Shown one piece after another: positions 1 through 64,000 of a stretch of DNA of 64,000 bases. Position numbers and translations under genes: made by a program. The notes under the pieces were generated by a model. It had not been told where the DNA came from, did no database searches, and saw only the letters and a list, made by a program, of their open reading frames with translations. How positions within the stretch are numbered: the stretch's first letter is position 1; each line of letters opens with the position of its first letter. The stretch spans positions 14,273 to 78,272 of the forward strand of contig JAQTPK010000006.1 in NCBI GenBank assembly GCA_028712885.1. The letters run 5' to 3'. This DNA comes from Syntrophales bacterium (GTDB lineage: Bacteria; Desulfobacterota; Syntrophia; Syntrophales; UBA4778).

Positions 1-1
1 G

Positions 2-463
2 CGTCTCGTGACCGAATACGGCCTCAACCCCGAATGGCTGCTGAGGGGGCGGGGGGAGCCCTTCCCCGGCGCATCCGAGGCGGAAGCCGCAAGCCCTCCA
101 GCCTTCGCCAGGGAAGCGGGGGGAAAATATGAAGCACTCCTTCCGGGTGAAACGGAAGCGGGAATGACAGTGTCCGAAGCGCTCCGGATGTCGATAGAAA
201 TTCTCGATTCCGGTTCTCGTCATGCCATCGAGCTCCGGACTGATATAGGGAAAATATACCGCGACCTGCGGGAAGAAAAAAGCAGGAAGGGTATTCACGA
301 CGACGGTCAGCCGGCGCTGCGCGAATCCGTAGAAAGCCTGCACTGGGAGCTTGTCAAGTTCGAGGAACGGATCCGGAACGAGTTCCAGTCGGCGCTGGAG
401 GCCCTGCGCCAAAAAGAGACGGCCCGCAAGCCGGGCAAAAGACACTCCCGGTCCAAACCCTGA
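2..463 (+). CDS. C-terminal part of an XRE/CI-like helix-turn-helix regulator (5' end cut by window edge)
   Basis: The frame is open from nt 2. '..EYGLNPEWLLRGRGEPF' resembles the typical end of XRE/CI HTH domains ('..WLLTGEG'). The remainder is a charged, helical tail. Stop at 461-463. Confidence 0.45.
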   Translation, partial: RLVTEYGLNPEWLLRGRGEPFPGASEAEAASPPAFAREAGGKYEALLPGETEAGMTVSEALRMSIEILDSGSRHAIELRTDIGKIYRDLREEKSRKGIHDDGQPALRESVESLHWELVKFEERIRNEFQSALEALRQKETARKPGKRHSRSKP

Positions 464-532
464 TCTTCTCATTCATCCGGCTCATTGACCGGACAAATGG
501 ACGCATGGTACTGTATAACGTCTGTTGACTTT

Positions 533-652
533 GGGTTATGGGTCATGGGTAATAGGTAATGGGACGGATTTCTCTTCGCTTTTCAGAAACCAATAATCCA
601 TAACCTAATACCCAATACCCATTACCCAATACCCATTACCCATTACCTATTA
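533..652. repeat. Inverted pair of heptamer arrays: (GGGTNAT)x4 at 533-563 and (CCCAWTA)x6 at 598-652, ~35-nt spacer
   Basis: Read directly. Left: 'gggttatgggtcatgggtaataggtaatggg'. Right: 'ccataacctaatacccaatacccattacccaatacccattacccattacctattac'. The arms are reverse-complementary in several registers. Sits immediately upstream of the 669 start codon. Confidence 0.8.
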
Positions 653-668
653 CATATCGAGGCGCGCC

Positions 669-3371
669 ATGGTTATGGCGGTCTTTTATTTTCAGCTTCA
701 TCAGCCGTTCCGGCTTCACCCGGAGAGGGATAAATTCCTCTGGGATGACATGAACCGGGACGTGTTTCTCAAAGTGGCAGAGAAATGCTATCTCCCCGCC
801 ACCCGGATGTTCACGGAGCTGGTCACCAATCACCCGGATTTTAAAATCACCTTCAGTATGAGCGGCACGTTCCTCGAGCAGGCCGAACTTTATCGCCCGG
901 AAGTCATCAAAGCGCTCCAGGAGCTTGCCGATGCCGGCCGGGAGCGGGGACAGGTCGAGTTTCTCGACGAGACCTATTACCATTCGCTGGCCAGCCTCTT
1001 CGCCGACCCGAAAAAGCAGGAGTTCCGGGACCAGGTCTCTCTGCACCGGGACAAAATGAAGGAGCTGTTCGGGCTCAAGCCTTCTTCCTTCCGCAACACC
1101 GAACTCATGTACAACAACGAAATCGCCGCTGTCGTGGACGATATGGGGTACCTTTCAATGCTCTGCGAAAGAAGGGCCGACATGTTCCTGGGCAGAGGAG
1201 AGCATATCTCGCCTAACGCCGTGTTCAGGGCCGCCGGCACGAAGCTCATCGTCATTCCCCGGAACCGGGACCTCAGCGACGACGTTGCCTACCGTTTCCC
1301 GAAACAGCCCATCACCCCGCAGGAATACGCCAGACATATAGCAGTGATCGACGGAGAAGCGGTCCTCCTCGGATACGACTACGAGCACATCGGCGAGCAT
1401 ATCTGGGAAGACAAGGGGATATTCGCGTTCTGGAGGGAGCTGCCAAAGGCGCTCGCGGCGCACCCGAATATCCAGGTGGCCACGCCGACGGAAGTGGCAA
1501 ACCGCTTCCGGGAGGCGATGTGCCCCATCGTCGATATCCCCGGCCTTTCGACGTCGTCCTGGGCCGACGAGGAAAGGGACACCAAGGGCTGGCTCGGAAA
1601 CATGACCCAGTACGAGCTTTTCCGGGATATTGAAAAAATGGCCGCCGCGGCCCGCCAGGCGGGGGGCGACCTCCTGCGGAAATGGAGGCACCTGACCACA
1701 TCCGACCACGTCTATTTTCTGTACGAACGGCCGAGGGAGGATTTCGCCGTCCACAGCTATTTCAACCCTTACGGCGGATCGATCACCGCCGCCGCCCACA
1801 TTCTCACCCGCAAAATCGACAACCTTCAGGAAGCGGTTTACCGCTTCAGTATCCTGAAAAAAACCCGGAGAACGACCGTGCTCATAATCAGTCCCGAAAC
1901 GGGTAAGCTTCCCGAAGAGATGGGCGCCCTCGCCCAGTACATTTCCGGAAAAAGCGGGGGTCAGGGCGAGGTTGTATCCGCGCTCTGCAGCGGGCTGGTC
2001 GAAAGGGGAATAGACGTCCATATCGCCACGCTGAATCTCAAAAAAAGATTCCAGAAGGAATCCGGAATGGACGAGTCCGGGTGGCGGGCGATACGGTACA
2101 AGGTAGATCCGGCCAGAATACACCTGGTCAGCTCGGCCGTCTTCGCCGAAAACATGAGCGCATACTCGGGCGACCCGGTCCACACGGCCGCCGAATTCCA
2201 GAGGGAGATCGTAAACAATGTCATCAAGACGGTCCGCGCCAAGAGCCAGGGCAAACTGATTCTCCACACCCATGACTGGATGGCGGGAGGCGTTATTACG
2301 GCGTACGCGAAATCGACCGGGCTGCCGGTCCTCCATACGGTGCACAACGTCTTCACGGCCAACATACCCCTCGACCTGCTGAGGGGCGTGGACGTGAACA
2401 GCATGGCGTACGACCTTTATTTCCTGGACGAATACGGCAGGCGGTGCATAGAGAGCCAGGCCTCCGCGATAAAAAGCGCCGCCCTCATCAATTTTGTCGG
2501 GGAACGCTTTCTGGAGGAAATTGTCAATGATTATTTCCTCGACCGGTCGATCGTCCCCTGGAGCGTGCGAAGCGAGGTCAAGGCCAAGTACGGAGTCGGC
2601 GCGGCGCTGGCTATAATAAACGCCCCTCCCCCCTACATGTACCCGGATAAAAGCGACCATCTCGTCCGCCGGTACGGGCCGGACGACAACGTGATCGAAG
2701 CCAAACGGGTAAACCGTCTCGAATTCCAGAAACGCACCGGGCTGATCGAAAACCCCGATGCGATTCTATTTTACTGGCCGTCGCGTCTGGACCCGGTTCA
2801 GAAAGGAGTGGAGCTGATCGAGCACATCGCCCTCCCCTTCGTGATCGAACATGCCGATGTCCAGATTGCCTTTGTGGCCGACGGCGTAGGCGGGGACCGC
2901 ACGCACGAAGAAATCCTGGGGAGAATAGCCTGGTCTTCGGGCGGGAAGATCACCTACCAGCATTATCGGGAGGACCTCTCGATGCTGGGTTTCGCCGCCG
3001 CGAGCGACGTGTTCGGGGCATCGCTTTACGAGCCGTGCGGCCAGATCGACCAGGTGGGAAACCTTTTCGGGGCAACCGCCACGAACCGCGACACGGGAGG
3101 ATATCACGATAAGATACGCGAGCTCAGGCTGAAGGCCGCCGGATCTCCCCAGGACGTCGGCAACGGATTCCTCTTCCGCGACTACGACTCGGGCGGCCTG
3201 TGGTTCGCCATGGCCAACAGCGTCCGCTTCCACCGCCTGCCGGCCGGGGCCCGGGAGCTCCAGTTGAAGAGAATCATGCGGGAGGCCAGGGAGCGATACG
3301 ATCTGGGGAATATGATCGCGCAGTATATCAGGACGTATGAACGGCTGAACAGGGGCAAACCCCTCGTTTAG
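669..3371 (+). CDS. GH57 family glycoside hydrolase fused to GlgA-like (GT-B) alpha-glucan synthase
   Basis: 900-aa ORF. The N-terminus 'VFYFQLHQPFRL..' is GH57-like. From about aa 410, 'VLIISPE..YISGKSGGQGEVVSALC' matches the GlgA KxGGLxDV glycine loop. 'gagg' RBS about 8 nt upstream. Confidence 0.8.
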   Translation: MVMAVFYFQLHQPFRLHPERDKFLWDDMNRDVFLKVAEKCYLPATRMFTELVTNHPDFKITFSMSGTFLEQAELYRPEVIKALQELADAGRERGQVEFLDETYYHSLASLFADPKKQEFRDQVSLHRDKMKELFGLKPSSFRNTELMYNNEIAAVVDDMGYLSMLCERRADMFLGRGEHISPNAVFRAAGTKLIVIPRNRDLSDDVAYRFPKQPITPQEYARHIAVIDGEAVLLGYDYEHIGEHIWEDKGIFAFWRELPKALAAHPNIQVATPTEVANRFREAMCPIVDIPGLSTSSWADEERDTKGWLGNMTQYELFRDIEKMAAAARQAGGDLLRKWRHLTTSDHVYFLYERPREDFAVHSYFNPYGGSITAAAHILTRKIDNLQEAVYRFSILKKTRRTTVLIISPETGKLPEEMGALAQYISGKSGGQGEVVSALCSGLVERGIDVHIATLNLKKRFQKESGMDESGWRAIRYKVDPARIHLVSSAVFAENMSAYSGDPVHTAAEFQREIVNNVIKTVRAKSQGKLILHTHDWMAGGVITAYAKSTGLPVLHTVHNVFTANIPLDLLRGVDVNSMAYDLYFLDEYGRRCIESQASAIKSAALINFVGERFLEEIVNDYFLDRSIVPWSVRSEVKAKYGVGAALAIINAPPPYMYPDKSDHLVRRYGPDDNVIEAKRVNRLEFQKRTGLIENPDAILFYWPSRLDPVQKGVELIEHIALPFVIEHADVQIAFVADGVGGDRTHEEILGRIAWSSGGKITYQHYREDLSMLGFAAASDVFGASLYEPCGQIDQVGNLFGATATNRDTGGYHDKIRELRLKAAGSPQDVGNGFLFRDYDSGGLWFAMANSVRFHRLPAGARELQLKRIMREARERYDLGNMIAQYIRTYERLNRGKPLV

Positions 3372-3467
3372 GCGAATCCGGATATTTGATCAAACTCTGG
3401 AAAAGTTGTATAAGTGTACTGCTTTTTGTCAGGAAGTCTAAACCGGAAACCAGAAACTGGAAATCTT

Positions 3468-4148
3468 ATGGAAGAATATTTGAGGCCCGGGGAGTTTATC
3501 GACAGTGATGCGCCGGAAGTCGTTTCGCTCGCGGAAAACGCAGCAAAAGGTCTGAAGGAAAAGCTGCAAACCGGCGTTCGCCTTTACTACGCCGTCCGCG
3601 ACGGGATCCAGTATGACCCTTACAGGATAGACCTTTCCCGTGAAGGGCTGAAGGCAAGCTCAATAATCCGCAAGGGTTTCGGGTACTGCGTAGCCAAGGC
3701 GGCGGTCCTGGCGGCGGCCTGCAGGGCGTGCGGAATTCCGAGCCGGGTCGGCTTTGCCGACGTCCGGAACCACCTCTCGACGGAGCGCCTCCGGAAGCTG
3801 ATGAAGACCGATATTTTCATCTACCACGGCTACACGGAAATGTTTCTCGAGGGGAAGTGGGTAAAGGCCACACCAGCTTTCAATCTGTCCCTGTGCGACC
3901 GTTTCCGCGTAAATCCCCTGGAATTCGACGGGAAAAAGGATTCCCTTTTTCACGAATACAATCGCGACGGGGACCGTCACCTGGAATATGTCAGGGATCA
4001 CGGCGTATTTGCAGACCTGCCCTATGAGACGATCGTAGCCATGTTCCGGAAACATTACCCCGGCTATTTCAAGGCCGAAAACTCGGAAGCGGGCTCCTTT
4101 GAAAAAGAAGCCGACAGGGAGGAAGAAGCTGGGGGGCTGAGGGGCTGA
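3468..4148 (+). CDS. Transglutaminase-like (cysteine-protease fold) domain protein
   Basis: 'GFGYCVAKAAVLAAACRACGIPSRVGFADV' is a transglutaminase-like core with the nucleophile Cys and a GIPxR helix. A downstream His lies in 'YHGYTEMF'. Start moved to ATG 3468 (MEEYLRPGEF); the 18 upstream ORF-track codons look non-coding. Confidence 0.65.
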   Translation: MEEYLRPGEFIDSDAPEVVSLAENAAKGLKEKLQTGVRLYYAVRDGIQYDPYRIDLSREGLKASSIIRKGFGYCVAKAAVLAAACRACGIPSRVGFADVRNHLSTERLRKLMKTDIFIYHGYTEMFLEGKWVKATPAFNLSLCDRFRVNPLEFDGKKDSLFHEYNRDGDRHLEYVRDHGVFADLPYETIVAMFRKHYPGYFKAENSEAGSFEKEADREEEAGGLRG

Positions 4149-4298
4149 GAAAAACGAAGGTGCGAAGTTGGGAAGTTGCGAGGATAGGCGGCTTTATCTT
4201 TCCAGATAAGGCTTGCCGCCCAGACCAGGCTTTTTCACCCGCGCCGGGGGTGAGGAGTTGAAAGGATAGGACAAAGTGTCATCCCCGAAAGGGACACT

Positions 4299-4328
4299 AA
4301 AAAACAGGGGATTTCTTTTTTGCCCCTG
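4299..4328 (-). terminator. Rho-independent terminator downstream of the CorA-like gene (possibly bidirectional)
   Basis: Stem 'cagggg' (4305-4310) / 'cccctg' (4323-4328) with a 12-nt loop. On the minus strand it is followed by a U6 run (A-run 4299-4304 on plus). On the plus strand it is followed by 'atttcaacatttttt'. Confidence 0.55.
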
Positions 4329-4331
4329 ATT

Positions 4332-5432
4332 TCAACATTTTTTGGAGCTTGGAATTTTGCCGAAAAGGACAGGTCCGCTCTTCCGGCGCAGCAGAGACCC
4401 GAACGTCCTGGAAAACCAGGACCGCAGGTAAAAGCCCGATTTCGTATCCTCCGCCCGGGGCACAGACCGGACTCCCGCCGCCCCGTTTACGCGTCTGTTG
4501 GTCCCCTTATCGATATAGCGGATGAGGGCAACCCAGGTCAGCCATCCGATGAGGACCATGAACATGGAAAAGAGGAAATAGGAAATTGTCCAGTTCATGC
4601 CATGGGTCATCATACTGTACTCGGACATCCCCCCGATGCTCGCGATAAGGTTCAACGGAAGGAAAACGACATTGATGATCGTGAGGTTTTTCAGCAATAC
4701 GTTCATGTTGTTGTTTACGATGGTGCCCCTCGCGTCCATGAGGCCGGAAAGAACCGTGCTGAAGATGCGCGCCTGGCGTGTGCACTGATTGTTCTCCAGG
4801 ATCGTGTCATCCAGGAAATCGATCTGGTCTTCCGAGAGGCCGATCCGCTCCCCCCTCCCCCGCAGCTTGGAAAGGGCCGCGCCGTTTGCCTCGATCGCGT
4901 TAAGGTAATAGATCAGGCTTTCGCTCACGTCGAACATCTGCAGCAGATACCGGTTCTCCATGGATGCGCCTATTTTGGACTGGAGCTCTACCGTAATCTG
5001 CTTGATCGCTTTCAGGTGGCCCAGGTAGTGGCGGATCGTATGGAAGAGATATCTCAGGAGAACATCGTCCGGGGAGACGACACCCTGAAATTCCTTCGCC
5101 GAGAACGGAAGCACATTCTCCCCGATAATCATGGTCAGCATGCCGGGGGTGCGGTAAAAGCCGACGGAAGACACCTCGAAGCGGATCGCCTGCTGCTCCA
5201 TGGTTGCAGTCTTCGGCTGTTTCCAGATCATGAAGACGCGGTCCGGCGCGAATTCGACGCGCGAGATCTCATCCGGATCGAGAGCGGAATCGAGGTCGTA
5301 CGGATCGATATCGAGGCTTTCGATAATCTGCTGTTTTTCCCGATCGTCCGGAGCGGAAAAAACGCAGATATTCCCTTCCTCGGCGGTGCTGGGGACCATT
5401 GTTCCGTTTTTTATCTCAAAATAAGCTCTCAT
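4332..5432 (-). CDS. corA: CorA-family divalent cation channel (GMN motif reads GMS)
   Basis: 366 aa from ATG 5432 (MRAYFEIKNG..). Soluble N-domain, then two C-terminal TM helices: 'VVFLPLNLIASIGGMSEY' and 'TISYFLFSMFMVLIGWL'. The 49 upstream codons of the track ORF lie in a REP-like repeat and are rejected. Confidence 0.7.
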   Translation of the reverse strand: MRAYFEIKNGTMVPSTAEEGNICVFSAPDDREKQQIIESLDIDPYDLDSALDPDEISRVEFAPDRVFMIWKQPKTATMEQQAIRFEVSSVGFYRTPGMLTMIIGENVLPFSAKEFQGVVSPDDVLLRYLFHTIRHYLGHLKAIKQITVELQSKIGASMENRYLLQMFDVSESLIYYLNAIEANGAALSKLRGRGERIGLSEDQIDFLDDTILENNQCTRQARIFSTVLSGLMDARGTIVNNNMNVLLKNLTIINVVFLPLNLIASIGGMSEYSMMTHGMNWTISYFLFSMFMVLIGWLTWVALIRYIDKGTNRRVNGAAGVRSVPRAEDTKSGFYLRSWFSRTFGSLLRRKSGPVLFGKIPSSKKC

Positions 5433-5839
5433 CAGCGTTTCTCCACGGCAATTTCCTGAGTACACCGAAGGGCCGAACCAAGAGCAGCGGGTCCGCCTCC
5501 GGCGATGAGCATGCGAGAGCCTAAGCGTAACCCTTCGATTCCACTCAGGACAAGCTCCGCATGTGAGCCTTTTCAACAACCTGCTGACTAGGGGAAAGAA
5601 CGGATCATAGCGCTTTTTATCCGCGACCAGCCTGAAGGGCCGTCCCGGAAGCGCCGGATTGGAAGGCGGATTGCCGGGGGGACCTTATCGGAAGCTGGGT
5701 CTGCTTCCCTGTTGATGCGGAGAATCAGGTGATTCCATCTTACCTCTATATTTCGTTTATACCTTCGGACGATTAATGGGATTTTTTAACCCCAATGCAT
5801 GTCGAAGTCAAGGATTTTCGACGGGAAAAAAGCGATTTG

Positions 5840-6790
5840 TCAGTCGTCGCAGGGCCCCTCCAGTCTCTTACCCTCCTCGATCCATCTCTTCATAAACATT
5901 TCCGTCAACCCGGTCTCACTACCGGATTTGGCGGCCGCCTTTTTGAACATCTCCATCGTCCGGACAGATTCCTCCCGGCACCCGAGCAGGGCGTACGCCT
6001 GCAGGCTCCTCTTCCAATATTCAGCCGCCGCGCCGTAATCTCCCAAGCTCGCCCGGCACTGCCCGAGCCCGTACAGGTCATCCGCGATGCCGCGGTAAAA
6101 ACCGGATTCCCGGTCCGAATCGAGAGCGGATCTGAAATGGCCCGCCGCCTCCCCCGCCCGGTTTGTCGCCAGAAGGAGGTTCCCCAGGGCCTGGTGCGTC
6201 GAGGCCTGCTCCGGCAACCCCGCTTTTGCGGACTCGGCAAGCGCCTGCCGCAGAATCTCTTCGGCGGCAGGATAGTCTTTCTTTCTCATCAGCAGAATTC
6301 CCCTGTTCCTCAGAATCGGGACGAAGACCCCTGTATCGGACGGAATTATTATAGCGGAAGCTTCGGCCAGGGCTTCGCCGGCGGCTTTCAATTCCCCCTC
6401 GCCGATCAGAACCGCCGCCTTGTTGCTCAATACCTGCCTCAGGCCGGCCTTGTCCCCGATTTCTTTATATACGGCTGCCGCCTCTTTAAAAAATGCAGCT
6501 GCCGCCCGCGGATCTCCCATGGCCCGGTAAGCGTTCCCGATGTTGTTCAGGCTCATCGCCGTTCCGCGAGGCTGATCCGAGGAGCAGTAAAGTTCGTGCG
6601 CCCGCAGGTAATGCTCCAGCGCCCGTTCGTAACAGCCTTTGCCGTAATAGAGATTTCCTTTTGTTATCTGCTCCGCGCCCGCGCTTAAATGTGCCGGAAT
6701 AGTCTTCACCGGCTCGCCCGCACACGACAGGAGGAAAAAGGCCGCTGCCAGCATCATTCCCGCCATTGCCCTTGCAGAATGGGTCATCAT
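5840..6790 (-). CDS. TPR-repeat lipoprotein
   Basis: Signal peptide with lipobox 'FFLLSC'. Several 34-aa TPR units (e.g. 'NIGNAYRAMGDPRAAAAFFKEA', 'GLGQCRASLGDYGAAAEYWKRSL'). Begins 17 nt after the MlaD-like stop. Confidence 0.75.
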   Translation of the reverse strand: MMTHSARAMAGMMLAAAFFLLSCAGEPVKTIPAHLSAGAEQITKGNLYYGKGCYERALEHYLRAHELYCSSDQPRGTAMSLNNIGNAYRAMGDPRAAAAFFKEAAAVYKEIGDKAGLRQVLSNKAAVLIGEGELKAAGEALAEASAIIIPSDTGVFVPILRNRGILLMRKKDYPAAEEILRQALAESAKAGLPEQASTHQALGNLLLATNRAGEAAGHFRSALDSDRESGFYRGIADDLYGLGQCRASLGDYGAAAEYWKRSLQAYALLGCREESVRTMEMFKKAAAKSGSETGLTEMFMKRWIEEGKRLEGPCDD

Positions 6791-6806
6791 GTACTCCTCG
6801 CTTCCG

Positions 6807-7754
6807 TCACTTACGCAGCCCGGCGTCCATATTATCCCCCTCCGGCTCGGGCGGCAGGTTGGGCCGGATGAAAGGGCTATTCCGGATCGACTGGACGACG
6901 CCGCCGATGTTCTTCACCCCTTCCCTGGCCTCGCGTATGCCGCGCTTTGCCGATCGCGCAACCTCCGGCACATCACGGCTCCCTTTTTCTATATTGGAGA
7001 TTATCTTGCGCGCGTCCTGAAGACCGGCCCGTACGTTCTCAATCATCTCCGGGCTTGCCGCTTCTATGCGGCCCAGTATCCGGTCAACCCTTTCCATTTC
7101 CCGATACAGGTCGTCCAGGAGACGCTCGGAGCGAACGATTCCCCCCACCGACCCTTTTCCGTCCCGGATATCCCGGGTGACGTTCTCGATATGGGCGAGA
7201 ATCAGGTTGGTGTTGTTCAGCGCCGAAAAAAGCGGGCCGTTGGGGTCGCGCATGATCTCTGCGATTTCCGACAGGTCCTGAATCGCCTTGACTGCTTTTC
7301 TGGCTGTTTGCTCCACCTGAAATTCCGCCATGATCTCGTCAAGGGATTTTTTAGCCTTGGAAGGAATTTCCCCGTTCTCGGGGACAGGGGCCGCTCCGGC
7401 GGTCCCGGGCTTGATCGAAACGTATTCGGAACCGATCAGCGTAGGGCTTTCCACCACGGCAAGCGAATCCGTCCTGATGCGGGATGAGTATTCGCGCAGC
7501 ACGGAAATTTCCACTTTGACTCGTTCGCCATAGAGGCTGATCCGGCGGACCTTTCCGATATCGGCCTTGGACAGTTTTACCGCGGCATTTTCCTCCAGGT
7601 TATAGCTTTCATTGAATATGGTGTAATAATGAATATAACTTCTGAACCAGTCCTTTCCCCTTCCGATCATCAATATCGTGGCGAGCAGGAGCAGGAGCAT
7701 GAAAAACATGAAAAGGCCCACTTTCTTCTCTTTGCTGCTGAAGTTCAGCTCCAT
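6807..7754 (-). CDS. mlaD: MlaD/MCE-family substrate-binding protein with long helical tail
   Basis: N-terminal TM 'VGLFMFFMLLLLLATILMI' followed by an MCE-like region '..VKLSKADIGKVRRISLYGERVKVEISVL..'. Occupies the third position of the permease/ATPase/MCE operon. Confidence 0.7.
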   Translation of the reverse strand: MELNFSSKEKKVGLFMFFMLLLLLATILMIGRGKDWFRSYIHYYTIFNESYNLEENAAVKLSKADIGKVRRISLYGERVKVEISVLREYSSRIRTDSLAVVESPTLIGSEYVSIKPGTAGAAPVPENGEIPSKAKKSLDEIMAEFQVEQTARKAVKAIQDLSEIAEIMRDPNGPLFSALNNTNLILAHIENVTRDIRDGKGSVGGIVRSERLLDDLYREMERVDRILGRIEAASPEMIENVRAGLQDARKIISNIEKGSRDVPEVARSAKRGIREAREGVKNIGGVVQSIRNSPFIRPNLPPEPEGDNMDAGLRK

Positions 7755-7764
7755 AAACTCCTCC

Positions 7765-8460
7765 TCAGGATGTCCTCAGCTTGCCTTTTTCGATCAAAGC
7801 CTCGCGGTTCGAGAATTCACGGTTAAATCCCTCGTCCGACGAAAGGAAAACGAGGGGGAGTCCCGTTCCGACCTTCTCCTTCAAGACGGATGAAAAAAGC
7901 CCGAATCTCTTCAGGCCGAGAAAATCCCTCGGCCGCTCGATCAGAAGCACTTCGGGATTTTTCACAAGCTCCCGGACGACCAAGGCCATGCGCAGGTCCT
8001 CCCGGTCGAGTCCCGACGGGCGCAGTTCCAGCTTGTCTTCTATATGGAACACCCGGCACAGCCGCTCCATTTCCGGGAAGGGATCGCCGGGCGAGGCGTT
8101 CTCAAAATAGGATCTGATCAGGTAAAGGTTATCTCTGATCGTCCTGTTGCTGATCAGGACGGTTTCCGGACTGATGTATCCGATCCGCTTCTTGAAAGGA
8201 AGCAGGCGCCTGTAATCCGCAAAGTCGAGCCGCACGCCTCCATAGAAATAATCCCCTCCGGCCGGTGCGCATAAAGTGGCCAGAGCCCGCATGAACAGAT
8301 GCGCATCGGCCGGCTGGTCGCTTGCGACCGACCAGGCCTCGCCGGGATAAACGGAAAAATCCGCCGCCGCAATTCCATTTCCCTTCCCCGCCGGAAGCAG
8401 CTTGTATTTTTCCAATCTGATAATCGGATCGCTCGACAGCTTATCTTTCCCGGCTTCCAA
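7765..8460 (-). CDS. ABC-ATPase-like protein in the MlaF position with degenerate Walker A/B, signature and H-loop (pseudo-ATPase)
   Basis: Length and order of blocks fit an ABC NBD ('IRLEKYKL..', 'KKRIGYISPETVLISNRTIRDNL', 'LRPSGLDREDLRMALVVRELVKNPEVLLIERP', 'LVFLSSDE'). However GxxGxGK[ST] is 'VASDQPADAHL', LSGGQ is 'PSGLD', hhhhDE is 'LLIER', and the H-loop His is Ser. Confidence 0.6.
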   Translation of the reverse strand: MEAGKDKLSSDPIIRLEKYKLLPAGKGNGIAAADFSVYPGEAWSVASDQPADAHLFMRALATLCAPAGGDYFYGGVRLDFADYRRLLPFKKRIGYISPETVLISNRTIRDNLYLIRSYFENASPGDPFPEMERLCRVFHIEDKLELRPSGLDREDLRMALVVRELVKNPEVLLIERPRDFLGLKRFGLFSSVLKEKVGTGLPLVFLSSDEGFNREFSNREALIEKGKLRTS

Positions 8461-8565
8461 TTCAGCTTCTTTCCTTTAACTCTTTCTGCTCTGCTTTTCT
8501 CTCCCCTGAGTCAGCAACCACAGGGATCCGGCGCTTTTTCCCCGATGCCCGAAGCCAGATGCCTT

Positions 8566-9363
8566 TTATGAATAGAACGCCACCGACACCATCACATGCA
8601 GAACAAGGCAGTAAAAAAGGCATTCCACGGCCGCTTTCGAAGTGGATACCGGAATAGCCGTTATCTGCCGGCTTGTCGTGAAGCCCCGGTAAAGGCTCGT
8701 GATCGCGATGGCGGTTCCGAAGAGAAATCCCTTGATTATGCCCACAACGATATCCATGCCGCTGACGGCCTTTGCTATCTGTCCCAGAAAGTTCGCCATC
8801 GGGTACTGAGTCGTAGTCCACACGACAAACCCCCCGCCGAGGACGGCCGTCAGATCGAAAACAAGAAAAAGGCAGAGTACGGCGGTCGTGATCCCGAGCA
8901 GGCGGGGAATGGAGTAAATATGAATGGGATCGATGCCCGCCATTTCCATGGACTCCATCTCGTGCAGGACGGTCATATATCCCGTCTCGATGGTCACCGC
9001 CGTGGCGGAACGGAGGATTACGACCAGCGCCGTGATCAGGGGTCCGAATTCCCTGACAATCAGGAGCACGGTTATTTTTCCCAGATCGTAATGGGGGGAA
9101 ATTTTCGCAAACTGGATCAGAAGCATGCTTCCGAGGAGGAGTGCGATGGGAATAATTATCGGAAGCGCCTGGACGGCGGTAAAGTATATCTGTTCCAGTA
9201 TGACCGTGTTGAGGAGCCTGCGCCCCTCTTCAGGCCGGTGCAGAAGAACGGAGAGCATCCGGTAAGCGAAGGCAAAAAGATCCAGAAAATGTTTTCCGCG
9301 CCCGATCGTATAGCGGCCGAGATGACCCGAAACCTGAACCGCAGCCTTGAATAGCGGCCTCAT
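8566..9363 (-). CDS. mlaE: MlaE-family ABC transporter permease
   Basis: 265-aa polytopic protein. 'REFGPLITALVVILRSATAVTIETGYM' matches the conserved MlaE core. First gene of the Mla-like operon. Confidence 0.8.
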   Translation of the reverse strand: MRPLFKAAVQVSGHLGRYTIGRGKHFLDLFAFAYRMLSVLLHRPEEGRRLLNTVILEQIYFTAVQALPIIIPIALLLGSMLLIQFAKISPHYDLGKITVLLIVREFGPLITALVVILRSATAVTIETGYMTVLHEMESMEMAGIDPIHIYSIPRLLGITTAVLCLFLVFDLTAVLGGGFVVWTTTQYPMANFLGQIAKAVSGMDIVVGIIKGFLFGTAIAITSLYRGFTTSRQITAIPVSTSKAAVECLFYCLVLHVMVSVAFYS

Positions 9364-9440
9364 AAACCCCCGCCGTTACTTGACTTCGGAGTGCCTGTTC
9401 CACCTGCCTGAATAGAATAATTTTCATTAATTGTCAATGT

Positions 9441-9490
9441 ATGTAACAGGTAATGGATAACAGGTGATGGGTTATGGGTTATGGGATGGG
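9441..9490. repeat. GGGTTAT-type heptamer array containing a canonical G-quadruplex motif (9469-9490)
   Basis: 'caggtaatggataacaggtgatgggttatgggttatgggatggg' gives GGG-TTAT-GGG-TTAT-GGG-AT-GGG. Same unit family as 533-652 and (reverse complement) 55861-55890. Confidence 0.75.
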
Positions 9491-9504
9491 AGTAACAGGC
9501 GGGA

Positions 9505-9625
9505 GATGCGGAAACGCGCGAAATGCGGGAAAAGACGCGTCATCCTGAGCTTGTCGAAGGATGACACGTCTGCAATGCGCGAACTCGGGAAAGGCTCTGT
9601 TGCTTCCGTTGCGTCCATTGCGTTG
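9505..9625 (+). repeat. Left copy of a ~120-bp inverted repeat (contains REP-like hairpin 9534-9570)
   Basis: '..gacgcgtcatcctgagcttgtcgaaggatgacacgtctgcaatgcgcgaactcgggaaaggctctgttgc..gttgcgtccattgcg'. Its reverse complement recurs at 11385-11530 with only a few mismatches in the ~70-nt core. Confidence 0.85.
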
Positions 9626-9745
9626 AAAAAAGGCTTTGTGCTTCAGGAATTGGGCGTTGACACCCTGAAAGCGTCATTCCCGAGAAGCCTGCCCCCGAAA
9701 TTTTAAATCGGGGCGGGAATCCAGTTTTTTGTCCAGCTTCACCGG

Positions 9746-9805
9746 TTTTGGATTTCGGATTTTGGATTTGTTTGAGATTTGGGATTTAGTGCTTGGGATT
9801 TTTCC
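9746..9805. repeat. GATTTGG/GGGATTT low-complexity array
   Basis: 'ttttggatttcggattttggatttgtttgagatttgggatttagtgcttgggattttt'. Shares 'gattttggatttg' with 55717-55782 in the same orientation. Confidence 0.75.
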
Positions 9806-9912
9806 AATTCCTGCCGCCCAACGCCCAAAGTCTAACGCCCAATATAAGTTGGAGTGGAAAAAGGAGGTACAATCCTGTATGCTCCGGAAAAACCGAGTTC
9901 CCGGAGGTTATC

Positions 9913-10377
9913 ATGAAAAAGACTGCAATTCTCGTGGGCGCTTGCGTTATCGTTCTCATTGCATCCTGGACATACGCCGCCCAGACCGACCCCCTTCTCG
10001 GTCGATGGTGGAACGAGGAGAAAGACGCGCAGATAGAGATTTACACCTGCGACGGAAAGTATTGCGGAAGGATCGCCTGGCTGAAGGAGCCCTATTATCC
10101 CGCAAACGACCCGAAAGGGATGGCGGGGAAACCCAAGGTGGACCGGGAGAACCCCAATCCTGCGCTGCGGACGAGACCCACGCTCGGCCTTAATCTTCTG
10201 AGCGGGTTCACCCGCACGGGCAATAACCTGTGGGAAAACGGCACCATCTACAATCCCCGCGAAGGCAAGACATACAAGTGCAAAATAACCATGGAAAACT
10301 GGGACAAGATCAAGGTCAGGGGCTTCATAGGGATTTCGCTGATCGGAAAAACGCAATACTGGACGCGCGTCAAATAG
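9913..10377 (+). CDS. DUF2147-family secreted protein
   Basis: Signal peptide 'MKKTAILVGACVIVLIASWTYA'. 'GRWWNEEKDAQIEIYTCDGKYCGRIAWL' and 'GTIYNPREGKTYKCKI' fit the DUF2147 pattern. Start at ATG 9913, preceded by 'ggagg'. Confidence 0.75.
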   Translation: MKKTAILVGACVIVLIASWTYAAQTDPLLGRWWNEEKDAQIEIYTCDGKYCGRIAWLKEPYYPANDPKGMAGKPKVDRENPNPALRTRPTLGLNLLSGFTRTGNNLWENGTIYNPREGKTYKCKITMENWDKIKVRGFIGISLIGKTQYWTRVK

Positions 10378-10389
10378 AAGGCCGGCTTC

Positions 10390-11262
10390 GTGAAGAAGAA
10401 TTTGTCGGCCCGGAAAATCCTGCTGTTTTCCGGGCTTGCCATTATCTGTGTTCTGGTTCTCAGTATTGCTTACTACCTTGTTTTTCCGGATGTCGCCAAG
10501 CTCCGCAAAACCAACCCGCGTAAAACATCCTTCATGGAATACCGGGAAGACGAATGGAGGAAGGCCGGCAAGAAGAAAAAGATCCGTTACGCCTGGGCAC
10601 CCCTCGCGCGCATCTCGCCGTTTGTCGCCAAAGCCGTGATCATCGCCGAGGACGACAAGTTCTGGTCGCATGACGGGTTCGATTTCAATGCGATGCAGAA
10701 GGCAATGGAAAAAAACTTCCAGAAGGGCCGCATCCGGTACGGGGGCAGCACGATCAGCCAGCAGCTGGCCAAGAACCTTTATCTGACACCCTCAAAAAAT
10801 CCTGTACGCAAGATCAAGGAGGCCATTCTCACCTGGCGGATAGAGCAGAACCTCTCCAAGCGAAGAATCCTCGAACTCTATCTCAACGTGGCGGAGTGGG
10901 GGGAAGGGATCTTCGGCATAGAGGCCGCGGCGCGCCATTACTACGGGAAAACCGCGGCTGATCTCGGTCCGGCCGAAGCAGCAAAACTGGTTACTGTTCT
11001 ACCGAACCCGAGGAGATTCAAGCCGACGGGCTCTTCGCGTTACGTGGAAAACCGATCCGAGCGGATTTATCAGATTATGGTCAGGAGGGGCATAGTCATC
11101 GAGGAATTCGAGGAGATCATGCAGGAGCCGGTTGAGGAGTCGCGGATGGAATCCTCGGGGGACGGCGAACCGGAAAAGGAATCGGAAAAGAAGACGGATC
11201 CGCTGCCCCCTGAAAAAAAGAACGGGAAAGAGAAAGAAGCTGAGAAGCTGAGAGGATCGTAA
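10390..11262 (+). CDS. mtgA: Monofunctional peptidoglycan glycosyltransferase (GT51)
   Basis: N-terminal TM, then GT51 motifs 'AVIIAEDDKFWSHDGFD', 'RYGGSTISQQLAKNLYL' and 'RKIKEAILTWRIEQNLSKRRILELYLN'. No transpeptidase domain. Lys/Glu-rich tail. GTG start. Confidence 0.9.
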   Translation: MKKNLSARKILLFSGLAIICVLVLSIAYYLVFPDVAKLRKTNPRKTSFMEYREDEWRKAGKKKKIRYAWAPLARISPFVAKAVIIAEDDKFWSHDGFDFNAMQKAMEKNFQKGRIRYGGSTISQQLAKNLYLTPSKNPVRKIKEAILTWRIEQNLSKRRILELYLNVAEWGEGIFGIEAAARHYYGKTAADLGPAEAAKLVTVLPNPRRFKPTGSSRYVENRSERIYQIMVRRGIVIEEFEEIMQEPVEESRMESSGDGEPEKESEKKTDPLPPEKKNGKEKEAEKLRGS

Positions 11263-11300
11263 GGCGTAAACTGAAAGAGTAAAGTGATGGTGTTTTCGCC

Positions 11301-11333
11301 TCATGCATCCTGAGCCTGTCGAAGGATCCATGA
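11301..11333. repeat. REP-like hairpin, same core as 9534-9570
   Basis: 'tcatgcatcctgagcctgtcgaaggatccatga', with core 'tcctgagcYtgtcgaagga'. A diverged copy lies near 5537-5560. Confidence 0.7.
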
Positions 11334-11384
11334 TAAGCACATGCATGTTCCCGCCCTGAGCACCCTTTCCGGTTTTTTTTGAAC

Positions 11385-11530
11385 CAATGGACGCAACGGA
11401 CGCAATGGACCCAAGGACGCAACAGATCCTTTCCCGAGTTCGCGCATTGCAGACGCGTCATCCTTCGACAAGCTCAGGATGACGCGTCTTTTCCCGCTTT
11501 CCCGCTTTTCGCGCTTTCCCGCTTTTCGCG
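11385..11530 (-). repeat. Right copy (inverted) of the ~120-bp repeat, with hairpin 11452-11488
   Basis: The reverse complement reads '..gggaaaagacgcgtcatcctgagcttgtcgaaggatgacgcgtctgcaatgcgcgaactcgggaaaggatctgttgcgtcc..'. Extended by 'ttcccgcttttcgcg' tandem units. Confidence 0.85.
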
Positions 11531-11705
11531 CCTTTCCCGCTTTTCCCGCCTTTCGTGAGCCCAGCACCCCTGTCTGATTGCGTAAAACCCGTTGTGACCT
11601 CAATCACAGCACTCATCCCGGTTTATGCGGTATTTCCGATGCACAAAAGGGAACGACCGCAACTGCACCGCAGGATCGCTTCGTAACAGATCTGGGGAGG
11701 TGGGT

Positions 11706-12488
11706 ATGATCCGAAAAGTCATAAGGCTCTGGTTTCCGCTGTCCGTTCAGGTTGGTTTTATTCTGGCCGCTGTTCTATGCCTGCCGACCGGATCGGCGCA
11801 CGCGGCGAACGTATCGCTCGCGTGGGACGCGAATTCCGAAACCGGACTTGCCGGCTACAAGGTCTATTACGGAACGGCTTCACGCAATTATTCGCAAACG
11901 ATGAATGTGGGGAATTGGACGACCTGCACCCTTTCCGGACTTTCTGAGGGGACTACTTATTACTTCGCCGTGACTGCCTACGATATATCCGGGATGGAAA
12001 GCCCTTATTCCGTCGAAGTGTCGTACACGATTCCCGCGGGGACGGCCGGCGCAACTTTCTTCGCCGTCAACGCCGGCGGCTCGCAGTACAGGGATTCCCG
12101 GAAGGACCTTTACCAGTCGGACAGGATGTACAGCGGAGGCGCCTCATACCGTACGTATTACGGGATTTCCGGGACGAGCGACGATGCGCTCTATCGGTGC
12201 GAACGATACGGCAATTCTTCCTACAGCATTCCCCTGGCAAACGGCTCTTATCAGGTCACCCTGAAATTCGCGGAGCTCGACGGGAGAGTCAGGAGGGGGA
12301 GCCGCGTGTTCGATGTCCTGATAGAGGGGAAAGAAGTAATCAGCGGCCTGGATATCTATTCCCGGGCGGGGAGGAACAGGGCTCTCGATATAACCGTGCC
12401 GGTCACCGTCTCGGACGGCAATCTTAACATCCAGTTCCGGTCACAAAGAGGAAATGCCCAGGTTAATGCAATTCTGATCAAACGCTAG
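11706..12488 (+). CDS. Secreted fibronectin-III + malectin-like carbohydrate-binding protein
   Basis: Signal peptide '..AAVLCLPTGSAHA'. FN3 segment: 'VSLAWDANSETGLAGYKVYYGT..GTTYYFAVTAYDISGMESPYS'. Malectin-like segment: 'FFAVNAGGSQY..YRCERYGNSSYSIPLANGSYQVTLKFAEL..RVFDVLIEGKEV'. ATG 11706 follows 'ggggagg'. Confidence 0.75.
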   Translation: MIRKVIRLWFPLSVQVGFILAAVLCLPTGSAHAANVSLAWDANSETGLAGYKVYYGTASRNYSQTMNVGNWTTCTLSGLSEGTTYYFAVTAYDISGMESPYSVEVSYTIPAGTAGATFFAVNAGGSQYRDSRKDLYQSDRMYSGGASYRTYYGISGTSDDALYRCERYGNSSYSIPLANGSYQVTLKFAELDGRVRRGSRVFDVLIEGKEVISGLDIYSRAGRNRALDITVPVTVSDGNLNIQFRSQRGNAQVNAILIKR

Positions 12489-12500
12489 CACAAATGAATA

Positions 12501-12543
12501 CGGCGCGGGGCTCCGTCCCTGATTTCCGGAGCCCCCGCCGTTT
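12501..12543 (+). terminator. Rho-independent terminator after the FN3-malectin gene
   Basis: GC-rich stem 'cggcgcggggctccg' / 'cggagcccccgccg' followed by 'ttt'. Confidence 0.55.
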
Positions 12544-12778
12544 AATCCATACTTCTTCTGCTCGCTTTCTTCCTGCTCCGGCACAATCACAAAGATTATC
12601 GATCAGCCAAGCTTGTTTTGCGAGTTCTTGCTTGTGGCCCCGCGAGGCGCTCGTCTAAGATTAGTCTGTTGAGTCAAGAAAGGACTGATAAAACTTCGGG
12701 AATTGAATTCCGAAGGATAAAAGGCCGGTCCTTCGGATATGTCGTCAGGTCCGGAAGGCCGGAGAAAGGGGAATGTAA

Positions 12779-14248
12779 ATGAAAAAAACAATGGGGGCAG
12801 TGGCATTCCAGGTATTCCTGGCGATCATGCTGGTTTCGGTCTGCTCTGCAAGAGATTGGTATGTGCGGCCTGCGGGAAGCGGCTACGGCTCGGGGGATGG
12901 AACTTCGTACGCCAACGCCTGGAGCGGTTTCAGCAGGATCGTCTGGGGAGCCAACGGCGTAACGGCCGGTGATGTCCTTTACGTCTGCGGTACGCATGGA
13001 GAGAAGCTTACAGTCGGCGCTTCCGGGGCTTCCGGCGCCAAAATAGCGATTCGCGGCAACTACTCGGGGGATCCGGGCGTCATCAACCCGAATTACGGCG
13101 CCAATCACTGCATAGATATCTCCAACAGGCGCTATGTCGCCGTCGAGGGATTGATTCTTCGCAGATCGAGCGCCAGCGGGATCAATGCTCAGAACTCCTA
13201 TAAGGCGGATATCAGGAATTGCCAATTCAGATCCATCTCTTCCGGCGGCACAAGTTTCGGCATTGACGGACGGTATGCCAGCGCCATGTTCATTTACGGC
13301 AACAGCATGAACAGCTCGGAGGGCAGCTTCAACGCCAGCGGAATCGTGGTCAACCTCGGCACGGCCTCTTCGGAGACAAGCGTGGTCGAAAGGAATACTA
13401 TCATTGGAATCCAGGTTGACGGCATCGTGACCGGGAATAATGTGGTCGTGACGGGCAACACGGTCGGCGAACTCCTCAACACGTCCTCCCATTCGGACGG
13501 CATCGTCGTCCAGGGGTCGAACGTCGTCGTCAGGCAGAATACCGTGTACGACTGCACGCAATGCATTTACGTCGACTCGTTCGACTACGGCTCCGGCGCC
13601 CAGACCCCCTGCAACAACGTTTCGATCTGGGGAAATCTTGTCTACGGTACATCGAGAGGCCACAGCGTAGGCATCAATGGGATTTCGATTCATATTGAGA
13701 CTCAGGGGGCCGCCGTGATTGACAACTTGAAGATTTACAATAACACCGTCGCCGACTGCAATTACAACGGTATAACGTTCGGCGGTGCTTCGGGAGGGAA
13801 CTTCGGGAGCGTGACCGTCGTAAACAATATCGTGGTGAACAGCGGCGGCAACAACATGTGCGTAAACTTCAATTCGCAGCCTCCGAGAAGCGTGACCATG
13901 GATTACAACCTGGTCTACTCAAATTACGATTCTTCCGGAAGGGCCTGGAGGTGGTACGGAAGCTCCAAGACGCTTGCGGAAATGAGGGCCCTGGGTCATG
14001 AAGCCCACGGCAAATCGCAGGCTCCCGCGTTCACGAAGTATACACAGAATGCGGACGGCAATGTCTTCACCCTGACAAGCGGCTCGCAGGCGATCGACTC
14101 CGGGACAGGTCTCGCATCGGAATACGCCCGGGATAGAAATAACTACTCGCGGCCGCAAGGCTCCGCCTGGGACATGGGTTGCTACGAATACGGCAGTTCG
14201 GGAGGTAACGTAAGCCCTCCCCGCAACCTTCGCATCAGGTTCCGATGA
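12779..14248 (+). CDS. Secreted right-handed parallel beta-helix protein (polysaccharide lyase/epimerase-like), paralogue 1
   Basis: Signal peptide. Repetitive 'N..I.GN.V' beta-helix coils. Conserved ends 'WYVRPAGSGYGSGDGTSYANAW' and 'SAWDMGCYEY'. Clear paralogue of 16802..18232. Confidence 0.75.
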   Translation: MKKTMGAVAFQVFLAIMLVSVCSARDWYVRPAGSGYGSGDGTSYANAWSGFSRIVWGANGVTAGDVLYVCGTHGEKLTVGASGASGAKIAIRGNYSGDPGVINPNYGANHCIDISNRRYVAVEGLILRRSSASGINAQNSYKADIRNCQFRSISSGGTSFGIDGRYASAMFIYGNSMNSSEGSFNASGIVVNLGTASSETSVVERNTIIGIQVDGIVTGNNVVVTGNTVGELLNTSSHSDGIVVQGSNVVVRQNTVYDCTQCIYVDSFDYGSGAQTPCNNVSIWGNLVYGTSRGHSVGINGISIHIETQGAAVIDNLKIYNNTVADCNYNGITFGGASGGNFGSVTVVNNIVVNSGGNNMCVNFNSQPPRSVTMDYNLVYSNYDSSGRAWRWYGSSKTLAEMRALGHEAHGKSQAPAFTKYTQNADGNVFTLTSGSQAIDSGTGLASEYARDRNNYSRPQGSAWDMGCYEYGSSGGNVSPPRNLRIRFR

Positions 14249-14255
14249 ATCATGC

Positions 14256-14291
14256 GGAAAGGGCGTTCCGTAAGGAACGCCCTTTCCTTTT
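14256..14291 (+). terminator. Rho-independent terminator between convergent genes
   Basis: Perfect 14-bp stem 'ggaaagggcgttcc'-gtaa-'ggaacgccctttcc' followed by 'tttt'. Confidence 0.8.
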
Positions 14292-14311
14292 CAGCCTTAT
14301 ATTGATCACTC

Positions 14312-15865
14312 TTATTTGTCCTCCAGCCAGGCTCTCAGCTTTGCACCCCCCAGTCCTGACATCGCCTGTATCCCGGGTATCCTGCCGCAGATGAAACGGC
14401 GCTCCCCCTGATCCAGCAGCACAAGCCAGGAGACGGCGGCAAACAGGGGGATCATAATCGCCGCTCCGGCGATTTTCAGGCCCATGTCCGCATCGGCGTA
14501 TGAAAGACCCAGCATGGCCAGGGAAGGGATTATAATCATCATGGGATTGCGTTCCGCGCCGGCAAAACCGGGCATCAACAGGCGCCGGCTCAGGAGGAAT
14601 AGAACCAAAGTGTCAACCGCGACTCGACCCAGCCAGGCGATTGCCGCGCCCTCTATCCCGTAATGGCTGGTCAATATCCAGATTGCAGCCAGATAAAAGG
14701 GAAGCTCGATAAAATGCAGGACCGCTGTCCACGCCGGCCTCCCCGCGGCCTGGATTAGCGCGAAAGGAACCAGGGCGAAGCTGTTCAGGAAAACGCCGAG
14801 GGCCATGTACTGCATGACCCGCCCGCTGTTCCGGGCAAAATCGCTCCCCAGCCAGAATTCGATTCCCTCATATGAAAATGCCGTAATCAGAAGAACGAAC
14901 GGGAACAGGGCGATGAAGATATACTTCACCCCTTTCAGGAAGAGAAGCCTGGCCCTTTCATGATCGCTCTTGAAGCAGGTACTGAATGCCGGAAACAGCA
15001 CTCCCACAAGCGCCCCCGGGAAAATCCACAGTTTGGAGGCGATCTCGTAGGGCGTTGTATAATATGCGACGGCTGTCACCGAGATGAGGGATCCTATCAG
15101 GAACCGGTCCAGATAGGCCAGGAGCGGGCTTATGAGATTGCTGACGGTAATGTATCCTCCTAATCGGAAAAGGGGGCCCGCATTGCGCAGCTTCAGCCGC
15201 GGCTTGCGCTTGAGCGACGGGAAGACCCGGAAGCAGAATACAAGATGCACTGACCACGCCAGAATCCGGCCGAAAACGAGCACCGCCACGACATGAAAGA
15301 GGCTGACGGAAAAAGGAAGGACGAGGATCGGACCTATATACATGAAGACCGCCAGGGGCACGCGCAGCGCGTTTATGAGCCCGAACCGCTGCTTCGCTTC
15401 CAGCATTCCTCTCAATGCCGCGGTGCTGATGACTATAGGGAGAGAAAGCGAGAGAAGAATGAAGGCGGAGAGCGACTCTTCCCGCAACTCGGGGGGAATT
15501 TTCAGGACATCGTAGATGAGCCAATTCGACATGAGTCCCAGGACAACGGCGCCGAAGACGCCCAGGACCGCCATCAGGGCCAGGCATACCCATACAAGCG
15601 AGGGAATGCCGTCCTGGTCTCCCGCGCCGAGCCTCTCCGCAACCATCTGGGTCAGCGCTCTCCCGAGCCCGAGATCGAACAGACTGAAATATCCGATAAT
15701 GACCCAGACAAGCGCCAGCACCCCGAATCTGTCAATGCCGAAACTGCTGATAAGAAAGGGAAGAAAAAAAACGGTTACCAGCAGAGGCGCCGTAGTCCCC
15801 AGAATGTTAAACACGGTGTTGCGGGCCAGAAGTTTCCCGCTTGTAAGGGGCAAGGTCATGCTCAA
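14312..15865 (-). CDS. Wzx-type polysaccharide flippase (MOP superfamily)
   Basis: 517-aa protein with about 12-14 hydrophobic helices. N-terminus 'ARNTVFNILGTTAPLLVTVFFLPFLISSFGIDRFGVLALVW' is typical of polysaccharide biosynthesis/flippase proteins. Confidence 0.8.
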   Translation of the reverse strand: MSMTLPLTSGKLLARNTVFNILGTTAPLLVTVFFLPFLISSFGIDRFGVLALVWVIIGYFSLFDLGLGRALTQMVAERLGAGDQDGIPSLVWVCLALMAVLGVFGAVVLGLMSNWLIYDVLKIPPELREESLSAFILLSLSLPIVISTAALRGMLEAKQRFGLINALRVPLAVFMYIGPILVLPFSVSLFHVVAVLVFGRILAWSVHLVFCFRVFPSLKRKPRLKLRNAGPLFRLGGYITVSNLISPLLAYLDRFLIGSLISVTAVAYYTTPYEIASKLWIFPGALVGVLFPAFSTCFKSDHERARLLFLKGVKYIFIALFPFVLLITAFSYEGIEFWLGSDFARNSGRVMQYMALGVFLNSFALVPFALIQAAGRPAWTAVLHFIELPFYLAAIWILTSHYGIEGAAIAWLGRVAVDTLVLFLLSRRLLMPGFAGAERNPMMIIIPSLAMLGLSYADADMGLKIAGAAIMIPLFAAVSWLVLLDQGERRFICGRIPGIQAMSGLGGAKLRAWLEDK

Positions 15866-15879
15866 CCGGCTTTCCGGGG

Positions 15880-16779
15880 TTAACTGGAGAACGATTCCGG
15901 ATTCATGCGTATGGCGCGAAAAATATCGCGGGCCCTCATTCCGCCGTTCTGTTCCGACCCGGTATTCGGACCCCTGTCAACGGAATGAACCAGCTTGTAA
16001 CCCCTCTCCCATATTTCTCTTGCCGGGTAAGGCAGCCCCTTCCAATCGAGGCAGAGCGGTCCCGAGGGCGCAGCGAAATGCCCCAGACGGTATCCTGCCG
16101 CGATCGCCGCCATTGAGAAATAGACATCTTCCTGCAGCCTTGCCTTCCAGAATCGGGGCATGCTCAACCCGCCTATCCGGTCCATAGCGCGGAGGCACTC
16201 AATACTGATAAAATACGATCCGCCGAAAACATTCTCCCCCCGAATATATCCGTTCGCCTCGGCGGCCAGCAGCAGATGGCGCCAGGCCGGACGCAACCCG
16301 ATCAGGGCGCGCCACCACTTCATGGCGCGGTTGATAACGCGCGTATGAACGACATAGGTCCGGGGCCGGTTGAAGTCCACTTCGTAAACGCCGAACATGC
16401 CCGCCCGCGGATTTGCTTCTGCATACTGAAGGGCTTCGCTCAAAATTCCCGTCCTGATAATCAGGGCATCTGTGTCCAGCTTCAATACAACCGGACTGCC
16501 CAGATTTTCCAGAATGAAACGGTAACCGGCCTGGAGCGTGTGGGTCAGCCGCGATAATCCGTTCCGTTTCGCATTCCTGAGAATATGCCAGTTTTTTCCC
16601 TTTATCTTCTGCAGGGATTCGTATGTCCCGTCCCGGGTGAGATCGTCAACGATGACAATCGAATGCGCCTCGGGGCAATAATGGCGGACGCTTTCGAGAG
16701 TATCGAGAGTGGGCTCCAGCATGCCCTCCCCGCAGGCCATGACAACTGCTGCGATTCCTCCCCTTTTTTCACCCCCCAT
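15880..16779 (-). CDS. Glycosyltransferase, GT-A fold (GT2-like)
   Basis: 'IAAVVMACGEG..LESVRHYCPEAHSIVIVDDLTRDGT' is a GT-A N-terminal nucleotide-binding segment. 'LKLDTDA' is DxD-like. Confidence 0.65.
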   Translation of the reverse strand: MGGEKRGGIAAVVMACGEGMLEPTLDTLESVRHYCPEAHSIVIVDDLTRDGTYESLQKIKGKNWHILRNAKRNGLSRLTHTLQAGYRFILENLGSPVVLKLDTDALIIRTGILSEALQYAEANPRAGMFGVYEVDFNRPRTYVVHTRVINRAMKWWRALIGLRPAWRHLLLAAEANGYIRGENVFGGSYFISIECLRAMDRIGGLSMPRFWKARLQEDVYFSMAAIAAGYRLGHFAAPSGPLCLDWKGLPYPAREIWERGYKLVHSVDRGPNTGSEQNGGMRARDIFRAIRMNPESFSS

Positions 16780-16801
16780 GCCTCCTCCTTCATTTCAGGC
16801 T

Positions 16802-18232
16802 TCAAAGCGATTCGAAGCAGCCCGGATCCCATCGAGCCTCGGCCGGGCGCTTTCTTCCGGCGTGGTCGGTTGCAAAGGCCTGACCCAGGTTAATCCCGGC
16901 GCCGTTTGCCTCGGAGCGTGGATCAAGCATGAAGGAATTTCCCCGGGATAAATAGGTGTATCCGGACAACACGGGCTGAATCTGGGACAACCCGTGCACT
17001 TCGTATCCGAGCGCCCTCATCCCGGCAAGATCCTTGTGCGCGCCGTACCATAAATAAGTCAGGGAGGAACCTCCATCGTAAATCGTATTCAGAGTCAGGT
17101 TGTAATCGAGCGTGAGCCCGCGGGGAGGATGCCCGGTGAACCGGAATTGCCTGTTGTATCCCCCGTTGTTGATCAGAACATTATTACGTATGTCGAGGGA
17201 CGCCAGCTTGCCGCCTTCCGGGCTCCTGTCTCCAACGGTTATTCCGTTGAAAACGCAATCGGCTATTGTATTGTTGTAAATTTTCAAATTTGCGATTGAC
17301 GCACGCCCTCCCGTTTCCGCGTCAACTGCAATTCCGGTCACCCCGACCGGGGCGCCGGCGGAAGTTCCGTATACCAGGTTGGCCCAGATCTCCACATTGT
17401 TGCAGACCGACAGGCCGGCCCCGTAATCGAAAGCATCCACGTATATGTTCTGGGTGCAGTCATATACGGTATTGCGGGCAACCGACACGTATGACCCCTG
17501 TACGACAATTCCATCGGAGTGGACCAGAGTATTCAGCAGATTGGAAACCGTATTTTCCGATACGAGGACGGAGCTGCCCGCGGTAATGCCGTCCCCGCCG
17601 ATCCCGTCTATCCGGTTTTTCTCCACGATGCTTGCGGCAGGAGAGGGAAGGCCCGTGTTGACGATAATGCCGTTGGCGGGGAAAGCTCCTTCGGCCCCGG
17701 TAAGAATGTTGCCGCTTATTGCAGCCCCTTCTGCATATCTGCCGTCGATCGTATAGCTGGCCCCGACCTGGATTCCAATCCGGGAAAACGCGCAGCGTGA
17801 AACCTTGCAGTCCTTTGTCCCCTGCATAACGAGAGCGTGCGACGCGCTCTGCTTCATGGAGATATCTTCTATTTCCACGCCGGAAAGACCGGTCAGGACC
17901 AGGCAATTCTGCCGGGAATAGCCGGCGTCGATCGTCCCGGCGTCGCCGGGACAGGAGCCTCTGATTGTGATTTTCCCGCCCTCAGTCCCCGAAGTTCCCA
18001 CCTCGAGGGTTTCCCGATGCGTTCCGCATACGTATAGGACGTCTCCTTCTTTGACTCCCGCCGGTCCCCAGACGATCCTGCTGAAGCCGGCCCATGCATC
18101 GGCATGTGACCTGCCGGTCCCGGACCCGTAGATTGCCCCCTCAGGCCGCACATACCAGTTTGACGCAGCTGCGGGATATATCCAGGCAAGCAGCGCTGCA
18201 ACCGCCGCCGCGCACATGATTGTCATTTTCAT
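16802..18232 (-). CDS. Secreted right-handed parallel beta-helix protein, paralogue 2
   Basis: Start moved to ATG 18232 (MKMTIMCAAAVAALLAWIYPAAA, a signal peptide). 'WYVRPEGAIYGSGTGRSHADAW..VLYVCGTH', 'HSDGIVVQGS..NTVYDCTQNIYVD' and 'RWDPGCFES' parallel paralogue 1. Confidence 0.75.
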   Translation of the reverse strand: MKMTIMCAAAVAALLAWIYPAAASNWYVRPEGAIYGSGTGRSHADAWAGFSRIVWGPAGVKEGDVLYVCGTHRETLEVGTSGTEGGKITIRGSCPGDAGTIDAGYSRQNCLVLTGLSGVEIEDISMKQSASHALVMQGTKDCKVSRCAFSRIGIQVGASYTIDGRYAEGAAISGNILTGAEGAFPANGIIVNTGLPSPAASIVEKNRIDGIGGDGITAGSSVLVSENTVSNLLNTLVHSDGIVVQGSYVSVARNTVYDCTQNIYVDAFDYGAGLSVCNNVEIWANLVYGTSAGAPVGVTGIAVDAETGGRASIANLKIYNNTIADCVFNGITVGDRSPEGGKLASLDIRNNVLINNGGYNRQFRFTGHPPRGLTLDYNLTLNTIYDGGSSLTYLWYGAHKDLAGMRALGYEVHGLSQIQPVLSGYTYLSRGNSFMLDPRSEANGAGINLGQAFATDHAGRKRPAEARWDPGCFESL

Positions 18233-18338
18233 CGGCCTTCCATCCGTCTTCAAAATTTCCACTGTCGGCAGGAAACGCTTTGCTCCTCCCGTTTGGACCT
18301 GGAGCTTCGAGCGGCGTTCTTCTTCCCGGCAGCAGAGC

Positions 18339-19760
18339 CTATGGCAGAGTCCACAACCGCTCCCCCGACGCGCTTTCTGCACCATTCTCAAGAATTTGAT
18401 ACTCTCTTACGGCCTCAATAGTCGGGCTGAGTTCGTACGCTTCAAGCCCGCTTATCATGGATATCATGGCGATAAGGAAATACCAGGGGAGGATCATCTG
18501 ATCAAAATAGGCGATGCCGAAAAAGGAAACGGTATGGGCGACCAGCGCCGAACCTGTCGCCCACAGCACCATCTGGGCGGGCCTGTTGTCCTGCACCTCG
18601 TCCATTTTGGAGCCGATGGCGCGAAAACACAGCGTGAGCATTACGATAAACAGAATAAACGTCAGCAGACCGCCGCGGATGCCTTCCCCGACGAACTGAT
18701 TCACCGTATCCCACATCATCCAGCCCCAGTGATTGGTGGATTTGGTTCCAAGCAGCCACCACTCGTCGAATCTCCGTATAAACTGGTCTACGAGGGTGAA
18801 GCGGTGGTACGAGCTCGATCCGGCGAAAACGCCTACCCTGTCGATAAGGGCCCATACCGGAGCCTTCATAATAAGATGAAGGATTACCAGAGTCGAAAGC
18901 ACGCCCCACTTCAGCCATTTCAGCCGGTGGCGCCAGGGCGAGAGAAAGAGGGCCGCAATACCCGCCAGCATCGCGAGAAACGGGCCGCTGGAAAAGGACA
19001 GAAGCGTGACGAGGGCGGAAGCGATGATCCCCGCCATGATCAATGTCCGGTTCGCAGCGGGCTTCCACCACATGGAAGCGAGCAGCGGGATCAGAACGGC
19101 GCCGAAAGTGCCGGCGGTGATCGGATGGGCGAACGGCCCCTGGCTCCTGAGGACTCCTTCGCGCTCAGTTGTAATTTCTTCCATTCCGCCGAGAAAGGCA
19201 ACCGGATTGCGCCCGGTGACCTGCTCGGCGCCCATGATCAGTACAAGTATAACGCTGATGACGGCGAGGGCCGATACCGCCCTGTCCATTTGCTCCTGAT
19301 CGGAAATCATCTGGCGGCACAGAAAATAAATGCCCGCCGCATCGAGCAGGAATCCGAGGCGATTGACCAAAGCCCCCCAGGTCTGCCAAAGCAGAACAAA
19401 GGCAATAACGTTCGAGAGAGCCCAGAAAATAAAGACTTTATCGATCGCCGTCATACGGATGGTGTGGATTTCCATGCGGAAGAATAACCTGGCCCAGGCG
19501 GCGATAATAAGGATCCTTAAAGCCGTGAAATTCAATCCCAGGAAAACGGCCTTCTGGCTCATCGGTATCAGCAGCCCCGCAATTGCGAATACGGCAAAGG
19601 CCTTGTCGCGTTCGAGAACCAGTATCAATATTCCGCATACGGCAAGAAACAGAATCGCGGCCGGATGAATGAGCGTTTCACCGGTTCCCCCACCCCAGAT
19701 GTGCCTTATTATCGCGTCATCCATTTCCATTTCCCTCCGTGCAGGGCATCCGTCCGGCAA
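18339..19760 (-). CDS. Wzy-like polymerase / O-antigen-ligase-family membrane protein
   Basis: About 10-12 TM helices with a large loop, within the Wzx/GT context. Start ambiguous (19760, 19730 or 19724). Confidence 0.65.
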   Translation of the reverse strand: MPDGCPARREMEMDDAIIRHIWGGGTGETLIHPAAILFLAVCGILILVLERDKAFAVFAIAGLLIPMSQKAVFLGLNFTALRILIIAAWARLFFRMEIHTIRMTAIDKVFIFWALSNVIAFVLLWQTWGALVNRLGFLLDAAGIYFLCRQMISDQEQMDRAVSALAVISVILVLIMGAEQVTGRNPVAFLGGMEEITTEREGVLRSQGPFAHPITAGTFGAVLIPLLASMWWKPAANRTLIMAGIIASALVTLLSFSSGPFLAMLAGIAALFLSPWRHRLKWLKWGVLSTLVILHLIMKAPVWALIDRVGVFAGSSSYHRFTLVDQFIRRFDEWWLLGTKSTNHWGWMMWDTVNQFVGEGIRGGLLTFILFIVMLTLCFRAIGSKMDEVQDNRPAQMVLWATGSALVAHTVSFFGIAYFDQMILPWYFLIAMISMISGLEAYELSPTIEAVREYQILENGAESASGERLWTLP

Positions 19761-19887
19761 ACCCTGGACCGATTAACTGTAAACATCCGTCCCGGCGGCC
19801 GCCGCTGCCGCTTTGGACCGCAGATCGCCGCTCCGGATGCATATCACGCCTGTCTTGCACTCTGTGTCGCAATCGGGGCAAACTACA

Positions 19888-20796
19888 TTAATCCGCTTTC
19901 TTTTTTCCCCTGAATTCAAGTGAGCGCAATCTGCGCATCTGTTCCCGCCGGATAAAACGGACGAACTCCGCAGTAACCTGCCTTTCCTCGCGGATCAGGC
20001 TGAGCCATAAAAAGCCTGCCATCCGGAGCAGGGAACCTATAATAAAAGGAGGCTCGCGATAGCGGATAATGCATTTGAACAATTCGAAAACAGGATGGCT
20101 GCCGAGAGAGTAATCCATCCGGCCGAGACGCAAATAGGCCCTCGCGGCGCCCTCCACGGACCCGGTCGGCCGCTGGTGATAAACCGGGATTTCCGGGAAA
20201 CACCTGGCCTCCCATCCCTTCATTCTGACGGTCACTTCCGCGTGCCAGTCCGGCCCACCATATTTCAATGGAATGTATCCCCCGAAAGTTTCGTAGCATT
20301 CTCTCCGGAAAAGCTGCACCGCATGCGGCACGGAGTGAACCCGGTTGAAATTGCGGCTGCGGTACGCGTTTTTCCGCCATTCGTAAACGAATCCGCCTGC
20401 AAGCCCGAGCCTGGGGTTCATTCTGAACCTCTTCAGGATCCGCTCGTAGTAATCGGGCTCCAGAATTATGTCCGCGTCAAGATTGCCGATAAATGAAAAG
20501 GGCGTTTCCTGAAGTTTTCTGACGCCCTCCAGGATCGCATAAACCTGCGACCGGAAATTGCGCGAAGCGTCCCTTTGCAGTGAAACAAGATCGATGAAGC
20601 CAAGGCTTTCCATGTATTTCCCTATAATATCTTCCGTGCCGTCGCTGGATGCGTCGCTGACGATCACCCACCGGCGCGGGGGCACCGTCTGGGCGGCTAT
20701 GGATTCGACGGCGGAGGCTATGTACGCCTCTTCGTTATGCGCCGCCGTGACCAGCACGTAATCTCCTTCGGGTGGTGTATTGCTTCCCGGTCTCAT
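19888..20796 (-). CDS. Glycosyltransferase family 2
   Basis: 'YVLVTAAHNEEAYIASAVESIAAQTVPPRRWVIVSDASSDGTEDII' is a classic GT2 start. 'GNLDADI' is the DxD. 4-nt overlap with the upstream gene. Confidence 0.85.
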   Translation of the reverse strand: MRPGSNTPPEGDYVLVTAAHNEEAYIASAVESIAAQTVPPRRWVIVSDASSDGTEDIIGKYMESLGFIDLVSLQRDASRNFRSQVYAILEGVRKLQETPFSFIGNLDADIILEPDYYERILKRFRMNPRLGLAGGFVYEWRKNAYRSRNFNRVHSVPHAVQLFRRECYETFGGYIPLKYGGPDWHAEVTVRMKGWEARCFPEIPVYHQRPTGSVEGAARAYLRLGRMDYSLGSHPVFELFKCIIRYREPPFIIGSLLRMAGFLWLSLIREERQVTAEFVRFIRREQMRRLRSLEFRGKKKAD

Positions 20797-21764
20797 AATC
20801 CATCCAATCCGCTTAAAAGCATTCTAAGGCCTGCCGCGCTCCTCCGCACTTTGCTCATGCTGATCGAGTTCACCCGGTCCTCATCCCCGGCCGAAAGCAG
20901 CGCAAAGGCGGCGAGACGGACGGCGTCGTGCAGCATAAGCGTCAGGCGGTACAGGTTCTGCGCGCGGCGCCCGTGATGTTTTTTCCAGTATTGAAGGTTG
21001 GCGCGGTGCATTTCGAGATAGAACCGGACCGGCATGCGGGCCGAACTTGCCCCTCCCAGATGGACGGCCTGAGCTTCGGAGTAGAAAGCTACTTTCCAAT
21101 TTTTGCTCCTGAACCGGCGGCACCAGTCTATATCCTCCGCGTAAATGAAAAAATTCTCGTCGAGCGGCCCTACCGTTTCGAGCGCCGCCCTGCGAACCAT
21201 CCAGAAACAGCCGTTGACCACATCGACCTCGCGGCTGGTATCGTGAGGCCAATATGTAAGCAGCTGGCCTCCAAAACGCTTTGACCTCGGGAAAAAAGAA
21301 TCAAGGGCGAGGGCTCGGCAAAAGCTGTTCCAGACGGTTGGAAAGCCCATGCACGACCTCTGTACTTCGCCGCTTCCGTTGATAATCTGCGGGCCCAGCA
21401 AGCCGACCTTCGGCTTGCTCTCCATATAATCGAACATGGCCGGAATGCAACTTTCCGCAACCACCACATCCGAGTTGATCAGGCAGAGATACTTCCCCGA
21501 GCTTATCCCGATTCCCGCGTTGTTGGCGCGGGCGAAACCGTGGTTTGACTCGTTGCGGATGAGCCTGACCCGGGGGAATAACTTCTCTACACTTTCCGGT
21601 GAGCCGTCCACGGAGCCGTTATCCACGACGATGATCTCAATATCGAGACGTCCGCTTCCCCGCACTATCGACCGGAGACAGTTCAGGAGCAGATCCCTGG
21701 TATTCCAGTTCAGCACAATAGCCGACGCATCAGGTCTGTTGCTATTCTCGATTGCCATTGGCAT
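20793..21764 (-). CDS. Glycosyltransferase family 2
   Basis: Start at ATG 21764 (MPMAIENS..). 'ASAIVLNWNTRDLLLNCLRSI..IIVVDNGSVDGS..NHGFARANNAGI..CLINSDV'. Confidence 0.85.
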   Translation of the reverse strand: MPMAIENSNRPDASAIVLNWNTRDLLLNCLRSIVRGSGRLDIEIIVVDNGSVDGSPESVEKLFPRVRLIRNESNHGFARANNAGIGISSGKYLCLINSDVVVAESCIPAMFDYMESKPKVGLLGPQIINGSGEVQRSCMGFPTVWNSFCRALALDSFFPRSKRFGGQLLTYWPHDTSREVDVVNGCFWMVRRAALETVGPLDENFFIYAEDIDWCRRFRSKNWKVAFYSEAQAVHLGGASSARMPVRFYLEMHRANLQYWKKHHGRRAQNLYRLTLMLHDAVRLAAFALLSAGDEDRVNSISMSKVRRSAAGLRMLLSGLDGL

Positions 21765-21841
21765 CTCCGGGTCGGTTTCACTTTTTCCCCGGGGGCGCTC
21801 TCCGCCGTATCGGCGCAAGGCGTCACCCGGGCCTGAATACC

Positions 21842-22936
21842 TCATGCAAACGCATACAGAATCCATCCCAGGTGGTAAGGCCTGCATTCTTCCTGGAGGC
21901 GGAAAGAGGATGGGAAAACCCTTCCCGCCCCTGGCAGCCTGGCAAGAGAAAGGGCCGCCTCCAGCATCCGCATTTTTTTCCTTTTATAAATGCTCCTCCA
22001 GACGAGATTAAGCCGGGCGTCGATCATTTCCCGGTCAAGCTCGTTTTCGCCCGTGATCCATATCAGCCCGCGCTCGATTTCCGATTCGAAATTTTCGCCG
22101 GACGCCTTGCCGGCCGCGCACAGAGCCATGGGCGCCATTGCGTCCTGATGAACGGAAAACACCGGATACCTGGAGACGACCCTTCCCGTTCTCATATCGT
22201 AATGCCACCACCATTGGCCTCTCGGCCCCTGGTGGGCGCAGATAGTCCTGGCGCACTTAACCGCGATTTCGACCGCCTCCGCATTGCCCGCTTCCTTTCC
22301 GTACTGCGCGAAGGCGTAAATCGGATAAACCTGATCCGCGAAATTGCCGATCGCGCCCCGGAGCCGGTTCATCAGGCTTCCACCCGTCTGGTGCCCGAAT
22401 ATTCCTTCATTCCCGTAATAGTCCCTCACTTTTCTGAATACCTCATCCATGAGCCCGGTATTGCGGCAGCGGCCGCCCGCGCGGGATGCATATGCGAGTC
22501 CCGTCAGGAACCAGGACATCTCCATCGTAAAAAACTCCCCCGATAAATGGCAGGTCCTCCACACTGTTTCCGGATGAAGGCGCCTGTAGACTTCTCCAAG
22601 CATATCGGGACAGGATTTGGCGCACAGCCAGAGGAGAAGGCCGGCTTCCCCCGTTTCCTCCTTCCTGATCATGGCAGCAAGCCGTGAGACGAAATCGGCC
22701 GGATTCAGGACGGTCTCCATTCCCCTGTCCCGGGCGGCCTGGATACCCAGCAGCGAAATGAGCGTGTATCGCACCGATGCGCCCTCCCTGAACAGTCCCT
22801 CCCTCCCCCGGGCGGCGCGGAAGCAGAACAGGCCCCTTTCCTTATCGTACAGGTCAGTCAATCCATTCAGCGCCAATGTGACGAGATCGCGCTTAAGCTT
22901 TTCAATTTTGAACTCAGCCGCCGGGTTCAGTGCCAT
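21842..22936 (-). CDS. Uncharacterised protein, probable (alpha/alpha)6-toroid fold
   Basis: All-helical repeats with aromatic-rich connecting motifs ('GPRGQWWWHYD..YPVFSVHQDAM'). No catalytic family recognised by eye. Confidence 0.35.
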   Translation of the reverse strand: MALNPAAEFKIEKLKRDLVTLALNGLTDLYDKERGLFCFRAARGREGLFREGASVRYTLISLLGIQAARDRGMETVLNPADFVSRLAAMIRKEETGEAGLLLWLCAKSCPDMLGEVYRRLHPETVWRTCHLSGEFFTMEMSWFLTGLAYASRAGGRCRNTGLMDEVFRKVRDYYGNEGIFGHQTGGSLMNRLRGAIGNFADQVYPIYAFAQYGKEAGNAEAVEIAVKCARTICAHQGPRGQWWWHYDMRTGRVVSRYPVFSVHQDAMAPMALCAAGKASGENFESEIERGLIWITGENELDREMIDARLNLVWRSIYKRKKMRMLEAALSLARLPGAGRVFPSSFRLQEECRPYHLGWILYAFA

Positions 22937-23984
22937 GCTCGCCCTCCATTATTTTTTCTATGGATGTCACGATCTTGCGGAGCGCATCCGTTCTCCGACC
23001 GGGCCGGCCGCCGTCCTTTTTCCGGCGCTGCAGGACTATGCTTGTCTTGACATCCTCCGGATATGCAATAATGTGGAGCCTTCCCTCACGGGAAAGATAA
23101 TCGTCTATTGCTCCCAGGCGGCCCCGGAAAATGCTGTACACCGGAACGCCCAGAGCGGCTGCCTCCCTGTTAATCGTTCCCCCGCCGCTGATTACCAGAT
23201 CGGAATGCCAGATCAGGTTGAGCCCGTTCACTACTTTTTCAGGAATTACGATCCTTCCGTTTTCAATCAGCCGCGTCCACTGCTTCCGGACCGTCTCGTT
23301 CTGTCTCTCGTTTCTGGGAAGGATGATCATCCGGACCTCTTCCGCGCCAAGCCTGCTGATGACTTCCGAAAACAGGATCTCGCTTTCGGGATTGTGATAG
23401 TGCGCTTCCGTAGCCGGCGGGCGGATTGTTGCGACCAGCTCGGCGGCTGATATCCCGAGGTCGCCGAGAATGCCGGAGTCTGATTCGAATTCCGGAACAT
23501 AGACGTCCTCCTTGATCCCCGGGTAGCGGATGATCCGGCTGTTCCTGAAAGGAAGGCTGGAATCCGGAATTACTTCCGGCATGATAATCCAGGAAGGATC
23601 GGCTATTTTCTGAGAGAATTCATAGTCCATGATGAGAACGGACTTTATCCCCTGCAGTCTGGACAGCAGCAGCTGGGATCGCGAGCCGTGCGACACGGCC
23701 AGAACCGGTTTTTCCCGCAGCATCACCGGCGTCAGCTGGACCGCCCGGAAGACCGTTCCCAGGACTTTCATCGCCTTGTTCTTTCCGTAATGGATCCCTA
23801 TCCGCTGGTAGCTCATACCGTAGAGATCCGCCAGCCCGCAGACCTGAAAGCAGTCCCTTGCCGTAATCAGGACGGGGTACCCTTTCTTCCGGAGCTCACG
23901 TATGATGGGGTGGAAAAAAGGGACGTGCGGCGTATTGTCCAGATCAATCCAGATCTTTTTTTTATTCATTTCGTCAAAACGCAT
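22914..23984 (-). CDS. DUF354-family protein (GT-B / UDP-GlcNAc 2-epimerase-like fold)
   Basis: Start at ATG 23984 (MRFDEMNKKKIWIDLDNTPHVPFFHPIIRELRKKGYPVLITARD..), which matches the DUF354 N-terminal signature. Confidence 0.65.
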   Translation of the reverse strand: MRFDEMNKKKIWIDLDNTPHVPFFHPIIRELRKKGYPVLITARDCFQVCGLADLYGMSYQRIGIHYGKNKAMKVLGTVFRAVQLTPVMLREKPVLAVSHGSRSQLLLSRLQGIKSVLIMDYEFSQKIADPSWIIMPEVIPDSSLPFRNSRIIRYPGIKEDVYVPEFESDSGILGDLGISAAELVATIRPPATEAHYHNPESEILFSEVISRLGAEEVRMIILPRNERQNETVRKQWTRLIENGRIVIPEKVVNGLNLIWHSDLVISGGGTINREAAALGVPVYSIFRGRLGAIDDYLSREGRLHIIAYPEDVKTSIVLQRRKKDGGRPGRRTDALRKIVTSIEKIMEGEHGTEPGG

Positions 23985-24015
23985 TCTCTTCACCTTCCGC
24001 GGATCATTGTGACCT

Positions 24016-25071
24016 TCACCCCATATGCCGGTAGAAAGTCCTACCGATCCAGTGCAGAACGGGGACAGGCAGGCAGCGGAGTATCCGGACATAATTTCTT
24101 CGCACCATGTCGGACGATGCGAGGAATTTTCCTCTCCGGAAATCGTATTTAAAATAACGGATCTTCTGCTCCTCCGCGCCCCAGCCGGACTTGAATTGGA
24201 TCAGCCCCGAATTGTCCGGCTCCGTCCTGCCGAAGTGGAACTCTTCATAATCCCTGCCGCTGTACAGCCTGATAGCTTCCCAGATGACCAGGTTATTGGC
24301 CCGAAGGTGCTGATATTTCCGATCCGAGGCGCCGTACTTAAATACGGCGCTTTTTCCAAAGTGGAGAAATACCGCAGCAGCCAACGGTCTGCGTCCACTG
24401 AAAGCCACGATCGTCCGCCCCGAGTTTCCGGCAATAATATGCTCATGCAGTTTCCGGAAAAAAATGAACGGCTGGGGAGGAAGCCCGTGCAGTTTGCGGG
24501 TGAGCGCGTTCAGCCGGCCGAATATCCTGAGTCCCTCCTCAGAATCCGTAATTTTTATCCTGACCCCCTCTTTAATGCTCTTTCGGATATTCCGTTTGAC
24601 CGAGCTGTCGAACCCGGAAAACAGGCCTTCCTCCCCTTTCCGCAGGTCGAGGCTGTGTCCGATGAACTCCGACGAACACGTCTCCGGCAGATATCCGGCT
24701 TCGCCGCGGAATTCCACCGAATTCCAACGGCGGACCCGCCCATGCTCCAGGATTCTGTCCAGCAGATCCCGCCGGCACCCCGCGGAGATGGTCCCGCAGA
24801 AGTCCGAGAACGGCAGCGATACCCCTCTCCTTCCCGTTATCAGGCTCCGGACCTCCATCAAGGGGATCATGACGGAAAAGCCCGCGCCTCCTTCTGCCTG
24901 CACGAAATACTGGGGATCGTAACCGTAAGCCTCGTTCAGCACTCTCGCCCACGACTCGGTGTGAAAAACCGATGAGGACCCGGATTCCAGCAGTCTCCTG
25001 TCCCAATCGGGATAATCCCAGGGGCGGACAACCTGCAGCTCTTCAGGGCTTATGAGCCTCATTCTCGTCAC
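24016..25071 (-). CDS. FemAB-family / Acetyltransf_6-type acyl(aminoacyl)transferase of the type found in PEP-CTERM EPS loci
   Basis: 'SVFHTESWARVLNEAYGY', 'SVKRNIRKSIKEGV', 'KYGASDRKYQHLRANNLVIWEAI' and 'GLIQFKSGWGAEE' are hallmarks of the FemAB-related GNAT pair. Confidence 0.7.
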   Translation of the reverse strand: MTRMRLISPEELQVVRPWDYPDWDRRLLESGSSSVFHTESWARVLNEAYGYDPQYFVQAEGGAGFSVMIPLMEVRSLITGRRGVSLPFSDFCGTISAGCRRDLLDRILEHGRVRRWNSVEFRGEAGYLPETCSSEFIGHSLDLRKGEEGLFSGFDSSVKRNIRKSIKEGVRIKITDSEEGLRIFGRLNALTRKLHGLPPQPFIFFRKLHEHIIAGNSGRTIVAFSGRRPLAAAVFLHFGKSAVFKYGASDRKYQHLRANNLVIWEAIRLYSGRDYEEFHFGRTEPDNSGLIQFKSGWGAEEQKIRYFKYDFRRGKFLASSDMVRRNYVRILRCLPVPVLHWIGRTFYRHMG

Positions 25072-25095
25072 CCGTTCAGGGCCGGTCTTTATTTT

Positions 25096-25908
25096 TTAAA
25101 CTCCCCGCAGCCTCCTTGCGTAATCCGGCCTCAAAATTCTGATCAGAAGGAGAGTGATCGGGTTCATGCGATAATAGGCCGGCTCGCTCGACCGCCTGCA
25201 TCCCCGGCGCAATTTGAAATCATCCAGGCTGCCTTTACTGCCGGCGATTCCCATAAAGACCAGCTGCGCTCCCCTGCACTCGGCCGCGAATTCCCTGATG
25301 AGATGAAGCGAGTATTCAGGGGCATTGAACCTGAGCCCGGTCGAATTGCTGAATGAAGAAGAGTAATAGATGACATCCTCAACTGAATAGGCGACGTTAA
25401 TGCAGCACAGGATGCCTTCATGGTAAAGACCGAAGACGAGGACTTTGGGGCTTTGCACAAGTACTCCCGCCCATGCCGCAAAGGACTCCTTTTTCTCCCG
25501 CTCGCGCTTCCACCTGTATTGCGTTCTGGCGAAGAACTCCAGGTAGACCGGATGTCCCGCATCGATGAATTCCGCAGGGTCGCTGATCCTCCTTATCTCC
25601 AGGTGTTTTGCCGATTTCCTTATCGCTCTCCTGTACTTGGATGCGATGCTGGATATCGAGTATTCCCCGGTGTTGTCGGTTACGATGAAATTCATTTTCG
25701 AGTTCGCACCCTTTTCTCCGGTTACAAGATGCTGATACCCCGCCAGCACGGATCCGGCAGGGGGGCCGGCCTTCTCCGGCTCCGCTCTGAGAAACAGATG
25801 TACAGGCCGGTAAAAGAAGGGGCGAACCTGCCGCCACCAGATTCCGCCGGAATGCCTGACCCGTGCCCCTGCCTGCTCCTCCAGGGCGGCATGCTCTGCA
25901 ATCGTCAT
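25096..25908 (-). CDS. Hypothetical protein, distant FemAB/GNAT-like acyltransferase fold
   Basis: Start set at ATG 25908 (ATGA overlap with the DegT stop). 'KYRRAIRKSAKHLEI', 'VFGLYHEGILCCINVAY' and 'SLDDFKLRRGC' loosely parallel the neighbouring FemAB-like protein. Confidence 0.35.
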   Translation of the reverse strand: MTIAEHAALEEQAGARVRHSGGIWWRQVRPFFYRPVHLFLRAEPEKAGPPAGSVLAGYQHLVTGEKGANSKMNFIVTDNTGEYSISSIASKYRRAIRKSAKHLEIRRISDPAEFIDAGHPVYLEFFARTQYRWKREREKKESFAAWAGVLVQSPKVLVFGLYHEGILCCINVAYSVEDVIYYSSSFSNSTGLRFNAPEYSLHLIREFAAECRGAQLVFMGIAGSKGSLDDFKLRRGCRRSSEPAYYRMNPITLLLIRILRPDYARRLRGV

Positions 25909-27074
25909 GGCGGGTATGTTCTTGAGCAATTGCCGCTCCCTTCAGTCCCGCTCTCCCGGCCGGACTGCGCCATAGTATGGAACTTGCGAATCTCTTCCGA
26001 CGTGAAGCGGATCTGTTCCGGTTTCAGCTCCGGGTACATCGGCAGCGAAAGCGCTTCCCGCGCGATTTTCTCAGCAACGGGGTAACTGCCCGGACCGAAT
26101 CCGAGGTGCCGGTATGCACTCTGAAGATGAATGGGGACGGGATAGTGGATCCCGCACTGGATCCCCCGGCCGGACAGATATTCCAGAAGTCGGTCGCGGT
26201 TCCCTGACCGGATGCCGAAGATATGAAAAACGTGCTTTCCATATCCGGCTTCTTCCGGCAATGCTACTCCTTCCATCCCTTCGAGGCACTTTCTGTAAAA
26301 CCCCGCTGCCCCTCTGCGCGACTCGTTCCACGCTGCAAGGTGGCCAAGCTTGACGCTGAGAACGGCTCCCTGAATGCCGTCCATGCGGTCGTTCCATCCG
26401 ATGAAGTCGTGGTGATATTTCCGGGGCTGGCCGTGATCCCGCATCATTCGTATTCGCGAGGCCAGTTCCGGATCATCCGTGACGACCGCTCCGGCGTCGC
26501 CAAATGCGCCCAGGTTCTTGCCTGGATAAAAGCTGAAGCATCCGGCGTCCCCGATGGAGCCGGCCTGTCTTCCACGGTATTGAGCGCCGTGCGACTGGCA
26601 CGCGTCCTCCACGACGCGCAAATTCCGGGAGGCGGCGATTTCCATTATCGGGTCCATGTCCGCACACTGACCGTAGAGATGCACCGGGACGACTGCTCTT
26701 GTCCGCGGCGTCAAGGCGCGCTCGATAAGAGCGGCATTCATAGTGAACGTCGTCTCCTCGACGTCGACGAAGACCGGCTGCGCGCCGCACCGGCTGATCG
26801 CCTCCGCGGTGGCGATGAATGTGTTCGGGACGGTTATGACCTCGTCGCCCGGGCCGATGCCCATGGAACACAGCGCCAGCCACAGCGCCGATGTTCCGCT
26901 GCTCACGGCAACGGCATGCCGGCGGCCGCAAAAAAGGGCGAATTCCTCCTCGAAACGCGCCACGTAGGGGCCGCTGATGAAAGCGCATTCCTCGAGAACG
27001 GCGTGGACCGCGGCGTCGATCTCCTCTTTTATGGATCTGTATTGCGCATTCAAGTCCAGGAACGGCACGATCAT
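25905..27074 (-). CDS. DegT/DnrJ/EryC1-family PLP-dependent sugar aminotransferase (WbpE/GnnB-like)
   Basis: 'MIVPFLDLNAQYRSIKEEIDAAV..FISGPYVARFEEEFA..AVAVSSGTSALWLAL..FYPGKNLGAFGDAGAV'. Confidence 0.9.
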   Translation of the reverse strand: MIVPFLDLNAQYRSIKEEIDAAVHAVLEECAFISGPYVARFEEEFALFCGRRHAVAVSSGTSALWLALCSMGIGPGDEVITVPNTFIATAEAISRCGAQPVFVDVEETTFTMNAALIERALTPRTRAVVPVHLYGQCADMDPIMEIAASRNLRVVEDACQSHGAQYRGRQAGSIGDAGCFSFYPGKNLGAFGDAGAVVTDDPELASRIRMMRDHGQPRKYHHDFIGWNDRMDGIQGAVLSVKLGHLAAWNESRRGAAGFYRKCLEGMEGVALPEEAGYGKHVFHIFGIRSGNRDRLLEYLSGRGIQCGIHYPVPIHLQSAYRHLGFGPGSYPVAEKIAREALSLPMYPELKPEQIRFTSEEIRKFHTMAQSGRESGTEGSGNCSRTYPP

Positions 27075-27931
27075 GACCCGTGTAAAGTCTCCTTTTCGAG
27101 CTCTTTTACATCCATGGCGGTTTCCTCCTTTCCCGTGCGGATGCCGGCGATTACGGAAACGCCCGCGTGCACGCGCTGTCCGACCCTGACGCGGATTTCC
27201 GGCGCGAGCCCTCCCGGGATTACAATGTCAACCTGCGAACCGAAGCGGATTATCCCGACCTCCTGTCCGGCGCACAGGAAATCTCCGGGCGTGACATAAG
27301 ATTCAATCCGCCGCACCAGCCGCGAGGCGATATGGATAAGTCCGACCTTTCTTTCGCCGTCCTCGATAATTCCTATCAGGCGCTCGTTCCGCCAGGCGGC
27401 TTCCCTTTTCTTCAGAGAAAGGAATACTCCCGGAATACGCTGAAGATGAACGACCCTTCCGCTGATCGGCGCCCTCGTGACATGCTCGTCAAGAAGGCTC
27501 ATGCCGATGCCGACAAGGTATCCGCCCCTGTCGCCGGCCATGCCCGAAAGAGGGGGAGATAACGGCACGCTCTCCGCGCCTTTGGAGGAAAAAGGGGCTG
27601 TTTCCGGACTGATCGGCTTCAGATATTTGATTGTGCCGTCCGCCGGGGAAACGATCAGATCCCGTCCCGGAGGGGGCCGCCGCTCGGTCCGTCTGTAAAA
27701 ACGCATCAGCAGAGCCGCCGCGGAAACCGCCAGGATCAGAGCCGCATCCAGCAATAGAAAGACCGCCCTGCCGAGGGGATGAACGGCGTCAACAGCATGG
27801 AGCAGTCCGCCGATCACGATTCCCGCAGCGACGGCCCATGCCAGCACCAGCCGCAGATCGAGTTCCCATTTCCAGGCGAGCGGACCCAGCATCGACAACG
27901 AGATAATGCAGCTAATCGCCAAATCCGTCAT
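27071..27931 (-). CDS. Membrane-anchored phosphatidylserine-decarboxylase-family (pyruvoyl) protein
   Basis: Two to three N-terminal TM helices, then 'VSPADG', 'DEHVTRAPISGRV' and the self-cleavage-type 'RFGSQVD'. Start at ATG 27931 (MTDLAISCII). Confidence 0.7.
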   Translation of the reverse strand: MTDLAISCIISLSMLGPLAWKWELDLRLVLAWAVAAGIVIGGLLHAVDAVHPLGRAVFLLLDAALILAVSAAALLMRFYRRTERRPPPGRDLIVSPADGTIKYLKPISPETAPFSSKGAESVPLSPPLSGMAGDRGGYLVGIGMSLLDEHVTRAPISGRVVHLQRIPGVFLSLKKREAAWRNERLIGIIEDGERKVGLIHIASRLVRRIESYVTPGDFLCAGQEVGIIRFGSQVDIVIPGGLAPEIRVRVGQRVHAGVSVIAGIRTGKEETAMDVKELEKETLHGS

Positions 27932-29120
27932 TGCGGGCCCTCGTTTTCTTGTAGAGAAAATACGGAGCGAACAGGAGCTCAATGAGGAAGGGGACCGGGT
28001 CGCCCGGGCGGTAGACCGCCAGTTCCTTTTTCCCCCTCATGGTTTTCAGGTATTCCAGAGGATGCAGGCGACCTTTCCACATCTCGCTCGCCACGATGAG
28101 GGAATCCGTCAATTCCCTGATCCATTTGACGCCGTTTTCGGAGCAGTGCGGCGCCACGGACGCCCCGTTCATGTCGAGGTAGAGCAGGTAAGAAAAATTG
28201 ACGCCCGCCCGCGAACCCAGGGTATGCCATCCCCAGGTGCGGGGATTTATCTCCAGAAGCTTGAATTTTTCTTCCTTCTGATCCCGCATGAACTCGACTT
28301 CACACAGACCGTAATACCCGACCCTCTTCAATACTCGCGTCGCCGGTTCCTCCAGTTCCGGAACTTCGCATGTGTAGGCATATGTAGTGGCGGTGCCGAA
28401 TTCCATGGGATGCTGCCTCGGCCGTTTGGCGACGAGCTTGGCTTTGACCCTTCCCTCGCTGAAAAGGCAGCAGAAGGAAAACAGGTTGTCCGGACACCCC
28501 CTGATGAACTCCTGGATCATGATCTCCGAAGGATCTATGATGGCGGACATCTGCCGGTAACGGCGGATAAGCTCCTGTTTGTTGTCCGCACGAACGGCCT
28601 TGCGCAGCGTATACGGAAAGAAATGGTCCTTGATGGAAGGCTTCAGGACGACGGGGTATTCAAGCTCGAACGCGGCAAGCTCCCGTTCATCTCTGGGGAA
28701 AAGAGTCCGCGGAACGGGTACTCCCGTCAACTCGGCTATTTCGTACGTCAGCCTCTTGTCATACAAGTACTTCGTGATCTCCCATTCCGGTGTTGGAATC
28801 CGGTAATGCTCTCCAAGCTCCTTTCGGCCGCGGGATATTACATGGACCGCCATGTCCAGCGTGGGGAAAAGCACCCAGTCGCGGAGTTTCTCGACTTCAG
28901 CGAGTTGAATCAGAAAGCGATGAAATTCGCCGTTTCCGTTTATGGCGGGACAGCGAAAATATTTCCTGACGAATTTTGAATATCGCGCGATGCAGAAATC
29001 CGGATCTACGATATAAACGGGGATCCCCAGGGACGCAAGGTTTCTTGCTATGCCGAGCCCCTGATAATCTCCGCCGATAATCACAGCTCCGCTGCTCGAG
29101 AACGAAGATGCCGGTTGCAT
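27912..29120 (-). CDS. ATP-grasp superfamily ligase (COG3919-like carboxylate-amine ligase)
   Basis: 'GAVIIGGDYQGLGIARNLASLGIPVYIV' is the pre-ATP-grasp Rossmann segment. 'YPVVLKPS..', 'IMIQEFI.G' and 'GLCEVEFMRD..FKLLEINPR' are ATP-grasp core motifs. Confidence 0.75.
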   Translation of the reverse strand: MQPASSFSSSGAVIIGGDYQGLGIARNLASLGIPVYIVDPDFCIARYSKFVRKYFRCPAINGNGEFHRFLIQLAEVEKLRDWVLFPTLDMAVHVISRGRKELGEHYRIPTPEWEITKYLYDKRLTYEIAELTGVPVPRTLFPRDERELAAFELEYPVVLKPSIKDHFFPYTLRKAVRADNKQELIRRYRQMSAIIDPSEIMIQEFIRGCPDNLFSFCCLFSEGRVKAKLVAKRPRQHPMEFGTATTYAYTCEVPELEEPATRVLKRVGYYGLCEVEFMRDQKEEKFKLLEINPRTWGWHTLGSRAGVNFSYLLYLDMNGASVAPHCSENGVKWIRELTDSLIVASEMWKGRLHPLEYLKTMRGKKELAVYRPGDPVPFLIELLFAPYFLYKKTRARNDGFGD

Positions 29121-30556
29121 GGTCGGGCCTTGATCAGGATTTTGTAGCGGATCTTTTCAAACAGGTTCCGGAAGAACAGATTATTGAAGAACAGTCTTTC
29201 AAACAGACCGACAACAAACAAATTCCTCATGAGGAAACGAATAAGGACGTTTCGTCCGAGCTGTCGTGACACGGACTTTTTTATAGTGTCTTTTTCTATC
29301 TGCTGGCACTTTTTCAGTATCTTCACCCGTTCCGCCGCGGCGATTTCGGGAGTTTCAAAGACCGGAACGGAGCGGTTTTCAGCAACGCTGTTGAGGTAAA
29401 CATCCGGCGGGATAAGGAATAGTTTATGCTCTTCTATGTAATCGTACATCTCCGTTCCCGGATACGGGATGGGATTATTCAGATTCAGCTTCGTCACGGG
29501 GTATTTCTGCGCCAGTCTCAGGCTGTCCTCCACGTCTTCCAGCGTCTCCCGGGGGGTGCCGATCATGAAAAATAGCCGTACATCCATTCCGATTTCACAG
29601 GCGTTGCGGACGGCGTTTTCAATTGTCTCCAGGGTTTCCCCCTTTTTCAGCAGCTTGAGGACACGGTCGTTCCCTCCATCCACCCCGAAGCCGATTTCCT
29701 TCACTCCTGCATCGTACATTCTCTGCAGCAGCTCTCTGTCCACGCGGTCCGCCCTTACGCCGTTGGAACAGCGGAGGAATAGGTCCTTCATCTCCCTGCG
29801 TTCTATTTCATCGCAGAATTCGACCACGCGCGCCCGCTGGAAAGTAAAGTTATCGTCGTCAATCGCGAATTGCCGGATCCCGCGGGAATACCAGTATTCG
29901 ATCTCGTCGACGAAGTTGCCGATGCTGCGTACGCGGTAAATCCTGGCGATCATTCTGTTGGGGCAGAACGTGCAGGCATACATGCACCCCCTGCTGGAGT
30001 GGATCGGGATCTGGCTGGAGTAGTTCGTCAGCTTGAATTTATGGTAACGCGGAAACGCCAGCTCATCGAGATTCATCAGCACAGGCCTGTCGCCGCTGAA
30101 AACGACGTTTCCGTTTTCACGGTAGAGCAGTCCCTGGACGGACCTGACCGGAATATCGCCGCGGCACAGATCAATCACGGTTCTTTCCCCGTCCGCCACG
30201 ACGCCGACGTCGATCTCCGGACATTCTTCGAGGACCCTGTCCTTTAACACCGTGACGTGGTGGCCCCCGGCCACGATGGCTGCGGATGGAAGCAGCTTCC
30301 TTACTCCGGAAATTATCCGGTATGCCTCTTTGTACCCGAGCGAGCTCAAGCTGAAGCCGATCATGTCGGGACGAAAGTCCAGGATCCTCTTCCTCAGGTA
30401 ACGAAACGAATACCCGATCCTCATGTCAACGTACTCGTAATCGACTCCTCCGTCGAAGAGCGCCTGGGCGATGTAGCCGACTCCTGCCGGAATTCTCAAT
30501 CCGCCATAGCGGCTCACAACCGGGGGACTGACGAGAAGAACTCTGTTAAATCGCAT
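29081..30556 (-). CDS. B12-binding-domain radical SAM enzyme (class B)
   Basis: N-terminal cobalamin-binding-like domain ('VLLVSPP..GVGYIAQAL..PDMIGFSL..AIVAGGHHVT'). The CxxxCxxC cluster is 'SSRGCMYACTFCPN'. Confidence 0.8.
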   Translation of the reverse strand: MRFNRVLLVSPPVVSRYGGLRIPAGVGYIAQALFDGGVDYEYVDMRIGYSFRYLRKRILDFRPDMIGFSLSSLGYKEAYRIISGVRKLLPSAAIVAGGHHVTVLKDRVLEECPEIDVGVVADGERTVIDLCRGDIPVRSVQGLLYRENGNVVFSGDRPVLMNLDELAFPRYHKFKLTNYSSQIPIHSSRGCMYACTFCPNRMIARIYRVRSIGNFVDEIEYWYSRGIRQFAIDDDNFTFQRARVVEFCDEIERREMKDLFLRCSNGVRADRVDRELLQRMYDAGVKEIGFGVDGGNDRVLKLLKKGETLETIENAVRNACEIGMDVRLFFMIGTPRETLEDVEDSLRLAQKYPVTKLNLNNPIPYPGTEMYDYIEEHKLFLIPPDVYLNSVAENRSVPVFETPEIAAAERVKILKKCQQIEKDTIKKSVSRQLGRNVLIRFLMRNLFVVGLFERLFFNNLFFRNLFEKIRYKILIKARPCNRHLRSRAAEL

Positions 30557-31025
30557 CTGAAGCTCCTTGTGACGCGGCCGGGGAAACGTCGATTCGCCGC
30601 ACCTGCCGCGCGGGGATTCCCGCCACGACTGTGAAGTCCGGCACGCTCATGGTTACCAGGGAGGCGGCCCCCACAACGGCGCCTCTGCCGATCCGGACGC
30701 CGGGCAGCACGATGCAGCCCGCGCCCAGCCATGCGTCCTCGCCTATTTCGATCGGCGCTCTTACCTCTCCCATCTGCAGTCTGTAGTGCGAAAAATTGGC
30801 TCGTGAAGAAGTGACGAGCATGACCCTGTCGGCAATGGCGACTCTGTCCCCGATCTTTACCATCCCGCGGTCCGCCGGCTCGTCTTTAATAATGAGATCT
30901 TCACCGATGAAAACACGGCTGCCTATCCGGTAGCCTGCCATGGCCAGCAGACCGGCCCGAATACGGTATCCGGGCGCGTGTTTGGCGGCCGTTTTGATGA
31001 TTTTCTTGAAGATTTCATAAAGCAT
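30546..31025 (-). CDS. Left-handed beta-helix (hexapeptide) acetyltransferase, WcaF/LacA-like
   Basis: Start at ATG 31025 (MLYEIFKK..). Hexapeptide turns 'IGSRVFIGEDLII', 'IGDRVAIADRVML', 'IGEDAWLGAGCIVLPGVRIGRGAVVGAASLV'. The 84 upstream track codons are Arg-rich overprint and are rejected. Confidence 0.75.
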   Translation of the reverse strand: MLYEIFKKIIKTAAKHAPGYRIRAGLLAMAGYRIGSRVFIGEDLIIKDEPADRGMVKIGDRVAIADRVMLVTSSRANFSHYRLQMGEVRAPIEIGEDAWLGAGCIVLPGVRIGRGAVVGAASLVTMSVPDFTVVAGIPARQVRRIDVSPAASQGASDAI

Positions 31026-31066
31026 CAGCAGCTGACCCGCACGTCCGTGAGGCGGGCATTTCGCCG

Positions 31067-31594
31067 TCACAAATCCGTCGCCGGCATTTCCTGCATGGAG
31101 GCGGCCGGACGAATCCCCCCCACCGCCGGCCGTAGAAGTCTCGCCGGGTTCCCGGCGAAGATCGACCATTGCGGCACATCTCCGGTGACAACGCTGCCCG
31201 CGCCCACAATGGCGCCTTCCCCGACTGTCACGCCGGCGAGAATGACCGCGCCGGAACCGATGGAAGCCTTCCTGCATATCCGCGTCGGATGAACGACCCA
31301 GTCTTCTTCCGTCTGCAGTATTCCGTCCTGCGTTGTTGCGGACGGATAAATATCGTTGATAAACGTAACGTTATGCCCGACAAAGACCTCGTCCTCTATG
31401 CTGACTCCCTCGCAGATGAATGTATGGCTGGATATCTTGCAGAAGCTGCCTACGGACGCGTTTTTCTGTATTTCGACGAATGCCCCGATTTTGGTGTTGT
31501 CTCCCACGGTACACCCGTAAAGATTGACGTAAGGGGCGATCTTTACGTTTCGGCCGAGCCTGACATCCTCCGCAATGCACCTCTGGTCGCTCAT
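31067..31594 (-). CDS. LbH N-acetyltransferase for an amino sugar (WbpD/QdtC/WxcM-C-like)
   Basis: 'VRLGRNVKIAPYVNLYGCTVGDNTKIGAFVEIQKNASVG..ICEGVSIEDEVFVGHNVTFIND..IGSGAVILAGVTVGEGAIVGAGSVV'. 4-nt overlap with the upstream oxidoreductase gene. Confidence 0.75.
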   Translation of the reverse strand: MSDQRCIAEDVRLGRNVKIAPYVNLYGCTVGDNTKIGAFVEIQKNASVGSFCKISSHTFICEGVSIEDEVFVGHNVTFINDIYPSATTQDGILQTEEDWVVHPTRICRKASIGSGAVILAGVTVGEGAIVGAGSVVTGDVPQWSIFAGNPARLLRPAVGGIRPAASMQEMPATDL

Positions 31595-32601
31595 AAGTAG
31601 ACCATCTCCCCGCGGTTTTTCAGGGATCGGTTTGCGGCCTCAAGCAATTTCACGACTCTCAACCCCGCCTGTCCGTCGTTGATCGGCACTCTGTCCTCCT
31701 TGATGCAATGAACGAAATATTCAGCCTCGATCTTCAGGGCTTCAATGTGGTCTATCTTCGGGACCCACATGTCACCGGACCGGTAACTCACAAGCAGGTC
31801 GTAGATGTTTTTCGTGCAGTTCGTAACTTCCACTCCCTTGTCGTAGATGATGACCTTCTGGTCGGCATCCAGATCGTTCCAGACCAGCATTTTCTTGTCC
31901 CCCCCTATCAGCGTGGTCCTCACCTTGACCGGAGAGAGCCAGTTTACGTTTATGTGCGCGATCAATTTTTCGGGGAAGTAGATCGTAATGTAAGCAACGT
32001 CTTCCAGATCATGATTGAAATGCGCCTGGCCCGTTGCAATCAGCGCGTCCGGATTCTTCATAAGCAGGTAATCCATGATGGAAAGGTCGTGGGGCGCAAG
32101 GTCCCAGACGACATTCACGTCGTGCTGGAACTGGCCGAGATTGACCCTGGTTGAATCAAAATAATAAAGTTCACCCAGAGTCCCGTTCTGGGTGATTATC
32201 TCTTTTATTTTCCTGACTGCGCCGGTGAACAGGAACGTATGGTCCACCATGATCTTCAATTGCCTTTTTTCCGCCGATTCGATGAGCTCCTCCGCCTGGC
32301 TCACCGTGCAGGTGAAGGGTTTTTCCACAAAGACGTGCTTGCCGTTTTCCAGAGCCGACTTCGCTATTTCGAAATGCGTGGCAACGGGCGTAATGACTGC
32401 GACCGCGTCAATATCCGGCGACCGCACTATATCCCGATAATCGGAACAGGTCCGGATGAAGGGATAAGCCCTCTGCGCGCGTTTCCTTGCGTCGGAATTG
32501 AGATCGCTTACGGCTGTCACCCTTGCGCCGTCCGTATCATTGATGTTCCTGACGACTTTCGGGCCCCAATATCCGTATCCGACCACGCCGATCCGGACCA
32601 T
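31591..32601 (-). CDS. Gfo/Idh/MocA-family NDP-sugar oxidoreductase (WbpB/GnnA-like)
   Basis: Start at ATG 32601 (MVRIGVVGYGYWGPKVV..). 'HVFVEKPF' and 'MVDHTFLF' are typical of the family. Confidence 0.8.
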   Translation of the reverse strand: MVRIGVVGYGYWGPKVVRNINDTDGARVTAVSDLNSDARKRAQRAYPFIRTCSDYRDIVRSPDIDAVAVITPVATHFEIAKSALENGKHVFVEKPFTCTVSQAEELIESAEKRQLKIMVDHTFLFTGAVRKIKEIITQNGTLGELYYFDSTRVNLGQFQHDVNVVWDLAPHDLSIMDYLLMKNPDALIATGQAHFNHDLEDVAYITIYFPEKLIAHINVNWLSPVKVRTTLIGGDKKMLVWNDLDADQKVIIYDKGVEVTNCTKNIYDLLVSYRSGDMWVPKIDHIEALKIEAEYFVHCIKEDRVPINDGQAGLRVVKLLEAANRSLKNRGEMVYL

Positions 32602-32940
32602 AACCGCCTCGTTCCTTTTCAGCACTGCAGATTTTTGAAATAAAACAGGTAAAAATGAATTCAGGGTGACATGTTTTGCGACAGGACGGAAGAGCTGCGC
32701 TTCCGTCAGATTGAACATTATCTGTTTATTACTTAAGGCGGAACATAGCTATCCCTTCCCTCCTGATTTTGAATATCGAAATTCCTTAATTCAGCCCGCA
32801 AGAACCCCTAAGTAGAACCTAAGTTTCCGGTTCACAGTTGGCAGCTCAAGCATCGTGAGGTTTAATGCGCAAGGCGTGATGCGTAAGGGGTTTTCGCTGA
32901 ACACCTGACGATTACACCGTACGCCTTGCGGGAACTGTGA

Positions 32941-34074
32941 CTAGTACGCTCCTTTTCCCGAAAGAACGGCTCCCGGCGTCGCCAGCACGATCCTGATATC
33001 CATCCAGAGGGACCAGTCTCTCGCGTAGCGGATATCCAGCCGGACCATGCTGTTAAAATCCGTGCGGCTTCTTCCCTTTACCTGCCACAGCCCTGTTATG
33101 CCCGGCTTCATTTCCAGGATTCTCTCCCGGTGCCACAAGTCATAATCAGCGCATTCGTAAGGTATCGGCGGCCTCGGCCCCACAAGCGACATATCTCCCG
33201 TGAGGACATTAATGAGCTGCGGGAGCTCATCCAGGCTGGTCCTGCGGAGAAGCCTCCCTACCGGGGTGACCCGGCTGTCTTCCGTCAGCTTGTATATGCG
33301 GGGCGCTGCGTCATCCTGAGATTCCAGAGTGCCGCGAATAAATTTGCGGATATAGGACCGGTGTGCTTCCGCATTTGAGCCTGCATACATCGATCGGAAT
33401 TTCAGAAATACGAAACGGCGCCCGAAGCGGCCGATTCTCTCCTGGCGGAAGAGCACCGGTCCCTTCGAGTCCGCCTTGATGGCTGCAGCAATGACCAGGA
33501 AAAGGGGAAAGGTCAGGGCCAATCCGGCAGCGCTGCCGATGATATCCAGCATGCGCTTGACAGCCAGGGGTATCGTCCTTGCGCGGTTTCTGATCAGCCC
33601 CGGATACAGTGCAGGGTCAATCTGTATTCCGTCCTTTTTTTTTTCTTCCGGATACACATGGAAAGTTATATCGAGGAGTCCTGAGTCTTCCGGGCCCAGG
33701 GTCATGCTGAAACGGCTTGATAACTTGCGCAGAATGCCGTTGCGCGCCGCTTCGCCGGTCTGTTCCATTTCCGTGAAAATCACCCCGATGGAAGAGCCGC
33801 TCCGGTACCAGCCTTTCAGATCGATTTCCCTGGTGCAGGTGAGCAGATCGTGCGCGACCGGGCGCAAAACATCCCTGCCGCGGGCTTTCAGAATGCGATC
33901 GAGGTTCAGGATCATCAGCAGAAAAGGCTTTCCGGAGCGTTCCGTCCTCCTTCTCTCCAGATAAAGCCTCTCCTGGAAGAAATCCTGCACATACAGGCCC
34001 GTATCGTAATCTATCAGGAAATGTGCGGAGAAATGCCCGGGCAAAGACTTCTTCGAGTCCGCTCTGATTCTCAT
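32941..34074 (-). CDS. Polyprenyl-phosphate sugar-phosphate transferase (bacterial sugar transferase) with N-terminal degenerate GGDEF-like domain
   Basis: C-terminal '[55 protein letters not shown]' is the PGT domain. It is preceded by one hydrophobic helix (aa ~175-200). N-terminal '[38 protein letters not shown]' is GGDEF-like. Confidence 0.85.
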
Positions 34075-34100
34075 GACGGCAGGTATTATTCCCCTGGATT

Positions 34101-34826
34101 TTAAATCCTCCGGTAAATGAATTCCGGAATATGATACTTCCTCTTGTTGAGGACCATTCCCAGCACTTTGCCCTGGGAGCGCAGTATCTTCTCCTTCGTG
34201 TTTTCCGCAACGGGCCAGCGGGTCCGGTCGGCTTCCACCACCAGCACCGTGCCGTCCATAAAGCGGGAGAGCATTACACTCCCAGGCGACCCGCCTGCGG
34301 GCGGTGAATCGACCAGCACATAATCGAACCGCTGCTTAAGTTCCATCCACAGTTTCTCATACAGCAGAAGATCAAGATTCCTGGCGGCTGCAGCCGGGTT
34401 CTTTGAAATCACCGCCAGGGACAGATTCTTTTCCGGGGTGGCGTAGATCGCGCTTTCGACGGGGACACCGTCGCGAAAACTCTCCTCCAGGCCATTCTCG
34501 GCGCCGATTTTGAAATAGCGATGCTGGCCGGGATTTTTCCTGTCCTCGTCCACAAGAAGTACGGATCTGGACATTCTGCCGGCCACGGTCACGGCAAAAA
34601 GACGGGCGAGAGTGGAGGTCCCCTCCCCCGCGCGGGATCCTATAAACTGCACCGTTTTGCCCGCCGTACCCGGCAGGATGGATTCCAGCGTCTGATAAAG
34701 GCAGTCCATCTCACCTTCGACGCCGGGCATCTCCCTTTTAGGCGCGACGCTCTCAGGCTGCTGATCCATGCTTTTCTGCTTTTGAGCCTGCTCCAGGGCT
34801 TCGTAAATCTTGCTCATAATTTTCAC
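34101..34826 (-). CDS. BY-kinase/MinD-like P-loop protein of the PCP module; Walker A Lys replaced by Thr
   Basis: 'VQFIGSRAGEGTSTLARLFA' (Walker A with T70), 'VLLVDEDRKNP' (A'), 'DYVLVDSPP' (B). No C-terminal Tyr cluster. 4-nt overlap with the upstream ATPase gene. Confidence 0.65.
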   Translation of the reverse strand: MKIMSKIYEALEQAQKQKSMDQQPESVAPKREMPGVEGEMDCLYQTLESILPGTAGKTVQFIGSRAGEGTSTLARLFAVTVAGRMSRSVLLVDEDRKNPGQHRYFKIGAENGLEESFRDGVPVESAIYATPEKNLSLAVISKNPAAAARNLDLLLYEKLWMELKQRFDYVLVDSPPAGGSPGSVMLSRFMDGTVLVVEADRTRWPVAENTKEKILRSQGKVLGMVLNKRKYHIPEFIYRRI

Positions 34827-36124
34827 CTCGGTCTGGTCGGTTTGCTGCCTTTGCTGCCGGAATCAAGTTCAGGAAATATTATCTCGTCTCCGACATAGAT
34901 CCTATGTATGTTCTTTATGGACGGGTTCTCTTTCTTGACGTTTTCCATGAGCCTGAAGTCGGTAAAGCCGTAGATTTTCCGGGTCAATGTCGACAGGTTG
35001 TCGCCTTTCTTCACGAGCCGGTTGACGGGATATTTCCCCGGTTTGACGTGCGTGGCCGCAGTCCCTGCGCCGGGGGCGGCGGCTCCCGAGGAGACGGAAG
35101 CGACGGGGGAGACGGCGGCGCCGGGGGGCGCGGTCGACTCTTCTTTTTCCTCTGCGCTTACCGGAGCCTGATGATGAGTTGCTTCAACCTGCGCCGTCTT
35201 GTTTTCTTCTCCGCGATTTCCGATTAAATGCAGATCGCCGGCGGCGAACCATAAGATCGGCACGGCGGCGGCAAGAGCCCCCGCGGCATAGCCCCATCTG
35301 AATGATGCTTCTCTCTTTTTTCCTTTCAGGTCGGAAATGACCTCGCTTGCTGTTTTCGCCGAGACGGTCTTCTTCTGCCGCCCGAATGCCGTAATGAGAG
35401 CGTTATCGCAGATGATGTTGATTTTCCTTGGAACTCCCTCCGCCTCTTTGATTATTTTTCGAACAGCCCATCCGGAAAATATTGCTGCCGATTCCGCGCC
35501 GGCCTTTTGCAGCCGGTGCCGGATATACGCGGCGCTTTCCGCCGTCGTCAGGGGAAGGATGACGGAGCGGATTGCAATCCTTTGATTGATCTGCCTCAGC
35601 GCGTGCTTGGAGAGCATTTCCTCGAACTCAGGCTGCCCGATCAGGACAATCTGGATAAGCTTTTCCTTGGCCGTTTCCAGATTGGACAGAAGCCTTAAAT
35701 TCTCCAGGGTAAGAACGGGTATGTTCTGCGCTTCATCTATGACCAGGACGATGTTGCGGTTTTTCTCGTACTGCCCGATCAGGACCTGGTGCAGCCTGCC
35801 CACCATCTCGAATACATCGTTTGTCTTCACGTCTGCATCGAGCTCCTGCAGAACGGTGTGGAGGAGGCTCCGGAAAGACAGGTTGGGGTTGAAGATATAG
35901 ACGGCGTGCGTGCTCCGGCGGTCAACCGTTTCCAGGTAAGAGCGCAGGACGGTGGTCTTCCCGACTCCTACGGCGCCCGTGACGGCCACAAAGCCTTTTT
36001 TTTTCTCTATCCCGTAAATAATGGAAGCGAGCGCCTCCTTGTGGCTGGGACTGAGAAAAAGAAATTCCGGATCGGGGGTGATATGGAAGGGCTCTTTTTT
36101 AAGCTGAAAGTATTCCAGGTACAT
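34823..36124 (-). CDS. ExeA/GspA-like AAA ATPase with TM segment and C-terminal LysM domain (secretion ATPase type of PEP-CTERM EPS loci)
   Basis: 'YLEYFQLKKEPFHITPDPEFLFLSPSHKEAL..GFVAVTGAVGVGKTTVLRSYL' and 'VLVIDEAQN'. TM helix 'GYAAGALAAAVPILWFAA'. LysM-like 'VKKGDNLSTLTRKIYG..IHRIYVGDEIIFP'. Confidence 0.75.
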   Translation of the reverse strand: MYLEYFQLKKEPFHITPDPEFLFLSPSHKEALASIIYGIEKKKGFVAVTGAVGVGKTTVLRSYLETVDRRSTHAVYIFNPNLSFRSLLHTVLQELDADVKTNDVFEMVGRLHQVLIGQYEKNRNIVLVIDEAQNIPVLTLENLRLLSNLETAKEKLIQIVLIGQPEFEEMLSKHALRQINQRIAIRSVILPLTTAESAAYIRHRLQKAGAESAAIFSGWAVRKIIKEAEGVPRKINIICDNALITAFGRQKKTVSAKTASEVISDLKGKKREASFRWGYAAGALAAAVPILWFAAGDLHLIGNRGEENKTAQVEATHHQAPVSAEEKEESTAPPGAAVSPVASVSSGAAAPGAGTAATHVKPGKYPVNRLVKKGDNLSTLTRKIYGFTDFRLMENVKKENPSIKNIHRIYVGDEIIFPELDSGSKGSKPTRPR

Positions 36125-36133
36125 GGCTCCGCA

Positions 36134-37513
36134 TCACTTTTTATAGGGAATCGCCGCCAGGACAGGAATGCCGAGTCTCTTGCCCGCCGAGTCGGGGGTG
36201 GAAAGGGACTGATCCGAGTATTCCGACAGGAACGCAAGCCCGAAGGCCGCCAGCAGCCCGAACAGCAGCCCCAGTCCCAGGTTATATTCCAGCTTGGGCC
36301 TGACCGGAGATGTCGGCGCCACGGCGGCCTGGACGACGCTGATGTTTGCCATCTTCTGGCTGTCCAGATCTTCGGATATCCGTGCTTCTTCGAGCTTCTT
36401 GAGATACGTCTGGTAATTTCCCTCCTGAATCGCCACTTCCCTTTTCAAGGCCAGGAACTCGCGGTCCCGCGAGTCGAGCAGCAGCAATTCCTCTTCGATC
36501 CGTTCTATCTGCCGCGCCAGGCCGCCGATGCGGGCCTTGCTTGCGCTCAGTTCCATCTCGATCTTTCCGGATTCCTGCCTTCCGATCTCTCCTTTCTGCT
36601 TTTTCAGAAAGGCGGAGACGGTCTTTATCTCGTCGCGAAGGTTCTGCACCACCTGGCTATTGTCCTTGTACTTTCTCAAGAGATCCTGTTCCTTCAGCTG
36701 CAGCGCCAGCAGCTGGGTCTTTATCGTTTCGATCGCCACCTGCCTTTCCGGCTCGAGGCTTCCGCGTGACCTGATCGAGGCAATCCTCTGTTCTCCCTCC
36801 CGGACCTCGTTCTGGGAATGCTTATATGCCGTATCCAGATCGGTCTTTTGCCTGAGCAGAAGGGCTTTCTGCTCCTCCAGCGCTATCACCCCATGCGTTT
36901 TTTTGAACTCCTCCAGATTTTTTTCCGCGTCCCCCAGCCTGTTCGCATAAAGGGCCACCTGATGCTGAAGATACTTCGAGGTAGGACCACTGAAGACCTG
37001 AAGGTGCTTTTCCTTGAATTGTTCCACGAGGAGATTGACCGCCTTGGCCGCAGTCTGGGGATCCCTGTGCCGAAACGCTATCTGGATGACGTCCGACCTC
37101 TGCTTGTTTTCCACCTTGATGTCTTTTTCGAACTGAAGAATGGCTGCTTCGAGAGGAGAAATTCCCGGAGTCAAGACCTGAAGCAGTCCGCCGTACATGT
37201 TGTCCGGACCGATGGACATGATGACATTCTGCAGCAGGTCCCGGCTGGTAAGAATCTGCATTTCCGTGTTGATGATGCCGTCCTGGCTCAGGATGATGGA
37301 AGGTCGGATTTCCCCCACTTCCGGGCGGTACATATGCTCTCTTCCGAATTTGATCATGACGCTTGATTTGGCTTCGTAAACAGGGGGGATCAGAAAGGTA
37401 GCGGCGGCCGCCGCAGCGATGATCACGGTAAAAGCCGCCAGTGCGCGTTTCTTGTACTTGAATATCACTCTTGCGAAATCTCTCATGTTGCCCGAAGGAT
37501 GTTTCTGTTTCAT
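36134..37513 (-). CDS. Polysaccharide co-polymerase / chain-length determinant (Wzz/GumC-like)
   Basis: Start at ATG 37513 (MKQKHPSGNMRDFARVIFKYKKR). N- and C-terminal TM helices flank a long coiled-coil periplasmic region. 'YEAKSSVMIKFG' is Wzz-like. Confidence 0.8.
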   Translation of the reverse strand: MKQKHPSGNMRDFARVIFKYKKRALAAFTVIIAAAAAATFLIPPVYEAKSSVMIKFGREHMYRPEVGEIRPSIILSQDGIINTEMQILTSRDLLQNVIMSIGPDNMYGGLLQVLTPGISPLEAAILQFEKDIKVENKQRSDVIQIAFRHRDPQTAAKAVNLLVEQFKEKHLQVFSGPTSKYLQHQVALYANRLGDAEKNLEEFKKTHGVIALEEQKALLLRQKTDLDTAYKHSQNEVREGEQRIASIRSRGSLEPERQVAIETIKTQLLALQLKEQDLLRKYKDNSQVVQNLRDEIKTVSAFLKKQKGEIGRQESGKIEMELSASKARIGGLARQIERIEEELLLLDSRDREFLALKREVAIQEGNYQTYLKKLEEARISEDLDSQKMANISVVQAAVAPTSPVRPKLEYNLGLGLLFGLLAAFGLAFLSEYSDQSLSTPDSAGKRLGIPVLAAIPYKK

Positions 37514-37526
37514 GTAATCACCTCTC

Positions 37527-38216
37527 TCAGTCCACCGTGTAGGCGAAGCCGAACGGCACCGGGATATTCCTGCGGATATACTGGTCAACCCAGACGTTGA
37601 CCTCCGATATCGGCGATCTCGGCACGTATACGATATCGAACGGCATCAGCAGAACGTCCTGCGACAGATCCGATCCGCTGAAAACTCTCTCGAGGTCCAC
37701 GGTAAAAATGAGCGGTTTCCTCTTCTCTCCCTTGCGGATAATGATCACTTCCTGAGTTCTGGCGCTCTCCATCAGCCCGCCCGCTTCCGCAACCGACTGC
37801 AGGACCGTCAGGGGTCCTGAGAGGCTGACGACCCCAGGACGGTGGACTTCGCCTCCGACATGAACGCGATGGGTTCCGAACGTGCGGACGATGACGGTAA
37901 TCCGCGGCTCTCTCAGTTCTTTTCCGTACTGCTGCTCCAGAACGCGGGAAAGCTCGGACGGAGTCGATTCCGAGGCCGTTATTTCAGGGGCAAGCTGGAG
38001 CGAGATCCGGCCGTCCGGACGCACTATGACCTGCTCATTGAGTTCCGGACTGTTGTAGAACTTTATATCGAGCGTATCGCCCGGCTGGATGCGGTATTCG
38101 GTCTGGGGAAAGGCGGGAGACCGGATATCCGAGACGTTTACCGGTGAAGGGTATTTAACGACGGGAGCGCACGAAACCAGGGCGAGAAGCGTCAGGATGA
38201 CTGCTGCTGTCTTCAT
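37527..38216 (-). CDS. Outer-membrane polysaccharide export protein (Wza/OPX family, short form), lipoprotein
   Basis: Lipobox 'LALVSCAP'. 'YRIQPGDTLDIKFYNSPELN..VRPDGRISLQL' is the Poly_export motif, followed by a SLBB-like 'HVGGEVHRPGVVSL'. 'gaggag' RBS. Confidence 0.85.
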   Translation of the reverse strand: MKTAAVILTLLALVSCAPVVKYPSPVNVSDIRSPAFPQTEYRIQPGDTLDIKFYNSPELNEQVIVRPDGRISLQLAPEITASESTPSELSRVLEQQYGKELREPRITVIVRTFGTHRVHVGGEVHRPGVVSLSGPLTVLQSVAEAGGLMESARTQEVIIIRKGEKRKPLIFTVDLERVFSGSDLSQDVLLMPFDIVYVPRSPISEVNVWVDQYIRRNIPVPFGFAYTVD

Positions 38217-38448
38217 TTGATCATCTCCTCACATAATTTGATGGGATGCGCCTTGGCGCCGGCGGAACAGGCCTGCGGCAACGGCCGCAGCCCTGACTGT
38301 CGGAAGGAGTCCTATTCTGGTCAGTCTTTTGCAACGGGCGCTGAAGAGGAACTTGCATCATTTATTAATACGTACAATCGCTGGAGCCTATCGTATGTAC
38401 CCTGATTTTAATATTCTAAATACCTGAATCCGGTTAATCCGAAAGATC

Positions 38449-38490
38449 GATCAAAGATTATCCGGAGCAAGCTCCGGATAATCTTTGATC
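38449..38490. promoter_or_regulatory. 42-bp perfect palindrome between the two large operons (terminator hairpin and/or operator)
   Basis: 'gatcaaagattatccggagc aa gctccggataatctttgatc': 20-nt perfect arms. About 100 nt downstream of the 38589 stop and about 235 nt upstream of the 38216 start. Confidence 0.7.
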
Positions 38491-38588
38491 CTTAGGTGTA
38501 CTATTCAACCCGTTGTTACGGAAACAGTAACTCGGATGATCCCTGATTTGAGGTCTCTTTTTCCCCGAAGGGGGAATGGAAATATTCG

Positions 38589-40361
38589 TCACCGGCAGGA
38601 GTAAAGCGACAGGAGCCTTTTGAGCACCGTCGAATAATACCGGGCCTGATCCCGGAACTTCCTGCCGTCGCCGGAATCTCCCAGTAAATCGGCGCAGAGG
38701 CATGCGTACCCCAGGCGGAAGGAAAGATAGGCCATTGTATAAAAGGGCAGTTTCGCGGTTATCGACTTGTCTCCCGAGATCTTTGTGTAGCGGCTGATCA
38801 GAAAATCCCTCTGCCGCCGGTCCAGGCCGAATTCGATGCACGCCCCTGCGATATCCCACGCGATGTCCTGGGAGCGGGGGAAAAACTGATCGAGGTGGTG
38901 ATCGAGCCCGTCCGTTTTCATGAAACCGGTCGCCGTGCGCAGCCATTCGTGGGGAAGCATTCTTCCGTCGACGGCAACGGCCTGTCCCGCCTCGAATGTC
39001 CTGTACAAACCTTCGATGCTTTCGAATTTCGAAAGCCACTCAGCTCCCATCGCTTCCTCAATATTGGTTCTCATCATCTCCATCATTTCTTCGGCGGAGG
39101 AGCTTTCCGCCGCCGGGAAATCCGATTTCAGACGGGCGAGATAGGCCGCCATGGTCCCCAACAGGTCCGTGGTGATGATGTCCCTCCGGGAGACCGGACG
39201 TCCGGAAACGAACGGCATGATCAGAAACCCGCTTTTCAGCCCGAGCGCGGGAGGAGCGAATCCCGAAGACGCAAGCGAATCCAGGCGCGCGAGCTTGGAC
39301 CTGCCGTATTTCCCGAGCCCGGCAAATTTCATCAAATACAAGCCGTCCGCCCGCTCTCCCCTCCCGGACCGGAAAAATCTTTTTTCCGAGCAGACGTACT
39401 TTCTCTGTTCATGCTGGGGATGAACGGCGGGATAGTCTTCGGCATTGCTGAAGAATACCCCTCGCCAGTTGCCTGCGGATACGTCTTTGGCGATCGGCGC
39501 CGGGAGGCACGCGTCCAGTCTGCCGGTCCTGATCCAGACGTCTTCGAACGACGCGGCGTATTTCCCGTGCCTGCTCCAGCGCGCCCGGGCCTGCTTATTC
39601 AGAAAATCCGCCCCGTCTGTGTCCCAGCACGGGAAGTAGACGATGCGGTCGTCGGGGATACCCATCTCCGAAATTTTCTGTGCGGCCGATCCAAGTGAAG
39701 AACCGCTCAACCCCGGCCCCTCGTCAATGAGAAGATAGGCCGCCGCGGCCGGCTCCATGAGCGCACGCTGCAGCTCCGGAGACACGAACATTTCTCTCTT
39801 GAACGGATGGCCCCGCGGCCGCAGCGTATAACTGCGGCAGTTGCAGCCCAGTTCTTTCAGCGCAGCGGCGACCACGGCGGACAGGCTGGTCCCGATGCTG
39901 CGGATCCCGATGCAGACGGCCGTTTCGGGCCGCATCTCCGCATGAAAACGGCGGGCGGACTCGAGATAAGTTTCGGGGAATATACCGTAATGCGCGTATC
40001 CTTCCGCAACCCGGGCGCATACGACGGAGGGCAGGCGAAGATTCATAATCCCGCCCAGGATGTCTTTCAACTGATCCAGAACTCCGGCCGTCCCCTCCCC
40101 TCCCCGGGTCCAGGACCTGTGAAATATCTCTCCCGCGCAGAGGGTGGCGGAACGCAGCGCCTGGATTACCGGGTTCAGTGTATCCCTGGCCGGGCTCAGC
40201 GCGTCCGCGAGAGCCGCTTCGAACTCCCCGACCTCGATCAGCAGCTCCACGGCAAGGTCGTGCCCGGTCCGGCCGGCCGGGAACGTCCGGATCAGCTCCA
40301 GCAGCCGCGACCCGATCTCCTGCGGTTCCGAAAACTTTTCCTGTTTTCTGAAAATTATCAT
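38589..40361 (-). CDS. Uncharacterised 590-aa protein: PRTase-like middle region + aminoglycoside/choline-kinase-like C-terminal region
   Basis: Start at ATG 40361 (ATGA overlap). 'AVCIGIRSIGTSLSAVVAAALKELG..AAYLLIDEGPGLSGSSL' resembles a type-I PRTase core. 'LMKFAGLGKYG..GFLIMPFVSGRP' and 'KTDGLDHH..SQDIAWDIAGA' resemble protein-kinase-like-fold lobes. Confidence 0.4.
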   Translation of the reverse strand: MIIFRKQEKFSEPQEIGSRLLELIRTFPAGRTGHDLAVELLIEVGEFEAALADALSPARDTLNPVIQALRSATLCAGEIFHRSWTRGGEGTAGVLDQLKDILGGIMNLRLPSVVCARVAEGYAHYGIFPETYLESARRFHAEMRPETAVCIGIRSIGTSLSAVVAAALKELGCNCRSYTLRPRGHPFKREMFVSPELQRALMEPAAAAYLLIDEGPGLSGSSLGSAAQKISEMGIPDDRIVYFPCWDTDGADFLNKQARARWSRHGKYAASFEDVWIRTGRLDACLPAPIAKDVSAGNWRGVFFSNAEDYPAVHPQHEQRKYVCSEKRFFRSGRGERADGLYLMKFAGLGKYGRSKLARLDSLASSGFAPPALGLKSGFLIMPFVSGRPVSRRDIITTDLLGTMAAYLARLKSDFPAAESSSAEEMMEMMRTNIEEAMGAEWLSKFESIEGLYRTFEAGQAVAVDGRMLPHEWLRTATGFMKTDGLDHHLDQFFPRSQDIAWDIAGACIEFGLDRRQRDFLISRYTKISGDKSITAKLPFYTMAYLSFRLGYACLCADLLGDSGDGRKFRDQARYYSTVLKRLLSLYSCR

Positions 40362-41128
40362 GTCCTCTCCGCCAGGAGTTTCCCACCGTAAACCGAGCGC
40401 ACGAAAATCCGGCCTTTTCCAAGATCTTCGCCCATGCCGAATTCGCGGTCGGCCTTGTGCAGCGATACGCTGTGGAATCCATTCTTTTTCAGCGCTTTCA
40501 TTACCTCGTCCGGAGCATGGCACTTCTGGGATATTCTTACGTCGCTGCGATCCCACCCGGCGCCCCCCCGATGAAAAAGGGTTATATCCGTCCACGCCGT
40601 CTTCTCCCCCGGCGAGTACCCGCCGCGGACAATGCAGGCATCGTCATCTTCCACAATCGCGCATTCTTTCCCCCAGGACGTAAGGTACGCCTCCTCCGTG
40701 TTCAGATCGAACACGAAAACGGCGCCGGGAACGAGGGCAGCCCCCAGGCATTTCAGGACCAGGGTGAAACCGTCCATATCCGGAATGTGATTCAGACTCT
40801 CGAAAGCCGAAAAGGCGCCGTCGCAGCGGCGCGGCACGCTGAAGTTCCTCGCGTCCGCCTGAATGAACCGGGCTCCCGGAACCCTCCGGCGCGCGTAATT
40901 CAGCATATCTCCGGAAATGTCGACTCCGATAATGCCGAAACCCTTTTCCGCGACCGCGTATGCCAGATGCCCGGCGCCGCAGCAAAGATCGAGTACGGCG
41001 CTCCCCGGAAAGAGACCGGGGAAAAGGAGTTTTTCCAGCGCCCTCAGCGCCGGTCCGTGGAAAGCCCCGCCCCAGTATCGGTCATAAAACCGGGAGAATT
41101 TGTCGTAGGTTTCTTCTGCGCGGCTCAA
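40358..41128 (-). CDS. Class I SAM-dependent methyltransferase
   Basis: Motif I 'VLDLCCGAGHLAYAVAEKGFGIIGVDIS'. Post-I 'FIQADARNF'. TTG start. ATGA-type coupling on both sides. Confidence 0.85.
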   Translation of the reverse strand: MSRAEETYDKFSRFYDRYWGGAFHGPALRALEKLLFPGLFPGSAVLDLCCGAGHLAYAVAEKGFGIIGVDISGDMLNYARRRVPGARFIQADARNFSVPRRCDGAFSAFESLNHIPDMDGFTLVLKCLGAALVPGAVFVFDLNTEEAYLTSWGKECAIVEDDDACIVRGGYSPGEKTAWTDITLFHRGGAGWDRSDVRISQKCHAPDEVMKALKKNGFHSVSLHKADREFGMGEDLGKGRIFVRSVYGGKLLAERT

Positions 41129-41739
41129 TGCTCAAACCCCCAGTCGATTCGCCCGGTAGTGTTTATTCCGAGAATGCGCGGTCCGCCGTCTCCCAGCCGG
41201 ATCCCGCTGGCGGAGGCGGGCGCGATTTCGATCCTTTCGATAAAGTCGAGCGGAATTCCCGCGTAATACAGAATGGCGCTTTTGATCACGTCTCCGTGGC
41301 TCACAATTGCGAGAATCCGTCCGGGAAATTCCGCACGGATCCGGTCAAGCTCCGTTATGATCCGGTGCTGAACCCCGATCATCATCTCCCCCCCGGGAAT
41401 TCGCGTCGTGCTGCGGTGATCGTTGAATCCCCGCCATGCCGGGTTCCCGCTAAGGGAAGAGATGCCGCAGCCGGTCCAGTCGCCGAAATCGATTTCGTCC
41501 AGTTCCCTGGAGATCGTTATCCGCGCCCCCGTCCTTTCGGCAATGGATCGCGCGGTTTCGCACGCCCTTTCCAGCGGGCTGCAGAAAATGCCCCCGATCG
41601 GCAGATGGGCAAGGCGCTCCGCGAGCTCCCTTGCCTGCTCCCGCCCTGTCCGGTTCAGGGATACGCCCGTGCTCCGCCCCGCGATGGAAACGCCGACCTC
41701 GTCGCACATGGCGTGCCTTATGAGAATGAATATGGTCAT
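41125..41739 (-). CDS. Histidine phosphatase (phosphoglycerate-mutase-like) family protein
   Basis: Start at ATG 41739 (MTIFILIRHAMCD..). 'RHA' for RHG, 'GREQA', 'SPLERACETA', 'IVSHGDVI'. Confidence 0.8.
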   Translation of the reverse strand: MTIFILIRHAMCDEVGVSIAGRSTGVSLNRTGREQARELAERLAHLPIGGIFCSPLERACETARSIAERTGARITISRELDEIDFGDWTGCGISSLSGNPAWRGFNDHRSTTRIPGGEMMIGVQHRIITELDRIRAEFPGRILAIVSHGDVIKSAILYYAGIPLDFIERIEIAPASASGIRLGDGGPRILGINTTGRIDWGFEH

Positions 41740-42740
41740 GTCCCCGTCTTCCCGGGCTTCAGGAACACACGATAATTCCGTCGGGGCTCCGGGTTCCACT
41801 TCATCTTGTACTCCTCGTCTCCGCGCAGAAAATCGAATTCCCTCACACCTTCGCCGATCGCCTCTTCAATGGCATGCTCCAGCAGCACCATTCCCGGACT
41901 GCAGCGGCCCATTTCGGGATCAAAACCGCTCAAATAGCAGTAAACCCGCCCTCCCCGCTGAAATGAGTACAGGGCGGCTGCGGGCCGGTTCCCCAGGTTC
42001 ATTCTGTACAGACGCAAAAGGCCCCTCTTCAGCATTCTTGAGCAGACTTCGCCGTGAAAGGATCTCATCACTTCTCCCTGAAGCACTCCCGGCTGGCGGA
42101 TCTCCGCCCAGCGGCGGCCGTGCAGCGAAAAGAGCGCATCCAGAAATGAATCGAGAGTATCCGCATCGGGCGTTTCTATCTCCGCGGGGCCGGATTCCCG
42201 GAGCAGGCGTTTCGCCCGGCGGAGATTGTTGCGGTGTTTATTCGCCAGCACCCGGAGATACAGCTCCATGCTTTCCGGAAGCGCGACGACAAACCGGAGA
42301 TTGTGGGGCTCAATCTTCATTCTGCACGCCGCGGTCAAGTCCGCCCGCAGCAGCGGGGAGTCGGCGGAGACTTCCTGGAGATCGCATCCGTCGAGAGGTC
42401 CGAGCCCGCGCGCGATGCTCTCGCACAGGCAGGCCGCCGCCTGCAGGCTCGAATCCGGACGAATGAGAAAATCCAGACAGTCGGATACCCCGGTCCCGAT
42501 GAAAAATGCTTCGCTGCGCCCGTTTTTTTCGCTGATGTAAAGAGGCGCTATCCCTGCCGGTCCGGAATCATCCCGGACCAGGTGCGCCCAGACCTTTCCG
42601 GCGCCGAAATTCTTCCACCAGGGAATAAGCCAGTCGGGCGACTGAAACGGGCTCGCGCCGGGACACCTGGTCCACAATTCAAGCCATTCGGCCTCGAACC
42701 GTTCCAGGTCCTCTGACGATGAGAGAATACGCGCGTCCAT
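41736..42740 (-). CDS. GNAT-fold acyltransferase, CelD/BioF2-like (Acetyltransf_6)
   Basis: Start at ATG 42740 (MDARILSSSEDLERFEAEWLELW..SPFQSPDWLIPWW). C-terminal 'REFDFLRGDEEYKMKW'. The upstream half of the 698-aa track ORF is an Arg-rich overprint of the GT4 gene and is rejected. Confidence 0.75.
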   Translation of the reverse strand: MDARILSSSEDLERFEAEWLELWTRCPGASPFQSPDWLIPWWKNFGAGKVWAHLVRDDSGPAGIAPLYISEKNGRSEAFFIGTGVSDCLDFLIRPDSSLQAAACLCESIARGLGPLDGCDLQEVSADSPLLRADLTAACRMKIEPHNLRFVVALPESMELYLRVLANKHRNNLRRAKRLLRESGPAEIETPDADTLDSFLDALFSLHGRRWAEIRQPGVLQGEVMRSFHGEVCSRMLKRGLLRLYRMNLGNRPAAALYSFQRGGRVYCYLSGFDPEMGRCSPGMVLLEHAIEEAIGEGVREFDFLRGDEEYKMKWNPEPRRNYRVFLKPGKTGT

Positions 42741-43825
42741 TACCGTTCGCTCACGCCTTTCAGCCGTTCCGTCTCGAGCTCTCTCTCTGCGATACGGCGG
42801 TAGAGGGCAAAGTATTCTCCGGTCATCCGCTCCGAGGAAAACCTTCGCCGGGCTGTTTCCCTGCACAAATCCGAGTCCAGACTTCCGGCCGCCCGGATGG
42901 CTTCGGCCATTTCTTTTGTGTCCGCGACCAGAAACCCCGTCCTGCCCTCGTCGACTATTTCCGGCAGCGCTCCCGAAGGGAAGGCGACGACCGGGGTTCC
43001 GCTGGCAATGGCTTCCATCGCCGACAGCGAGCTCGTCTCCGGGGCGAGGCTGGGCGCCAGCAGGCATCCCGCTTCCCCGAGCAACCGGATTTTTCCCGCC
43101 CCGCCCACCGCACCGAGAAAGCGGCATCTTTTCCCATCCAGCCCCGGCCGCACAACATCCCGGAAATACGCGAGATGCTCGGGATAGGGAAAAACTGTTC
43201 CGGCGATCGCCAGCGGTATCCCGGCCGCCCGTGCGGCTGCCATCCCAAGGTGCACGCCTTTTTCCGGGCAGATCCTGCCCAGCATCAGGGCGAAATTCCT
43301 TTTCGCAAACTTTTTCATGTACTTCCCGACCGGAACGCCGTTCTTTATGACCCCTAAGTTCCCGGCGGGACAAGGACAGGAACGCCGCTGAGAATCCGAA
43401 ACGCAGACGAGGTAAGTGCCGCGCCTCTTCGGCGCCAGCGCATCCGGCCCGTACCACGCAGGCGGGAGATGAAGAGTGGCCAGCACGGGAACCCCCTCGG
43501 GTGGAAGATAACGGTCGAAGTCGATCCCATGCATATGGACGAGGTCGATCCGCCACTTTCCGAGCGCCTCGTTTATGGCGCGGTAAGCCGCGGCTTGCGA
43601 TTCCCTGCGGGCCCGCTCGTCGAAAATCGATGCGGGCGGGGAAATCCGGACCAGGGTCCCCGCAGTACTTGAGCCTTCCGGCGCGATGACGATCGACATC
43701 CCTCCCGCGTCCGCCAGGGCGGAATCGAGCATGGACAAAACCTGCTCCGCCCCCCCGGCCGTATCGGAACGGACCGGAGCGAGGGGATAGGCGACGCTCA
43801 ACACGGTTATCATGCCACGCCTCAC
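42740..43825 (-). CDS. Glycosyltransferase family 4 (GT-B)
   Basis: 'ITVLSVAYPLAPVRSDTAGGAEQVLSML' and C-terminal 'APSLAPETSSLSAMEAIASGTPVVAFPSGALPEIV' (EX7E-type region). Confidence 0.85.
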   Translation of the reverse strand: MRRGMITVLSVAYPLAPVRSDTAGGAEQVLSMLDSALADAGGMSIVIAPEGSSTAGTLVRISPPASIFDERARRESQAAAYRAINEALGKWRIDLVHMHGIDFDRYLPPEGVPVLATLHLPPAWYGPDALAPKRRGTYLVCVSDSQRRSCPCPAGNLGVIKNGVPVGKYMKKFAKRNFALMLGRICPEKGVHLGMAAARAAGIPLAIAGTVFPYPEHLAYFRDVVRPGLDGKRCRFLGAVGGAGKIRLLGEAGCLLAPSLAPETSSLSAMEAIASGTPVVAFPSGALPEIVDEGRTGFLVADTKEMAEAIRAAGSLDSDLCRETARRRFSSERMTGEYFALYRRIAERELETERLKGVSER

Positions 43826-44709
43826 GACACATACCGGCGGACCATTCTGGAGCAGAAATCCGCGTAGGACTCCACCTCCCGGGGCGGACTGGTGTGGTGC
43901 GGGCGAACCCCTTTCTCCTCCGGCGTGAAACAGAAGGTCAGCGTGGTATCAAACTTTTCCAGCGCCTTCATCTGCCTGTCGAACCAGGCGTCCGCATCGG
44001 GACGGAAGCTGTCCGCCCAACTCAGTCCCGTGCGCAAATGCCTTACCCCGAGTCTCTCGAGCCAGAGGACTGCATCCCGCAGCCGATGGTCCTCGAAATG
44101 AAACCACTGGCATATGCCCATTTCGGGCGTATAGAGATGAAAACGCGCCAGCGCCTTTTTAGGCGAGCCGTCCTCGCGCAGAAGTCCCATATAGAAATGG
44201 CGGTAATAGGACGATCCTTCCGCCTCCCTATGCCTCGTCGTAGCCGGCCACGTCTTCGGCAGATCGAAAAGGCTGTACCAGTGGATGCGGGGCGTCTTCC
44301 CGATAAGGAGCTCGGCGGTTCTGCGCAGTCCGAACTCCTGGATCTCTTCGGCCCCGAACGTGGAGACTCCTGCTTCCGATACCCACACGGGGAGGGATGT
44401 AACGGTCCGGATTTCGTCGATCCTGTCCGGCCATTCATGAATGGCCCAGTGGTTCCAATCCAGTGGAAACCCGTGCACGGCGACGGCGTCCACGAGATTG
44501 AGGACCCCTTTCCGCCGCATGTTTTCAATAAACCTCGCGTCGATCGGCGAAATCCCCCCCAGGATCCTCTTGACCCGGGGGCATTCCGCGATAACGGCTC
44601 CGGCGGCGGTTTTCACCATTCTGGCATAGATATCCCAGTCGGGGTCCATTCCGAAATCCCAGTGGGACAGGTTGTTCGGCTCGTTCCAGAACATGACCGC
44701 TTCAACCAT
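43822..44709 (-). CDS. Clan GH-A-like (beta/alpha)8 glycoside hydrolase, apparently circularly permuted
   Basis: 'FWNEPNN' (acid/base motif) lies at residues 7-13. 'VWVSEAGVS' (nucleophile motif) lies near residue 112. The C-terminal ~100 aa ('ICQWFHFED..GVRHLRTGLSWADSFRP..TLTFCFTP..YADFCSRMVRRY') resemble strands 1-3 of such barrels. Confidence 0.6.
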   Translation of the reverse strand: MVEAVMFWNEPNNLSHWDFGMDPDWDIYARMVKTAAGAVIAECPRVKRILGGISPIDARFIENMRRKGVLNLVDAVAVHGFPLDWNHWAIHEWPDRIDEIRTVTSLPVWVSEAGVSTFGAEEIQEFGLRRTAELLIGKTPRIHWYSLFDLPKTWPATTRHREAEGSSYYRHFYMGLLREDGSPKKALARFHLYTPEMGICQWFHFEDHRLRDAVLWLERLGVRHLRTGLSWADSFRPDADAWFDRQMKALEKFDTTLTFCFTPEEKGVRPHHTSPPREVESYADFCSRMVRRYVS

Positions 44710-45451
44710 GCCGCGCCTCCATTATTTTTCTGCAGATGAAAACTTCCTCCTCGGGCCTTTCGGTAATCGAGAATCCCGCGCTCCGGAGCATTGCCTCGGC
44801 GCAGGCTCGATTGGGGATCCACCAGTTGGTCGGGTCCCCGGCGTATTTTTCCTCGATAAAGTACATCTGCGGAAACCCCGGCTCCAGGAAGACGTCCTTT
44901 TCCCAGAACTCGTAATCCACTTCGACCGGTGTTCCGTTCCTTTCCCCCCTGAGCATCGTCTGGAAAACGAAAAAATCCTTTACGACGTGCTTATTGATCA
45001 GGTCCAGGGCAAGCAGGGGATGGCGCAGGTGATAGAGCACGCCCAGAAAGAGAACGAGGTCGAACTTTTCGCGCAGGTCCGCTATCTCGTAAACCGACAT
45101 TTCCCGGAATTCTATTTCGATCCCGCAGATTTCGGCCGCGAAGCGCGCCTGCGCAAGGTACCCCTCGTCGTTGTCTATACCGACCACGCGGCTCGCCCCC
45201 CGCCGCTTCATTTCTATGGAATAGAATCCGGCGTTGCACCCTATATCCAGAACGGTCCAGCCGCTGAGGTTTCGCGGGATGGAGCCGGAAAACTTTTTCC
45301 ATTTATTGGCCGGATAGTCGCCGAGAAAATGTCCGGGGGCGGTAATGACGCCGTTCAAATCGATGTTCTGGAACCATTCCCCGAGATCGCGTATCCGTCG
45401 GCTGATCTCCGCCTTGCTCAATTTTCCGCTCCCCGCCGAATCTCCCGCCAC
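44702..45451 (-). CDS. SAM-dependent methyltransferase, CmoB/DUF1698-like
   Basis: 'RIRDLGEWFQNIDL..G', 'VLDIGCNAGFYSIEMKRRGASRVVGIDND', 'FDLVLFLGVLYHLRHPLLAL', 'NWWIPN'. Confidence 0.8.
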   Translation of the reverse strand: MAGDSAGSGKLSKAEISRRIRDLGEWFQNIDLNGVITAPGHFLGDYPANKWKKFSGSIPRNLSGWTVLDIGCNAGFYSIEMKRRGASRVVGIDNDEGYLAQARFAAEICGIEIEFREMSVYEIADLREKFDLVLFLGVLYHLRHPLLALDLINKHVVKDFFVFQTMLRGERNGTPVEVDYEFWEKDVFLEPGFPQMYFIEEKYAGDPTNWWIPNRACAEAMLRSAGFSITERPEEEVFICRKIMEARHG

Positions 45452-45457
45452 GTCGCG

Positions 45458-46207
45458 TCACCTCTGCCCCGGTACGGCGCCCTCGTTCTCGAGGAGCACG
45501 GCTGCCTCCCGGAAACCGCTCAGGGTACCCACGTCGACATACGACTCCCCCGCGCAAACGCCGTGGGCAACGCCCCCTCGTTCGATAAATGCGTTGACCA
45601 GGCTGCCGAAATATTCATCCACCCCTCCCCGTTCGCGCCAGAGTTCGTGGAGCGCGTGCAGCACCGATCCCGGAAATTTGAATGCCCCCCAGATCCATCG
45701 CGACCCGGCGTCCCGCCGCTTGACCCGGACCTCCAGCACCCGATTCGCCCCGTCCATCAGGACGGCGTCGAACCGCTCGGGGTGATCCACGGGGAAAAGA
45801 AGAAAGGAAAACCTGTGGTCCTCGAGCCGGCAAAGCGCGTCCCCCGGAAACCAGACGGTATCAGGAAGTCCCACGATGGCTTGCTCCTCGGAATGCACAA
45901 GCGGCGCAGCCTGGAAGATCGCATCACACAGTCCTGCGGGCCTGGACTGAACGGCGTAGAAAATTCGGGCCGGCGGCGCCTCGCCTCCATAGTAGCTGAG
46001 AATGTCCGATTTCTCCGGTGAAATAACGAAGCAGATTTTCCTGACGCCTCCCCGCACCATGCGGTCCACCAGGTACTCGCTGACCGCCCGCGGCCTCTCC
46101 AGTTCTCCCTCCCGCCGGCTCCCTACCGGAAGGAGTTCCTTGGAAAAGGCAAGCGGCTGAATCCTGCTCCCCGCGCCTGCTGCCGGAATGATGCCCCACA
46201 TGCTCAA
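45458..46207 (-). CDS. Sugar-phosphate nucleotidyltransferase
   Basis: 'WGIIPAAGAGSRIQPLAFSKELLPV' is the G-x-G-t-R-l signature of NTP_transferase enzymes. Confidence 0.8.
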   Translation of the reverse strand: MSMWGIIPAAGAGSRIQPLAFSKELLPVGSRREGELERPRAVSEYLVDRMVRGGVRKICFVISPEKSDILSYYGGEAPPARIFYAVQSRPAGLCDAIFQAAPLVHSEEQAIVGLPDTVWFPGDALCRLEDHRFSFLLFPVDHPERFDAVLMDGANRVLEVRVKRRDAGSRWIWGAFKFPGSVLHALHELWRERGGVDEYFGSLVNAFIERGGVAHGVCAGESYVDVGTLSGFREAAVLLENEGAVPGQR

Positions 46208-47268
46208 GCTCCGGATGATTTAAGAATTTCCTCAAGGTCGCGGCTGCGCTTCTCGGCGGTATGCGAGGCCAGCGCCCTTTCCCTCGCGGCCCTGCCGATC
46301 GCCGCCACGTTTTCAACAGGAAGCTTCAGGATCGAAACGGCCTCTTCCGTGGAGCGGGCGATCAGTATTTCCCGTCCCGGTTCAAAGAATGCTTCCAGGC
46401 CGTCCCAGTAATCGCTCATGACAGGCACTCCGCAAGATGCAGCTTCGAACAGCCTCCCGGACGGGCAATAGCCCATTCTGGCCATTGCGGCCCTCGTGAC
46501 GTTCAGGGTCAGCCGTGAAGAGCAGTAGAATCGGGAGTGGTCGGGCGGCGCAACGTGCCTCTTGAAATGTATATTCGGCGTCCAGGGGAAATCAGGCGGA
46601 TACAGGGATCCCCCGATCATGAATCTGCGGCCGGGCAGTCGCCGGGCCGGGTTGACCAGAAGCATCTCCAGCGCGTCCTGGCGGTCACCCGAATACGTGC
46701 CCAGATAGGACATGTCGACTACCTCCTCCGCAGTCACGGCAACGGGGCGATGGACCTCCGGGTCGACGCTTCCGTACAGCGGCGCTACCCGACCGGCCCC
46801 GAGCCGGTCCCGCAGCGCCTGCATCGCCGCTCCCCCGGTGTAGCTGAGCACGAGATCAAACCCGGCCAGCCCTCGGCGCCCTATGTAGGCGACGTCCTCC
46901 CCCTTTTCCAGACTGTCGAGCGTTACAGGGGAATCGAGATCGTAAAAGACGCGGAGAGCGCCGGATGAAAGCACCAGTTCCGTGGCGGGCAGGGCGTCCG
47001 GGCAGTAGGATGTCACTATACCCGCATCCGCTCCGGCGAGGCGGCGCTCGGCGACAGGAAGCGCTTCCTTCCAATCCTGGTAGAGGACCAGTTCGCCGCC
47101 GCTGAGTTCCTTCAAGTCCCGATGCAGGGAATAGTAGGGGACGTCGCGTTCAAAAAATACGATGTCGTGGCCGCGCCGGATCAGGTTCCGGCAAAGGCCC
47201 CGCCAGAGCGTGGCATGCCCGTTGCCCCAGGACGAGCTTATCGTCAACCCGAAAATCACGATTTTCAT
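46204..47268 (-). CDS. CgeB-like glycosyltransferase, paralogue A
   Basis: 'MKIVIFGLTISSSWGNGHATLWRGL..RGHDIVFFERDVPYY' and 'FEAASCGVPVMSDYWDGLEAFFEPGREILIA'. Confidence 0.7.
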   Translation of the reverse strand: MKIVIFGLTISSSWGNGHATLWRGLCRNLIRRGHDIVFFERDVPYYSLHRDLKELSGGELVLYQDWKEALPVAERRLAGADAGIVTSYCPDALPATELVLSSGALRVFYDLDSPVTLDSLEKGEDVAYIGRRGLAGFDLVLSYTGGAAMQALRDRLGAGRVAPLYGSVDPEVHRPVAVTAEEVVDMSYLGTYSGDRQDALEMLLVNPARRLPGRRFMIGGSLYPPDFPWTPNIHFKRHVAPPDHSRFYCSSRLTLNVTRAAMARMGYCPSGRLFEAASCGVPVMSDYWDGLEAFFEPGREILIARSTEEAVSILKLPVENVAAIGRAARERALASHTAEKRSRDLEEILKSSGA

Positions 47269-47315
47269 TAAGCGTTCTCTCAGTCGCGTCGGAAAAGCGG
47301 GGATTACGGACGGGA

Positions 47316-48386
47316 TCAGCCGCCCGACAGCTCGGAAACGTATTCTTCAAGCTGGGCCGCCCTGTGCGCGGCCGTATGCTCCGAAAGCACCCGCAGCCGC
47401 GCCCGCTCGCCGATCAGGTATCTTTCTGTCTCGGGCATATCGCGTATCATCTCGAGCGTCTCATCGGCGGTGCGCGAAATCAGAATTTCCCTGTCCGGTT
47501 CGAAAATGGTTTCTATTCCGTCCCAGTAATCGCTGATAATGGGAATCCCGCAGCCCGCGGCTTCGAAGAGCCTGACGCTGGGAGAGTATCCCGCCGCAAC
47601 CATTGCGCTCCTGGTTATATTGAGGGTAAACCGCTGCGCGCCATAGAAGAGCTTGTGCTCGGCGGGATGAAGGTGGTGGACCCTGGCGACGTTCGCCGGC
47701 CAGACGGTCTCTTTCGGGTACATCGGCCCGGCGGCGATGAACCGGCCTTTTTGCCAGCGGCGGGCCGGCTGGAGCATCAGCTCTTCAAGGGCAACCTGGC
47801 GATCCTTGCTGTAGGTGCCCATGTAACCGAGATCCCAGACCTGCTCGCAGCAAACGGGATAATATTCAGCCGGGTCGAATGAGCAGAAAAAAGCCCTGGG
47901 CATTTTCGCCCTGAACTTCAGCGCCAGGACCTCCAGCGTCGGGCCTCCCGTAAAAGAAAGGTACAGATCGTAGGCAGGGATCAGCTTCCTGGTTATATAG
48001 CCGGGGCTGCCGTTTTCCAGCATTGCGAGCGTCACGGGAGTGTCGATATCGTAAAATGCCTTTATGCCGCCTGCGGTCCGGATGACCCACTCGCCGATTT
48101 CGGACCCGTCCGGAACGTACGAGCCGACTATTACCAATTCCGCTTCCCGTATTTCGGACACAAACCTGTCCTTCAGGTCCTTAAAGTCCCGGTACAGCCG
48201 AATCCGCCCGCAATCCCGCGGGCTGTCCCTGTTTGCGGCGTACCATGGGACGTCGCGCTCGAGAAACGTGACTTTATGCCCCCTTTCCGTGAGCTCCCGC
48301 GAGAGGCCGCGATAAGTCGTAGCATGCCCGTTCCCCCATGATGACGTGATTGACAGCCCCAGAATGACAATCTTCAGAGGATGCAT
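47316..48386 (-). CDS. CgeB-like glycosyltransferase, paralogue B
   Basis: Start at ATG 48386 (MHPLKIVILGLSITSSWGNGHATTYRGL..). 'FEAAGCGIPIISDYWDGIETIFEPDREILIS'. The 90 upstream track codons overprint paralogue C and are rejected. Confidence 0.7.
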   Translation of the reverse strand: MHPLKIVILGLSITSSWGNGHATTYRGLSRELTERGHKVTFLERDVPWYAANRDSPRDCGRIRLYRDFKDLKDRFVSEIREAELVIVGSYVPDGSEIGEWVIRTAGGIKAFYDIDTPVTLAMLENGSPGYITRKLIPAYDLYLSFTGGPTLEVLALKFRAKMPRAFFCSFDPAEYYPVCCEQVWDLGYMGTYSKDRQVALEELMLQPARRWQKGRFIAAGPMYPKETVWPANVARVHHLHPAEHKLFYGAQRFTLNITRSAMVAAGYSPSVRLFEAAGCGIPIISDYWDGIETIFEPDREILISRTADETLEMIRDMPETERYLIGERARLRVLSEHTAAHRAAQLEEYVSELSGG

Positions 48387-48388
48387 TT

Positions 48389-49453
48389 TCAACGGATTCC
48401 TCCATTGAACAGCATCTCGAGCTGCTCGGCCCGGTGCCGGTAGGTGTGTTGCGCCAACACTCTCCGCCTTGCGGCTTCGCCGATCCGCTTTGCGCCTCCG
48501 GGAGTCAGTCTCTCCAGCGCTTCGGCGACTTCGTCGCCGCCGCGGACCGTGATAACCTCCCGGCCGGGATCCAGAAATATTTCCATGCCCTCCCACCAGT
48601 CGGAGATTATGCAAGATCCCGCTCCGGCCGCCTCGAACACGCGCGTAGCCGGACAATAGCCGTAACAGGCCATGCTTTCGCGGCTGATGTTCAGAACGGC
48701 GCCGACACTCGAGTTGAATTCGTTGTGCTCGTCCGTATATACGTGCCCCAGCAGGCGCACATTAGCCGGCAGGCTGCGTTCTTCCCAGCCGCTCCCGCCG
48801 AGGAGAAACGATCTGCCGGGGCATCGTTCGGCTGCCCGGAAGAGAAACTCCTCCACCCTCTTTTCCCGGTCAGGCAAACGGTTTCCCAGAAATCCCAAAT
48901 CCGCCGCGAAGCGGGATGACGCGGGCACGGGATAATGGGTTGTAGAATCCAGCGCGTTGTATACCGGTACGCAATCCCGCGCGCCGTATTGCCGGTAGGC
49001 CCGGGCCACCGGTTCTCCTCCTCCATAGGTGAGGATCAGATCGTAACGGGGTATGAGAAGCCGGAAGGGATCGTTCCGGTTGCGGCCGATGCGGTCCAGC
49101 GTGGCGGGCGCGTCCACATCCCAGAATATTACCGAAGCAGGGGCTTTCTCCAGCACTGCAGATTCCAGGTATTCGTCAAAAACCCCGACCCCGCTCGCTT
49201 TAACAATCAGGTCGGCCTGCCCGGCTTCTTCGAGAGCCGAATCCACACCCGGCCGGGATGCCTCATAAACCACCACCCTGGCCCAGGCCGGGTCCGGGAT
49301 GTCCCGGTGCTGCTGGCGTCCATACGCGTCAGGCTCGTAAAAAGTGACACGGTGGCCCCGCAGATCGAGCTCCCGGATTATGCCGCGATAGTAGGTGGCT
49401 GCGCCGTTCCAGTACGCCGAAACCAGGCTTGAACCGAAAAAGGCTATTTTCAT
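48389..49453 (-). CDS. CgeB-like glycosyltransferase, paralogue C
   Basis: Start at ATG 49453 (MKIAFFGSSLVSAYWNGAATYYRGI..; ATGA overlap). 'FEAAGAGSCIISDWWEGMEIFLDPGREVITV'. Confidence 0.7.
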   Translation of the reverse strand: MKIAFFGSSLVSAYWNGAATYYRGIIRELDLRGHRVTFYEPDAYGRQQHRDIPDPAWARVVVYEASRPGVDSALEEAGQADLIVKASGVGVFDEYLESAVLEKAPASVIFWDVDAPATLDRIGRNRNDPFRLLIPRYDLILTYGGGEPVARAYRQYGARDCVPVYNALDSTTHYPVPASSRFAADLGFLGNRLPDREKRVEEFLFRAAERCPGRSFLLGGSGWEERSLPANVRLLGHVYTDEHNEFNSSVGAVLNISRESMACYGYCPATRVFEAAGAGSCIISDWWEGMEIFLDPGREVITVRGGDEVAEALERLTPGGAKRIGEAARRRVLAQHTYRHRAEQLEMLFNGGIR

Positions 49454-50583
49454 GCATTCAGAACGCATCTTTTCTCCCCGTGTCCCGACGAATCCCTGCA
49501 GCCGATCTCGCGGCAGATATGCATAAGCTGATCAACCCTGTGAGCGCATGTATGCCGGCTGAGGACTGTCTCCAGCCCGGAAACCGAAAGCGAACGCGCC
49601 GTGTCAGGGTCGTTCAGAACCTGAAAAATCATTGCGGCGGTTTCGCTGCCGTTTTGAGCAATGAGAAAATCACGTCCGGGGCGAAACAGCCCCTCCGTAT
49701 CCTCCCAGGGGGAGCATATCAGCGGTATCCCGCACGCCAGGGCTTCAAAAACCCGGATCGTGGGTATTCCCCTGAGGTGCGTCACGTAAGGCCGGCGCGG
49801 AACGTGCAGCGCGGCCCGGAAGCAGGAAAAGATTTCCGGGACGCGGTAATTCGGGATCCACCCCTCGTAATCCAGTCCGGCCTCCTTGAGTCTGGTGCGG
49901 GCTTTATCGGGATACCTGACGCCGAAGGCGGCCGCCTTCAAATTAAGCATCCGGACCGGCCCAACGAGAAACTCCTCCAGCTCGCGGCTCCTTTCCCCGT
50001 CCCCCCAGTTCCCTATCCAGACCAGGTCCCGGAAACGTTCTCCCGCGTGCGGCCGAAAAAGACGGGTGTCCGCAGCTTCGTGCCAGACGAATACCCGCCC
50101 CGCCCAGTCCCTGGCTAGATAAAGTTGACGGACGGATTCGCCGAATGCCAGGACGCCGTCGTAACCGGACAAATCGCAAGCGGCGATTGCGTCCGGCTCG
50201 GTGATGGATCGGTGATGAGTGTCATGAAACAGAACACGCAAGGACGCATTCCCGGCCCGGTGCATGCCGATACGGGTCACAAGCTCCCGCGGGTTCCATT
50301 CGTGCACAATCGCCAGATCCTGCCGGTCCAGCTCCGCTTCAAGATCAATATGATCCAGCCGGTACCGCCTCACGCGCAGCTCCGGAAACATGAGGGCTGC
50401 CTCGCTCAATGCGGAAGCGCCGTGCTCCTGTACCAGGTTCCGGACGCTCCAGGCATTTTCTTCCTCGTACACCGATACATCGTGGCCCCGACCCGATAAC
50501 TCCCGTGCAACCCCGCGCAGAAAGTGGGCGTTGCCGTGATTCCAGTCGGAGAGAATCGAATGGCAGAAAATGGCTATTCTCAT
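49450..50583 (-). CDS. CgeB-like glycosyltransferase, paralogue D
   Basis: 'MRIAIFCHSILSDWNHGNAHFLRGV..RGHDVSVYE' and 'FEALACGIPLICSPWEDTEGLFRPGRDFLIA'. Confidence 0.7.
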   Translation of the reverse strand: MRIAIFCHSILSDWNHGNAHFLRGVARELSGRGHDVSVYEEENAWSVRNLVQEHGASALSEAALMFPELRVRRYRLDHIDLEAELDRQDLAIVHEWNPRELVTRIGMHRAGNASLRVLFHDTHHRSITEPDAIAACDLSGYDGVLAFGESVRQLYLARDWAGRVFVWHEAADTRLFRPHAGERFRDLVWIGNWGDGERSRELEEFLVGPVRMLNLKAAAFGVRYPDKARTRLKEAGLDYEGWIPNYRVPEIFSCFRAALHVPRRPYVTHLRGIPTIRVFEALACGIPLICSPWEDTEGLFRPGRDFLIAQNGSETAAMIFQVLNDPDTARSLSVSGLETVLSRHTCAHRVDQLMHICREIGCRDSSGHGEKRCVLNA

Positions 50584-50589
50584 ATCCGC

Positions 50590-51744
50590 TCACTGGAGAC
50601 TGCGGGGCTTCGGTTGAAAAATCCCGTTTTGCCGGGGCCGGAAATAACCTTCGTTGAGATGCCACCCTTCCAGCAACTCGCGGTAAATCGCAAGATATCC
50701 CGCAGCCATCTGCGATGGGGTGAACTCAAGCGCCCTGCTTCGGGCCCGGGCCGCCATTTCCCTCCTCAGGCCGGGTTTCGAGATCAGAATCTCCACTGCT
50801 CCCCGGAAATCTTCCTCGTCACGGGGCTCCACAAACATCGCAGCGCCGTCCCAGATCTCCCTCAGGCTCGGAATATTCCCGAGAACCAGCGCGCAGCCGC
50901 AGAGGGCCGCCTCGAGCGGCGTATACCCGAAAGGCTCGTAGAGCGCCGGCAGGACGTAGATGGAGGCCCGCGCAAACCAGGCCGAGAGTGAAGAAGCGGA
51001 AAGCTGTCCGAGGGAACGGATCGGGGATCCGGACGGCATTTCGCCGCGGTCTTCGCCGGCGGCATATACAGGCCAGGACAGTTTCGGGGCCGCCCTTATG
51101 ACGGTCCGCAGGTTCTTGGCCTCATCCCATAGTCTTCCGGCCATAAGGATTATTTCTTCCTTTCGGCCGGGGCAGAACACCCTCGGATTCCTTCCGTTAT
51201 ACACGACCCGGCCGGAAGGAATTTCCCCGTAATGCTTGTAGAGCATCCACATCATGGCCTTAGACGGGCTCACGACGATGTCCGACGAGAACAGGCCTCC
51301 GGCTACGATCCGCCGGTAGGCATCCCAGTACGCAGGAGCGGGCCCGCCGTAAACGGCGTCCCACCAGGAAAGCACGCAGGAGTGCCCCACAACTATTTTC
51401 GGACTTTTCCAGGGGAGCGAGGCATGGGCAAAGCCGTTCAGATGGATTATTTCAGGGCGAAGTTTTTCCTCCAGGTCAAGCAGCCAGGCTCCCGCTCTTT
51501 CCACATCCGCCCAGGAATCCTCCATCCATTCCAGCTTGTATTCCCCTTCATGAAGCTGAATATCCGGAATGCGCCCGGCTTCTTCGCGCCGGCCGGCCGT
51601 GAGCGGGGCGCCCATTACGGCCAGCGAGGTTTGTATCCCGTAATCGGAGAGGGCCCTGGCCAGTTCGAGAGAATACGTCCAGACTCCGCCGACGGCATCG
51701 GCCGTCATTAAAACGCGTCCCGGCTTCGGATCATATCGGTACAT
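50590..51744 (-). CDS. Glycosyltransferase family 4 (GT-B)
   Basis: 'VLMTADAVGGVWTYSLELARAL' and 'PALYEPFGYTPLEAALCGCALVLGNIPSLREIW' (E-x7-E region). Confidence 0.8.
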   Translation of the reverse strand: MYRYDPKPGRVLMTADAVGGVWTYSLELARALSDYGIQTSLAVMGAPLTAGRREEAGRIPDIQLHEGEYKLEWMEDSWADVERAGAWLLDLEEKLRPEIIHLNGFAHASLPWKSPKIVVGHSCVLSWWDAVYGGPAPAYWDAYRRIVAGGLFSSDIVVSPSKAMMWMLYKHYGEIPSGRVVYNGRNPRVFCPGRKEEIILMAGRLWDEAKNLRTVIRAAPKLSWPVYAAGEDRGEMPSGSPIRSLGQLSASSLSAWFARASIYVLPALYEPFGYTPLEAALCGCALVLGNIPSLREIWDGAAMFVEPRDEEDFRGAVEILISKPGLRREMAARARSRALEFTPSQMAAGYLAIYRELLEGWHLNEGYFRPRQNGIFQPKPRSLQ

Positions 51745-51750
51745 AATGTT

Positions 51751-53031
51751 TTATCTCCTTTCCAAAATTGAAAGCGGCAGAGGTTTCCTGGTTTGAAGAT
51801 CGCTGAGTATCGGATTGGTTTCGAGATAATAACCGAGCGCTTTTTCCCATGCCTCCTCATCGGGCTCTCCCCACCGGAGGCTGTATTCGCGGCTGCCCGG
51901 GTAAGGAAAGAGGGGCACGGGGTCATTGATCCATACCCCCCGGTCCCGCAGGGTGCTTGACCACTGCGCGATTTCCGAGGGATCATCTCCTGTTTCCATC
52001 AAGGTAGCCTGGACAAAAGGAATTTTCTTCCTTGCATATGCGAGGCGTTCGATCAGGCGGCCTCCGTCGAGCCGCGAAGTCTTTTGCAGCCTGCTCCGGC
52101 CCCGGGAGGTTATGCTCTCCACCCCGGCTTCGATGGAAACGCATCCCGCCCCGCCCAGTCTGTCCAGGCCCGCTTCGCTCCAGAAATCTATCCGCGTCTG
52201 GACTCCGAAACGAATGTTCCTCCGCTCCAACTCGCGCAGAAATTTCCGGTCCGGAAGAAAGATCTCGTCAATAAAATAGATGTAGCGGACCCCCCTTTCG
52301 ATCAGGCAGTCAAGCTCCGCCAGCACCTTCTCCGCGGGCCTCCTCCTGTATTCGCCCCGGAAATTATTTCTTGCGCAGAAAGTGCACCCGAAAGGGCAGC
52401 CGCGGGATGACTCGATTTCGGCTCCGAGCCCCGCCCCGGCGCCCGCATCGAACCGGTGGTGGTGATGAATATGCCTGTCGAGCAGACGCTGCGGCCAGGT
52501 GATTGCCGGAAGCGCGGAAAGGTCGGCAACCGCAGTGCCGGGATTCAGCCGAACCCCGCTCTTTCCGGCAAAGGCGAGGCCGGGGACTCTTTCCCATTCC
52601 GCCCTCCCGTCGAGAAGGTGCAGAACCGATTCGAATTCACCGACAACGGCAATGTCCGCCTCCATTTTTTTCAGCACGGCCGCGGGAGTCACGGACGCGT
52701 GCGGCCCGACGGCGATGAGCGTCGCCCCGATTGGGCTCAGCAATCTCGCGGTCTGCATGGGAACGCGCAGCTCCGGCTGAGGACAGCGCCAGAAGAGATA
52801 TGTCGGAGCGGTCGCAATGATTATGAAATGCGGCGAAAAGTATTCTGCTTTCTCCACCAGCTCAAACGGAGAAATACTCTCAAGGTGCGCGTCAAGGATA
52901 AGTACGGCATGCCCCTCCCTCTCGAGTACGGCGCCGGCATATCCGAATTCCAGCGGAAGATGGGGCTCCCGGCAGCCGAAATAAACGCTGCCTTCGAAAT
53001 CCCAATCCGGATTGACCAGGGCGTATCTCAT
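51751..53031 (-). CDS. B12-binding-domain radical SAM enzyme (second one in window)
   Basis: 'HAVLILDAHL..PHFIIIATAP..LIAVGPHASV' is the cobalamin-binding-like domain. 'SSRGCPFGCTFCARNNF' is the CxxxCxxC cluster. Confidence 0.8.
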   Translation of the reverse strand: MRYALVNPDWDFEGSVYFGCREPHLPLEFGYAGAVLEREGHAVLILDAHLESISPFELVEKAEYFSPHFIIIATAPTYLFWRCPQPELRVPMQTARLLSPIGATLIAVGPHASVTPAAVLKKMEADIAVVGEFESVLHLLDGRAEWERVPGLAFAGKSGVRLNPGTAVADLSALPAITWPQRLLDRHIHHHHRFDAGAGAGLGAEIESSRGCPFGCTFCARNNFRGEYRRRPAEKVLAELDCLIERGVRYIYFIDEIFLPDRKFLRELERRNIRFGVQTRIDFWSEAGLDRLGGAGCVSIEAGVESITSRGRSRLQKTSRLDGGRLIERLAYARKKIPFVQATLMETGDDPSEIAQWSSTLRDRGVWINDPVPLFPYPGSREYSLRWGEPDEEAWEKALGYYLETNPILSDLQTRKPLPLSILERR

Positions 53032-54119
53032 CGGACCCCCGTCTCCCGAACCAGCGAAGTCCCGATCCTCGGATAATTGCTCGCAAGCCAGTCATAAAGA
53101 GCCCGGACTCCCGGACCTATGCCGGTCTTCGGCTGCCAACCGGTGGCTTTCCTGAATTTTCTGAAATCCGAAGAATAGTAACCCTGGTCGCCCGGCCTGG
53201 AGTCCTCCCGGCGTGTCTCGGGAATCCGTCCGTGAATCTCGCTGATCAAATCCATCATTTCGAGGAGGCTGATCGTGTTCGCCGCCCCTCCTCCGATATT
53301 GAAGGCCTGCCCCGAAAGGCGCTCCATGGAGGCCCGCGCCAGCAGGAAAGCCTCGACCAGATCATTGACGAAAAGAATGTCCCGGACCTGAAGCCCGTTA
53401 CCATATATGGAAACCGGCTTCCCCGTGAGGGCGCATATGAGGAAGTGGGCAACCCAGCCCTGATCCTCGGTCCCATACTGATGCGGGCCGTAAATACAGC
53501 TCATGCGGAATACCGCGGCCTGAAGTCCGTAGATCCGGGCATACCCAAGCACGTACTGGTCGGCCGAACCTTTCGAGCATCCGTAAGGACTGTGGAAATC
53601 CAGAGGACTGTTTTCATTTATTCCATGGATGAGCACCTGCAGATCCTGCGGCTCATAGCGGGTCCCGTTCCCTTGCAGGGCCAGATTGTCCAGGGGGCCG
53701 TAAACCTTGTTGGTCGAAGTGAATATGAGAGGAGGCGGATTCCCGATGGCGCGGACTGCTTCGAGCAGATTGAGGGTGCCAAGGAGGTTCTGCTGGAAAT
53801 CAAAAAGCGGTTCGTGGACGCTTGTCGTCACCGCCACCTGGGCGGCGAAGTGGAAGACGAAATCCGCCCGCTGCACGGCATTGCGAAGTTTTTCCGCGTC
53901 CCGGACGTCGGCTATCTCCACGTCAAGACCGGCTCCGAACCGCTTGGCGAGCCATTCAAGATTTCTCCTCGCACCTTTTCTGACCAGGCTGTCGTAGACT
54001 ATTACCTTTTCCCCAAGCGCCAGGAGGCGCGCCGAAAGGTTTGTGCCTATGAAGCCTGCGCCGCCTGTGATCAGGACGGCTGGAGATTCCGACATCTCCC
54101 CGCGTGCGCTCCCGCTCAT
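53028..54119 (-). CDS. Extended-SDR NDP-sugar epimerase (CDP-paratose 2-epimerase-like)
   Basis: 'VLITGGAGFIGTNLS', 'TSTNKVYG', 'YGCSKGSADQY' (YxxxK), 'MSCIYGPHQYGTEDQGWVAHF'. Confidence 0.8.
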   Translation of the reverse strand: MSGSARGEMSESPAVLITGGAGFIGTNLSARLLALGEKVIVYDSLVRKGARRNLEWLAKRFGAGLDVEIADVRDAEKLRNAVQRADFVFHFAAQVAVTTSVHEPLFDFQQNLLGTLNLLEAVRAIGNPPPLIFTSTNKVYGPLDNLALQGNGTRYEPQDLQVLIHGINENSPLDFHSPYGCSKGSADQYVLGYARIYGLQAAVFRMSCIYGPHQYGTEDQGWVAHFLICALTGKPVSIYGNGLQVRDILFVNDLVEAFLLARASMERLSGQAFNIGGGAANTISLLEMMDLISEIHGRIPETRREDSRPGDQGYYSSDFRKFRKATGWQPKTGIGPGVRALYDWLASNYPRIGTSLVRETGVR

Positions 54120-55231
54120 ACTGTCAACCTCCTGTCCGCCAGCTCGGCGGCCGCCCTGAGAACGCCGTCATGAGGCTTTTGTTTTTCGAGCCAGGATGCG
54201 AGATCGGCCAGACCCCTGTTGAAATCCACTTCGGGCTGGTAACCCAGCAGCTTGCCTGCCAGGGCGATATCGGCAAAACAATGCCTTATATCCCCGACCC
54301 GATACTTGAAGGTGATCTTGGGCCGGGTCTTTTCCCGACCCAGCACGACGGCCATCTGCTCGGCTACCGACAGGATCGTGCGGGAATCGCCGCTTCCTAT
54401 ATTGAATACATTTCCCGCCGCCTCGGGTACCTCAAGGGCAAGACGGCAGGCGCGAGCCACATCGTGAACGCTTACCAGGTCCCTCTTCTGGTTTCCGTCT
54501 TCGAAGATCAGAGGCGGATTGCCGTTCAGCAGTCTTGAGGCGAAGATAGCCAGTACGCCCGTATACGGATTCGACAGGGACTGCCGGCTTCCGAACACGT
54601 TGAACAGCCGGAGGGCGACTGTGGGGATTCCATATGCCTTTCCGATAATAAGGCACATCCGCTCCTGATGGTATTTCGACAGGGCATAGATCGACGCCAG
54701 GGAAGGCGGCTTATCTTCGGGCGTGGGAATCGGCTTCAGGAGAAAACCGTTTCTGCGTATCTCCCACTCCCCCTCCCTCAGCTGTTCCAGCGGCCGCTCC
54801 GCGATATGGCAGATCTCGCCCTTTTCGTTTTCGTACAAACCCTCGCCGTAAACGCTCATGCTGGAAGCCAGCACCAGACGCTCTACGGGCTGCTCGATCA
54901 GAGCTTCGAGGAGAACGGCTGTCCCCTGGTTGTTTACGCTCGTATACTTTTCTATCTGGTACATGCTCTGCCCCACCCCGACCGCTGCGGCGAAATGAAA
55001 AACCGCATCCACCCCGGTAAGGGCTTTGCGGACGAGGATCGGGTCGCGTACGTCCCCCACTACCAGTTCCACTTCCGGATTCAGGTAATCCGGCCTGCGG
55101 GCGGCGGAGCCGTGAACCTGGCTCATCAGATTGTCCAAGGCCCGGACGCTGTAGCCGTGGTCGATCAGTTCGTCTGCGAGATGGGAACCGATGAAGCCGG
55201 CCCCGCCAACAATCAGGACTTTTTTCTTCAT
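54116..55231 (-). CDS. Extended-SDR NAD-dependent epimerase/dehydratase
   Basis: 'KVLIVGGAGFIGSHLADEL', 'ASSMSVYG', 'YALSKYHQE' (YxxxK). First gene of the 16-gene operon. Confidence 0.85.
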   Translation of the reverse strand: MKKKVLIVGGAGFIGSHLADELIDHGYSVRALDNLMSQVHGSAARRPDYLNPEVELVVGDVRDPILVRKALTGVDAVFHFAAAVGVGQSMYQIEKYTSVNNQGTAVLLEALIEQPVERLVLASSMSVYGEGLYENEKGEICHIAERPLEQLREGEWEIRRNGFLLKPIPTPEDKPPSLASIYALSKYHQERMCLIIGKAYGIPTVALRLFNVFGSRQSLSNPYTGVLAIFASRLLNGNPPLIFEDGNQKRDLVSVHDVARACRLALEVPEAAGNVFNIGSGDSRTILSVAEQMAVVLGREKTRPKITFKYRVGDIRHCFADIALAGKLLGYQPEVDFNRGLADLASWLEKQKPHDGVLRAAAELADRRLTV

Positions 55232-55320
55232 TTAGGAACCCCCGTACAACGTGGATCCCGGTAAGGACGGATTCAATCGCTGCCGCCTGAACGGGTTCCT
55301 GCAAAATACCGCGCAGGATT

Positions 55321-55337
55321 TTGCATTTAGCATGCCC
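55321..55337 (-). promoter_or_regulatory. Candidate sigma-54 (-24/-12) promoter for the 16-gene operon
   Basis: The minus strand reads 'gGGCAtGctaaaTGCAa' against the consensus TGGCACG-N4-TTGCW. GG and GC are at the correct 10-nt spacing, about 90 nt upstream of ATG 55231. No enhancer-binding protein is in the window. Confidence 0.3.
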
Positions 55338-55465
55338 GACATGCCGGCCCCTTGGGGATAAAACCTGACCGGGCATTTATTCATCTGGAATTCTGATCTC
55401 TTATTTTTCCGAACAGATATCCTTTGATGCGGCGCAAAGGACGGAAGACAAAAAAGTGTAGATCA

Positions 55466-55484
55466 AACTACAATAGTTGTAGTT
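55466..55484. promoter_or_regulatory. AT-rich 8-3-8 palindrome upstream of the 16-gene operon (possible operator/UAS)
   Basis: 'aactacaa tag ttgtagtt', about 235 nt upstream of the start codon and about 130 nt upstream of the sigma-54-like element. Confidence 0.3.
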
Positions 55485-55716
55485 GCGGCCGAGTGTTTCC
55501 AGGCTTTCGCCGGGACTAAAAAGTTATAGATATTCGAAATTTCCGGCACCCGAGAGAAACCCGGCCAAAAACTCGAAAAGGAATTAACAAGTTTATAGTA
55601 CAGCGGTCCGGAACCATCCATTGCACAATACCTGATTTTATAATGCGGAAAGACTTAGACTTATGGAGAATAGGATGGGGTAAGAGGTTATGGATTATTC
55701 GATTAATGAACAAACT

Positions 55717-55782
55717 GATTTTGGATTTTGTTTTTTGAATTTTGAAAATTGTTTGGGATTTGGAGTTTGGGATTTGGAGTTT
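55717..55782. repeat. GATTTGG/GGGATTT low-complexity array (second locus)
   Basis: 'gattttggattttgttttttgaattttgaaaattgtttgggatttggagtttgggatttggagttt'. Related to 9746-9805. Confidence 0.75.
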
Positions 55783-55889
55783 AACTGGGAGAAAAAGTCG
55801 GGAAAAGAAAAGGGTGAAATTCAAGTTACACTGGAAAAGGCGGTATTGAGCCGATCCCGTTACCTATGACCTGTTACCCATCACCTGAT

Positions 55890-57317
55890 TCATATGCGGC
55901 CATAATCATCCTCATACCGGATTATATCATCTTCGCCGAGATAGCTTCCGGTCTGAACCTCGATAATGCGGATCCGGCCCGAGGTCCGGTTCTCAACCCG
56001 GTGCCTGCCTCCGATCGGGATGAAAACATCGCCCCCCGCCGCAATCTCCAGGATCTTATCGTCCACGGTGACCGTGGCCGTTCCCGCAACGACGGTCCAG
56101 TGCTCCGCCCTTTCATTGTGGCTCTGGTAACTGAGGCGGCTGCCGGGTTCGATGTCCAGCCATTTAACCTGGTATCCCTCGCCCTCGTCCAGCACCTCGT
56201 ATGCGCCCCAGGGCTTCTCGACTCTTGTCCTTTCCCGCGCTTCTTTCCGGCCCGCTTCCGCAAGGAGACGCGCTACCTCGCGGACGTCCTGGCTGCGCGC
56301 CTCGCGGCAGACAAGAACCGCATCTTCCGTTTCTATCACGATCAGATCCTCGACGCCTATGGCCGCCACCAGGCGATGCTCCGACCGGATCAGGCTGCGT
56401 TCGGCATCGATGGCGATCACATCACCGCGGAGGACGTTATCATTCCCGTCTTTGTCGAGGATTTCATACAGCGCGGTCCAGCTTCCGACATCGCTCCATC
56501 CCACGTCCGCGGGAATAACGGCCACACGGCCGGAACGTTCAAGAATTCCGTAATCGACGGAGATGGATTGAAGGGATGGATAAATATCCCCGATCCGGCG
56601 GGGTTCCCTCCCGATCTCGGCGAGACCCCGATAATGGCCGGGGAGGAATTTTTTCATTTCGTCGAGAAAGTCGGCGGCCTTCCAGATAAATATCCCTCCA
56701 TTCCACAGGAAGCCGCCGGAGCGCAGATAGGCCTGCGCCTTATCCCGGTCCGGTTTTTCGGTAAAGCGTTCCGCACGGAATATCAGGGCGCAATCGCCCC
56801 CGTCCTCGATCCCGCTGATTGAAATCCGCTCTCCTTTGCCGATGTACCCGTAGCCGGTTTCCGGGCGGTGGGGCTGAATTCCAAGCGTGGTAAGCCAGCC
56901 GGCGGCTGCAACCCGGATCCCGAACCGCATGAGATCGATGAAGCGCGATTCGTCCCGGATATGATGATCCGCCGGCAAGACGGCCAGAATGCCTTCGGGA
57001 TCCTTCTTCCCCACCATAACCGCAGCCAATCCGATCGCCGCGGCGGTATTTCGACCCAGAGGTTCTTCAATGATGTTGACATGCTTGAGCGAGAGTTCCC
57101 GGACATTTCGGAGGACCTGATCGGTTTGACCTCGCACCGTTACGATCCAGATTCGATCCTCCGGCGCGAGAAGGAGCGCCCTTCTCAAAGTGAGGACAAA
57201 CATGCTGGCATCGGCAACGATATGGAGAAATTGCTTGGGGGTTCCTTCGCGGCTGAGGGGCCAGAATCTGGTTCCGCTTCCGCCCGCGAGTATCACAACG
57301 TGAAGATGCTCCGTCAT
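55890..57317 (-). CDS. manC: Mannose-1-phosphate guanylyltransferase / mannose-6-phosphate isomerase (type II PMI, cupin C-terminus)
   Basis: Start at ATG 57317 (MTEHLHVVILAGGSGTRFWPLSR..PKQF). C-terminal cupin 'KPWGAYEVL..YQVKWLDIEPGSRLSYQSHNERAEHWTVV'. Confidence 0.9.
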   Translation of the reverse strand: MTEHLHVVILAGGSGTRFWPLSREGTPKQFLHIVADASMFVLTLRRALLLAPEDRIWIVTVRGQTDQVLRNVRELSLKHVNIIEEPLGRNTAAAIGLAAVMVGKKDPEGILAVLPADHHIRDESRFIDLMRFGIRVAAAGWLTTLGIQPHRPETGYGYIGKGERISISGIEDGGDCALIFRAERFTEKPDRDKAQAYLRSGGFLWNGGIFIWKAADFLDEMKKFLPGHYRGLAEIGREPRRIGDIYPSLQSISVDYGILERSGRVAVIPADVGWSDVGSWTALYEILDKDGNDNVLRGDVIAIDAERSLIRSEHRLVAAIGVEDLIVIETEDAVLVCREARSQDVREVARLLAEAGRKEARERTRVEKPWGAYEVLDEGEGYQVKWLDIEPGSRLSYQSHNERAEHWTVVAGTATVTVDDKILEIAAGGDVFIPIGGRHRVENRTSGRIRIIEVQTGSYLGEDDIIRYEDDYGRI

Positions 57318-57385
57318 GAAACCATCCCGGATTGGAATAATGATCATTGAATATAAATATTAATAAGGAATTAGTAAATGAAAAT

Positions 57386-58564
57386 TCAGGGCTCGGAACT
57401 GTTTAATTCCCGGAAGCGACGATAAAGCCGCCGGATGTGCATTTCCGGTTCGCCCCGGTATTCCCGCGGCTCCACATCGATCCAATCCAGATCCGGCCTG
57501 CCGGCAATACGCGTCCTTTCCGCGCGCCGGATGACATCGAGGATCTCTTTTGGAGATCCGTCGGACCGGAACAGCCCGAAGCAGCACTCGTGCGGAAGAT
57601 CCCTGAACGGGACGGCTCCGCAGACATCCGGGGAGTAATCTCCGTAGCACCACCACAGCGCGCCGGGGATGCCGGCCCGCCGCAGAATATCCAGGGAGTC
57701 CCCGGCATAAACGGCGGCTTCCTCCTCTGATACGGATTTGGCGTCGGAGCCCGTCGATACGCCCATTTCGGCCATCCAGACTTCGCTCCTGCCGGAGAGC
57801 CAACGGGCCATTTCCGCCATGAACAGGGGAAAAAGGGGATCAGTTTTCCCTCCGGACCAGGAGGAGTACGCGGGATAGGCGTGCATGGTAATCAGGTCGC
57901 AGAATTGCGCTGCGTCCTCCGGACCCATGCCGCGGTTCTGCTCAATGTCTTCCTGATGGAGCCCGATCGTAACCGGCGCCGGGTTCAGCCGGAGCAATTC
58001 CTCCGTCATTTCCCCGATCCAGGTTCGGCCCTGTCCGCGCTCAGTCGGACGGTATACGTTGGAAGGCTCGTTTCCGAGGTCCCAGCCCCAGAGGCCGGCA
58101 TATCCCCGGAGTGCGGCGCACGTTTCCCGTATCAGAATCTTCTGCGCATCCCGGACCTCCCGCTCCAGGTAGGGATTCCTCACATTGAAAGGCCCGGACC
58201 GGCCGCGGGTGATTACCGGAAACCTGCTTTCGCTCTCCCCGGGCAGAACCATCCAGCCGGGGAGCCAATTCGCCCCGCTCATGTGTCCCGTGAAGAGGGT
58301 CACACAGATCGGTATCCTCGCATCGGACGCGATGCCGGCGAGCTGCACGAGCCGGTTCAGGGCCGGCATGCCGACCCGTTCCGGCTCCGGCTGAAAATCT
58401 TCCCACAAAAGAAAAATTCGGGCCGGCGATATATCCCAATCGCGCATGCGGGCAAAATCTTCCCTGACTTCGCCGGGGTCAAAACTTCTCCACAGCGCCA
58501 TGCCCTTCCGTATGGGCCAGTAATTCACGCCGATTTCGAATTTCCCGCCGTCCCTCTCCATCAT
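57386..58564 (-). CDS. Clan GH-A (GH5-like) glycoside hydrolase, no signal peptide
   Basis: 'FEIGVNYWP' (beta-1), 'ARIFLLWEDFQP', 'WGWDLGNEPS' (acid/base NEP), 'VWMAEMGVS' (nucleophile). Confidence 0.7.
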   Translation of the reverse strand: MMERDGGKFEIGVNYWPIRKGMALWRSFDPGEVREDFARMRDWDISPARIFLLWEDFQPEPERVGMPALNRLVQLAGIASDARIPICVTLFTGHMSGANWLPGWMVLPGESESRFPVITRGRSGPFNVRNPYLEREVRDAQKILIRETCAALRGYAGLWGWDLGNEPSNVYRPTERGQGRTWIGEMTEELLRLNPAPVTIGLHQEDIEQNRGMGPEDAAQFCDLITMHAYPAYSSWSGGKTDPLFPLFMAEMARWLSGRSEVWMAEMGVSTGSDAKSVSEEEAAVYAGDSLDILRRAGIPGALWWCYGDYSPDVCGAVPFRDLPHECCFGLFRSDGSPKEILDVIRRAERTRIAGRPDLDWIDVEPREYRGEPEMHIRRLYRRFRELNSSEP

Positions 58565-59579
58565 TCAAAGCTCCCGAAAGGATTTTCGCGTAAACGTCGA
58601 TGTAGTCCCTGACCATACGATCGCGATGAAATCTCTGCTCTACCGTCCGGCGGCACAGCGAGCGGTCGAGACTGCCGACCCGGTCAAGCGCCTGGAGCGT
58701 GTCCTTCATCCCCGTGACATGAAAACCGGTCACGCCGTGGTCAACCAATTCGGGGATGGAGCCCCGGGGATGCGCCACGACAGGCGTTCCGCACGCCATA
58801 GCTTCGATAAGGCTGAGTCCGAAAGGTTCGTTGAAGCCTATCAGATGCAGCAGGGCATAGGCTCCCGAAAGAAGCGCACCACGCCGCTCAGGCCCCACTG
58901 AGCCGATATATATCACATTCCTTCCGTCAAGTTCCGGCTCTATCTTCTCGTGAAAATACTTCCGGTCCTGAACGATTCCGGCAATGAGGAGCGGCATGCC
59001 GAAAATGCGCGCCGCCTCGATGGCCTCCCTGACGCCCTTATCCGCATGGATCCTGCCGAAAAAGAGCAGGTAATCGCCGGGTCGATCTGCATACGGGAAT
59101 TCCTCGACGGCGATTCCATGATACACATTTGCTATATAGTCAAGATCGGACGCCCTGTCCGCAATGGAGATGGACACGTAACCGACGTGGCCGTTATACC
59201 GTCGATAGGCCGGCAGGATGGCCGGAGAGGAGAAGCCGTGAATGGTCGTGAGCATAGGCGTGGGTATCAACCTGCTGTATGTCAGCGGAAGAAAATCGTA
59301 ATGGTTGTGGATCAGGTCGAACTGCGAAGCCATTTCCATCAGGTGTGAAATATGGAGGCATTCCCAGACTTTGGGATCGAGACGCTTGTCTTCCTCGCAG
59401 GGCGCGGCGCAGATTCCCTCCAGATGCGCCGTTGTGACGGAATCTGAGGTTGCAAAAAGAGTGACGTCGATGCCCCGGGCTGCAAGCCCTTCTGTAAGGA
59501 GCGACACTATCAGCTCCCAGGGTCCGTAATGGCGGGGCGGCGTGCGCCATGAAACAGGACTCAGCATTGCTATTCTCAT
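58479..59579 (-). CDS. Glycosyltransferase family 4 (GT-B)
   Basis: 'MRIAMLSPVSWRTPPRHYGPWELIVSLLTEGLAARG' and 'EPFGLSLIEAMACGTPVVAHPRGSIPELV'. The last ~29 codons overlap the next gene. Confidence 0.85.
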   Translation of the reverse strand: MRIAMLSPVSWRTPPRHYGPWELIVSLLTEGLAARGIDVTLFATSDSVTTAHLEGICAAPCEEDKRLDPKVWECLHISHLMEMASQFDLIHNHYDFLPLTYSRLIPTPMLTTIHGFSSPAILPAYRRYNGHVGYVSISIADRASDLDYIANVYHGIAVEEFPYADRPGDYLLFFGRIHADKGVREAIEAARIFGMPLLIAGIVQDRKYFHEKIEPELDGRNVIYIGSVGPERRGALLSGAYALLHLIGFNEPFGLSLIEAMACGTPVVAHPRGSIPELVDHGVTGFHVTGMKDTLQALDRVGSLDRSLCRRTVEQRFHRDRMVRDYIDVYAKILSGALNDGEGRREIRNRRELLAHTEGHGAVEKF

Positions 59580-59604
59580 GGAAAACCCCTTGAACCCTCT
59601 TAAT

Positions 59605-60603
59605 TCAGCGCCCCCTCACTTCAAGCTCCTTCAATTTCTCCGGCGGGGGCTCAGGACAGCAGTTCAGGACAAAATCAAGCATCTCGTCCAGATCGGCGAC
59701 TGCCACACCGATAGAAGTGTCTGCGGCGCCGTAATACATCAGAATCCTGTTCGACGGGGAATCCATCACCCAGCCGCACGGGAAGACCACGTCGCTCACG
59801 TCCCCTATCCTCTCGTATGACTCCGTGGGCGCAAAAACCCATTCGTCGCTACGGCGCAGCACCCTCCTCGGGTCGTCAATGTCGAGCAGCGCGAGACCGA
59901 GCCGGTAAATGCTGCCGGACGGCGTCTGGCGGACGCCGTGATACAGGACAAGCCAGCCTTTCCGGGTTTCGAGCGGCGGCGGGCTCAGGCCTATTTTATT
60001 GGCATCCCACCAGCCGCCTTCCCTCGACCGGATCAGGATACTGTGGTCTCCCCAGTGCCTGAGGTCGGGAGAGAAGGAGAGCCAGATGTGAACGCGGCCG
60101 TGGAAAAAAGCCGTGCTCGGCCTGTGTATCATGGCCCAGCGGCCCTTGAACTTGCGGGTGAAGAGGGCTGCATCCTTATCTTCGGGTGGCATGATCGACC
60201 CGATCCTCCGGAAATTTTTGAAATCCTTTGTGCAGGCAAGCGCGATAAGCGGACCGCCGTGGGAATACGCCGTATACGTCACAGCCCATTCCTTCGCCTC
60301 TTCCAGCCAGACGATCCGCGGATCTTCGATCCCGTAAAGTTCTTCCGGATAATGAATCGGGTCAGGGGCCAGGGTCGGGGAGGGGTCAACGGCCCAATCA
60401 TGGATGCCGTCCCTGCTCCGCGCCGCCGTCAGATGTGAAATTCCGCGATGATCCTCAACCCTGACCAGGAGGAGTACTTCGCCGTTTACCCTGGTAGCGC
60501 CGGCATTGAATACTGTATTGGCCGGATAAGGCCAGTTCCGCGCAGTCAGAATGGGATTTTCCTCGCAGCGGCGGAAAATAGATTCAGGCGTTTTTCTTGC
60601 CAT
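59605..60603 (-). CDS. GH130-family beta-mannoside phosphorylase/hydrolase
   Basis: 'NPILTARNWPYPANTVFNAGATRVNGEVLLLVRVED', 'YGIEDPRIVWLEE', 'DKDAALF', 'YHGV..YRLGLALLDIDDP', 'VVFPCG..YYGAADTSIGVA'. Confidence 0.85.
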   Translation of the reverse strand: MARKTPESIFRRCEENPILTARNWPYPANTVFNAGATRVNGEVLLLVRVEDHRGISHLTAARSRDGIHDWAVDPSPTLAPDPIHYPEELYGIEDPRIVWLEEAKEWAVTYTAYSHGGPLIALACTKDFKNFRRIGSIMPPEDKDAALFTRKFKGRWAMIHRPSTAFFHGRVHIWLSFSPDLRHWGDHSILIRSREGGWWDANKIGLSPPPLETRKGWLVLYHGVRQTPSGSIYRLGLALLDIDDPRRVLRRSDEWVFAPTESYERIGDVSDVVFPCGWVMDSPSNRILMYYGAADTSIGVAVADLDEMLDFVLNCCPEPPPEKLKELEVRGR

Positions 60604-60704
60604 GACTCCTCCGGGTAAATTTATTTTCTGCTTTCATCGGCAGCAGCCTTTTCGCCGGTGCGGCGGAAACTTGCCCGGGATCTCTTCTCGCGCTCCGGAT
60701 TCGG

Positions 60705-61565
60705 TCAAGTCACCCTGCGGTAATATGCAAGCTTTTCCGCATGGGGACGGAAAAGTTCCAGGATTTTCTCCTGCTCCGCGGGCGGCATCGGGCTTTTTTC
60801 GCGGGCGGAGGCGGCCATGAGCCGGACGTCCGCCGGTTTCGAGCAGCCGACGATAATGAGCGTAACCGGCTGGGAAAGTGCAAATCTGATCAGGGCCTCG
60901 GACGTGATGCCCACGGCCTCCGAGATGAAATGCGATCCGCCGAGGATTTTCATGCCGATCACGGCTATTCCTTTTTCATTCGCGGCGGCGAGTGTCGCGT
61001 CCAGAAACCCTCCTATCACTCTCTCCACCGGGCTTACCGGCATCATTACGGCATCAATGGGCCACTCCTTGACGGCCGCGGCGAGTACCGCGGGATCGTA
61101 GTGGCCGGTTACTCCGATGTGGCGGACTTTGCCCCGGTCCCGGGCCTCCAGGAAGGCTTCCAGCGCCCCTCCGGGGCCGCCGATCTTTTCCAGATCCTCA
61201 AAAGTCCTTACGTCGTGTATCTGCCACAGATCGATATAATCCATGCCCAGGCATTCGAGGGAAAAGTCGAGATCGGCAAGCGCCTCCTTCCTGGTCCGGC
61301 GCGTCGACTTGCTCGCCTGAAAGATTGTTCCCCGCAGCTGCTTCCGGTCCCGCCAGAATCGGCCGTAATAAATTTCGCTCCCCGCGTAAGCTCTCGCCGA
61401 ATCGAAATAGGATATTCCCTCCATGACGGCGGCCCGGATTATTACCTCAGCTTCTTTTTCATAACCGAAGCTCCTGAGGACGCCCTCTCCCCCCAACCCC
61501 ACACGCGTAACTTCAAAATCCGAGCAGCCGAAGCGGCGCCTGGCAATCTCCTTCCGGTTCTCCAT
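60705..61565 (-). CDS. Aldo/keto reductase family oxidoreductase
   Basis: 'VTRVGLGGEGV', 'GISYFDSARAYAGSE', 'IDLWQIHDV', 'VRHIGVTGH'. Confidence 0.8.
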   Translation of the reverse strand: MENRKEIARRRFGCSDFEVTRVGLGGEGVLRSFGYEKEAEVIIRAAVMEGISYFDSARAYAGSEIYYGRFWRDRKQLRGTIFQASKSTRRTRKEALADLDFSLECLGMDYIDLWQIHDVRTFEDLEKIGGPGGALEAFLEARDRGKVRHIGVTGHYDPAVLAAAVKEWPIDAVMMPVSPVERVIGGFLDATLAAANEKGIAVIGMKILGGSHFISEAVGITSEALIRFALSQPVTLIIVGCSKPADVRLMAASAREKSPMPPAEQEKILELFRPHAEKLAYYRRVT

Positions 61566-61727
61566 AACACGCTCTCCTCTGGGGTAGAATAACGGAAGGT
61601 CCGGCCGGAGTGGATCGGGCGCTTCCTTATAATCACCCCTTCGTTATCCTGAAAGGCTCCGGGCGGGCCCGCGATATCGGCTTTCGGGGGGTTTACAGAT
61701 TGCTTTTGATTCCGGCATGCGGCTAAT

Positions 61728-63443
61728 ATGATGCTGATGAGATATCTTGCACTGGCATGCGATTATGACGGCACCCTCTCGGGCCCGACCGGAGTCGACG
61801 CGGCGGTCATCGACGCCCTGGAGCGCTTCCGCAATGCGGGCAAAAGCCTGATCCTGGTGACGGGCAGGGAACTGGAAGGCCTCCTCCGCGTTTTTCCGCA
61901 CATCAGGCTGTTCGATTGCGTCGTGGCCGAAAACGGTGCGCTCGTTTACAGGCCTGAAGGCAGGGAAATACGGATTCTGGGGAAAGCCCCTCCGGAAGAT
62001 TTTCTCTCGGACCTGAGGGCACGCGGGGTCCGGCCGCTCTCCGCCGGCCGCGTAATCGTCTCCACCCGCGAACCCCATGAGAAGGAAATTATTCAATCCA
62101 TTCGTGAGCTTGGTCTTGAGCTCCAGATCATCTTCAACAAAGGCGCGGTGATGGTCCTGCCCGCCGGCCTGAACAAGGCCGTCGGACTCCGCGCCGCCGT
62201 AAGAGAACTCGGCCTCTCGGTGCACAATACGGCGGGAATAGGGGATGCGGAAAACGATTTTTCTTTTCTGGATGACTGCGAGCTGTCCGTCGCCGTTTCA
62301 AGCGCTCTTCCCATGCTGAAGAGCAGGGTGGATTTCGTTACCCGGGGGGAAGCCGGAGAGGGTGTGATCGAAACAATAGATGCCCTGCTTTCAGCCGTTC
62401 CGGAAGACAAACTTCGTCCCGCTCCGGGCCGGCATGAAATCTCGATCGGGGTGAAAGCCGACGGCGCCAGGGTCTGCTTCGACCCATATGCGGCGAATAT
62501 CATGCTGGCCGGCACCTCGGGAAGCGGCAAATCGACGCTGGCCCTGAGCCTCATGGAACGTCTGATCGCCCGCGATTACCAGGTATGCGTGATCGATCCT
62601 GAAGGCGATTACGGCGAAGTTGCGGGAATGGTCCAGGCGGGCAGCGCCGCGGCGCCTCCCGACCTGAAACAGACTTTCACTCTCCTTGAGGAGCCCGATT
62701 ACAACGTTGTGATCAATCTCATGGCGCTGGAGCGGGAAGCGCGACCCGCATTCTTCGACGACCTTTTCTTCCGCCTGCTGGAACTGCGCAACAGAACCGG
62801 TCGTCCTCATTGGATCATAGCCGACGAGGCGCATCACCTGTTCCCCTCCGGCCGTCCGGGGTCCGGCTCGGGATTCCTCCGCAAGGCGTTCGGCGTCATG
62901 TGGATAACGGTTCACCCGGAGCACGTTTCGAAGCAGGTGCTTGCTTTGAACAACATGATAATCGCCGTCGGGGAAACCAGGGAAGGAACAATCCGGGCCT
63001 TCAGCAGGGCAGCCGGCGCGAAGGCTCCCGGAGAATTTCCGCTTCAGTCTGCGGAGGAAGCCCTGGTCTGGCGTCCCGGGGAAATCCATGCCTACTCATT
63101 CTGCCCGTACTCTCCGCGGGCGGAGCGCAGGAGGCACAGTAAAAAATATGCCGAGGGCGAGCTTCCCCCCGACAGGAGTTTTTATTTTACCGGCCCCGGA
63201 GGCAAGCTTAAGCTCAGGGCTCAAAACCTGTTTCTCTTTATTCAGACAGCGGAAGGGGTCGATAACGAAACCTGGGTTCACCATCTGCGCTCGGGAGACG
63301 TTTCCCGGTGGTTCCGGGAAAGCATCAAGGACGACGAACTCGCGGACGAGGCGCGCGAAATCGAGCAATCCGATCTCAATGCGCTTGTTTCCCGGGACCG
63401 GATAAGAAGGGCGATAGAAAGGAGGTATACGCTGCCGGCATAA
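61728..63443 (+). CDS. Fusion protein: HAD-IIB phosphatase (aa 1-~222) + HerA/DUF87-like P-loop ATPase (aa ~235-470) + C-terminal tail
   Basis: HAD motifs 'ACDYDGTL', 'LVTGR', 'GIGDAENDFSFL'. ATPase Walker A 'LAGTSGSGKST' (about nt 62508-62534) and Walker B 'HWIIADEAHHLF'. Confidence 0.75.
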   Translation: MMLMRYLALACDYDGTLSGPTGVDAAVIDALERFRNAGKSLILVTGRELEGLLRVFPHIRLFDCVVAENGALVYRPEGREIRILGKAPPEDFLSDLRARGVRPLSAGRVIVSTREPHEKEIIQSIRELGLELQIIFNKGAVMVLPAGLNKAVGLRAAVRELGLSVHNTAGIGDAENDFSFLDDCELSVAVSSALPMLKSRVDFVTRGEAGEGVIETIDALLSAVPEDKLRPAPGRHEISIGVKADGARVCFDPYAANIMLAGTSGSGKSTLALSLMERLIARDYQVCVIDPEGDYGEVAGMVQAGSAAAPPDLKQTFTLLEEPDYNVVINLMALEREARPAFFDDLFFRLLELRNRTGRPHWIIADEAHHLFPSGRPGSGSGFLRKAFGVMWITVHPEHVSKQVLALNNMIIAVGETREGTIRAFSRAAGAKAPGEFPLQSAEEALVWRPGEIHAYSFCPYSPRAERRRHSKKYAEGELPPDRSFYFTGPGGKLKLRAQNLFLFIQTAEGVDNETWVHHLRSGDVSRWFRESIKDDELADEAREIEQSDLNALVSRDRIRRAIERRYTLPA

Positions 63444-63452
63444 AATAATTCG

Positions 63453-63517
63453 CAGTTCACAGTTCGGGTTCCCCTTTCATCAACTTACCGATCAAGATCA
63501 GCTTAAACTGTGAACTG
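63453..63517. repeat. 12-bp inverted repeat ('cagttcacagtt'/'aactgtgaactg') with 41-nt spacer between convergent genes
   Basis: Read directly. Related 'gttcacagtt'/'gaactgtgac' words occur at about 32842 and 32932. May act as a terminator or a REP. Confidence 0.5.
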
Positions 63518-63541
63518 TTAACCGGGACCCGGGAGCTACGC

Positions 63542-64000
63542 TTACTTGCCGAGATATGCCTCCTTGACCCGCGGATCCGCATCGAGTTCACGGCCGGTCC
63601 CGGTAAGTACGATGCGCCCCGTCTCCAAAACGTAACCCCGCGATGCGGTCTGCAGCGCCATATGGGCGTTCTGCTCCACCAGAAGGATCGTCGTCCCTTC
63701 GCCGTTCAGCTCTCGCAATACCCTGAAAATATCCCGGACCAGCACCGGCGCAAGGCCCATGGACGGTTCGTCCAGAAGCAGGAGATTCCCCCGGCTCATC
63801 ATCGCACGTCCGAGCGCCAGCATCTGCTGTTCTCCGCCGGAAAGAGTCCCGCCGGGCTGTTCTTTTCTCTCGTTCAGCCGCGGGAACAGGGCCAGCACAC
63901 GATCGAGGTCCCGCCGGACGCCGTCGCCGTCCTTGCGCTGCCACGTCGCCAGCCGCAGGTTTTCGAGCACCGACAGGTTCCCGAATATGCCCCTCCCTTC
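63542..64000 (-). CDS. livF: Branched-chain amino acid ABC transporter ATP-binding protein (LivF-like), N-terminus beyond window
   Basis: 'TLSGGEQQMLALGRAMMSRGNLLLLDEPSMGLAP..TILLVEQNAHMAL..GRIVLTGTGRELDADPRVKEAYLG'. The frame stays open to nt 64000. Confidence 0.85.
   Translation of the reverse strand, partial: EGRGIFGNLSVLENLRLATWQRKDGDGVRRDLDRVLALFPRLNERKEQPGGTLSGGEQQMLALGRAMMSRGNLLLLDEPSMGLAPVLVRDIFRVLRELNGEGTTILLVEQNAHMALQTASRGYVLETGRIVLTGTGRELDADPRVKEAYLGK

Follow-up and report, generated by a model that had tools for sequence, protein, structure and literature searches.

In the 64,000-nucleotide stretch of Syntrophales DNA analysed here (the window), a gene for a phosphatidylserine decarboxylase (PSD)-family, pyruvoyl decarboxylase-like protein (27071..27931; 286 aa; PF02666) overlaps a gene for an ATP-grasp carboxylate-amine ligase (27912..29120; 402 aa from an ATG at 29120), and both lie, like all features described below, on the minus strand. 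The neighbouring genes belong to an amino-sugar cassette, directly upstream of which stands a gene for a priming polyprenyl-phosphate sugar-phosphate transferase (32941..34074; PF02397, E 5e-64; TIGR03025, 279 bits vs a cut-off of 296). The cassette includes a Gfo/Idh/MocA oxidoreductase (31591..32718; PF01408) whose best named relative is UDP-GlcNAc 3-dehydrogenase (NF040723, 176 bits vs a cut-off of 450) and whose real start is probably near 32601, homologues being 334-349 aa long; a NeuD/PglB/WbpD-like LbH N-acetyltransferase (31067..31594; Hexapep, E 1.7e-22; NeuD_NnaD subfamily under cut-off); and a DegT/DnrJ/EryC1 sugar aminotransferase (25905..27074; PF01041, E 1.4e-119). A reading made earlier from the sequence alone (the sequence-only reading) had described two genes as inserted before DegT; there are four between the Gfo/LbH genes and DegT, namely a second hexapeptide-repeat acetyltransferase (30546..31058; Hexapep match; 170 aa, with the same gene call on identical contigs), a B12-binding radical SAM enzyme (29081..30556; PF02310 and PF04055), the ATP-grasp ligase and the PSD-like protein. 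Beyond DegT follow two FemAB/GNAT (Acetyltransf_6)-like genes (25096-25929 and 24016-25071; FemAB and Acetyltransf_6 matches, pepcterm_femAB under cut-off) and a DUF354 gene of the GT-B/UDP-GlcNAc 2-epimerase-like type (22914..24092; PF04007, E 2e-39; weak Epimerase_2 match). Among the genes of the locus are XrtA/PEP-CTERM-like ones encoding an ATPase, a FemAB protein and a chain-length determinant. In agreement with the sequence-only reading, the 64 kb show no sign of a phosphatidylserine synthase, as both the CDP-alcohol phosphatidyltransferase motif and the HKDx2 motif are missing; we also found no second PSD and no uronate-forming UDP-sugar 6-dehydrogenase in the window.

The open frame of the PSD-like gene runs upstream to a TTG at 27982; its true start is likely the ATG at 27931, the one also chosen in gene calls made independently on identical metagenome contigs. 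Starting there, the gene shares 20 nt with the end of the ATP-grasp gene, and its own stop overlaps the DegT start as ATGA (4 nt). The ATP-grasp gene has an alternative GTG start at 29084, from which the product would be 390 aa long and the reading frame would overlap the upstream gene as GTGA. The motifs VSPADG, DEHVTRAPISG and RFGSQVD picked out by the sequence-only reading are all in the translation of ORF 27071-27982 (minus strand), where Ser249, numbered from the TTG, is the codon TCG at 27236-27238; ORF, Pfam, codon and junction checks confirmed that observation overall.

The PSD-like protein belongs to PF02666 (PS_Dcarbxylase; 129.9 bits vs a cut-off of 22, E 1.3e-37) and falls under the cut-off of every NCBIfam equivalog for PSD or archaetidylserine decarboxylase (ASD), the best reaching 138 bits vs 183 and NF038088, the archaeosortase-linked ASD family, 93.5 bits vs 240. 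Its AF2 model (pLDDT 87.4) is predicted to have the PSD fold, with E. coli PSD (7cnx/7cnw/6l06, E 3e-6) as best Foldseek matches. In an alignment of 35 sequences (A1), Asp98 (SPADG), Asp148/His150 (LDEHV) and Gly231-Ser232 are conserved, the last two invariantly, and Asp98, Asp148/His150 and Ser232 match E. coli D90, D142/H144 and S254; we take these intact catalytic residues to indicate catalytic competence. Gly231-Ser232 (FGS/QVD; 27236..27241, by codon check) is the predicted self-cleavage site, at which Ser232 (Ser249 in the earlier numbering) would turn into the pyruvoyl group. Hydropathy and AF2 secondary structure place three N-terminal hydrophobic helices at residues 2-21, 26-50 and 55-78 (27698..27928; pLDDT 88-97 across these blocks), with K21-W22 in the helix 1-2 loop invariant in A1 and an Arg-rich stretch, RFYRRTERR, after helix 3. 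Because natural PSD::ATP-grasp fusions exist (n=3: L036, P0259 and P0265), the decarboxylase domain would lie in the ATP-containing compartment.

With short-type PSDs and ASDs (PF02666; TIGR00164/PRK05305 type), the protein shares the fold, the motifs FxRDPxR, SPADG, LDVHV(N/T)R, NER and FGS, a pyruvoyl group predicted to arise by self-cleavage at Gly-Ser, and an architecture in which membrane helices at the N-terminus precede a cytoplasmic catalytic domain. It differs from them by an extra N-terminal helix with the conserved KW motif, by an insertion of ~15-20 aa with conserved Lys/Leu/Glu, and by the residue after the pyruvoyl Ser, which is Gln in 97% of its clade and Arg in 92% of PSDs linked to the phosphatidylserine synthase gene pssA; in addition, the clade reads IASRLVRRI in place of the IAGxxARRI of phospholipid PSDs. 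These conserved, clade-specific changes map next to the predicted active site. Phylogeny and gene neighbourhood, the two comparisons proposed in the sequence-only reading, part the groups as well. Neighbour joining on the catalytic domain sets 58 ATP-grasp-linked sequences apart from 25 pssA-linked ones (bootstrap for exact clade monophyly, 59/100). We compared 60 non-redundant clade loci from >10 bacterial phyla (among them Planctomycetota, Desulfobacterota, Acidobacteriota, Chloroflexota, Actinomycetota, Bacteroidota, Verrucomicrobiota and Spirochaetota) with 26 loci of canonical short PSDs. An ATP-grasp gene adjoins the PSD-like gene on the same strand in 57/60 clade loci and 0/26 canonical loci, whereas a pssA-type gene (an ORF with the CDP-alcohol phosphatidyltransferase motif) lies directly downstream in 22/26 canonical loci and is absent from all 60 clade loci. 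A Hodarchaeota (Asgard archaeal) MAG holds the same pair. We conclude that the window protein is not an ordinary PS decarboxylase.

Every pair neighbourhood examined is a polysaccharide locus. Genes that could supply an amine acceptor lie nearby: DegT and Gfo genes accompany the pair in the closest relatives and polysaccharide deacetylases in other loci. In about a third of clade loci, however, both DegT and a deacetylase are missing within 10 kb, so that a different acceptor, or one made by genes elsewhere, may be used there. Acetyl-, formyl- and FemAB-type transferases adjoin the pair across loci, including a second hexapeptide acetyltransferase as in the window (L008, L010, L020 and L022) and FemAB-like genes (for example L010, L014, L018, L030 and L091), and PSD-like proteins fused to a formyltransferase (P0299) or a methyltransferase (P0305) occur naturally. 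The B12 radical SAM enzyme is a frequent third partner, a homologue of at least 250 bits occurring within 10 kb of the pair in 14/60 clade loci, and DUF354 is the commonest immediate neighbour in other phyla (16/132 nearest ORFs, 35 loci).

The sequence-only reading had also named the partner correctly: both Pfam (ATPgrasp_Ter, 30.3 vs a cut-off of 29.1; CPSase_L_D2, 29.9 vs 19.8) and the fold identify it as an ATP-grasp ligase. The best Foldseek matches of its AF2 model (pLDDT 89.2) are the L-amino-acid ligase 3vot, PurK, biotin carboxylases, RizA and PylC. VanA is a weak match of the protein. Its homologues carry the JGI name 'predicted ATP-grasp superfamily ATP-dependent carboligase', which we take to be the name of COG3919, and many are labelled 'D-aspartate ligase'; profile comparison aligned it with a Lactobacillus crispatus ATP-grasp protein encoded beside asnB (probability 98.9%, E 2e-17).

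Taken together, these data suggest that the ATP-grasp and PSD-like proteins act together as a tailoring module within a polysaccharide pathway, in which the PSD-like enzyme probably trims the carboxyl group off a sugar-attached amino acid; we give the stepwise explanation that follows, taken as a whole, an even chance of being correct. The order of the steps is inferred, the amino acid and the acceptor are guesses, and the sequence is compatible with a nucleotide-sugar substrate as well as with a lipid-linked one. Specifically, the Gfo/Idh/MocA and DegT enzymes would make a 3-amino sugar, probably UDP-GlcNAc3N, which may first move to the polyprenyl-phosphate carrier via the priming transferase. 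The ATP-grasp enzyme would then activate a carboxylate as acyl phosphate and link an alpha-amino acid to the sugar by its side chain, the most likely bond being that of an Asp beta-carboxyl or Glu gamma-carboxyl to the sugar amine, in the style of D-aspartate ligase. Aspart-4-yl-acylated amino sugars are known in glycans (PMC10609480). The alpha-NH3+ and alpha-COO- would remain free, a possible arrangement that fits both enzymes, and the resulting -CH2-CH(NH3+)-COO- head would resemble the phosphatidylserine head group. Held by its three helices at the cytoplasmic membrane face, the PSD-like protein would self-cleave at Gly231-Ser232 to generate an N-terminal pyruvoyl group, form a Schiff base with the free alpha-amine, as in the established PSD mechanism (PMC7952604), and remove the alpha-carboxylate, leaving a beta-alanyl or 4-aminobutanoyl type amide. 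The primary amine may stay cationic or be capped, by the second hexapeptide acetyltransferase or FemAB-like transferases in the window and by formyl- or methyltransferases elsewhere; the fusions to such transferases and the amine-capping neighbours argue for an amine that persists in the product. Methylation of the side chain may fall to the B12 radical SAM enzyme. In the searched literature, we found no description of a PSD-family enzyme used on a sugar-attached amino acid.

The sequence-only reading had likewise proposed an enzyme pair dedicated to glycans rather than to phospholipid synthesis, and this part of it stands, given the adjacency of the two genes in 57/60 clade loci and the restriction of pssA to canonical loci; no close homologue lay beside pssA, a location that the sequence-only reading had named among the signs against it. 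Its chemistry does not stand if it means that the alpha-amine of serine forms an amide with a uronic acid and that decarboxylation, on the lipid-linked repeat unit, then yields an ethanolamine amide. Campylobacter jejuni is known to make GlcA amides of ethanolamine and serinol, and the gene pairing and membrane anchoring agree with such a scheme, but a pyruvoyl enzyme needs a free alpha-amine for its Schiff base, which rules out an N-acyl serine amide as substrate; moreover, a uronic-acid acceptor is without support because no 6-dehydrogenase was found in the window and only 6/54 clade loci show the motif of that enzyme. We consider this exact scheme extremely unlikely. A genuine PS or archaetidylserine decarboxylase, supplying phosphatidylethanolamine for the membrane, a phosphoethanolamine donor or an exosortase-type lipid anchor from an incidental place in an EPS operon, would account for the retention of all short-type catalytic motifs and for the XrtA/PEP-CTERM-like genes of the locus, and NF038088 is a precedent. 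The missed equivalog cut-offs, the lack of pssA, the strict coupling and fusion to ATP-grasp and the Gln in place of Arg speak against it, as does the restriction of XrtA-type genes to the closest relatives (with the ATPase in 6/60 clade loci), making this reading very unlikely.

A further alternative reverses the two steps. The PSD-like enzyme would decarboxylate a small amino acid, free or phosphorylated (for example Ser-P, Ser, Asp, Orn or Lys), and the ATP-grasp enzyme would join the amine formed to a glycan carboxylate, following the logic of Cj1436/Cj1438. This order is chemically sound, PSD-fold enzymes acting on free amino acids exist, and glycans with uronic-acid amides of amines and amino acids are known; nevertheless, with a soluble substrate there would be no need for three hydrophobic helices and a conserved KW motif, the scarcity of the 6-dehydrogenase counts here too, and the fusions and capping neighbours imply an amine that is not consumed in an amide, and so we regard it as unlikely, though worth serious consideration. 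Rather less probable is attachment by another side chain to a non-amine acceptor, for example by a Ser/Thr hydroxyl ester to a glycan carboxylate, or by a Lys/Orn/Dab side-chain amine to one such as a pyruvyl, lactyl or uronic group, from which decarboxylation would yield aminoethyl-ester or diamine-amide substituents. That chemistry suits both enzymes, ester formation by ATP-grasp enzymes is known from VanA, ornithine and lysine amides occur in glycans, and DegT is missing from many clade loci; however, no carboxylate-generating gene was identified in the window, and amino-sugar genes surround the pair in its closest relatives.

Several known systems resemble parts of the preferred reading, decarboxylation of an amino acid attached to a sugar by its side chain. 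Because PsiD (L-tryptophan decarboxylase) and the Aspergillus oryzae arginine decarboxylase are PSD-fold pyruvoyl enzymes with non-phospholipid substrates, the PSD family can be retargeted; both are structural matches of the PSD-like model (E 1e-5 to 1e-3), but they are fungal and larger (solved chains of ~350-380 residues), use free amino acids and are just 16-18% identical to the window protein. In the C. jejuni HS:2 capsule, which the sequence-only reading had already brought up for comparison, the PLP decarboxylase Cj1436 and the ATP-grasp amidoligase Cj1438 put an amino-acid-derived amine on a sugar; there, the decarboxylase is soluble and acts on phosphoserine before ligation, and the acceptor is the glucuronate carboxyl, whereas the window encodes a membrane pyruvoyl enzyme and no evident uronate pathway, and the likeness is a functional analogy only. 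The WbpB/WbpE/WbpD (WlbA/C/B) 3-amino-sugar pathway shares the Gfo/Idh/MocA, DegT and LbH cassette downstream of a priming transferase, but the window lacks a WbpA-type 6-dehydrogenase and has the four extra genes; because all named equivalogs are under cut-off, we infer the regiochemistry of its 3-amino-sugar pathway. In the Lys-D-Asp peptidoglycan system, the D-aspartate ligase Aslfm, also an ATP-grasp enzyme, joins an amino-acid side-chain carboxyl to an amine of a nucleotide-sugar-linked precursor, leaving a free alpha-amino-acid head whose alpha-carboxylate is neutralised afterwards. This likeness rests on the JGI label and the probable Lactobacillus orthologue by asnB; identity is only ~22%, and in that system the acceptor is the Lys epsilon-amine of the peptide stem and AsnH amidates rather than decarboxylates. 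Finally, a locus on Bradyrhizobium barranii pBb323S2a (L090) encodes an ATP-grasp homologue (39.5% identity) with Gfo, DegT and sugar transferase genes, but there a flavin oxidoreductase gene overlaps that for ATP-grasp and two AsnB-type amidotransferases take the place of the PSD-like decarboxylase, which suggests that an appended amino acid of the same kind is tailored there in a different way.

The window genes from ~14.3 kb to 37.6 kb share the minus strand and make up a single long polysaccharide operon, within which the open reading frame for the phosphatidylserine decarboxylase (PSD)-like protein occupies 27071-27982 (-). Translation probably begins at the ATG at 27931, which is the gene callers' choice on 100%-identical metagenome contigs and gives a protein of 286 aa. 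With this start, the gene overlaps the stop of the ATP-grasp gene (27912-29120, -) by 20 nt, and its own stop shares ATGA with the start of the DegT aminotransferase gene. The N-terminus of the protein contains three hydrophobic helices (residues 2-21, 26-50, and 55-78), followed by an Arg-rich segment. The three PSD motifs quoted in the sequence-only reading are all present in this open reading frame, and the serine it numbered 249, counting from a TTG, is encoded by TCG at 27236-27238 (Ser232 when counted from the ATG). The same reading correctly stated that no phosphatidylserine synthase is nearby, as the CDP-alcohol phosphatidyltransferase motif was not found in the 64 kb window; neither a PLD-type HKDx2 motif, a second PSD, nor a UDP-sugar 6-dehydrogenase was found across the window. 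It had, however, placed two genes between the Gfo/LbH genes and the DegT gene, where there are actually four, coding for a second hexapeptide acetyltransferase, a B12-binding radical SAM enzyme, the ATP-grasp protein, and the PSD-like protein.

The PSD-like protein matches Pfam PF02666 with 129.9 bits (cut-off 22; E 1.3e-37) over profile positions 3-197 of 198 and is clearly a member of the PSD superfamily with its pyruvoyl-dependent decarboxylase fold. Gly231-Ser232, Asp98 (in SPADG), and His150 (in LDEHV) are invariant across 35 homologues, while position 148 is Asp in the window protein and Asp or Asn across the clade of its relatives (Asp in 78%). The counterparts of these residues in E. 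coli PSD are S254 (Ser232), D90 (Asp98), and D142/H144 (148/His150) (PMC7952604). Gly231-Ser232 is the predicted self-cleavage site, at which Ser232 would be converted to a putative pyruvoyl group. The region of the E. coli phosphate-binding residues Y137, S166, and V167 is not confidently alignable by sequence to short-type enzymes. A sequence search against PDB chains gave no match at E<=1; the AF2 model (pLDDT 87.4, pTM 0.81) had E. coli PSD as its closest PDB fold (E 3e-6, TM ~0.5 over 194 columns); the tryptophan decarboxylase PsiD and a fungal arginine decarboxylase ranked next.

As the sequence-only reading had suggested, we analyzed the gene neighbourhoods of the PSD clade. Relatives that are 42-70% identical are encoded in nine metagenome or MAG loci, all of them polysaccharide loci in which an ATP-grasp gene immediately precedes the PSD-like gene and in most cases overlaps it. 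Scanning a single genome for each GTDB species added 80 further loci, which were scored by tblastn and by the CDP-alcohol phosphatidyltransferase motif. Loci with a PSD tblastn score of >=111 bits, plus one locus at 108 bits (L085), have the ATP-grasp gene beside the PSD gene except on truncated contigs and contain no pssA-type open reading frame; the canonical loci at <=108 bits, by contrast, have no ATP-grasp homologue beside the PSD gene, and in 22 of 26 a pssA-type open reading frame lies directly downstream. Among 60 non-redundant clade loci, the ATP-grasp gene is adjacent and on the same strand in 57 (upstream in 55), compared to 0/26 canonical loci, while a pssA-type gene is found in none of the 60. 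These counts support that the pair of PSD-like and ATP-grasp genes belongs to polysaccharide rather than phospholipid contexts.

The clade is present in Planctomycetota, Desulfobacterota, Acidobacteriota, Chloroflexota, Actinomycetota, Bacteroidota, Verrucomicrobiota, Spirochaetota, Omnitrophota, Cloacimonadota, and other phyla, and also has a member in a Hodarchaeota MAG; complete chromosomes with the clade gene include OY970261.1 and OY969586.1. In a profile search of 1.84 billion representatives, the best 150 matches included ~110 full-length clade clusters. The clade numbers around 100 clusters at 50% identity, drawn from >10 bacterial phyla and Asgard archaea. No clade PSD was found in the plasmid collection, in which all 55 matches were canonical and aligned only from residue 78 on. 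We note two individual loci. In the Hodarchaeota MAG (GCA_048887365.1, L091), genes for FemAB-like, ATP-grasp, PSD-like, and formyltransferase proteins are consecutive, with GT4, Gfo/Idh/MocA, and DegT genes downstream and carbamoyltransferase, SxtJ-like, and sulfotransferase genes upstream. The cultured Bacteroidota isolate Saccharicrinis sp. FJH62 (L045; NZ_JBHJHQ010000001.1, 3989-14131), a possible experimental host, carries in order genes for PGA_cap (CapA-like), an unknown 589-aa protein, a RimK-like ATP-grasp protein, GT4, the ATP-grasp/PSD-like pair, DUF354, an epimerase/dehydratase, and UDP-GlcNAc 2-epimerase; its CapA and RimK-like genes might point to chemistry involving glutamate.

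Several further comparisons separate the clade from phospholipid PSDs. The window protein reaches none of the NCBIfam PSD/ASD equivalog cut-offs (PRK05305.x, TIGR00164, NF038088), the best scores being 138.2 vs 183 for NF003685, 131.9 vs 230 for TIGR00164, and 93.5 vs 240 for NF038088. When 60 clade sequences were compared with 26 pssA-linked short PSDs, the residue after the pyruvoyl Ser was Gln in 97% of the clade and Arg in 92% of canonical proteins, and the clade has IASRLVRRI and GxFxSL where canonical PSDs have IAGxxARRI and GxFxxA. Clade proteins alone carry an insertion of ~15-20 residues with conserved Lys/Leu/Glu, and they have an additional N-terminal helix, after which comes a conserved Lys-Trp motif. 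The window protein, therefore, departs from functional PS/AS decarboxylases in equivalog score, pssA linkage, and signature residues (FGS-R, IAGxxARRI). A neighbour-joining tree of the catalytic domain, from which sequences with <84% coverage such as the poorly extracted canonical L089 were excluded, split the two context classes exactly with a bootstrap of 59/100, which is moderate support for clade monophyly.

We also considered two other roles. A link to the exosortase/archaeosortase lipid anchor represented by NF038088 was rejected, because the score is far under the cut-off and XrtA-type genes are confined to loci of the closest relatives. In the window, XrtA/PEP-CTERM-associated-type genes for an ATPase, a chain-length determinant, and FemAB lie in 34823-37588 (-) and 24016-25071 (-); the ATPase scores 262 bits against a cut-off of 324, the other two are likewise below their NCBIfam cut-offs, and no exosortase gene was found among the window ORFs scanned. 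A defence-system reading of the pair was dropped because PADLOC models match neither protein.

The ATP-grasp gene product (27912-29120) is an ATP-grasp superfamily member by profile and fold: it scores 30.3 against PF15632 (cut-off 29.1) and 29.9 against PF02786 (cut-off 19.8), and in Foldseek its predicted structure matched L-amino-acid ligases, PurK, and biotin carboxylases (E 1e-17 to 1e-15) as well as PylC. At least 12 of 120 homologues bear 'D-aspartate ligase' as their JGI source label. Natural fusions join the two domains. PSD-like::ATP-grasp fusions of 673-696 aa occur in the Acidobacteriota MAG locus L036 and as the representative proteins P0259 and P0265; in L036, a separate ATP-grasp gene lies immediately upstream of the fusion (L036:10001-12022), so that the locus carries two ligase paralogues. 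Because the partner domain is ATP-dependent, the decarboxylase domain would be cytoplasmic, and this placement is consistent with the Arg-rich segment after helix 3. Two other representative proteins are fusions of the PSD-like domain to a formyltransferase (P0299) and to a class I methyltransferase (P0305). The fusion to such amine-modifying enzymes implies that the decarboxylation product retains a free amine. In a census of the 132 ORFs closest to the pair in 35 diverse loci, the most frequent partners were DUF354 (GT-B/2-epimerase-like; 16/132) and GT4 glycosyltransferases (15/132), followed by polysaccharide deacetylases (6/132), B12 radical SAM proteins (5/132), and formyl-, acetyl-, methyl-, and FemAB-type transferases and AsnB-type amidotransferases (3 each).

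In the window, a Gfo/Idh/MocA oxidoreductase (putative 3-dehydrogenase), the DegT aminotransferase, and an LbH N-acetyltransferase are encoded together as in a WbpB/WbpE/WbpD-type pathway. UDP-GlcNAc 3-dehydrogenase is the nearest named family of the oxidoreductase but, because the match is under the cut-off, the 3-amino regiochemistry is only a putative assignment. Across the clade, this trio is found with the pair chiefly among the closest relatives, and it also occurs in the Hodarchaeota locus. The sequence-only reading had proposed that serine or another amino acid is amide-linked to a sugar carboxylate or amine and then decarboxylated to leave an ethanolamine-type substituent. In pyruvoyl decarboxylation, the free alpha-amine of the substrate forms the Schiff base and His144 faces the leaving carboxylate (PMC7952604). 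Because serine N-acylated by a uronic acid has no free alpha-amine, a Schiff base is impossible and such a compound cannot be the substrate. The uronic-acid acceptor fares no better, as the window has no UDP-sugar 6-dehydrogenase and the motif of this enzyme was found in only 6 of 54 loci.

Two orders of reaction are compatible with these chemical constraints. If ligation comes first, the ATP-grasp enzyme would join an alpha-amino acid via its side chain, leaving free an alpha-amino-acid head that would resemble the serine head of PS, and the PSD-like enzyme would then strip the alpha-carboxylate; the 3-amino sugar is predicted to end up with an amide-linked beta-alanyl or 4-aminobutanoyl group, which the second hexapeptide acetyltransferase or FemAB-like enzymes might cap and which might be methylated by the B12 radical SAM enzyme. 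If decarboxylation comes first, a small amino acid would lose its carboxylate and yield an amine for ligation to a carboxylate of the glycan, which is chemically sound and is the logic of the C. jejuni system. Four considerations favour the former order. A substrate close to the membrane would account for the conserved membrane helices and Lys-Trp motif, and the fusions and neighbours that could cap an amine imply that this group is still present after the reaction. Enzymes that generate amines (DegT, deacetylases) are common partners while uronate-forming enzymes are not. Finally, there is direct precedent in the ATP-grasp D-aspartate ligase Aslfm, which couples the side-chain carboxyl of its amino acid to an amine on a nucleotide-sugar-linked precursor and so keeps the alpha-amino-acid head free. 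Glycans bearing aspart-4-yl-acylated amino sugars are also known (PMC10609480). We, therefore, favour ligation before decarboxylation, with an amino acid, acceptor, and nucleotide or polyprenyl carrier that we infer.

Other features of the window are of note. The priming sugar-phosphate transferase (Bac_transf; 32941-34074, -) has a weak N-terminal GGDEF match (E 7.7e-4, residues 21-129), and in the 70%-identical locus L001 the gene calls split the matching region in two, into a protein of 162 aa with a faint GGDEF match and a Bac_transf of 203 aa; the GGDEF-like domain could be c-di-GMP-sensing or a degenerate cyclase regulating initiation. A second glycan module spans 46204-53031 (-) and comprises a TIGR04295-family B12-binding radical SAM protein (51751-53031, -; 578 bits vs cut-off 400), a GT4 gene (50590-51744, -), and three paralogous PF13524 'Glyco_trans_1_2' proteins (46204-47268, 47316-48656, and 49450-50583; all -). 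The 698-aa product of 41736-43832 (-) has as its sole domain a C-terminal Acetyltransf_6 (FemAB-like GNAT; E 5e-39), while its N-terminal ~500 residues are without a family match. Outside the operon, two unusual fusions are encoded: a GH57 joined to a GT5/GT4-like starch-synthase domain (669-3371, +; 900 aa) and a HAD phosphatase (Hydrolase_3) joined to a HerA/AAA-type NTPase domain (61728-63443, +; 571 aa).

Literature searches on PSD with ATP-grasp and polysaccharide, on pyruvoyl with capsule, and on COG3919 and DUF354 returned no description of the pairing, and we found no curated family model for the clade; a Legionella match combining PSD with an LPS cluster was an unrelated BLAST table entry. 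With even confidence for and against, we propose that the clade represents previously unrecognised, widespread pyruvoyl PSD-family enzymes acting on a carbohydrate-bound amino acid and not on a phospholipid. Together with their dedicated ATP-grasp ligase, these enzymes would equip glycan intermediates, either lipid- or nucleotide-linked, with decarboxylated amino-acid side chains (beta-alanyl, aminobutanoyl, or aminoalkyl) on the inner membrane face. Because the PSD family is automatically annotated as phospholipid enzymes, hundreds of genomes would then systematically carry clade members under the wrong name of 'phosphatidylserine decarboxylase'. The proposed chemistry, if correct, would extend pyruvoyl decarboxylation to glycan-bound substrates, provide a new route to cationic or N-capped cell-surface polysaccharide decorations, and explain amine-bearing or N-acyl-aminoacyl sugar decorations in some bacteria and archaea. 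Such decorations affect surface charge, phage and immune recognition, and the biofilm matrix. The compact two-gene module, with its three-enzyme fusion variants, would suit in vitro reconstitution and glycoengineering.

The window system appears to combine a dedicated ligase with a decarboxylase from a well-known enzyme family, in a clade that has been retargeted to a putative glycan substrate. It may work like the decarboxylase and ATP-grasp pair of the C. jejuni HS:2-type glucuronamide system but is not a member of that system, in which the phosphoserine decarboxylase is PLP-dependent rather than of the pyruvoyl PSD type and the uronate comes from UDP-glucose 6-dehydrogenase, for which the window has no UGDH-family motif or match. 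Similarly, it may work like the D-aspartate ligase Aslfm (EC 6.3.1.12) with an added carboxylate-neutralising step, although it is probably not itself a member of that family. The ATP-grasp family profile also showed remote homology to a Lactobacillus crispatus ATP-grasp protein encoded next to asnB (probability 98.9%, 22% identity), a probable orthologue the function of which is itself inferred; this pair looks like the Asl/AsnH cross-bridge system. On the Bradyrhizobium barranii plasmid pBb323S2a (L090; NZ_CP088278.1 139421-158539), an ATP-grasp homologue with 39.5% identity lies in a Gfo/DegT/sugar transferase locus, where its gene overlaps that of an upstream NAD(P)/FAD-dependent (flavin) oxidoreductase and is flanked by two asnB-type amidotransferase genes, with no PSD-like gene; this locus may tailor an appended amino acid of the same kind by another route. 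These comparisons suggest a common theme, in which an Asp or Glu is appended and its free alpha-carboxylate is then neutralised, with some systems using amidation and the window system decarboxylation.

Follow-up and report, generated by a model that had tools for sequence, protein, structure and literature searches.

The window analysed here comprises 64,000 nucleotides of contig JAQTPK010000006.1 from a Syntrophales bacterium. On its minus strand lies a gene in which a degenerate GGDEF domain is joined to a small monotopic phosphoglycosyl transferase (PGT). It is preceded in its operon by a BY-kinase-like gene and followed by genes for a dehydrogenase and an acetyltransferase. The features are the following:

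32941..34074, minus strand: fusion gene of degenerate GGDEF domain and small monotopic PGT, a single 377-aa ORF with an ATG start
33649..34026, minus strand: truncated GGDEF-like (palm) domain, aa 17-142 (AF2, Foldseek, Pfam profile)
33820..33831, minus strand: primary I-site motif R82-E-I-D85 (alignment to DgcR and PleD)
33937..33948, minus strand: R43-T-E-R46 at the C-terminal end of helix alpha1, secondary I-site arginine positions (alignment, conservation)
33787..33804, minus strand: degenerate catalytic hairpin R91-S-G-S-S-I96, where GG[DE]EF would stand (PleD and DgcR alignments)
33724..33726, minus strand: K117 in helix alpha3, conserved basic residue (99% K/R in one alignment)
33586..33648, minus strand: interdomain linker, aa 143-163 (conservation; pLDDT 75-84)
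33469..33585, minus strand: amphipathic and re-entrant membrane helix of the PGT, aa 164-202 (AF2 helix, invariant columns, WbaP alignment)
32944..33468, minus strand: PGT catalytic domain, aa 203-377 (Pfam Bac_transf, WbaP, PglC, invariant columns)
33226-33231, minus strand: catalytic Asp-Glu dyad D282-E283 (invariant columns)
34101..34826, minus strand: BY-kinase-like ATPase gene, immediately upstream in the operon (NCBIfam TIGR01007, TIGR03018)
31591..32718, minus strand: UDP-GlcNAc 3-dehydrogenase-like (Gfo/Idh/MocA) gene, immediately downstream (NCBIfam NF040723, E 1e-51)
31067..31594, minus strand: hexapeptide sugar N-acetyltransferase gene, second downstream partner (NCBIfam NeuD/PglB/VioB family)

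The motifs quoted in a preliminary description of this DNA were all found in the translation (DYDTGLY at aa 22-28, a 21-letter string at aa 41-61 and a 19-letter string at aa 82-100), and its nucleotide position for the RxxD motif was correct, R82-E-I-D85 being encoded by nucleotides 33831-33820. The full-length protein was modelled by AF2 with a mean pLDDT of 89.4 and a pTM of 0.80, and with a pLDDT of 75-84 in the linker; the model is a confident single body.

The N-terminal region had been read as a GGDEF fold from the order and spacing of its landmarks, and profile and structure comparison (Pfam, AF2 and Foldseek) both agreed with that reading. The isolated N-domain matched the Pfam GGDEF profile over aa 21-139 (E 8e-5 to 9e-5, 22.7-22.9 bits), 1 bit short of the gathering score of PF00990 (23.8 bits), and the whole protein scored 19.7 bits. 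At E <= 10 the N-domain matched no Pfam family besides PF00990. The same profile was matched in 21 of 150 family members (E <= 0.01; best 6.7e-8), and the family profile in turn matches GGDEF chains of the PDB. In the AF2 model of aa 1-170 (mean pLDDT 87, core >95) helices were seen at alpha(30-47), alpha(59-65, 67-80) and alpha3(108-126), and strands at beta1(51-57), beta2(86-91), beta3(95-100) and beta4(135-141). The GGDEF/palm core order alpha-beta1-alpha-alpha-beta2-beta3-alpha-beta4 is present in this model and in the Foldseek comparison against the PDB, where the best 50 matches were all GGDEF domains (E 6e-7 to 1e-4, probability 1.00), many of them structures that contain bound c-di-GMP. 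The fold is truncated. The Pfam match spans profile positions 3-128 of 161, and the AF2 model lacks alpha4 and beta5 (the helix of PleD K442/R446), only linker following beta4; the last helix of the domain, suspected earlier to be absent, is indeed missing.

Cyclase activity had been expected to be lost with the catalytic turn, and the relatives bear this out, as GG[DE]EF was found neither in 273 proteins nor in 65 N-domain ORFs of related loci. The former catalytic hairpin is hypervariable: 323 occurrences comprised 270 distinct hexapeptides, with GG[DE]EF in none. Besides, alignments with PleD and DgcR revealed a deletion of 6-7 residues over the FKxxNDxxGHxxGD segment, which removes the guanine-binding residues N335 and D344 (PleD numbering). 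The position of the metal-binding aspartate of beta1, D327 in PleD, is taken by N57 in the fusion protein and holds D or E in only about 74% of the relatives. As judged from its sequence, the N-domain is a catalytically dead GGDEF domain that has lost all active-site elements.

The RxxD motif stands in the register of an allosteric inhibitory site (I-site), and its spacing, on which the preliminary description had made its reading depend, is conserved in the homologues. Three independent alignments agreed on this register, since R82 and D85 were paired with R206 and D209 of DgcR by phmmer (6zxm) and with R359 and D362 of PleD by hmmsearch and by hhalign. Five residues (LKGWY) lie between D85 and the position aligned to the first G of GGEEF, which is the arrangement seen in I-site c-di-GMP receptors with a degenerate GGDEF domain, such as PelD, BcsE and PopA. 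Both R82 and D85 were invariant in three alignments (154, 150 and 128 sequences; about 340 homologues overall), and the family consensus of the motif is R-E-T-D. Of 62 N-domain ORFs in the 61 related loci, 60 retain the motif and the other two are fragments. Those loci were gathered with a 5-sequence alignment and two peptide patterns and are therefore biased towards motif-keeping members. In tandem-domain proteins RE[TS]DxxGWY was kept in each copy. Among 150 representatives (clusters at <=50% identity) the sole invariant columns were R82, D85, G88 and W89. The chance that two of four invariant columns among about 125 would be both I-site positions is about 8e-4, by post hoc arithmetic.

Conservation was also high at the end of helix alpha1, where the family motif reads ERKRxERS. 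R43, R46, E40 and E45 were at least 90% conserved in the same 150 representatives, R46 and E40 were invariant in 128 full-length proteins, and the conservation of R43 amounted to 98-99% and that of R46 to 99-100%. R43 stands 14 residues and R46 11 residues ahead of N57. Because of this spacing to the beta1 Asp position in an ungapped alignment, R43 can be equated with PleD R313 and R46 with DgcR R163, so both alternative secondary I-site arginine positions are occupied in one domain. In PleD and DgcR the primary and secondary I-sites consist of the corresponding residues, through which dimeric c-di-GMP cross-links two GGDEF domains (PMC7288161; PMC8041772). A further basic residue, K117 in helix alpha3, was K or R in 99% of the 128 full-length proteins aligned with MAFFT. 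The hmmalign alignment placed the conserved alpha3 lysine at R121; this was set aside for K117, because the latter requires a one-residue loop indel as compared with a three-residue insertion plus a four-residue deletion. Its relation to PleD R390 depends on the alignment, as hhalign pairs K117 with R390 but the conserved-K column of the profile with H394, one turn later. In PelD the alpha3 basic residue that is the counterpart of PleD R390 is R402. In DgcR the arginine equivalent to PleD R390 makes no contact with the ligand (PMC8041772). Together R41, K/R42, R43, R46, R82 and K117 make up an arginine-rich conserved patch. Several equally invariant residues find no explanation in the known I-site (G88, W89, E40, E45, S47, G97, T101/E102, H139 and P142), and these may belong to a functional surface of another kind.

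The C-terminal half had been described as a complete phosphoglycosyl transferase domain, and such it proved to be. Pfam Bac_transf (PF02397) matched aa 173-371 with an E-value of 5e-64 and a score of 215.5 bits against a gathering threshold of 27 bits, covering profile positions 1-178 of 179. The PGT half was aligned end to end with WbaP (E 7e-46), and Foldseek comparison with PglC gave a TMt of 0.73-0.76 at 33-34% identity. The D282-E283 dyad, P300-R301-P302, K173, D177 and P190 were invariant, and R174 (97%) and S181 (92%) nearly so. The cut-offs of the large-PGT models were not reached, neither that of TIGR03025 EPS_sugtrans (279.2 vs 295.55 bits, profile positions 248-445 only) nor that of the XrtA-PEP-CTERM sugar transferase model TIGR03013 (144 vs 393 bits), and the N-terminal halves of both are absent from the fusion protein. 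The single hydrophobic helix that had been noted behind the GGDEF-like domain is present, but it is not a separate element: it belongs to the PGT fold as the re-entrant helix that carries K173, R174, D177 and P190 and corresponds to WbaP 270-300. A true transmembrane helix, with which the N-domain would lie in the periplasm, was ruled out by K173, D177 and P190, by the conservation of R174 and S181, and by the alignments with WbaP and PglC. From the re-entrant topology it follows that the N-domain should be cytoplasmic. The fusion protein is, by its sequence, a small monotopic PGT, predicted to prime repeat-unit assembly on undecaprenyl phosphate.

A search for the same fusion in other genomes, which the preliminary description had proposed, revealed a large family in Acidobacteriota, Desulfobacterota and Nitrospirota, which counts 2079 representative clusters at E <= 1e-3. 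It is common in phyla of soil, sediment and groundwater, and is known to the databases only as "sugar transferase", with the N-domain unannotated. Of 7516 full-length homologues (E <= 1e-40), each of the best 120 is a single protein that matches 90-100% of the query, and in the related loci about 55 of the 65 N-domain ORFs are fused to small PGTs, the exceptions being mostly truncated or frameshifted. The domain is modular, as it was found also on large PGTs and in tandem, and among the relatives inspected it occurred on no output other than PGTs.

The linker, in which the motif L-Y-P-[DG]-L (aa 156-160) is conserved, is encoded in part by an A10 homopolymer (T10 on the plus strand, 33635-33644). 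In the closest relative (loci L001-L003) the gene is frameshifted at this homopolymer, so that N-domain and PGT form two ORFs. One added A restores the conserved frame there, and the downstream ORF as it stands lacks the invariant K173/R174. An identical protein, in frame with A10, was found on an independent Logan contig. That the fusion is an artefact of the A10 tract is ruled out by this contig, by the 120 homologues in frame and by the fused ORFs of the related loci.

In the same 61 loci a 3-dehydrogenase gene lies directly downstream of the fusion gene in 47 (typically E about 1e-150), an acetyltransferase gene is found downstream in 43, and a BY-kinase-like gene is near in 24. The conserved downstream genes for 3-dehydrogenase, acetyltransferase and DegT protein suggest that the sugar transferred by the PGT is a 2,3-diacetamido sugar. 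A phmmer search of the window and the 61 loci with the PleD GGDEF domain detected no canonical GGDEF gene. As c-di-GMP pools are global, this counts only weakly against c-di-GMP sensing.

On balance we favour, without great assurance, the view that the N-domain senses c-di-GMP in the cytoplasm through its I-site, with dimeric c-di-GMP as the probable cross-linker, and thereby governs the priming reaction of an exopolysaccharide (EPS) pathway of the Wzx/Wzy type. The domain, reduced to its I-site, would bind c-di-GMP, most likely as an intercalated dimer, and the ligand would bridge the RxxD site of one domain and the arginine site of a second one, as it does in PleD and DgcR. Such a cross-link could pair two PGT protomers or, in the tandem-domain relatives, both copies in cis. 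The pairing may then alter PGT activity or the contacts with partners, and the first committed step would become the switch for EPS repeat-unit synthesis. By analogy with other EPS systems, synthesis is probably turned on by high c-di-GMP, although this direction is a guess. Some observations speak against a sensor. The fold is truncated (no alpha4/beta5), while PelD and BcsE retain a full GGDEF-like module; the known I-site does not account for several invariant residues, G88 and W89 among them; PleD R390 has no unambiguous counterpart (K117 stands either there or one turn further on); and an occurrence on PGTs only, as seen in the inspected relatives, is also the pattern of a dedicated structural module.

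Such a module would be independent of any ligand. The N-domain would then be a relic GGDEF used for PGT dimerization or partner docking, with the conserved R, D, G and W residues at a protein-protein or intramolecular interface, and candidate partners would be the adjacent BY-kinase/co-polymerase machinery or the downstream WbpB/WbpD-like sugar-nucleotide enzymes. We regard this as unlikely, though it deserves serious weight. It is favoured by the restriction of the domain to PGTs in the relatives inspected, by the tight linkage to the 3-dehydrogenase and acetyltransferase genes, by the many invariant residues beyond the canonical I-site and by the truncation of the fold. The pTM of the full-length model likewise suggests that the N-domain packs on the PGT domain. 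Large monotopic PGTs are moreover active as dimers, and EpsW regulates EpsZ by promoting dimerization (PMC12802240). What a purely structural role leaves unexplained is why exactly RxxD and both secondary arginine positions, by which cyclases bind c-di-GMP, were kept when all other functional GGDEF residues drifted. In LapD and FimX, whose dead GGDEF domains make no use of the I-site, RxxD has been lost. Dimerization by the N-domain is also compatible with its being induced by a ligand, so the structural role does not exclude the sensor.

It is less likely still that the N-domain senses another ligand at its basic site, such as (p)ppGpp, another cyclic dinucleotide, GTP, a UDP-sugar substrate or product, the (pyro)phosphate head group of Und-P or anionic lipids, and so serves as a metabolic or feedback sensor. 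The arginine-rich patch would suit any polyphosphate, the Foldseek matches include 9g85 and 9g86, in which PleD is bound to ppGpp/pppGpp as well as to c-di-GMP, and sugar-nucleotide sensing would be compatible with the diacetamido-sugar genes that constantly accompany the fusion gene; the re-entrant helix would, in addition, hold the domain at the membrane surface. However, the GTP/guanine-binding active site is deleted, and we know of no precedent for a GGDEF fold that binds a UDP-sugar or a lipid. The constellation of RxxD and secondary arginines has been documented specifically for c-di-GMP (PMC7288161; PMC8041772). Finally, that the GGDEF likeness is due to chance, or the fusion to an assembly error or frameshift at the A10 tract, is effectively refuted: the Pfam score 1 bit under threshold and the split gene of the closest relative are outweighed by Foldseek matches that are unanimous for GGDEF (best 50), by the single-protein homologues, the fused ORFs and the identical gene on an independent contig, and by the mending of that split with one A.

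A c-di-GMP sensor on the PGT, should it be confirmed, might have a wider meaning, which we put forward tentatively and hold to be rather less probable than the sensor itself. The family may represent an abundant new class of c-di-GMP effectors in Acidobacteriota, Desulfobacterota and Nitrospirota, in which a GGDEF remnant that has kept only its I-site is placed on a priming PGT. By cross-linking RxxD of one domain to R43/R46 of another, intercalated dimers of c-di-GMP would bring PGT dimers together or change their orientation. This would be the first case of a second messenger directly switching the first committed Wzx/Wzy step; in some lineages sensor and enzyme might also be uncoupled in a phase-variable manner by a slippery A9/A10 tract in the linker. 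It is known that c-di-GMP acts post-translationally on synthase-dependent EPS systems (BcsA PilZ, BcsE, PelD, Alg44, PgaCD). For Wzx/Wzy-dependent pathways, a 2025 study of EpsW/EpsZ describes such control as incompletely understood (PMC12802240). If the sensor reading holds, control would be exerted where scarce undecaprenyl phosphate is committed, and the reach of c-di-GMP would extend to the most widespread route of polysaccharide assembly, in phyla of soil, sediment and groundwater, where EPS drives aggregation. As a natural minimal GGDEF of about 125 residues that has no active site, the domain could also define the smallest I-site-competent fold, and it might find use as a small module for c-di-GMP binding.

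The preliminary description knew of no characterized priming transferase with this architecture, and we likewise found no characterized PGT that has it. The literature consulted on GGDEF or c-di-GMP together with PGTs does not describe it, a supplementary listing in the survey of PGT fusions by O'Toole et al. (2021) being possible. Small monotopic PGTs can bear regulatory domains, for instance receiver domains; GGDEF is not mentioned among these (PMC12802240, citing O'Toole et al., 2021). The C-terminal 205 residues of the fusion protein resemble PglC and WbaP in fold, re-entrant helix, Asp-Glu dyad and PRP motif, whereas PglC has no N-terminal extension and the N-terminal part of WbaP consists of four transmembrane helices and a non-GGDEF domain. 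With the product-inhibited cyclases PleD and DgcR the N-domain shares the fold core, RxxD and a secondary arginine (PleD R313, DgcR R163), and it has an alpha3 basic residue whose match to PleD R390 varies with the alignment. These are active enzymes that use the I-site for feedback inhibition, however, while in the fusion protein catalysis has been lost, the output is a PGT and both secondary arginines are present at once. The EpsW-EpsZ pair of Myxococcus xanthus offers a likeness in the mode of control, as Wzx/Wzy-dependent EPS synthesis is regulated post-translationally there, directly on the priming monotopic PGT, and dimer formation is the proposed route of EpsZ activation (PMC12802240). 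EpsW, in contrast, is a separate, phosphorylated single-domain response regulator that acts in trans on a large monotopic PGT, and the fusion protein has a built-in GGDEF remnant with c-di-GMP as its presumed signal.

Close parallels are found in PelD and BcsE, dead GGDEF domains that sense c-di-GMP via RxxD (R367GLD and R415TGD, respectively) and activate EPS secretion (PMC8892547). BcsE (GIL, or REC*-GGDEF*) functions in E. coli-type cellulose secretion. Two RxxD-bearing modules coordinate a dimeric ligand there, and binding therefore drives domain rearrangement (PMC8892547). Unlike the fusion protein, BcsE is soluble and works as an accessory component in a synthase system; it carries additional ATPase-like and REC* domains, is joined to no enzyme and has no link to a PGT. 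PelD of the Pseudomonas aeruginosa Pel system, which activates exopolysaccharide production post-translationally, resembles the fusion protein in its dead GGDEF domain, its intact RxxD and its anchoring at the inner membrane (PMC8892547). It differs in that it has, besides a GAF domain, transmembrane helices of its own and a GGDEF-like domain of full length, and is a subunit separate from the glycosyltransferase PelF in a synthase-dependent pathway. The fusion protein is a further variation on the PelD/BcsE theme: its GGDEF domain is truncated, nearer to canonical PF00990 in sequence and covalently joined to an Und-P priming PGT within a Wzx/Wzy-type cluster.

The reading frame at window positions 32941-34074 (minus strand) is one ORF of 377 aa that starts with ATG. 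The residue strings quoted in the preliminary description were all found in place, R82-E-I-D85 being encoded by nt 33831-33820. In a Pfam scan Bac_transf was matched completely at aa 173-371 (E 5e-64) and GGDEF weakly at aa 21-139 (E 8e-5 to 9e-5, profile positions 3-128 of 161); at 22.7-22.9 bits the latter match falls one bit short of the gathering score of 23.8. NCBIfam yielded large-PGT models, matched over their C-terminal halves only, and faint diguanylate cyclase matches. A profile of the N-domain, built from the first homologues and searched against 1.84 billion representatives, matched 2079 representative clusters at E <= 1e-3 and 1132 at E <= 1e-10, and weakly matched GGDEF chains in the PDB (7e6g, E 0.009). 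When 150 relatives were scanned individually, 21 matched GGDEF (best 6.7e-8), and no Pfam family other than GGDEF and Bac_transf was found in these 150 save for one stray weak DUF562 match. The AF2 model of aa 1-170, made from 150 sequences, had a mean pLDDT of 87 (core >95) and the topology alpha(30-47)-beta(51-57)-alpha-alpha(59-80)-beta(86-91)-beta(95-100)-alpha(108-126)-beta(135-141). Its best 50 Foldseek matches in the PDB were all GGDEF domains, PleD, WspR, DgcR, GcbC, SiaD and DgcZ included (E 6e-7 to 1e-4, probability 1.00, identity ~20%). After beta4 only the linker follows, the alpha4/beta5 portion of a canonical GGDEF domain being missing from the model. By profile and predicted structure the N-domain is a genuine GGDEF fold in truncated form; the earlier proposal of such a domain, with its last helix suspected to be absent, thus survived comparison by Pfam, family profile, AF2 and Foldseek.

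Residue register was set by three independent alignments that agree, one by phmmer to DgcR (6zxm) and two of the family to the verified PleD sequence, by hmmsearch and by hhalign. RSGSSI occupies the position of the GG[DE]EF hairpin. In the family this former catalytic hairpin is hypervariable, with 270 different hexapeptides among 323 occurrences and GG[DE]EF in none of them, in agreement with the claimed loss of the catalytic turn. A deletion of 6-7 residues removes the FKxxNDxxGHxxGD segment, where PleD has its guanine-binding N335/D344; the helix bearing PleD K442/R446 is missing, and N57 stands at the position of the beta1 metal-binding Asp.

Dimeric c-di-GMP cross-links two GGDEF domains via a primary I-site, RxxD (plus R390 in PleD), and a secondary I-site from the second domain, R313 in PleD or R163 in DgcR; arginine is enriched at one or other secondary position among GGDEF sequences (PMC7288161, PMC8041772). 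In the alignments R82/D85 correspond to PleD R359/D362 and DgcR R206/D209, while R43 equals PleD R313 and R46 equals DgcR R163 (14 and 11 residues ahead of the beta1 Asp position, respectively). Both secondary positions are arginine in the family (R43 98-99%, R46 99-100% conserved). K117 on helix alpha3, basic in 99%, lies at the R390 position or one turn later, depending on the alignment used; the R390 equivalent in DgcR makes no ligand contact (PMC8041772). The sole invariant columns in 150 representatives drawn from clusters at <=50% identity were R82, D85, G88 and W89, which were also invariant in 128 full-length proteins taken as an independent set. RxxDxxGW was kept in 60 of the 62 N-domain ORFs of related loci, both exceptions being fragments of frameshifted genes. 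The RxxD, previously described as retained in I-site register, is therefore conserved across homologues.

The PGT domain is complete, as had been claimed, with an intact dyad and PRP motif. The WbaP catalytic domain could be aligned with residues 163-377 from one end to the other (E 7e-46), and PglC (TMt 0.73-0.76, 33-34% identity) and WbaP are structural matches to the C-terminal half of the full-length model. No variation was seen at D282-E283, at P300-R301-P302 or in the helix motif K173/D177/P190; R174 (97%) and S181 (92%) are nearly invariant. From this helix motif and the WbaP/PglC match it follows that the hydrophobic segment is the re-entrant membrane helix of monotopic PGTs, and a membrane-spanning helix was ruled out on the same grounds. 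The single hydrophobic helix noted earlier after the N-domain thus exists as a segment and belongs to the PGT fold. With the re-entrant topology established for PglC, the N-domain would stay on the cytoplasmic face, within reach of a nucleotide messenger. The full-length AF2 model (mean pLDDT 89.4, pTM 0.80, linker pLDDT 75-84) weakly suggests that both domains pack in a defined arrangement.

The fusion is a family and not a one-off curiosity. A full-protein search returned 7516 proteins at E <= 1e-40. Each of the best 120 spans 90-100% of the query at ~50% identity; their names go no further than 'sugar transferase' or 'glycosylphosphotransferase', and apart from a precomputed GGDEF match in 1 of the 120, PF02397 is the only family that they carry. 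Among GTDB species representatives the gene is present in MAGs of Bryobacterales/Terriglobia, other Acidobacteriota, Syntrophales, other Desulfobacterota, Nitrospirota and others. Nearly all N-domain profile matches long enough to run past the domain continue into a PGT, and in the related loci 55 of 65 N-domain ORFs are fused to one, the remainder being mostly contig ends or frameshifts. In a tandem variant (family proteins P0006, P0007, P0010 and P0160) two N-domains precede the PGT, each copy keeping RE[TS]DxxGWY and ERKRxERS. In another, the N-domain stands ahead of a large monoPGT (636-719 aa, four predicted transmembrane helices) in three related loci:
L049, 7896-9806: N-domain and large monoPGT
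L050, 7965-9875: N-domain and large monoPGT
L052, 7662-9821: N-domain and large monoPGT
Judged by these architectures, the N-domain acts as a module dedicated to PGTs.

The interdomain linker (EEKKKDG) contains an A10 run at 33635-33644 (T10 on the plus strand). The 64-kb window (57% GC) has only one other homopolymer of >=9 nt, an A9 (T9 on the plus strand) at 35996-36004 inside the ExeA-like ATPase gene of XrtA/PEP-CTERM type (34823-36124, minus strand), where E-K-K-K-G is again encoded, close to the N-terminus. That neighbouring EPS genes should both carry a slippery A-run does not look random. The closest relative, whose gene is 89% identical in nucleotides where aligned, has A9 at this tract (L001 10440-10448) together with 8 additional nt. 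Its gene is thereby frameshifted into an N-domain ORF of 162 aa and a PGT ORF of 203 aa, the latter lacking the invariant K173/R174. Three independent assemblies (ENA, Logan, JGI) share this exact split, and one extra A would restore the frame. The tract may be a phase-variable or transcriptional-slippage site that uncouples sensor from enzyme.

The gene belongs to a minus-strand EPS cluster that spans ~40 kb or more. Upstream of the gene are Wza-like export, chain-length determinant, ExeA-like ATPase and BY-kinase genes of XrtA/PEP-CTERM type; downstream are UDP-GlcNAc 3-dehydrogenase-like, acetyltransferase, DegT aminotransferase, B12-radical-SAM, ATP-grasp, PS-decarboxylase-like and many glycosyltransferase genes. 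No canonical GGDEF gene was found in the window or the 61 related loci. Genes relevant to the primed sugar are:
31591-32718, minus strand: WbpB-like UDP-GlcNAc 3-dehydrogenase
31067-31594, minus strand: hexapeptide N-acetyltransferase
25905-27074, minus strand: DegT aminotransferase
Across phyla, both the highly conserved dehydrogenase (E about 1e-150) and the acetyltransferase come directly after the fusion gene, some 100-300 nt downstream (L004-L061), the former in 47 and the latter in 43 of 61 loci. Together with the DegT aminotransferase of the window, this gene neighbourhood suggests that the primed sugar is a 2,3-diacetamido-2,3-dideoxy hexose or hexuronate. The mechanically called ORFs 30546-31277 and 31067-31594 (both minus strand), both hexapeptide acetyltransferases, overlap by ~210 nt. 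Because their L001 counterparts (176 and 183 aa) overlap by 4 nt only, the true start of the downstream one is probably internal, near 31096. A 668-aa ORF (38589-40595, minus strand) just upstream, in operon, of the polysaccharide export gene had no Pfam or NCBIfam match and is strongly conserved in L001/L002 (phmmer E = 0). The cluster also holds a tailoring set unusual for a polysaccharide locus, which hints at sugars that are C-methylated, decorated with amino acids or amines, or both:
29081-30556, minus strand: B12-binding radical SAM enzyme
51751-53031, minus strand: B12-binding radical SAM enzyme
27912-29120, minus strand: ATP-grasp ligase
27071-27982, minus strand: phosphatidylserine-decarboxylase-like protein

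The comparisons show that a cytoplasmic, dead and truncated GGDEF fold under strict purifying selection keeps the full I-site residue set and is joined to an intact PGT. On balance we favour the N-domain as a c-di-GMP sensor that would switch PGT priming. It would bind c-di-GMP, probably as an intercalated dimer, the ligand bridging RxxD of one domain to R43/R46 of another and so dimerising or re-orienting the PGT; where two N-domains occur in tandem, it would hold both copies together. The outcome would be a switch on the priming step, for which activation at high c-di-GMP is our guess at the likelier direction, by analogy with PelD and BcsE (PMC8892547). Against a c-di-GMP sensor stand the truncated fold and several invariant residues outside the known I-site, for which this site does not account (G88, W89, E40, E45, S47, T101/E102, H139, P142). 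With these points in mind, a ligand-independent dimerisation or docking module is possible, if doubtful, and binding of a different ligand is unlikely; both have to be set beside the complete I-site residue set. A chance resemblance to GGDEF, beside 50 best structural matches that are all GGDEF domains, or an artefactual fusion is highly improbable.

How Wzx/Wzy pathways are controlled post-translationally is described as poorly understood in a paper that names receiver-domain fusions to small PGTs, but not GGDEF (PMC12802240). The earlier statement that no priming transferase of this architecture had been characterised agrees with the literature search, in which no description of a GGDEF-PGT protein was found, O'Toole et al. 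(2021), a survey of PGT fusions, lying outside its scope. For PGT regulation EpsW-EpsZ is the nearest functional analogue (PMC12802240). As a c-di-GMP sensor, the N-domain would work as the I-site receptors PelD and BcsE do, with the residue set of PleD and DgcR. Unlike these four it scores one bit under the Pfam GGDEF threshold and is without the C-terminal third of the domain, and it falls outside the PelD and GIL families. Its output also differs from theirs, being a fused Und-P priming PGT of a Wzx/Wzy-type pathway, which is new as the output of a dead-GGDEF I-site domain.

Follow-up and report, generated by a model that had tools for sequence, protein, structure and literature searches.

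A 16-gene glycan operon from a Syntrophales bacterium and the widespread modular cassette to which it appears to belong

The closest described counterparts of the operon considered here are the gene neighborhoods marked by the protein families TIGR04295 and TIGR04290, which are annotated in Bradyrhizobium, Azospirillum, Rhizobium etli p42b, and Sinorhizobium pSymB. In the literature searched, neither identifier was found, nor was any paper on the product of the cassette. The operon lies in a 64,000-nucleotide stretch of a Syntrophales genome (the window), and it has in common with these neighborhoods, arranged in the same blocks, two SDR enzymes, a GT4 glycosyltransferase, CgeB-like glycosyltransferases, a nucleotidyltransferase, a "beta-xylosidase", and a histidine phosphatase. 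A first-pass annotation had suggested, with reservations, that family models specific to such a cassette exist. They do: two of the proteins score over the curated NCBIfam cut-offs, g03 for TIGR04295 (578.1 bits; cut-off, 400) and g10 for TIGR04290 (375.4 bits; cut-off, 300). The copy in the window differs from the annotated neighborhoods in carrying g12, g13, g15, and g16, in lacking the inositol-3-phosphate synthase and the PIG-L deacetylase, and, unlike nearly all other copies, in adjoining exopolysaccharide (EPS) export genes. To judge from its sequence, the 16-gene operon is the Syntrophales version of a widespread modular cassette marked by TIGR04290 and TIGR04295.

Organization of the operon

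The ORF listing places 16 consecutive minus-strand genes at 38589-55231, from g01 at 55231 down to g16 at 38589. At every junction the genes either overlap by 1-8 nt or are separated by no more than 47 nt, and the tight packing described at first pass is thus borne out by both the listing and the junction measurements. Nine junctions are 4-nt overlaps (five ATGA, one GTGA, and three TTGA); the remaining junctions overlap by 8 nt and by 1 nt (one each) or leave gaps of 6 nt (three) and 47 nt (one). The first-pass annotation counted eight ATGA-type overlaps; the exact number hinges on the choice of start codons. The 16 genes are predicted to be one compact transcription unit.

Upstream of g01 lies an AT-rich intergenic region of 658 nt (55232..55889, minus strand), which, from the gene map and sequence, is the presumed promoter region. 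It has no match to an Rfam family, and a promoter scan of its minus strand turned up no convincing sigma-70 site. About 100 nt past the g16 stop is a perfect hairpin with a 19-bp stem (38451..38488, minus strand); RNAfold gives -33.5 kcal/mol for the 81-nt stretch that contains it. This hairpin, which is not conserved in the relative L090, is a possible terminator between the cassette and wza. It was missed by a simple terminator scan because it lacks a T-run.

In a Kyte-Doolittle scan, none of the 16 proteins showed a convincing transmembrane (TM) helix or signal peptide, while the same scan did flag the neighboring Wza, Wzz, and priming transferase. All of the products are soluble, in line with the first-pass annotation. 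Likewise, no exporter, flippase, or priming enzyme is encoded within 38589-55231, as had been stated; such genes sit outside, on the same strand. The absence of TM helices does not prove that the product is cytosolic, because soluble GT-B enzymes also serve lipid-linked pathways.

Gene products and a proposed pathway

Pfam and NCBIfam scans upheld the domain calls made at first pass for the 16 genes: two extended SDRs, a B12-binding radical SAM protein, a GT4, four PF13524 (CgeB-like) proteins, an NTP_transferase, a CmoB-like methyltransferase, a weak Glyco_hydro_cc match, a second GT4, a PF13480 GNAT, a His_Phos_1 protein, a class I methyltransferase, and a 590-aa protein with no Pfam match. 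The best reading of this repertoire, to which we give about an even chance of being correct, is that a small methylated oligosaccharide is assembled in the cytoplasm, starting from a phosphorylated primer that is probably an inositol phosphate. The genes are taken below in the order of the proposed steps; all lie on the minus strand.

In this model, the RmlA-like hexose-1-phosphate nucleotidylyltransferase g09 (45458..46207; Pfam NTP_transferase), whose closest PDB relatives are glucose-1-phosphate thymidylyltransferases, would make an NDP-hexose, which would then be epimerized by g02 and g01. The closest structures of both SDRs are of the epimerase type, as had been predicted. The first, g02 (53028..54119), resembles CDP-tyvelose 2-epimerase, a C2 epimerase type acting on nucleotide sugars; it matches PDB 9rl0 and 1orr over its full length at 287 and 277 bits, respectively, with the runner-up at 143 bits. 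Its assignment as a 4,6-dehydratase was rejected, given that its motif is STNKVYG rather than the TDE of dehydratases. The second, g01 (54116..55231; Pfam Epimerase, 1.9e-52), is an NDP-sugar epimerase of the extended SDR type in which an insertion occupies about residues 131-167. It is closest in the PDB to GalE/WbpP-type epimerases and is present in 29 of 41 full-length related loci.

The GT4 enzyme g04 (50590..51744; Pfam Glycos_transf_1 and Glyco_transf_4) is proposed to be the first (priming) transferase, which would attach the first sugar to a small acceptor that carries a phosphate. This acceptor is, in most genomes, probably myo-inositol 3-phosphate, made by a synthase that is encoded within the cassette in 45 of 80 genome loci. 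The synthase is absent from this window, where the acceptor may be different or may be supplied from elsewhere. The phosphate would subsequently be taken off by g14 (41125..41739; His_Phos_1, 4e-44), a branch 1 histidine phosphatase found in 37 of the 41 full loci. It scores 178.9 against TIGR03848, under the cut-off of 203.85, and its PDB matches include phosphoserine phosphatase and GpgP (4pz9, E 9e-9). On alphaproteobacterial plasmids, the phosphatase gene adjoins that for inositol-3-phosphate synthase. A phosphorylated or inositol primer is suggested by the presence of this synthase in the cassette, by the PIG-L deacetylase that can accompany g12 and g13 (see below), by the closest solved relatives of g04, which are sucrose-phosphate synthase, PimA, and MshA, and by the proximity of g14 to GpgP.

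Some of these observations would also fit a cassette whose enzymes modify a lipid of the membrane, be it an inositol phospholipid, like the mycobacterial PIMs, or some other lipid, so that a glycolipid rather than a free oligosaccharide would be formed by soluble GT-B enzymes working at the inner face of the membrane. PimA is among the nearest structures to g04, inositol-3-phosphate synthase is frequent, some variants carry a PIG-L family deacetylase, and the phosphatase could act on a phosphatidylinositol phosphate. However, neither a CDP-alcohol phosphatidyltransferase nor any other conserved membrane protein is encoded in or adjoining the cassette, and the conserved core has no acyl or lipid-handling enzyme. 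We consider a lipid product quite unlikely.

In the favored pathway, the oligosaccharide would be extended by up to four residues through the CgeB-like GT-B glycosyltransferases g05 (49450..50583; PF13524, 1.8e-32), g06 (48389..49453; 2.2e-37), g07 (47316..48392; 1.5e-35), and g08 (46204..47268; 1.2e-37). Across related loci, g05-g06-g07 are kept as a block, and g08 travels with g09 (both in 29/41 loci). The product would be O-methylated by g10 (44702..45451), a CmoB-fold, sugar O-methyltransferase-like protein with EvdMO1 (5t38) as its top PDB match. With 63-72% identity across phyla and at least 8000 clusters, g10 is the signature gene of the cassette; its presence in 41/41 full loci is by construction, since g10 was the query. 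The conserved core of these loci comprises g10 and g11 (41/41), g14, and g04-g07 (33-34/41).

The best-conserved cassette protein is g11 (43822..44709), with 72-79% identity across phyla and a near-constant length of about 295 aa. In its native order, it has no PDB match. However, its AF2 model consists of eight beta/alpha units (pTM 0.80), and once the sequence is re-ordered (194-295 followed by 1-193), residues 10-286 match PslG (E 7e-5), indicating a circularly permuted GH39/PslG-like TIM barrel. The canonical order is seen in the g11 paralogue of R. etli. Glu10, in an NEP motif, and Glu112, the two catalytic glutamates, are invariant, which favors the earlier label of trimming hydrolase; g11 may either trim or transglycosylate. 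A radical modification would be introduced by the B12-binding radical SAM enzyme g03 (51751..53031), which has a CxxxCxxC motif at residue 212. Other related loci have in its place a Zn-dehydrogenase, either by itself or accompanied by a Gfo/Idh/MocA gene, and g03 never occurs together with either; these oxidoreductases may perform the step elsewhere.

The alternation of radical SAM enzyme and Zn-dehydrogenase recalls BtrN versus NeoA in 2-deoxystreptamine pathways, and aminoglycoside clusters have a parallel repertoire of cyclitol synthase, NDP-sugar enzymes, radical SAM enzyme or Zn-dehydrogenase, APH-fold kinase, and phosphatase. By this logic, the cassette would make a secreted, cyclitol-containing pseudo-oligosaccharide natural product, released by an unlinked transporter. 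Such a product seems highly unlikely: the Pfam families of the flanks include no associated aminotransferase, resistance gene, or transporter, the very high conservation in hundreds of species of many phyla is atypical of antibiotic clusters, and a stress-sigma promoter motif (see below) suggests physiology rather than antagonism.

Within the oligosaccharide model, the remaining genes would provide the additions specific to this variant: g12 would contribute a hexosamine-type residue, g13 an acyl group, g15 a second methyl group, and g16 a phosphate. The accessory GT4 g12 (42740..43825) is BshA/MshA-like by Pfam and by partial NCBIfam matches to BshA and MshA, and g13 (41736..42740; Acetyltransf_6, 1.8e-39) is an accessory PF13480 (FemAB/CelD-like) GNAT acyltransferase that is always paired with g12 in related loci. 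The pair occurs in 8 of 41 full loci, mostly with a PIG-L deacetylase gene ahead. This MshB-type enzyme accompanies the pair in 16 loci and is absent from this window. A rare accessory class I SAM methyltransferase, g15 (40358..41128; Methyltransf_25, 1.2e-14), is found in 2/41 full loci and in Syntrophales-type relatives. Finally, g16 (38589..40361; 590 aa) belongs to a family with 1718 relatives at E<=1e-10; S. meliloti pSymB and D. tiedjei likewise have it beside the cassette. Its AF2 model (pLDDT 91, pTM 0.90) matches choline kinases by Foldseek (E 4e-8), pointing to a C-terminal choline/ethanolamine-kinase (APH) fold behind an uncharacterized N-terminal domain. The roles given to g03, g11, and g16 are predictions from fold or family.

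Distribution and the neighboring export genes

The first-pass annotation considered such an operon unexpected in this kind of organism. This view is not supported: the cassette occurs in at least 595 species genomes drawn from many phyla, that of Desulfomonile tiedjei among them, and on 132 plasmids. In 28 of 94 alphaproteobacterial windows, the cassette operon starts are preceded by GGAAC-N16-17-CGTT, an EcfG-type stress promoter motif for which about 0.012 matches are expected per window; in other phyla, it was found in 2/126. This motif suggests a stress role for the cassette, although as a motif in sequence it comes from a bacterial class other than that of the present lineage. The product is probably a small, decorated oligosaccharide or glycoside that is synthesized in the cytoplasm, where it most likely remains, serving as a reserve or in protection against stress.

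In this lineage, the cassette lies directly upstream of Wza-Wzz-kinase-Bac_transf genes on the same strand: Wza (37527-38216), which starts 372 nt downstream of g16, Wzz (36134-37588), and the Bac_transf priming transferase (32941-34074), with a Wzx-type flippase farther on (14312-15865), all on the minus strand. This arrangement has to be weighed as a sign that the Syntrophales cassette is a working part of the surrounding Wzx/Wzy-dependent (PEP-CTERM-type) exopolysaccharide locus, an alternative that the first-pass annotation also named. The cassette would then supply special nucleotide sugars or build a side branch bearing methyl or acyl groups, with assembly on the lipid carrier primed by Bac_transf and export through Wzx, Wzy, and Wza. 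The cassette is embedded in a same-strand glycan super-locus of about 47 kb, with ManC, a GT4, and GH130 upstream and Wza, Wzz, an ATPase, a Tyr-kinase, Bac_transf, sugar-modifying genes, GT2s, and Wzx downstream. The order cassette-Wza-Wzz-Bac_transf is conserved while g16 identity falls from 78% (L090/L091) to 49% (L093) and 44% (L092), and EPS glycosyltransferases at the cytoplasmic face normally have no TM helices.

Only in these four loci, however, which come from three distinct close relatives of the Syntrophales type, do export or priming genes adjoin the cassette; none were near any other locus examined, in many phyla. Homologues of the window's Wza, Wzz, and Bac_transf were found in 0 of 80 genome loci within 10 kb of g10, and the idea that the cassette is independent of exporters survives this comparison. 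For the 140 flanking ORFs closest to the cassette, the top 25 Pfam families include none for export; three or more TM segments are seen in only 20 of 241 flank ORFs; and in L094 and L095 the neighbors are housekeeping genes. Outside this lineage, genes for polysaccharide export or priming do not accompany the cassette. Furthermore, the 372-nt gap with its hairpin sets g16 and wza apart, the core proteins are 63-79% identical across phyla, unlike strain-variable EPS-locus genes, and classical Wzx/Wzy assembly involves neither a histidine phosphatase nor a small-molecule kinase fold, nor the inositol-phosphate synthase that the cassette carries elsewhere. Taken together, these results make a function within the EPS locus unlikely, if less so than the lipid or natural product.

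Comparison with known systems

The first-pass annotation likened the operon to the polymethylated polysaccharide (MGLP/MMP) pathways of mycobacteria. The likeness of logic stands: both rely on soluble glycosyltransferases for assembly in the cytoplasm, methylate and acylate the product, and include a hydrolase as well as a histidine phosphatase whose substrate is a phosphorylated primer. Membership in these pathways does not. Homologues of GpgS, ManT, MeT1, and MmpH are missing (NCBIfam scans of the 16 proteins gave no match to GpgS-type or other MGLP/MMP models at E<=0.001), no MMP methyltransferase or hydrolase is among the PDB matches of g10 and g11, and the resemblance of g14 to GpgP is generic. 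In addition, the operon has just one or two SAM methyltransferases, and the phyla differ.

The early steps of mycothiol biosynthesis use Ino1, the GT4 MshA, the phosphatase MshA2, the PIG-L deacetylase MshB, and the GNAT MshD, and the cassette family has the corresponding enzyme classes: inositol-3-phosphate synthase, an MshA/BshA-related GT4, a phosphatase, PIG-L, and a GNAT. However, the cassette has no MshC-type ligase, Ino1 and PIG-L are absent from this window, and no cassette protein reaches the MshA or BshA model cut-offs; the cassette also adds four CgeB-like transferases, methyltransferases, a radical SAM enzyme, and the GH39-like barrel. That barrel aligns over almost its whole length, once re-ordered, with PslG, the GH39 endoglycosidase of the Pseudomonas Psl exopolysaccharide locus, and keeps both catalytic glutamates. 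Unlike PslG, it is circularly permuted and cytoplasmic, with no signal or anchor, and it is far better conserved across phyla than PslG-type enzymes. Finally, the plant galactinol/raffinose-family pathway leads from inositol synthesis through a glycosyl-inositol intermediate and a GH-type transglycosylase to soluble, stress-protective oligosaccharides. The inositol-3-phosphate synthase, phosphatase, glycosyltransferases, GH barrel, and stress promoter motif of the cassette family would fit such a scheme as a functional analogy.

The operon and its glycan-rich surroundings

The first-pass annotation described a compact operon of 16 genes, here called g01 to g16 in order of transcription, and this description holds: the ORF listing gives 16 ORFs in an unbroken series on the minus strand, from 55231 down to 38589, and Pfam and NCBIfam return the same list of domains. 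When start codons are chosen to pack the genes most tightly, nine junctions are 4-nt overlaps (five ATGA, one GTGA, and three TTGA), and single overlaps of 8 nt and 1 nt also occur; the remaining junctions are gaps, three of 6 nt and one of 47 nt. Likewise, the claim that transmembrane helices and signal peptides are absent holds for all 16 proteins in a hydropathy scan that does flag the adjacent Wza, Wzz, and priming transferase. An AT-rich spacer of 658 nt precedes g01. At gathering thresholds, Rfam finds no RNA family anywhere in the window and thus no B12 or SAM riboswitch; furthermore, scans for promoter and terminator consensus sequences yield fewer sites than in shuffled sequence. Base composition was considered as a sign of recent transfer, but although the G+C content of the cassette is 0.60 and that of the flanks 0.56-0.58, GC3 is equal in both (0.67-0.74), making the difference uninformative.

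The earlier statement that export, flippase, and priming functions are missing is correct within 38589-55231 but not beyond it. Directly downstream of the cassette and on the same (minus) strand lie genes for a Wza-type export protein (37527-38216), then a Wzz/GNVR chain-length protein (36134-37588), an AAA_22 ATPase followed by a tyrosine-kinase-like P-loop protein, and a Bac_transf priming transferase (32941-34074); a Wzx-type flippase with 13 TM segments lies far downstream (14312-15865). For the genes from Wza to Bac_transf, the best NCBIfam matches are to XrtA/PEP-CTERM exopolysaccharide families, with every score below the cut-off. Beyond the priming transferase, there are also genes for sugar-modifying enzymes, for another B12-radical SAM enzyme (29081-30556), for three GT2s, and for a 7-TM protein. 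This second B12-radical SAM enzyme is unrelated to g03, the one encoded in the cassette, and its best partial matches are ApyD, BchE, and HpnJ. Together with an ATP-grasp protein and a phosphatidylserine-decarboxylase-like protein it forms a trio (27071-30556), which also follows the priming genes in two related loci, L090 and L093.

Upstream of the cassette, there are genes for ManC, a 392-aa protein, a GT4, a GH130, and an aldo-keto reductase. Glycan genes thus occur on both flanks, and the cassette is embedded in a glycan super-locus of ~47 kb. The 392-aa protein (57386-58564) has no Pfam match, an N-terminus reading GVNYWP, and weak similarity in canonical order to g11, the glycosidase-like barrel of the cassette (E 0.007); it is probably a further GH-A-type barrel. 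Divergent from the aldo-keto reductase, GH130, GT4, and ManC genes is a plus-strand gene (61728-63443) for a 571-aa fusion of a HAD sugar-phosphatase (Hydrolase_3/S6PP-like) to a HerA/DUF87-type P-loop NTPase.

A widespread family and its linkage to export genes

Cassette-specific family models, the existence of which the first-pass annotation had suggested, were identified by HMM search. The g03 protein matches NCBIfam TIGR04295 over its full length with 578.1 bits (cut-off 400), and the methyltransferase g10 matches TIGR04290 with 375.4 bits (cut-off 300). In addition, a protein with a sequence identical to that of g10 is placed by NCBI in a Syntrophales MAG and named TIGR04290 family methyltransferase. 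Among 95 related loci (numbered with the prefix L) and annotated plasmids, synteny with other carriers includes the SDRs, the GT4, the CgeB-like GTs, the nucleotidyltransferase, the GH-like barrel, and the histidine phosphatase. The cassette is therefore a member, in an extended variant, of the uncharacterised TIGR04290/TIGR04295 neighbourhood. Literature searches found no paper naming TIGR04290, TIGR04295, 'rhizo-twelve', or Rta_06860, and searches combining enzyme names and stress regulons found none treating the cassette genes.

This neighbourhood is very common. There are at least 8000 relatives of g10, with 63-72% identity, in Acidobacteriota, Verrucomicrobiota, Longimicrobiales, Clostridia, Bradyrhizobium, and others; a scan with one genome per GTDB species gave at least 595 carriers of the cassette, and 132 plasmids have it, including Sinorhizobium pSymB, R. 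etli p42b, and plasmids of Azospirillum, Roseomonas, and Paracoccus. Given this distribution, its presence in the organism of the window is not unexpected, contrary to the first-pass annotation. The pathway is not categorically new in kind but is a very widespread orphan cassette.

Consistent linkage of homologous cassettes to exporters had been named beforehand as the result that would speak against an exporter-independent cytoplasmic glycan. In the synteny search, independence survives at the level of the family and is uncertain for the lineage of the window. Homologues of the Wza, Wzz, ATPase, kinase, and Bac_transf proteins of the window are found within 10 kb of g10 in none of 80 genome loci, and such linkage is likewise absent at L081, L085-L089, L094, and L095. 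Within 5 kb of the cassette ends at 48 loci, 20 of 241 flanking ORFs have at least three hydrophobic segments. Furthermore, the 25 commonest Pfam families of the 140 nearest flanking ORFs do not include the Poly_export, Wzz, Bac_transf, or flippase families; among these ORFs are two ABC transporters and nine PAS/histidine-kinase sensors. Neighbours at single loci are sensor kinases, cytochrome oxidases, thrS-rplT-pheT, and tig-clpPX. Genes for terminal oxidases (coxB/ctaD or cyoABCD) are no more than a few kb away from the cassette on three alphaproteobacterial plasmids that are unrelated to one another (L085 31354-34274, L086 1026-5223, and L087 18988-23070).

The exception is the clade of the window, in which the 16-gene variant is followed by Wza-Wzz-ATPase-kinase-Bac_transf in L090/L091, L093, and L092, although the identity of g16 to that of the window falls from 78% (L090/L091) to 49% (L093) and 44% (L092). 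Thus, since export genes lie near the cassette only here, the family overall is exporter-independent, while the adjacency in Syntrophales-type genomes is old and stable. A Wzx/Wzy-dependent EPS locus would itself encode a priming transferase, a flippase, a polymerase, and Wza/Wzz. In the window, the cassette has none of these, and Wza, Wzz, Bac_transf, and Wzx belong to the adjoining unit; linkage of homologous cassettes to export genes, which would be consistent in such a system, is seen only in L090-L093.

The conserved adjacency does favour the main rival explanation for the window, namely, that the cassette is functionally coupled to the neighbouring EPS machinery. However, the rest of the family lacks exporters, a spacer of 372 nt (38217-38588) containing a perfect hairpin with a 19-bp stem (38451-38488) separates g16 from wza, and the phosphatase/kinase logic of the cassette also argues against coupling, which we consider unlikely. 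The hairpin is found in the window and not in L090. A motif within the spacer, TTCAGGTAT..GAA....AAAATCAGG......GATAG, is kept in all four Syntrophales-type loci (the window, L090 11771-12166, L093, and L092) and may be a candidate regulatory site for the EPS export operon.

Variable gene content, stress promoter motifs, and a permuted barrel

Window proteins were mapped by tblastn onto the 95 loci, and genes were counted over the 41 loci with full 10-kb flanks. Both g10, which is present by construction as the query, and g11 occur in 41/41. The histidine phosphatase g14 follows with 37, g04-g07 (a GT4 and three CgeB-like GTs) with 33-34, g01/g02 (SDRs) and g08/g09 (CgeB-like GT and nucleotidyltransferase) each with 29, g03 with 26, g12/g13 (GT4 and GNAT) with 8, and the methyltransferase g15 and the kinase-fold protein g16 with 2 each. 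Bradyrhizobium has a 12-gene core plus extras. Of 80 genome loci, 45, belonging to several phyla, have inositol-3-phosphate synthase within the cassette, and on Bradyrhizobium and Azospirillum plasmids it is immediately beside the histidine phosphatase; none is found in the 64-kb window. On pSymB of S. meliloti ml46 (L088 2878-3901), the synthase is also beside the phosphatase, but the match is in two pieces with no gene annotated, and it may be a pseudogene in that strain. A PIG-L family (MshB-type) deacetylase is encoded between g11 and g12 in L092, L094, and 16 genome loci, and its accompaniment by the pair g12 and g13 is nearly constant. It usually stands ahead of this pair (L092 5561-6397, L094 7104-7952); the window and its closest relatives, L090, L091, and L093, have the pair without PIG-L.

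In several loci, the slot between g02 and g04 is occupied not by g03 but by a Zn-dehydrogenase, alone or with a Gfo/Idh/MocA protein. By count, 40 loci have g03, 13 have the Zn-dehydrogenase, and 10 have Gfo/Idh/MocA, and g03 never occurs with either dehydrogenase (the loci set against the g03 carriers are L012, L015, L017, L038, L041, L044, L052, L054, L080, L087, and L088). This exclusion suggests two routes to one chemical step, perhaps one anaerobic and the other NAD-dependent.

The sequence GGAAC-N16-17-CGTT is the consensus of EcfG-type promoters, which serve the alphaproteobacterial general stress response. Such a motif is present in 28 of 94 upstream windows, representing 25 of 40 alphaproteobacterial loci (expected, ~0.012 hits per window), and in 2 of 126 upstream windows from other phyla. 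The motif stands 55-225 nt ahead of the leading gene of the operon in Bradyrhizobium, Propylenella, Variibacter, Rhodoplanes, Roseiarcus, Inquilinus, and others, where it precedes inositol-3-phosphate synthase, g08, or g01 (L009-L085; for example, L085 14329, L057 6318, and L070 6212 and 13122). In addition, the cassette on rhizobial plasmids has typical stress genes among its neighbours (CsbD, Mn catalase, BON, and a nutrient-deprivation-induced protein). The alphaproteobacterial homologues thus appear to have promoters of the EcfG general stress regulon, an assignment that is motif-based and does not apply to the Syntrophales window.

The most conserved cassette protein is g11, with 72-79% identity and a near-constant length of ~295 aa. 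Its AF2 model is a barrel of eight beta/alpha units, but in native order neither a PDB sequence search nor Foldseek finds a glycosidase, and Foldseek matches the model only to generic TIM barrels (TM ~0.4). The reason appears to be permutation. In a paralogous domain fused to a g02-type SDR on R. etli p42b (L087 8479-9351), the equivalent of g11 residues 194-293 comes before that of residues 2-190; the canonical order is also seen in similar SDR-barrel fusions at L018, L026, and L081. When g11 is re-ordered like the R. etli paralogue, it matches the GH39 enzyme PslG over nearly its full length (E 7e-5). Because this match appears only after the halves are swapped, g11 is assigned from its sequence as a circularly permuted GH39/PslG-like TIM barrel, which begins at the NEP strand and has the equivalent of the canonical N-terminus in its last 100 residues. 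As a permuted member, it has all the features of GH39 (clan GH-A): the (beta/alpha)8 barrel, the acid/base Glu in NEP, and the nucleophile Glu. Both glutamates, Glu10 (in WNEPN) and Glu112, are invariant, suggesting that g11 is probably catalytically active.

Among the other enzymes, g09 is RmlA-like by PDB sequence comparison. The best NCBIfam match of g02, dTDP-glucose 4,6-dehydratase, was rejected: g02 lacks the TDE motif and is twice as close to CDP-tyvelose 2-epimerase, of which it is a close homologue (287 bits versus 143 for the next match; motif STNKVYG). The other SDR, g01, is a GalE/WbpP-type epimerase carrying an insertion. The nearest solved relatives of g04 are sucrose-phosphate synthase, PimA, and MshA, GT4s that take phosphorylated or inositol acceptors; that of g10 is the sugar O-methyltransferase EvdMO1; and g14 is similar both to phosphoserine phosphatase and to GpgP, which acts on glucosyl-3-phosphoglycerate. 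For g16, previously termed PRTase/kinase-like, a confident model (pLDDT 91) supports a choline/ethanolamine-kinase fold in the C-terminal half and does not confirm the N-terminal PRTase-like domain. S. meliloti and Desulfomonile tiedjei also have a homologue of g16 next to their cassettes.

A proposed pathway and its relation to known systems

These findings lead to a model in which g09, g02, and g01 would synthesise and then epimerise nucleotide-hexoses, and a GT4 enzyme would glycosylate an acceptor bearing a phosphate (inositol 3-phosphate in cassettes with the synthase), which g14 would then take off. The chain would be lengthened by g05-g08, methylated by g10, and modified by g03 or, elsewhere, by the dehydrogenase pair; g11 would perform trimming or transglycosylation, and g12, g13, g15, and g16 would be involved in decoration. 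With moderate confidence, we propose as product an oligosaccharide or glycoside of small size that is cytoplasmic and plausibly protects against stress. That it is instead a glycolipid seems quite improbable, and that it is a secreted cyclitol pseudo-oligosaccharide slightly more so.

A broader and decidedly tentative reading is that the cassette represents a nearly pan-bacterial, previously unrecognised class of cytoplasmic stress metabolite, a methylated oligosaccharide on inositol or an equivalent polyol phosphate. It would be built by a GT4 and four CgeB-like transferases, reshaped by a permuted GH39 transglycosylase, and induced in Alphaproteobacteria by the general stress sigma factor, with the B12-radical SAM and two-dehydrogenase routes interchangeable for one step. 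Such a compound would be the bacterial counterpart of the galactinol/raffinose oligosaccharides of plants.

For a pathway of 12-16 genes, with 63-79% protein identity across Acidobacteriota, Verrucomicrobiota, Alphaproteobacteria, Desulfobacterota, Nitrospirota, and others, the product represents a sizeable gap in bacterial glycobiology. The analysis makes the pathway testable in tractable carriers (S. meliloti pSymB, R. etli p42b, Azospirillum, and Bradyrhizobium plasmids) and supplies a likely inducer (the general stress response), a likely primer (inositol 3-phosphate), and specific enzyme assays. It also provides what appear to be a natural permuted GH39 barrel and a radical-SAM/dehydrogenase swap in one gene slot.

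The 11-gene O-antigen 'gdh' cluster of photosynthetic Bradyrhizobium (PMC4743980) was considered as a possible link because bradyrhizose is an inositol-fused sugar. The published gdh primers and translated motifs match none of the compared cassette loci, a weak test since the ORS285 genome is not among them, and this link was set aside.

The first-pass annotation had likened the cassette to the MGLP/MMP pathways. The general resemblance stands, in that the logic is somewhat alike: cytoplasmic, methylated, and with a hydrolase and a phosphatase acting on a phosphorylated primer. Membership of MGLP does not, because GpgS was not detected, and membership of MMP is doubtful; family-specific scores are far below cut-off. 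NCBIfam scans of the 16 proteins gave no match to GpgS-type models at E<=0.001, g14 resembles GpgP of the MGLP pathway only at the family level (E 9e-9), and, while an MMP pathway would have ManT, MeT1, MeT3, and the MmpH hydrolase, no MMP enzyme was among the PDB sequence matches of g10 and g11. As for a mycothiol- or bacillithiol-type pathway, Ino1 and PIG-L are absent from the window, there is no Cys ligase, and g04 and g12 fall far under the NCBIfam cut-offs for MshA and BshA. However, Ino1 and PIG-L are present in other members of the cassette family, and the likeness of the cassette to the first steps of mycothiol synthesis is greater than its likeness to MGLP/MMP.
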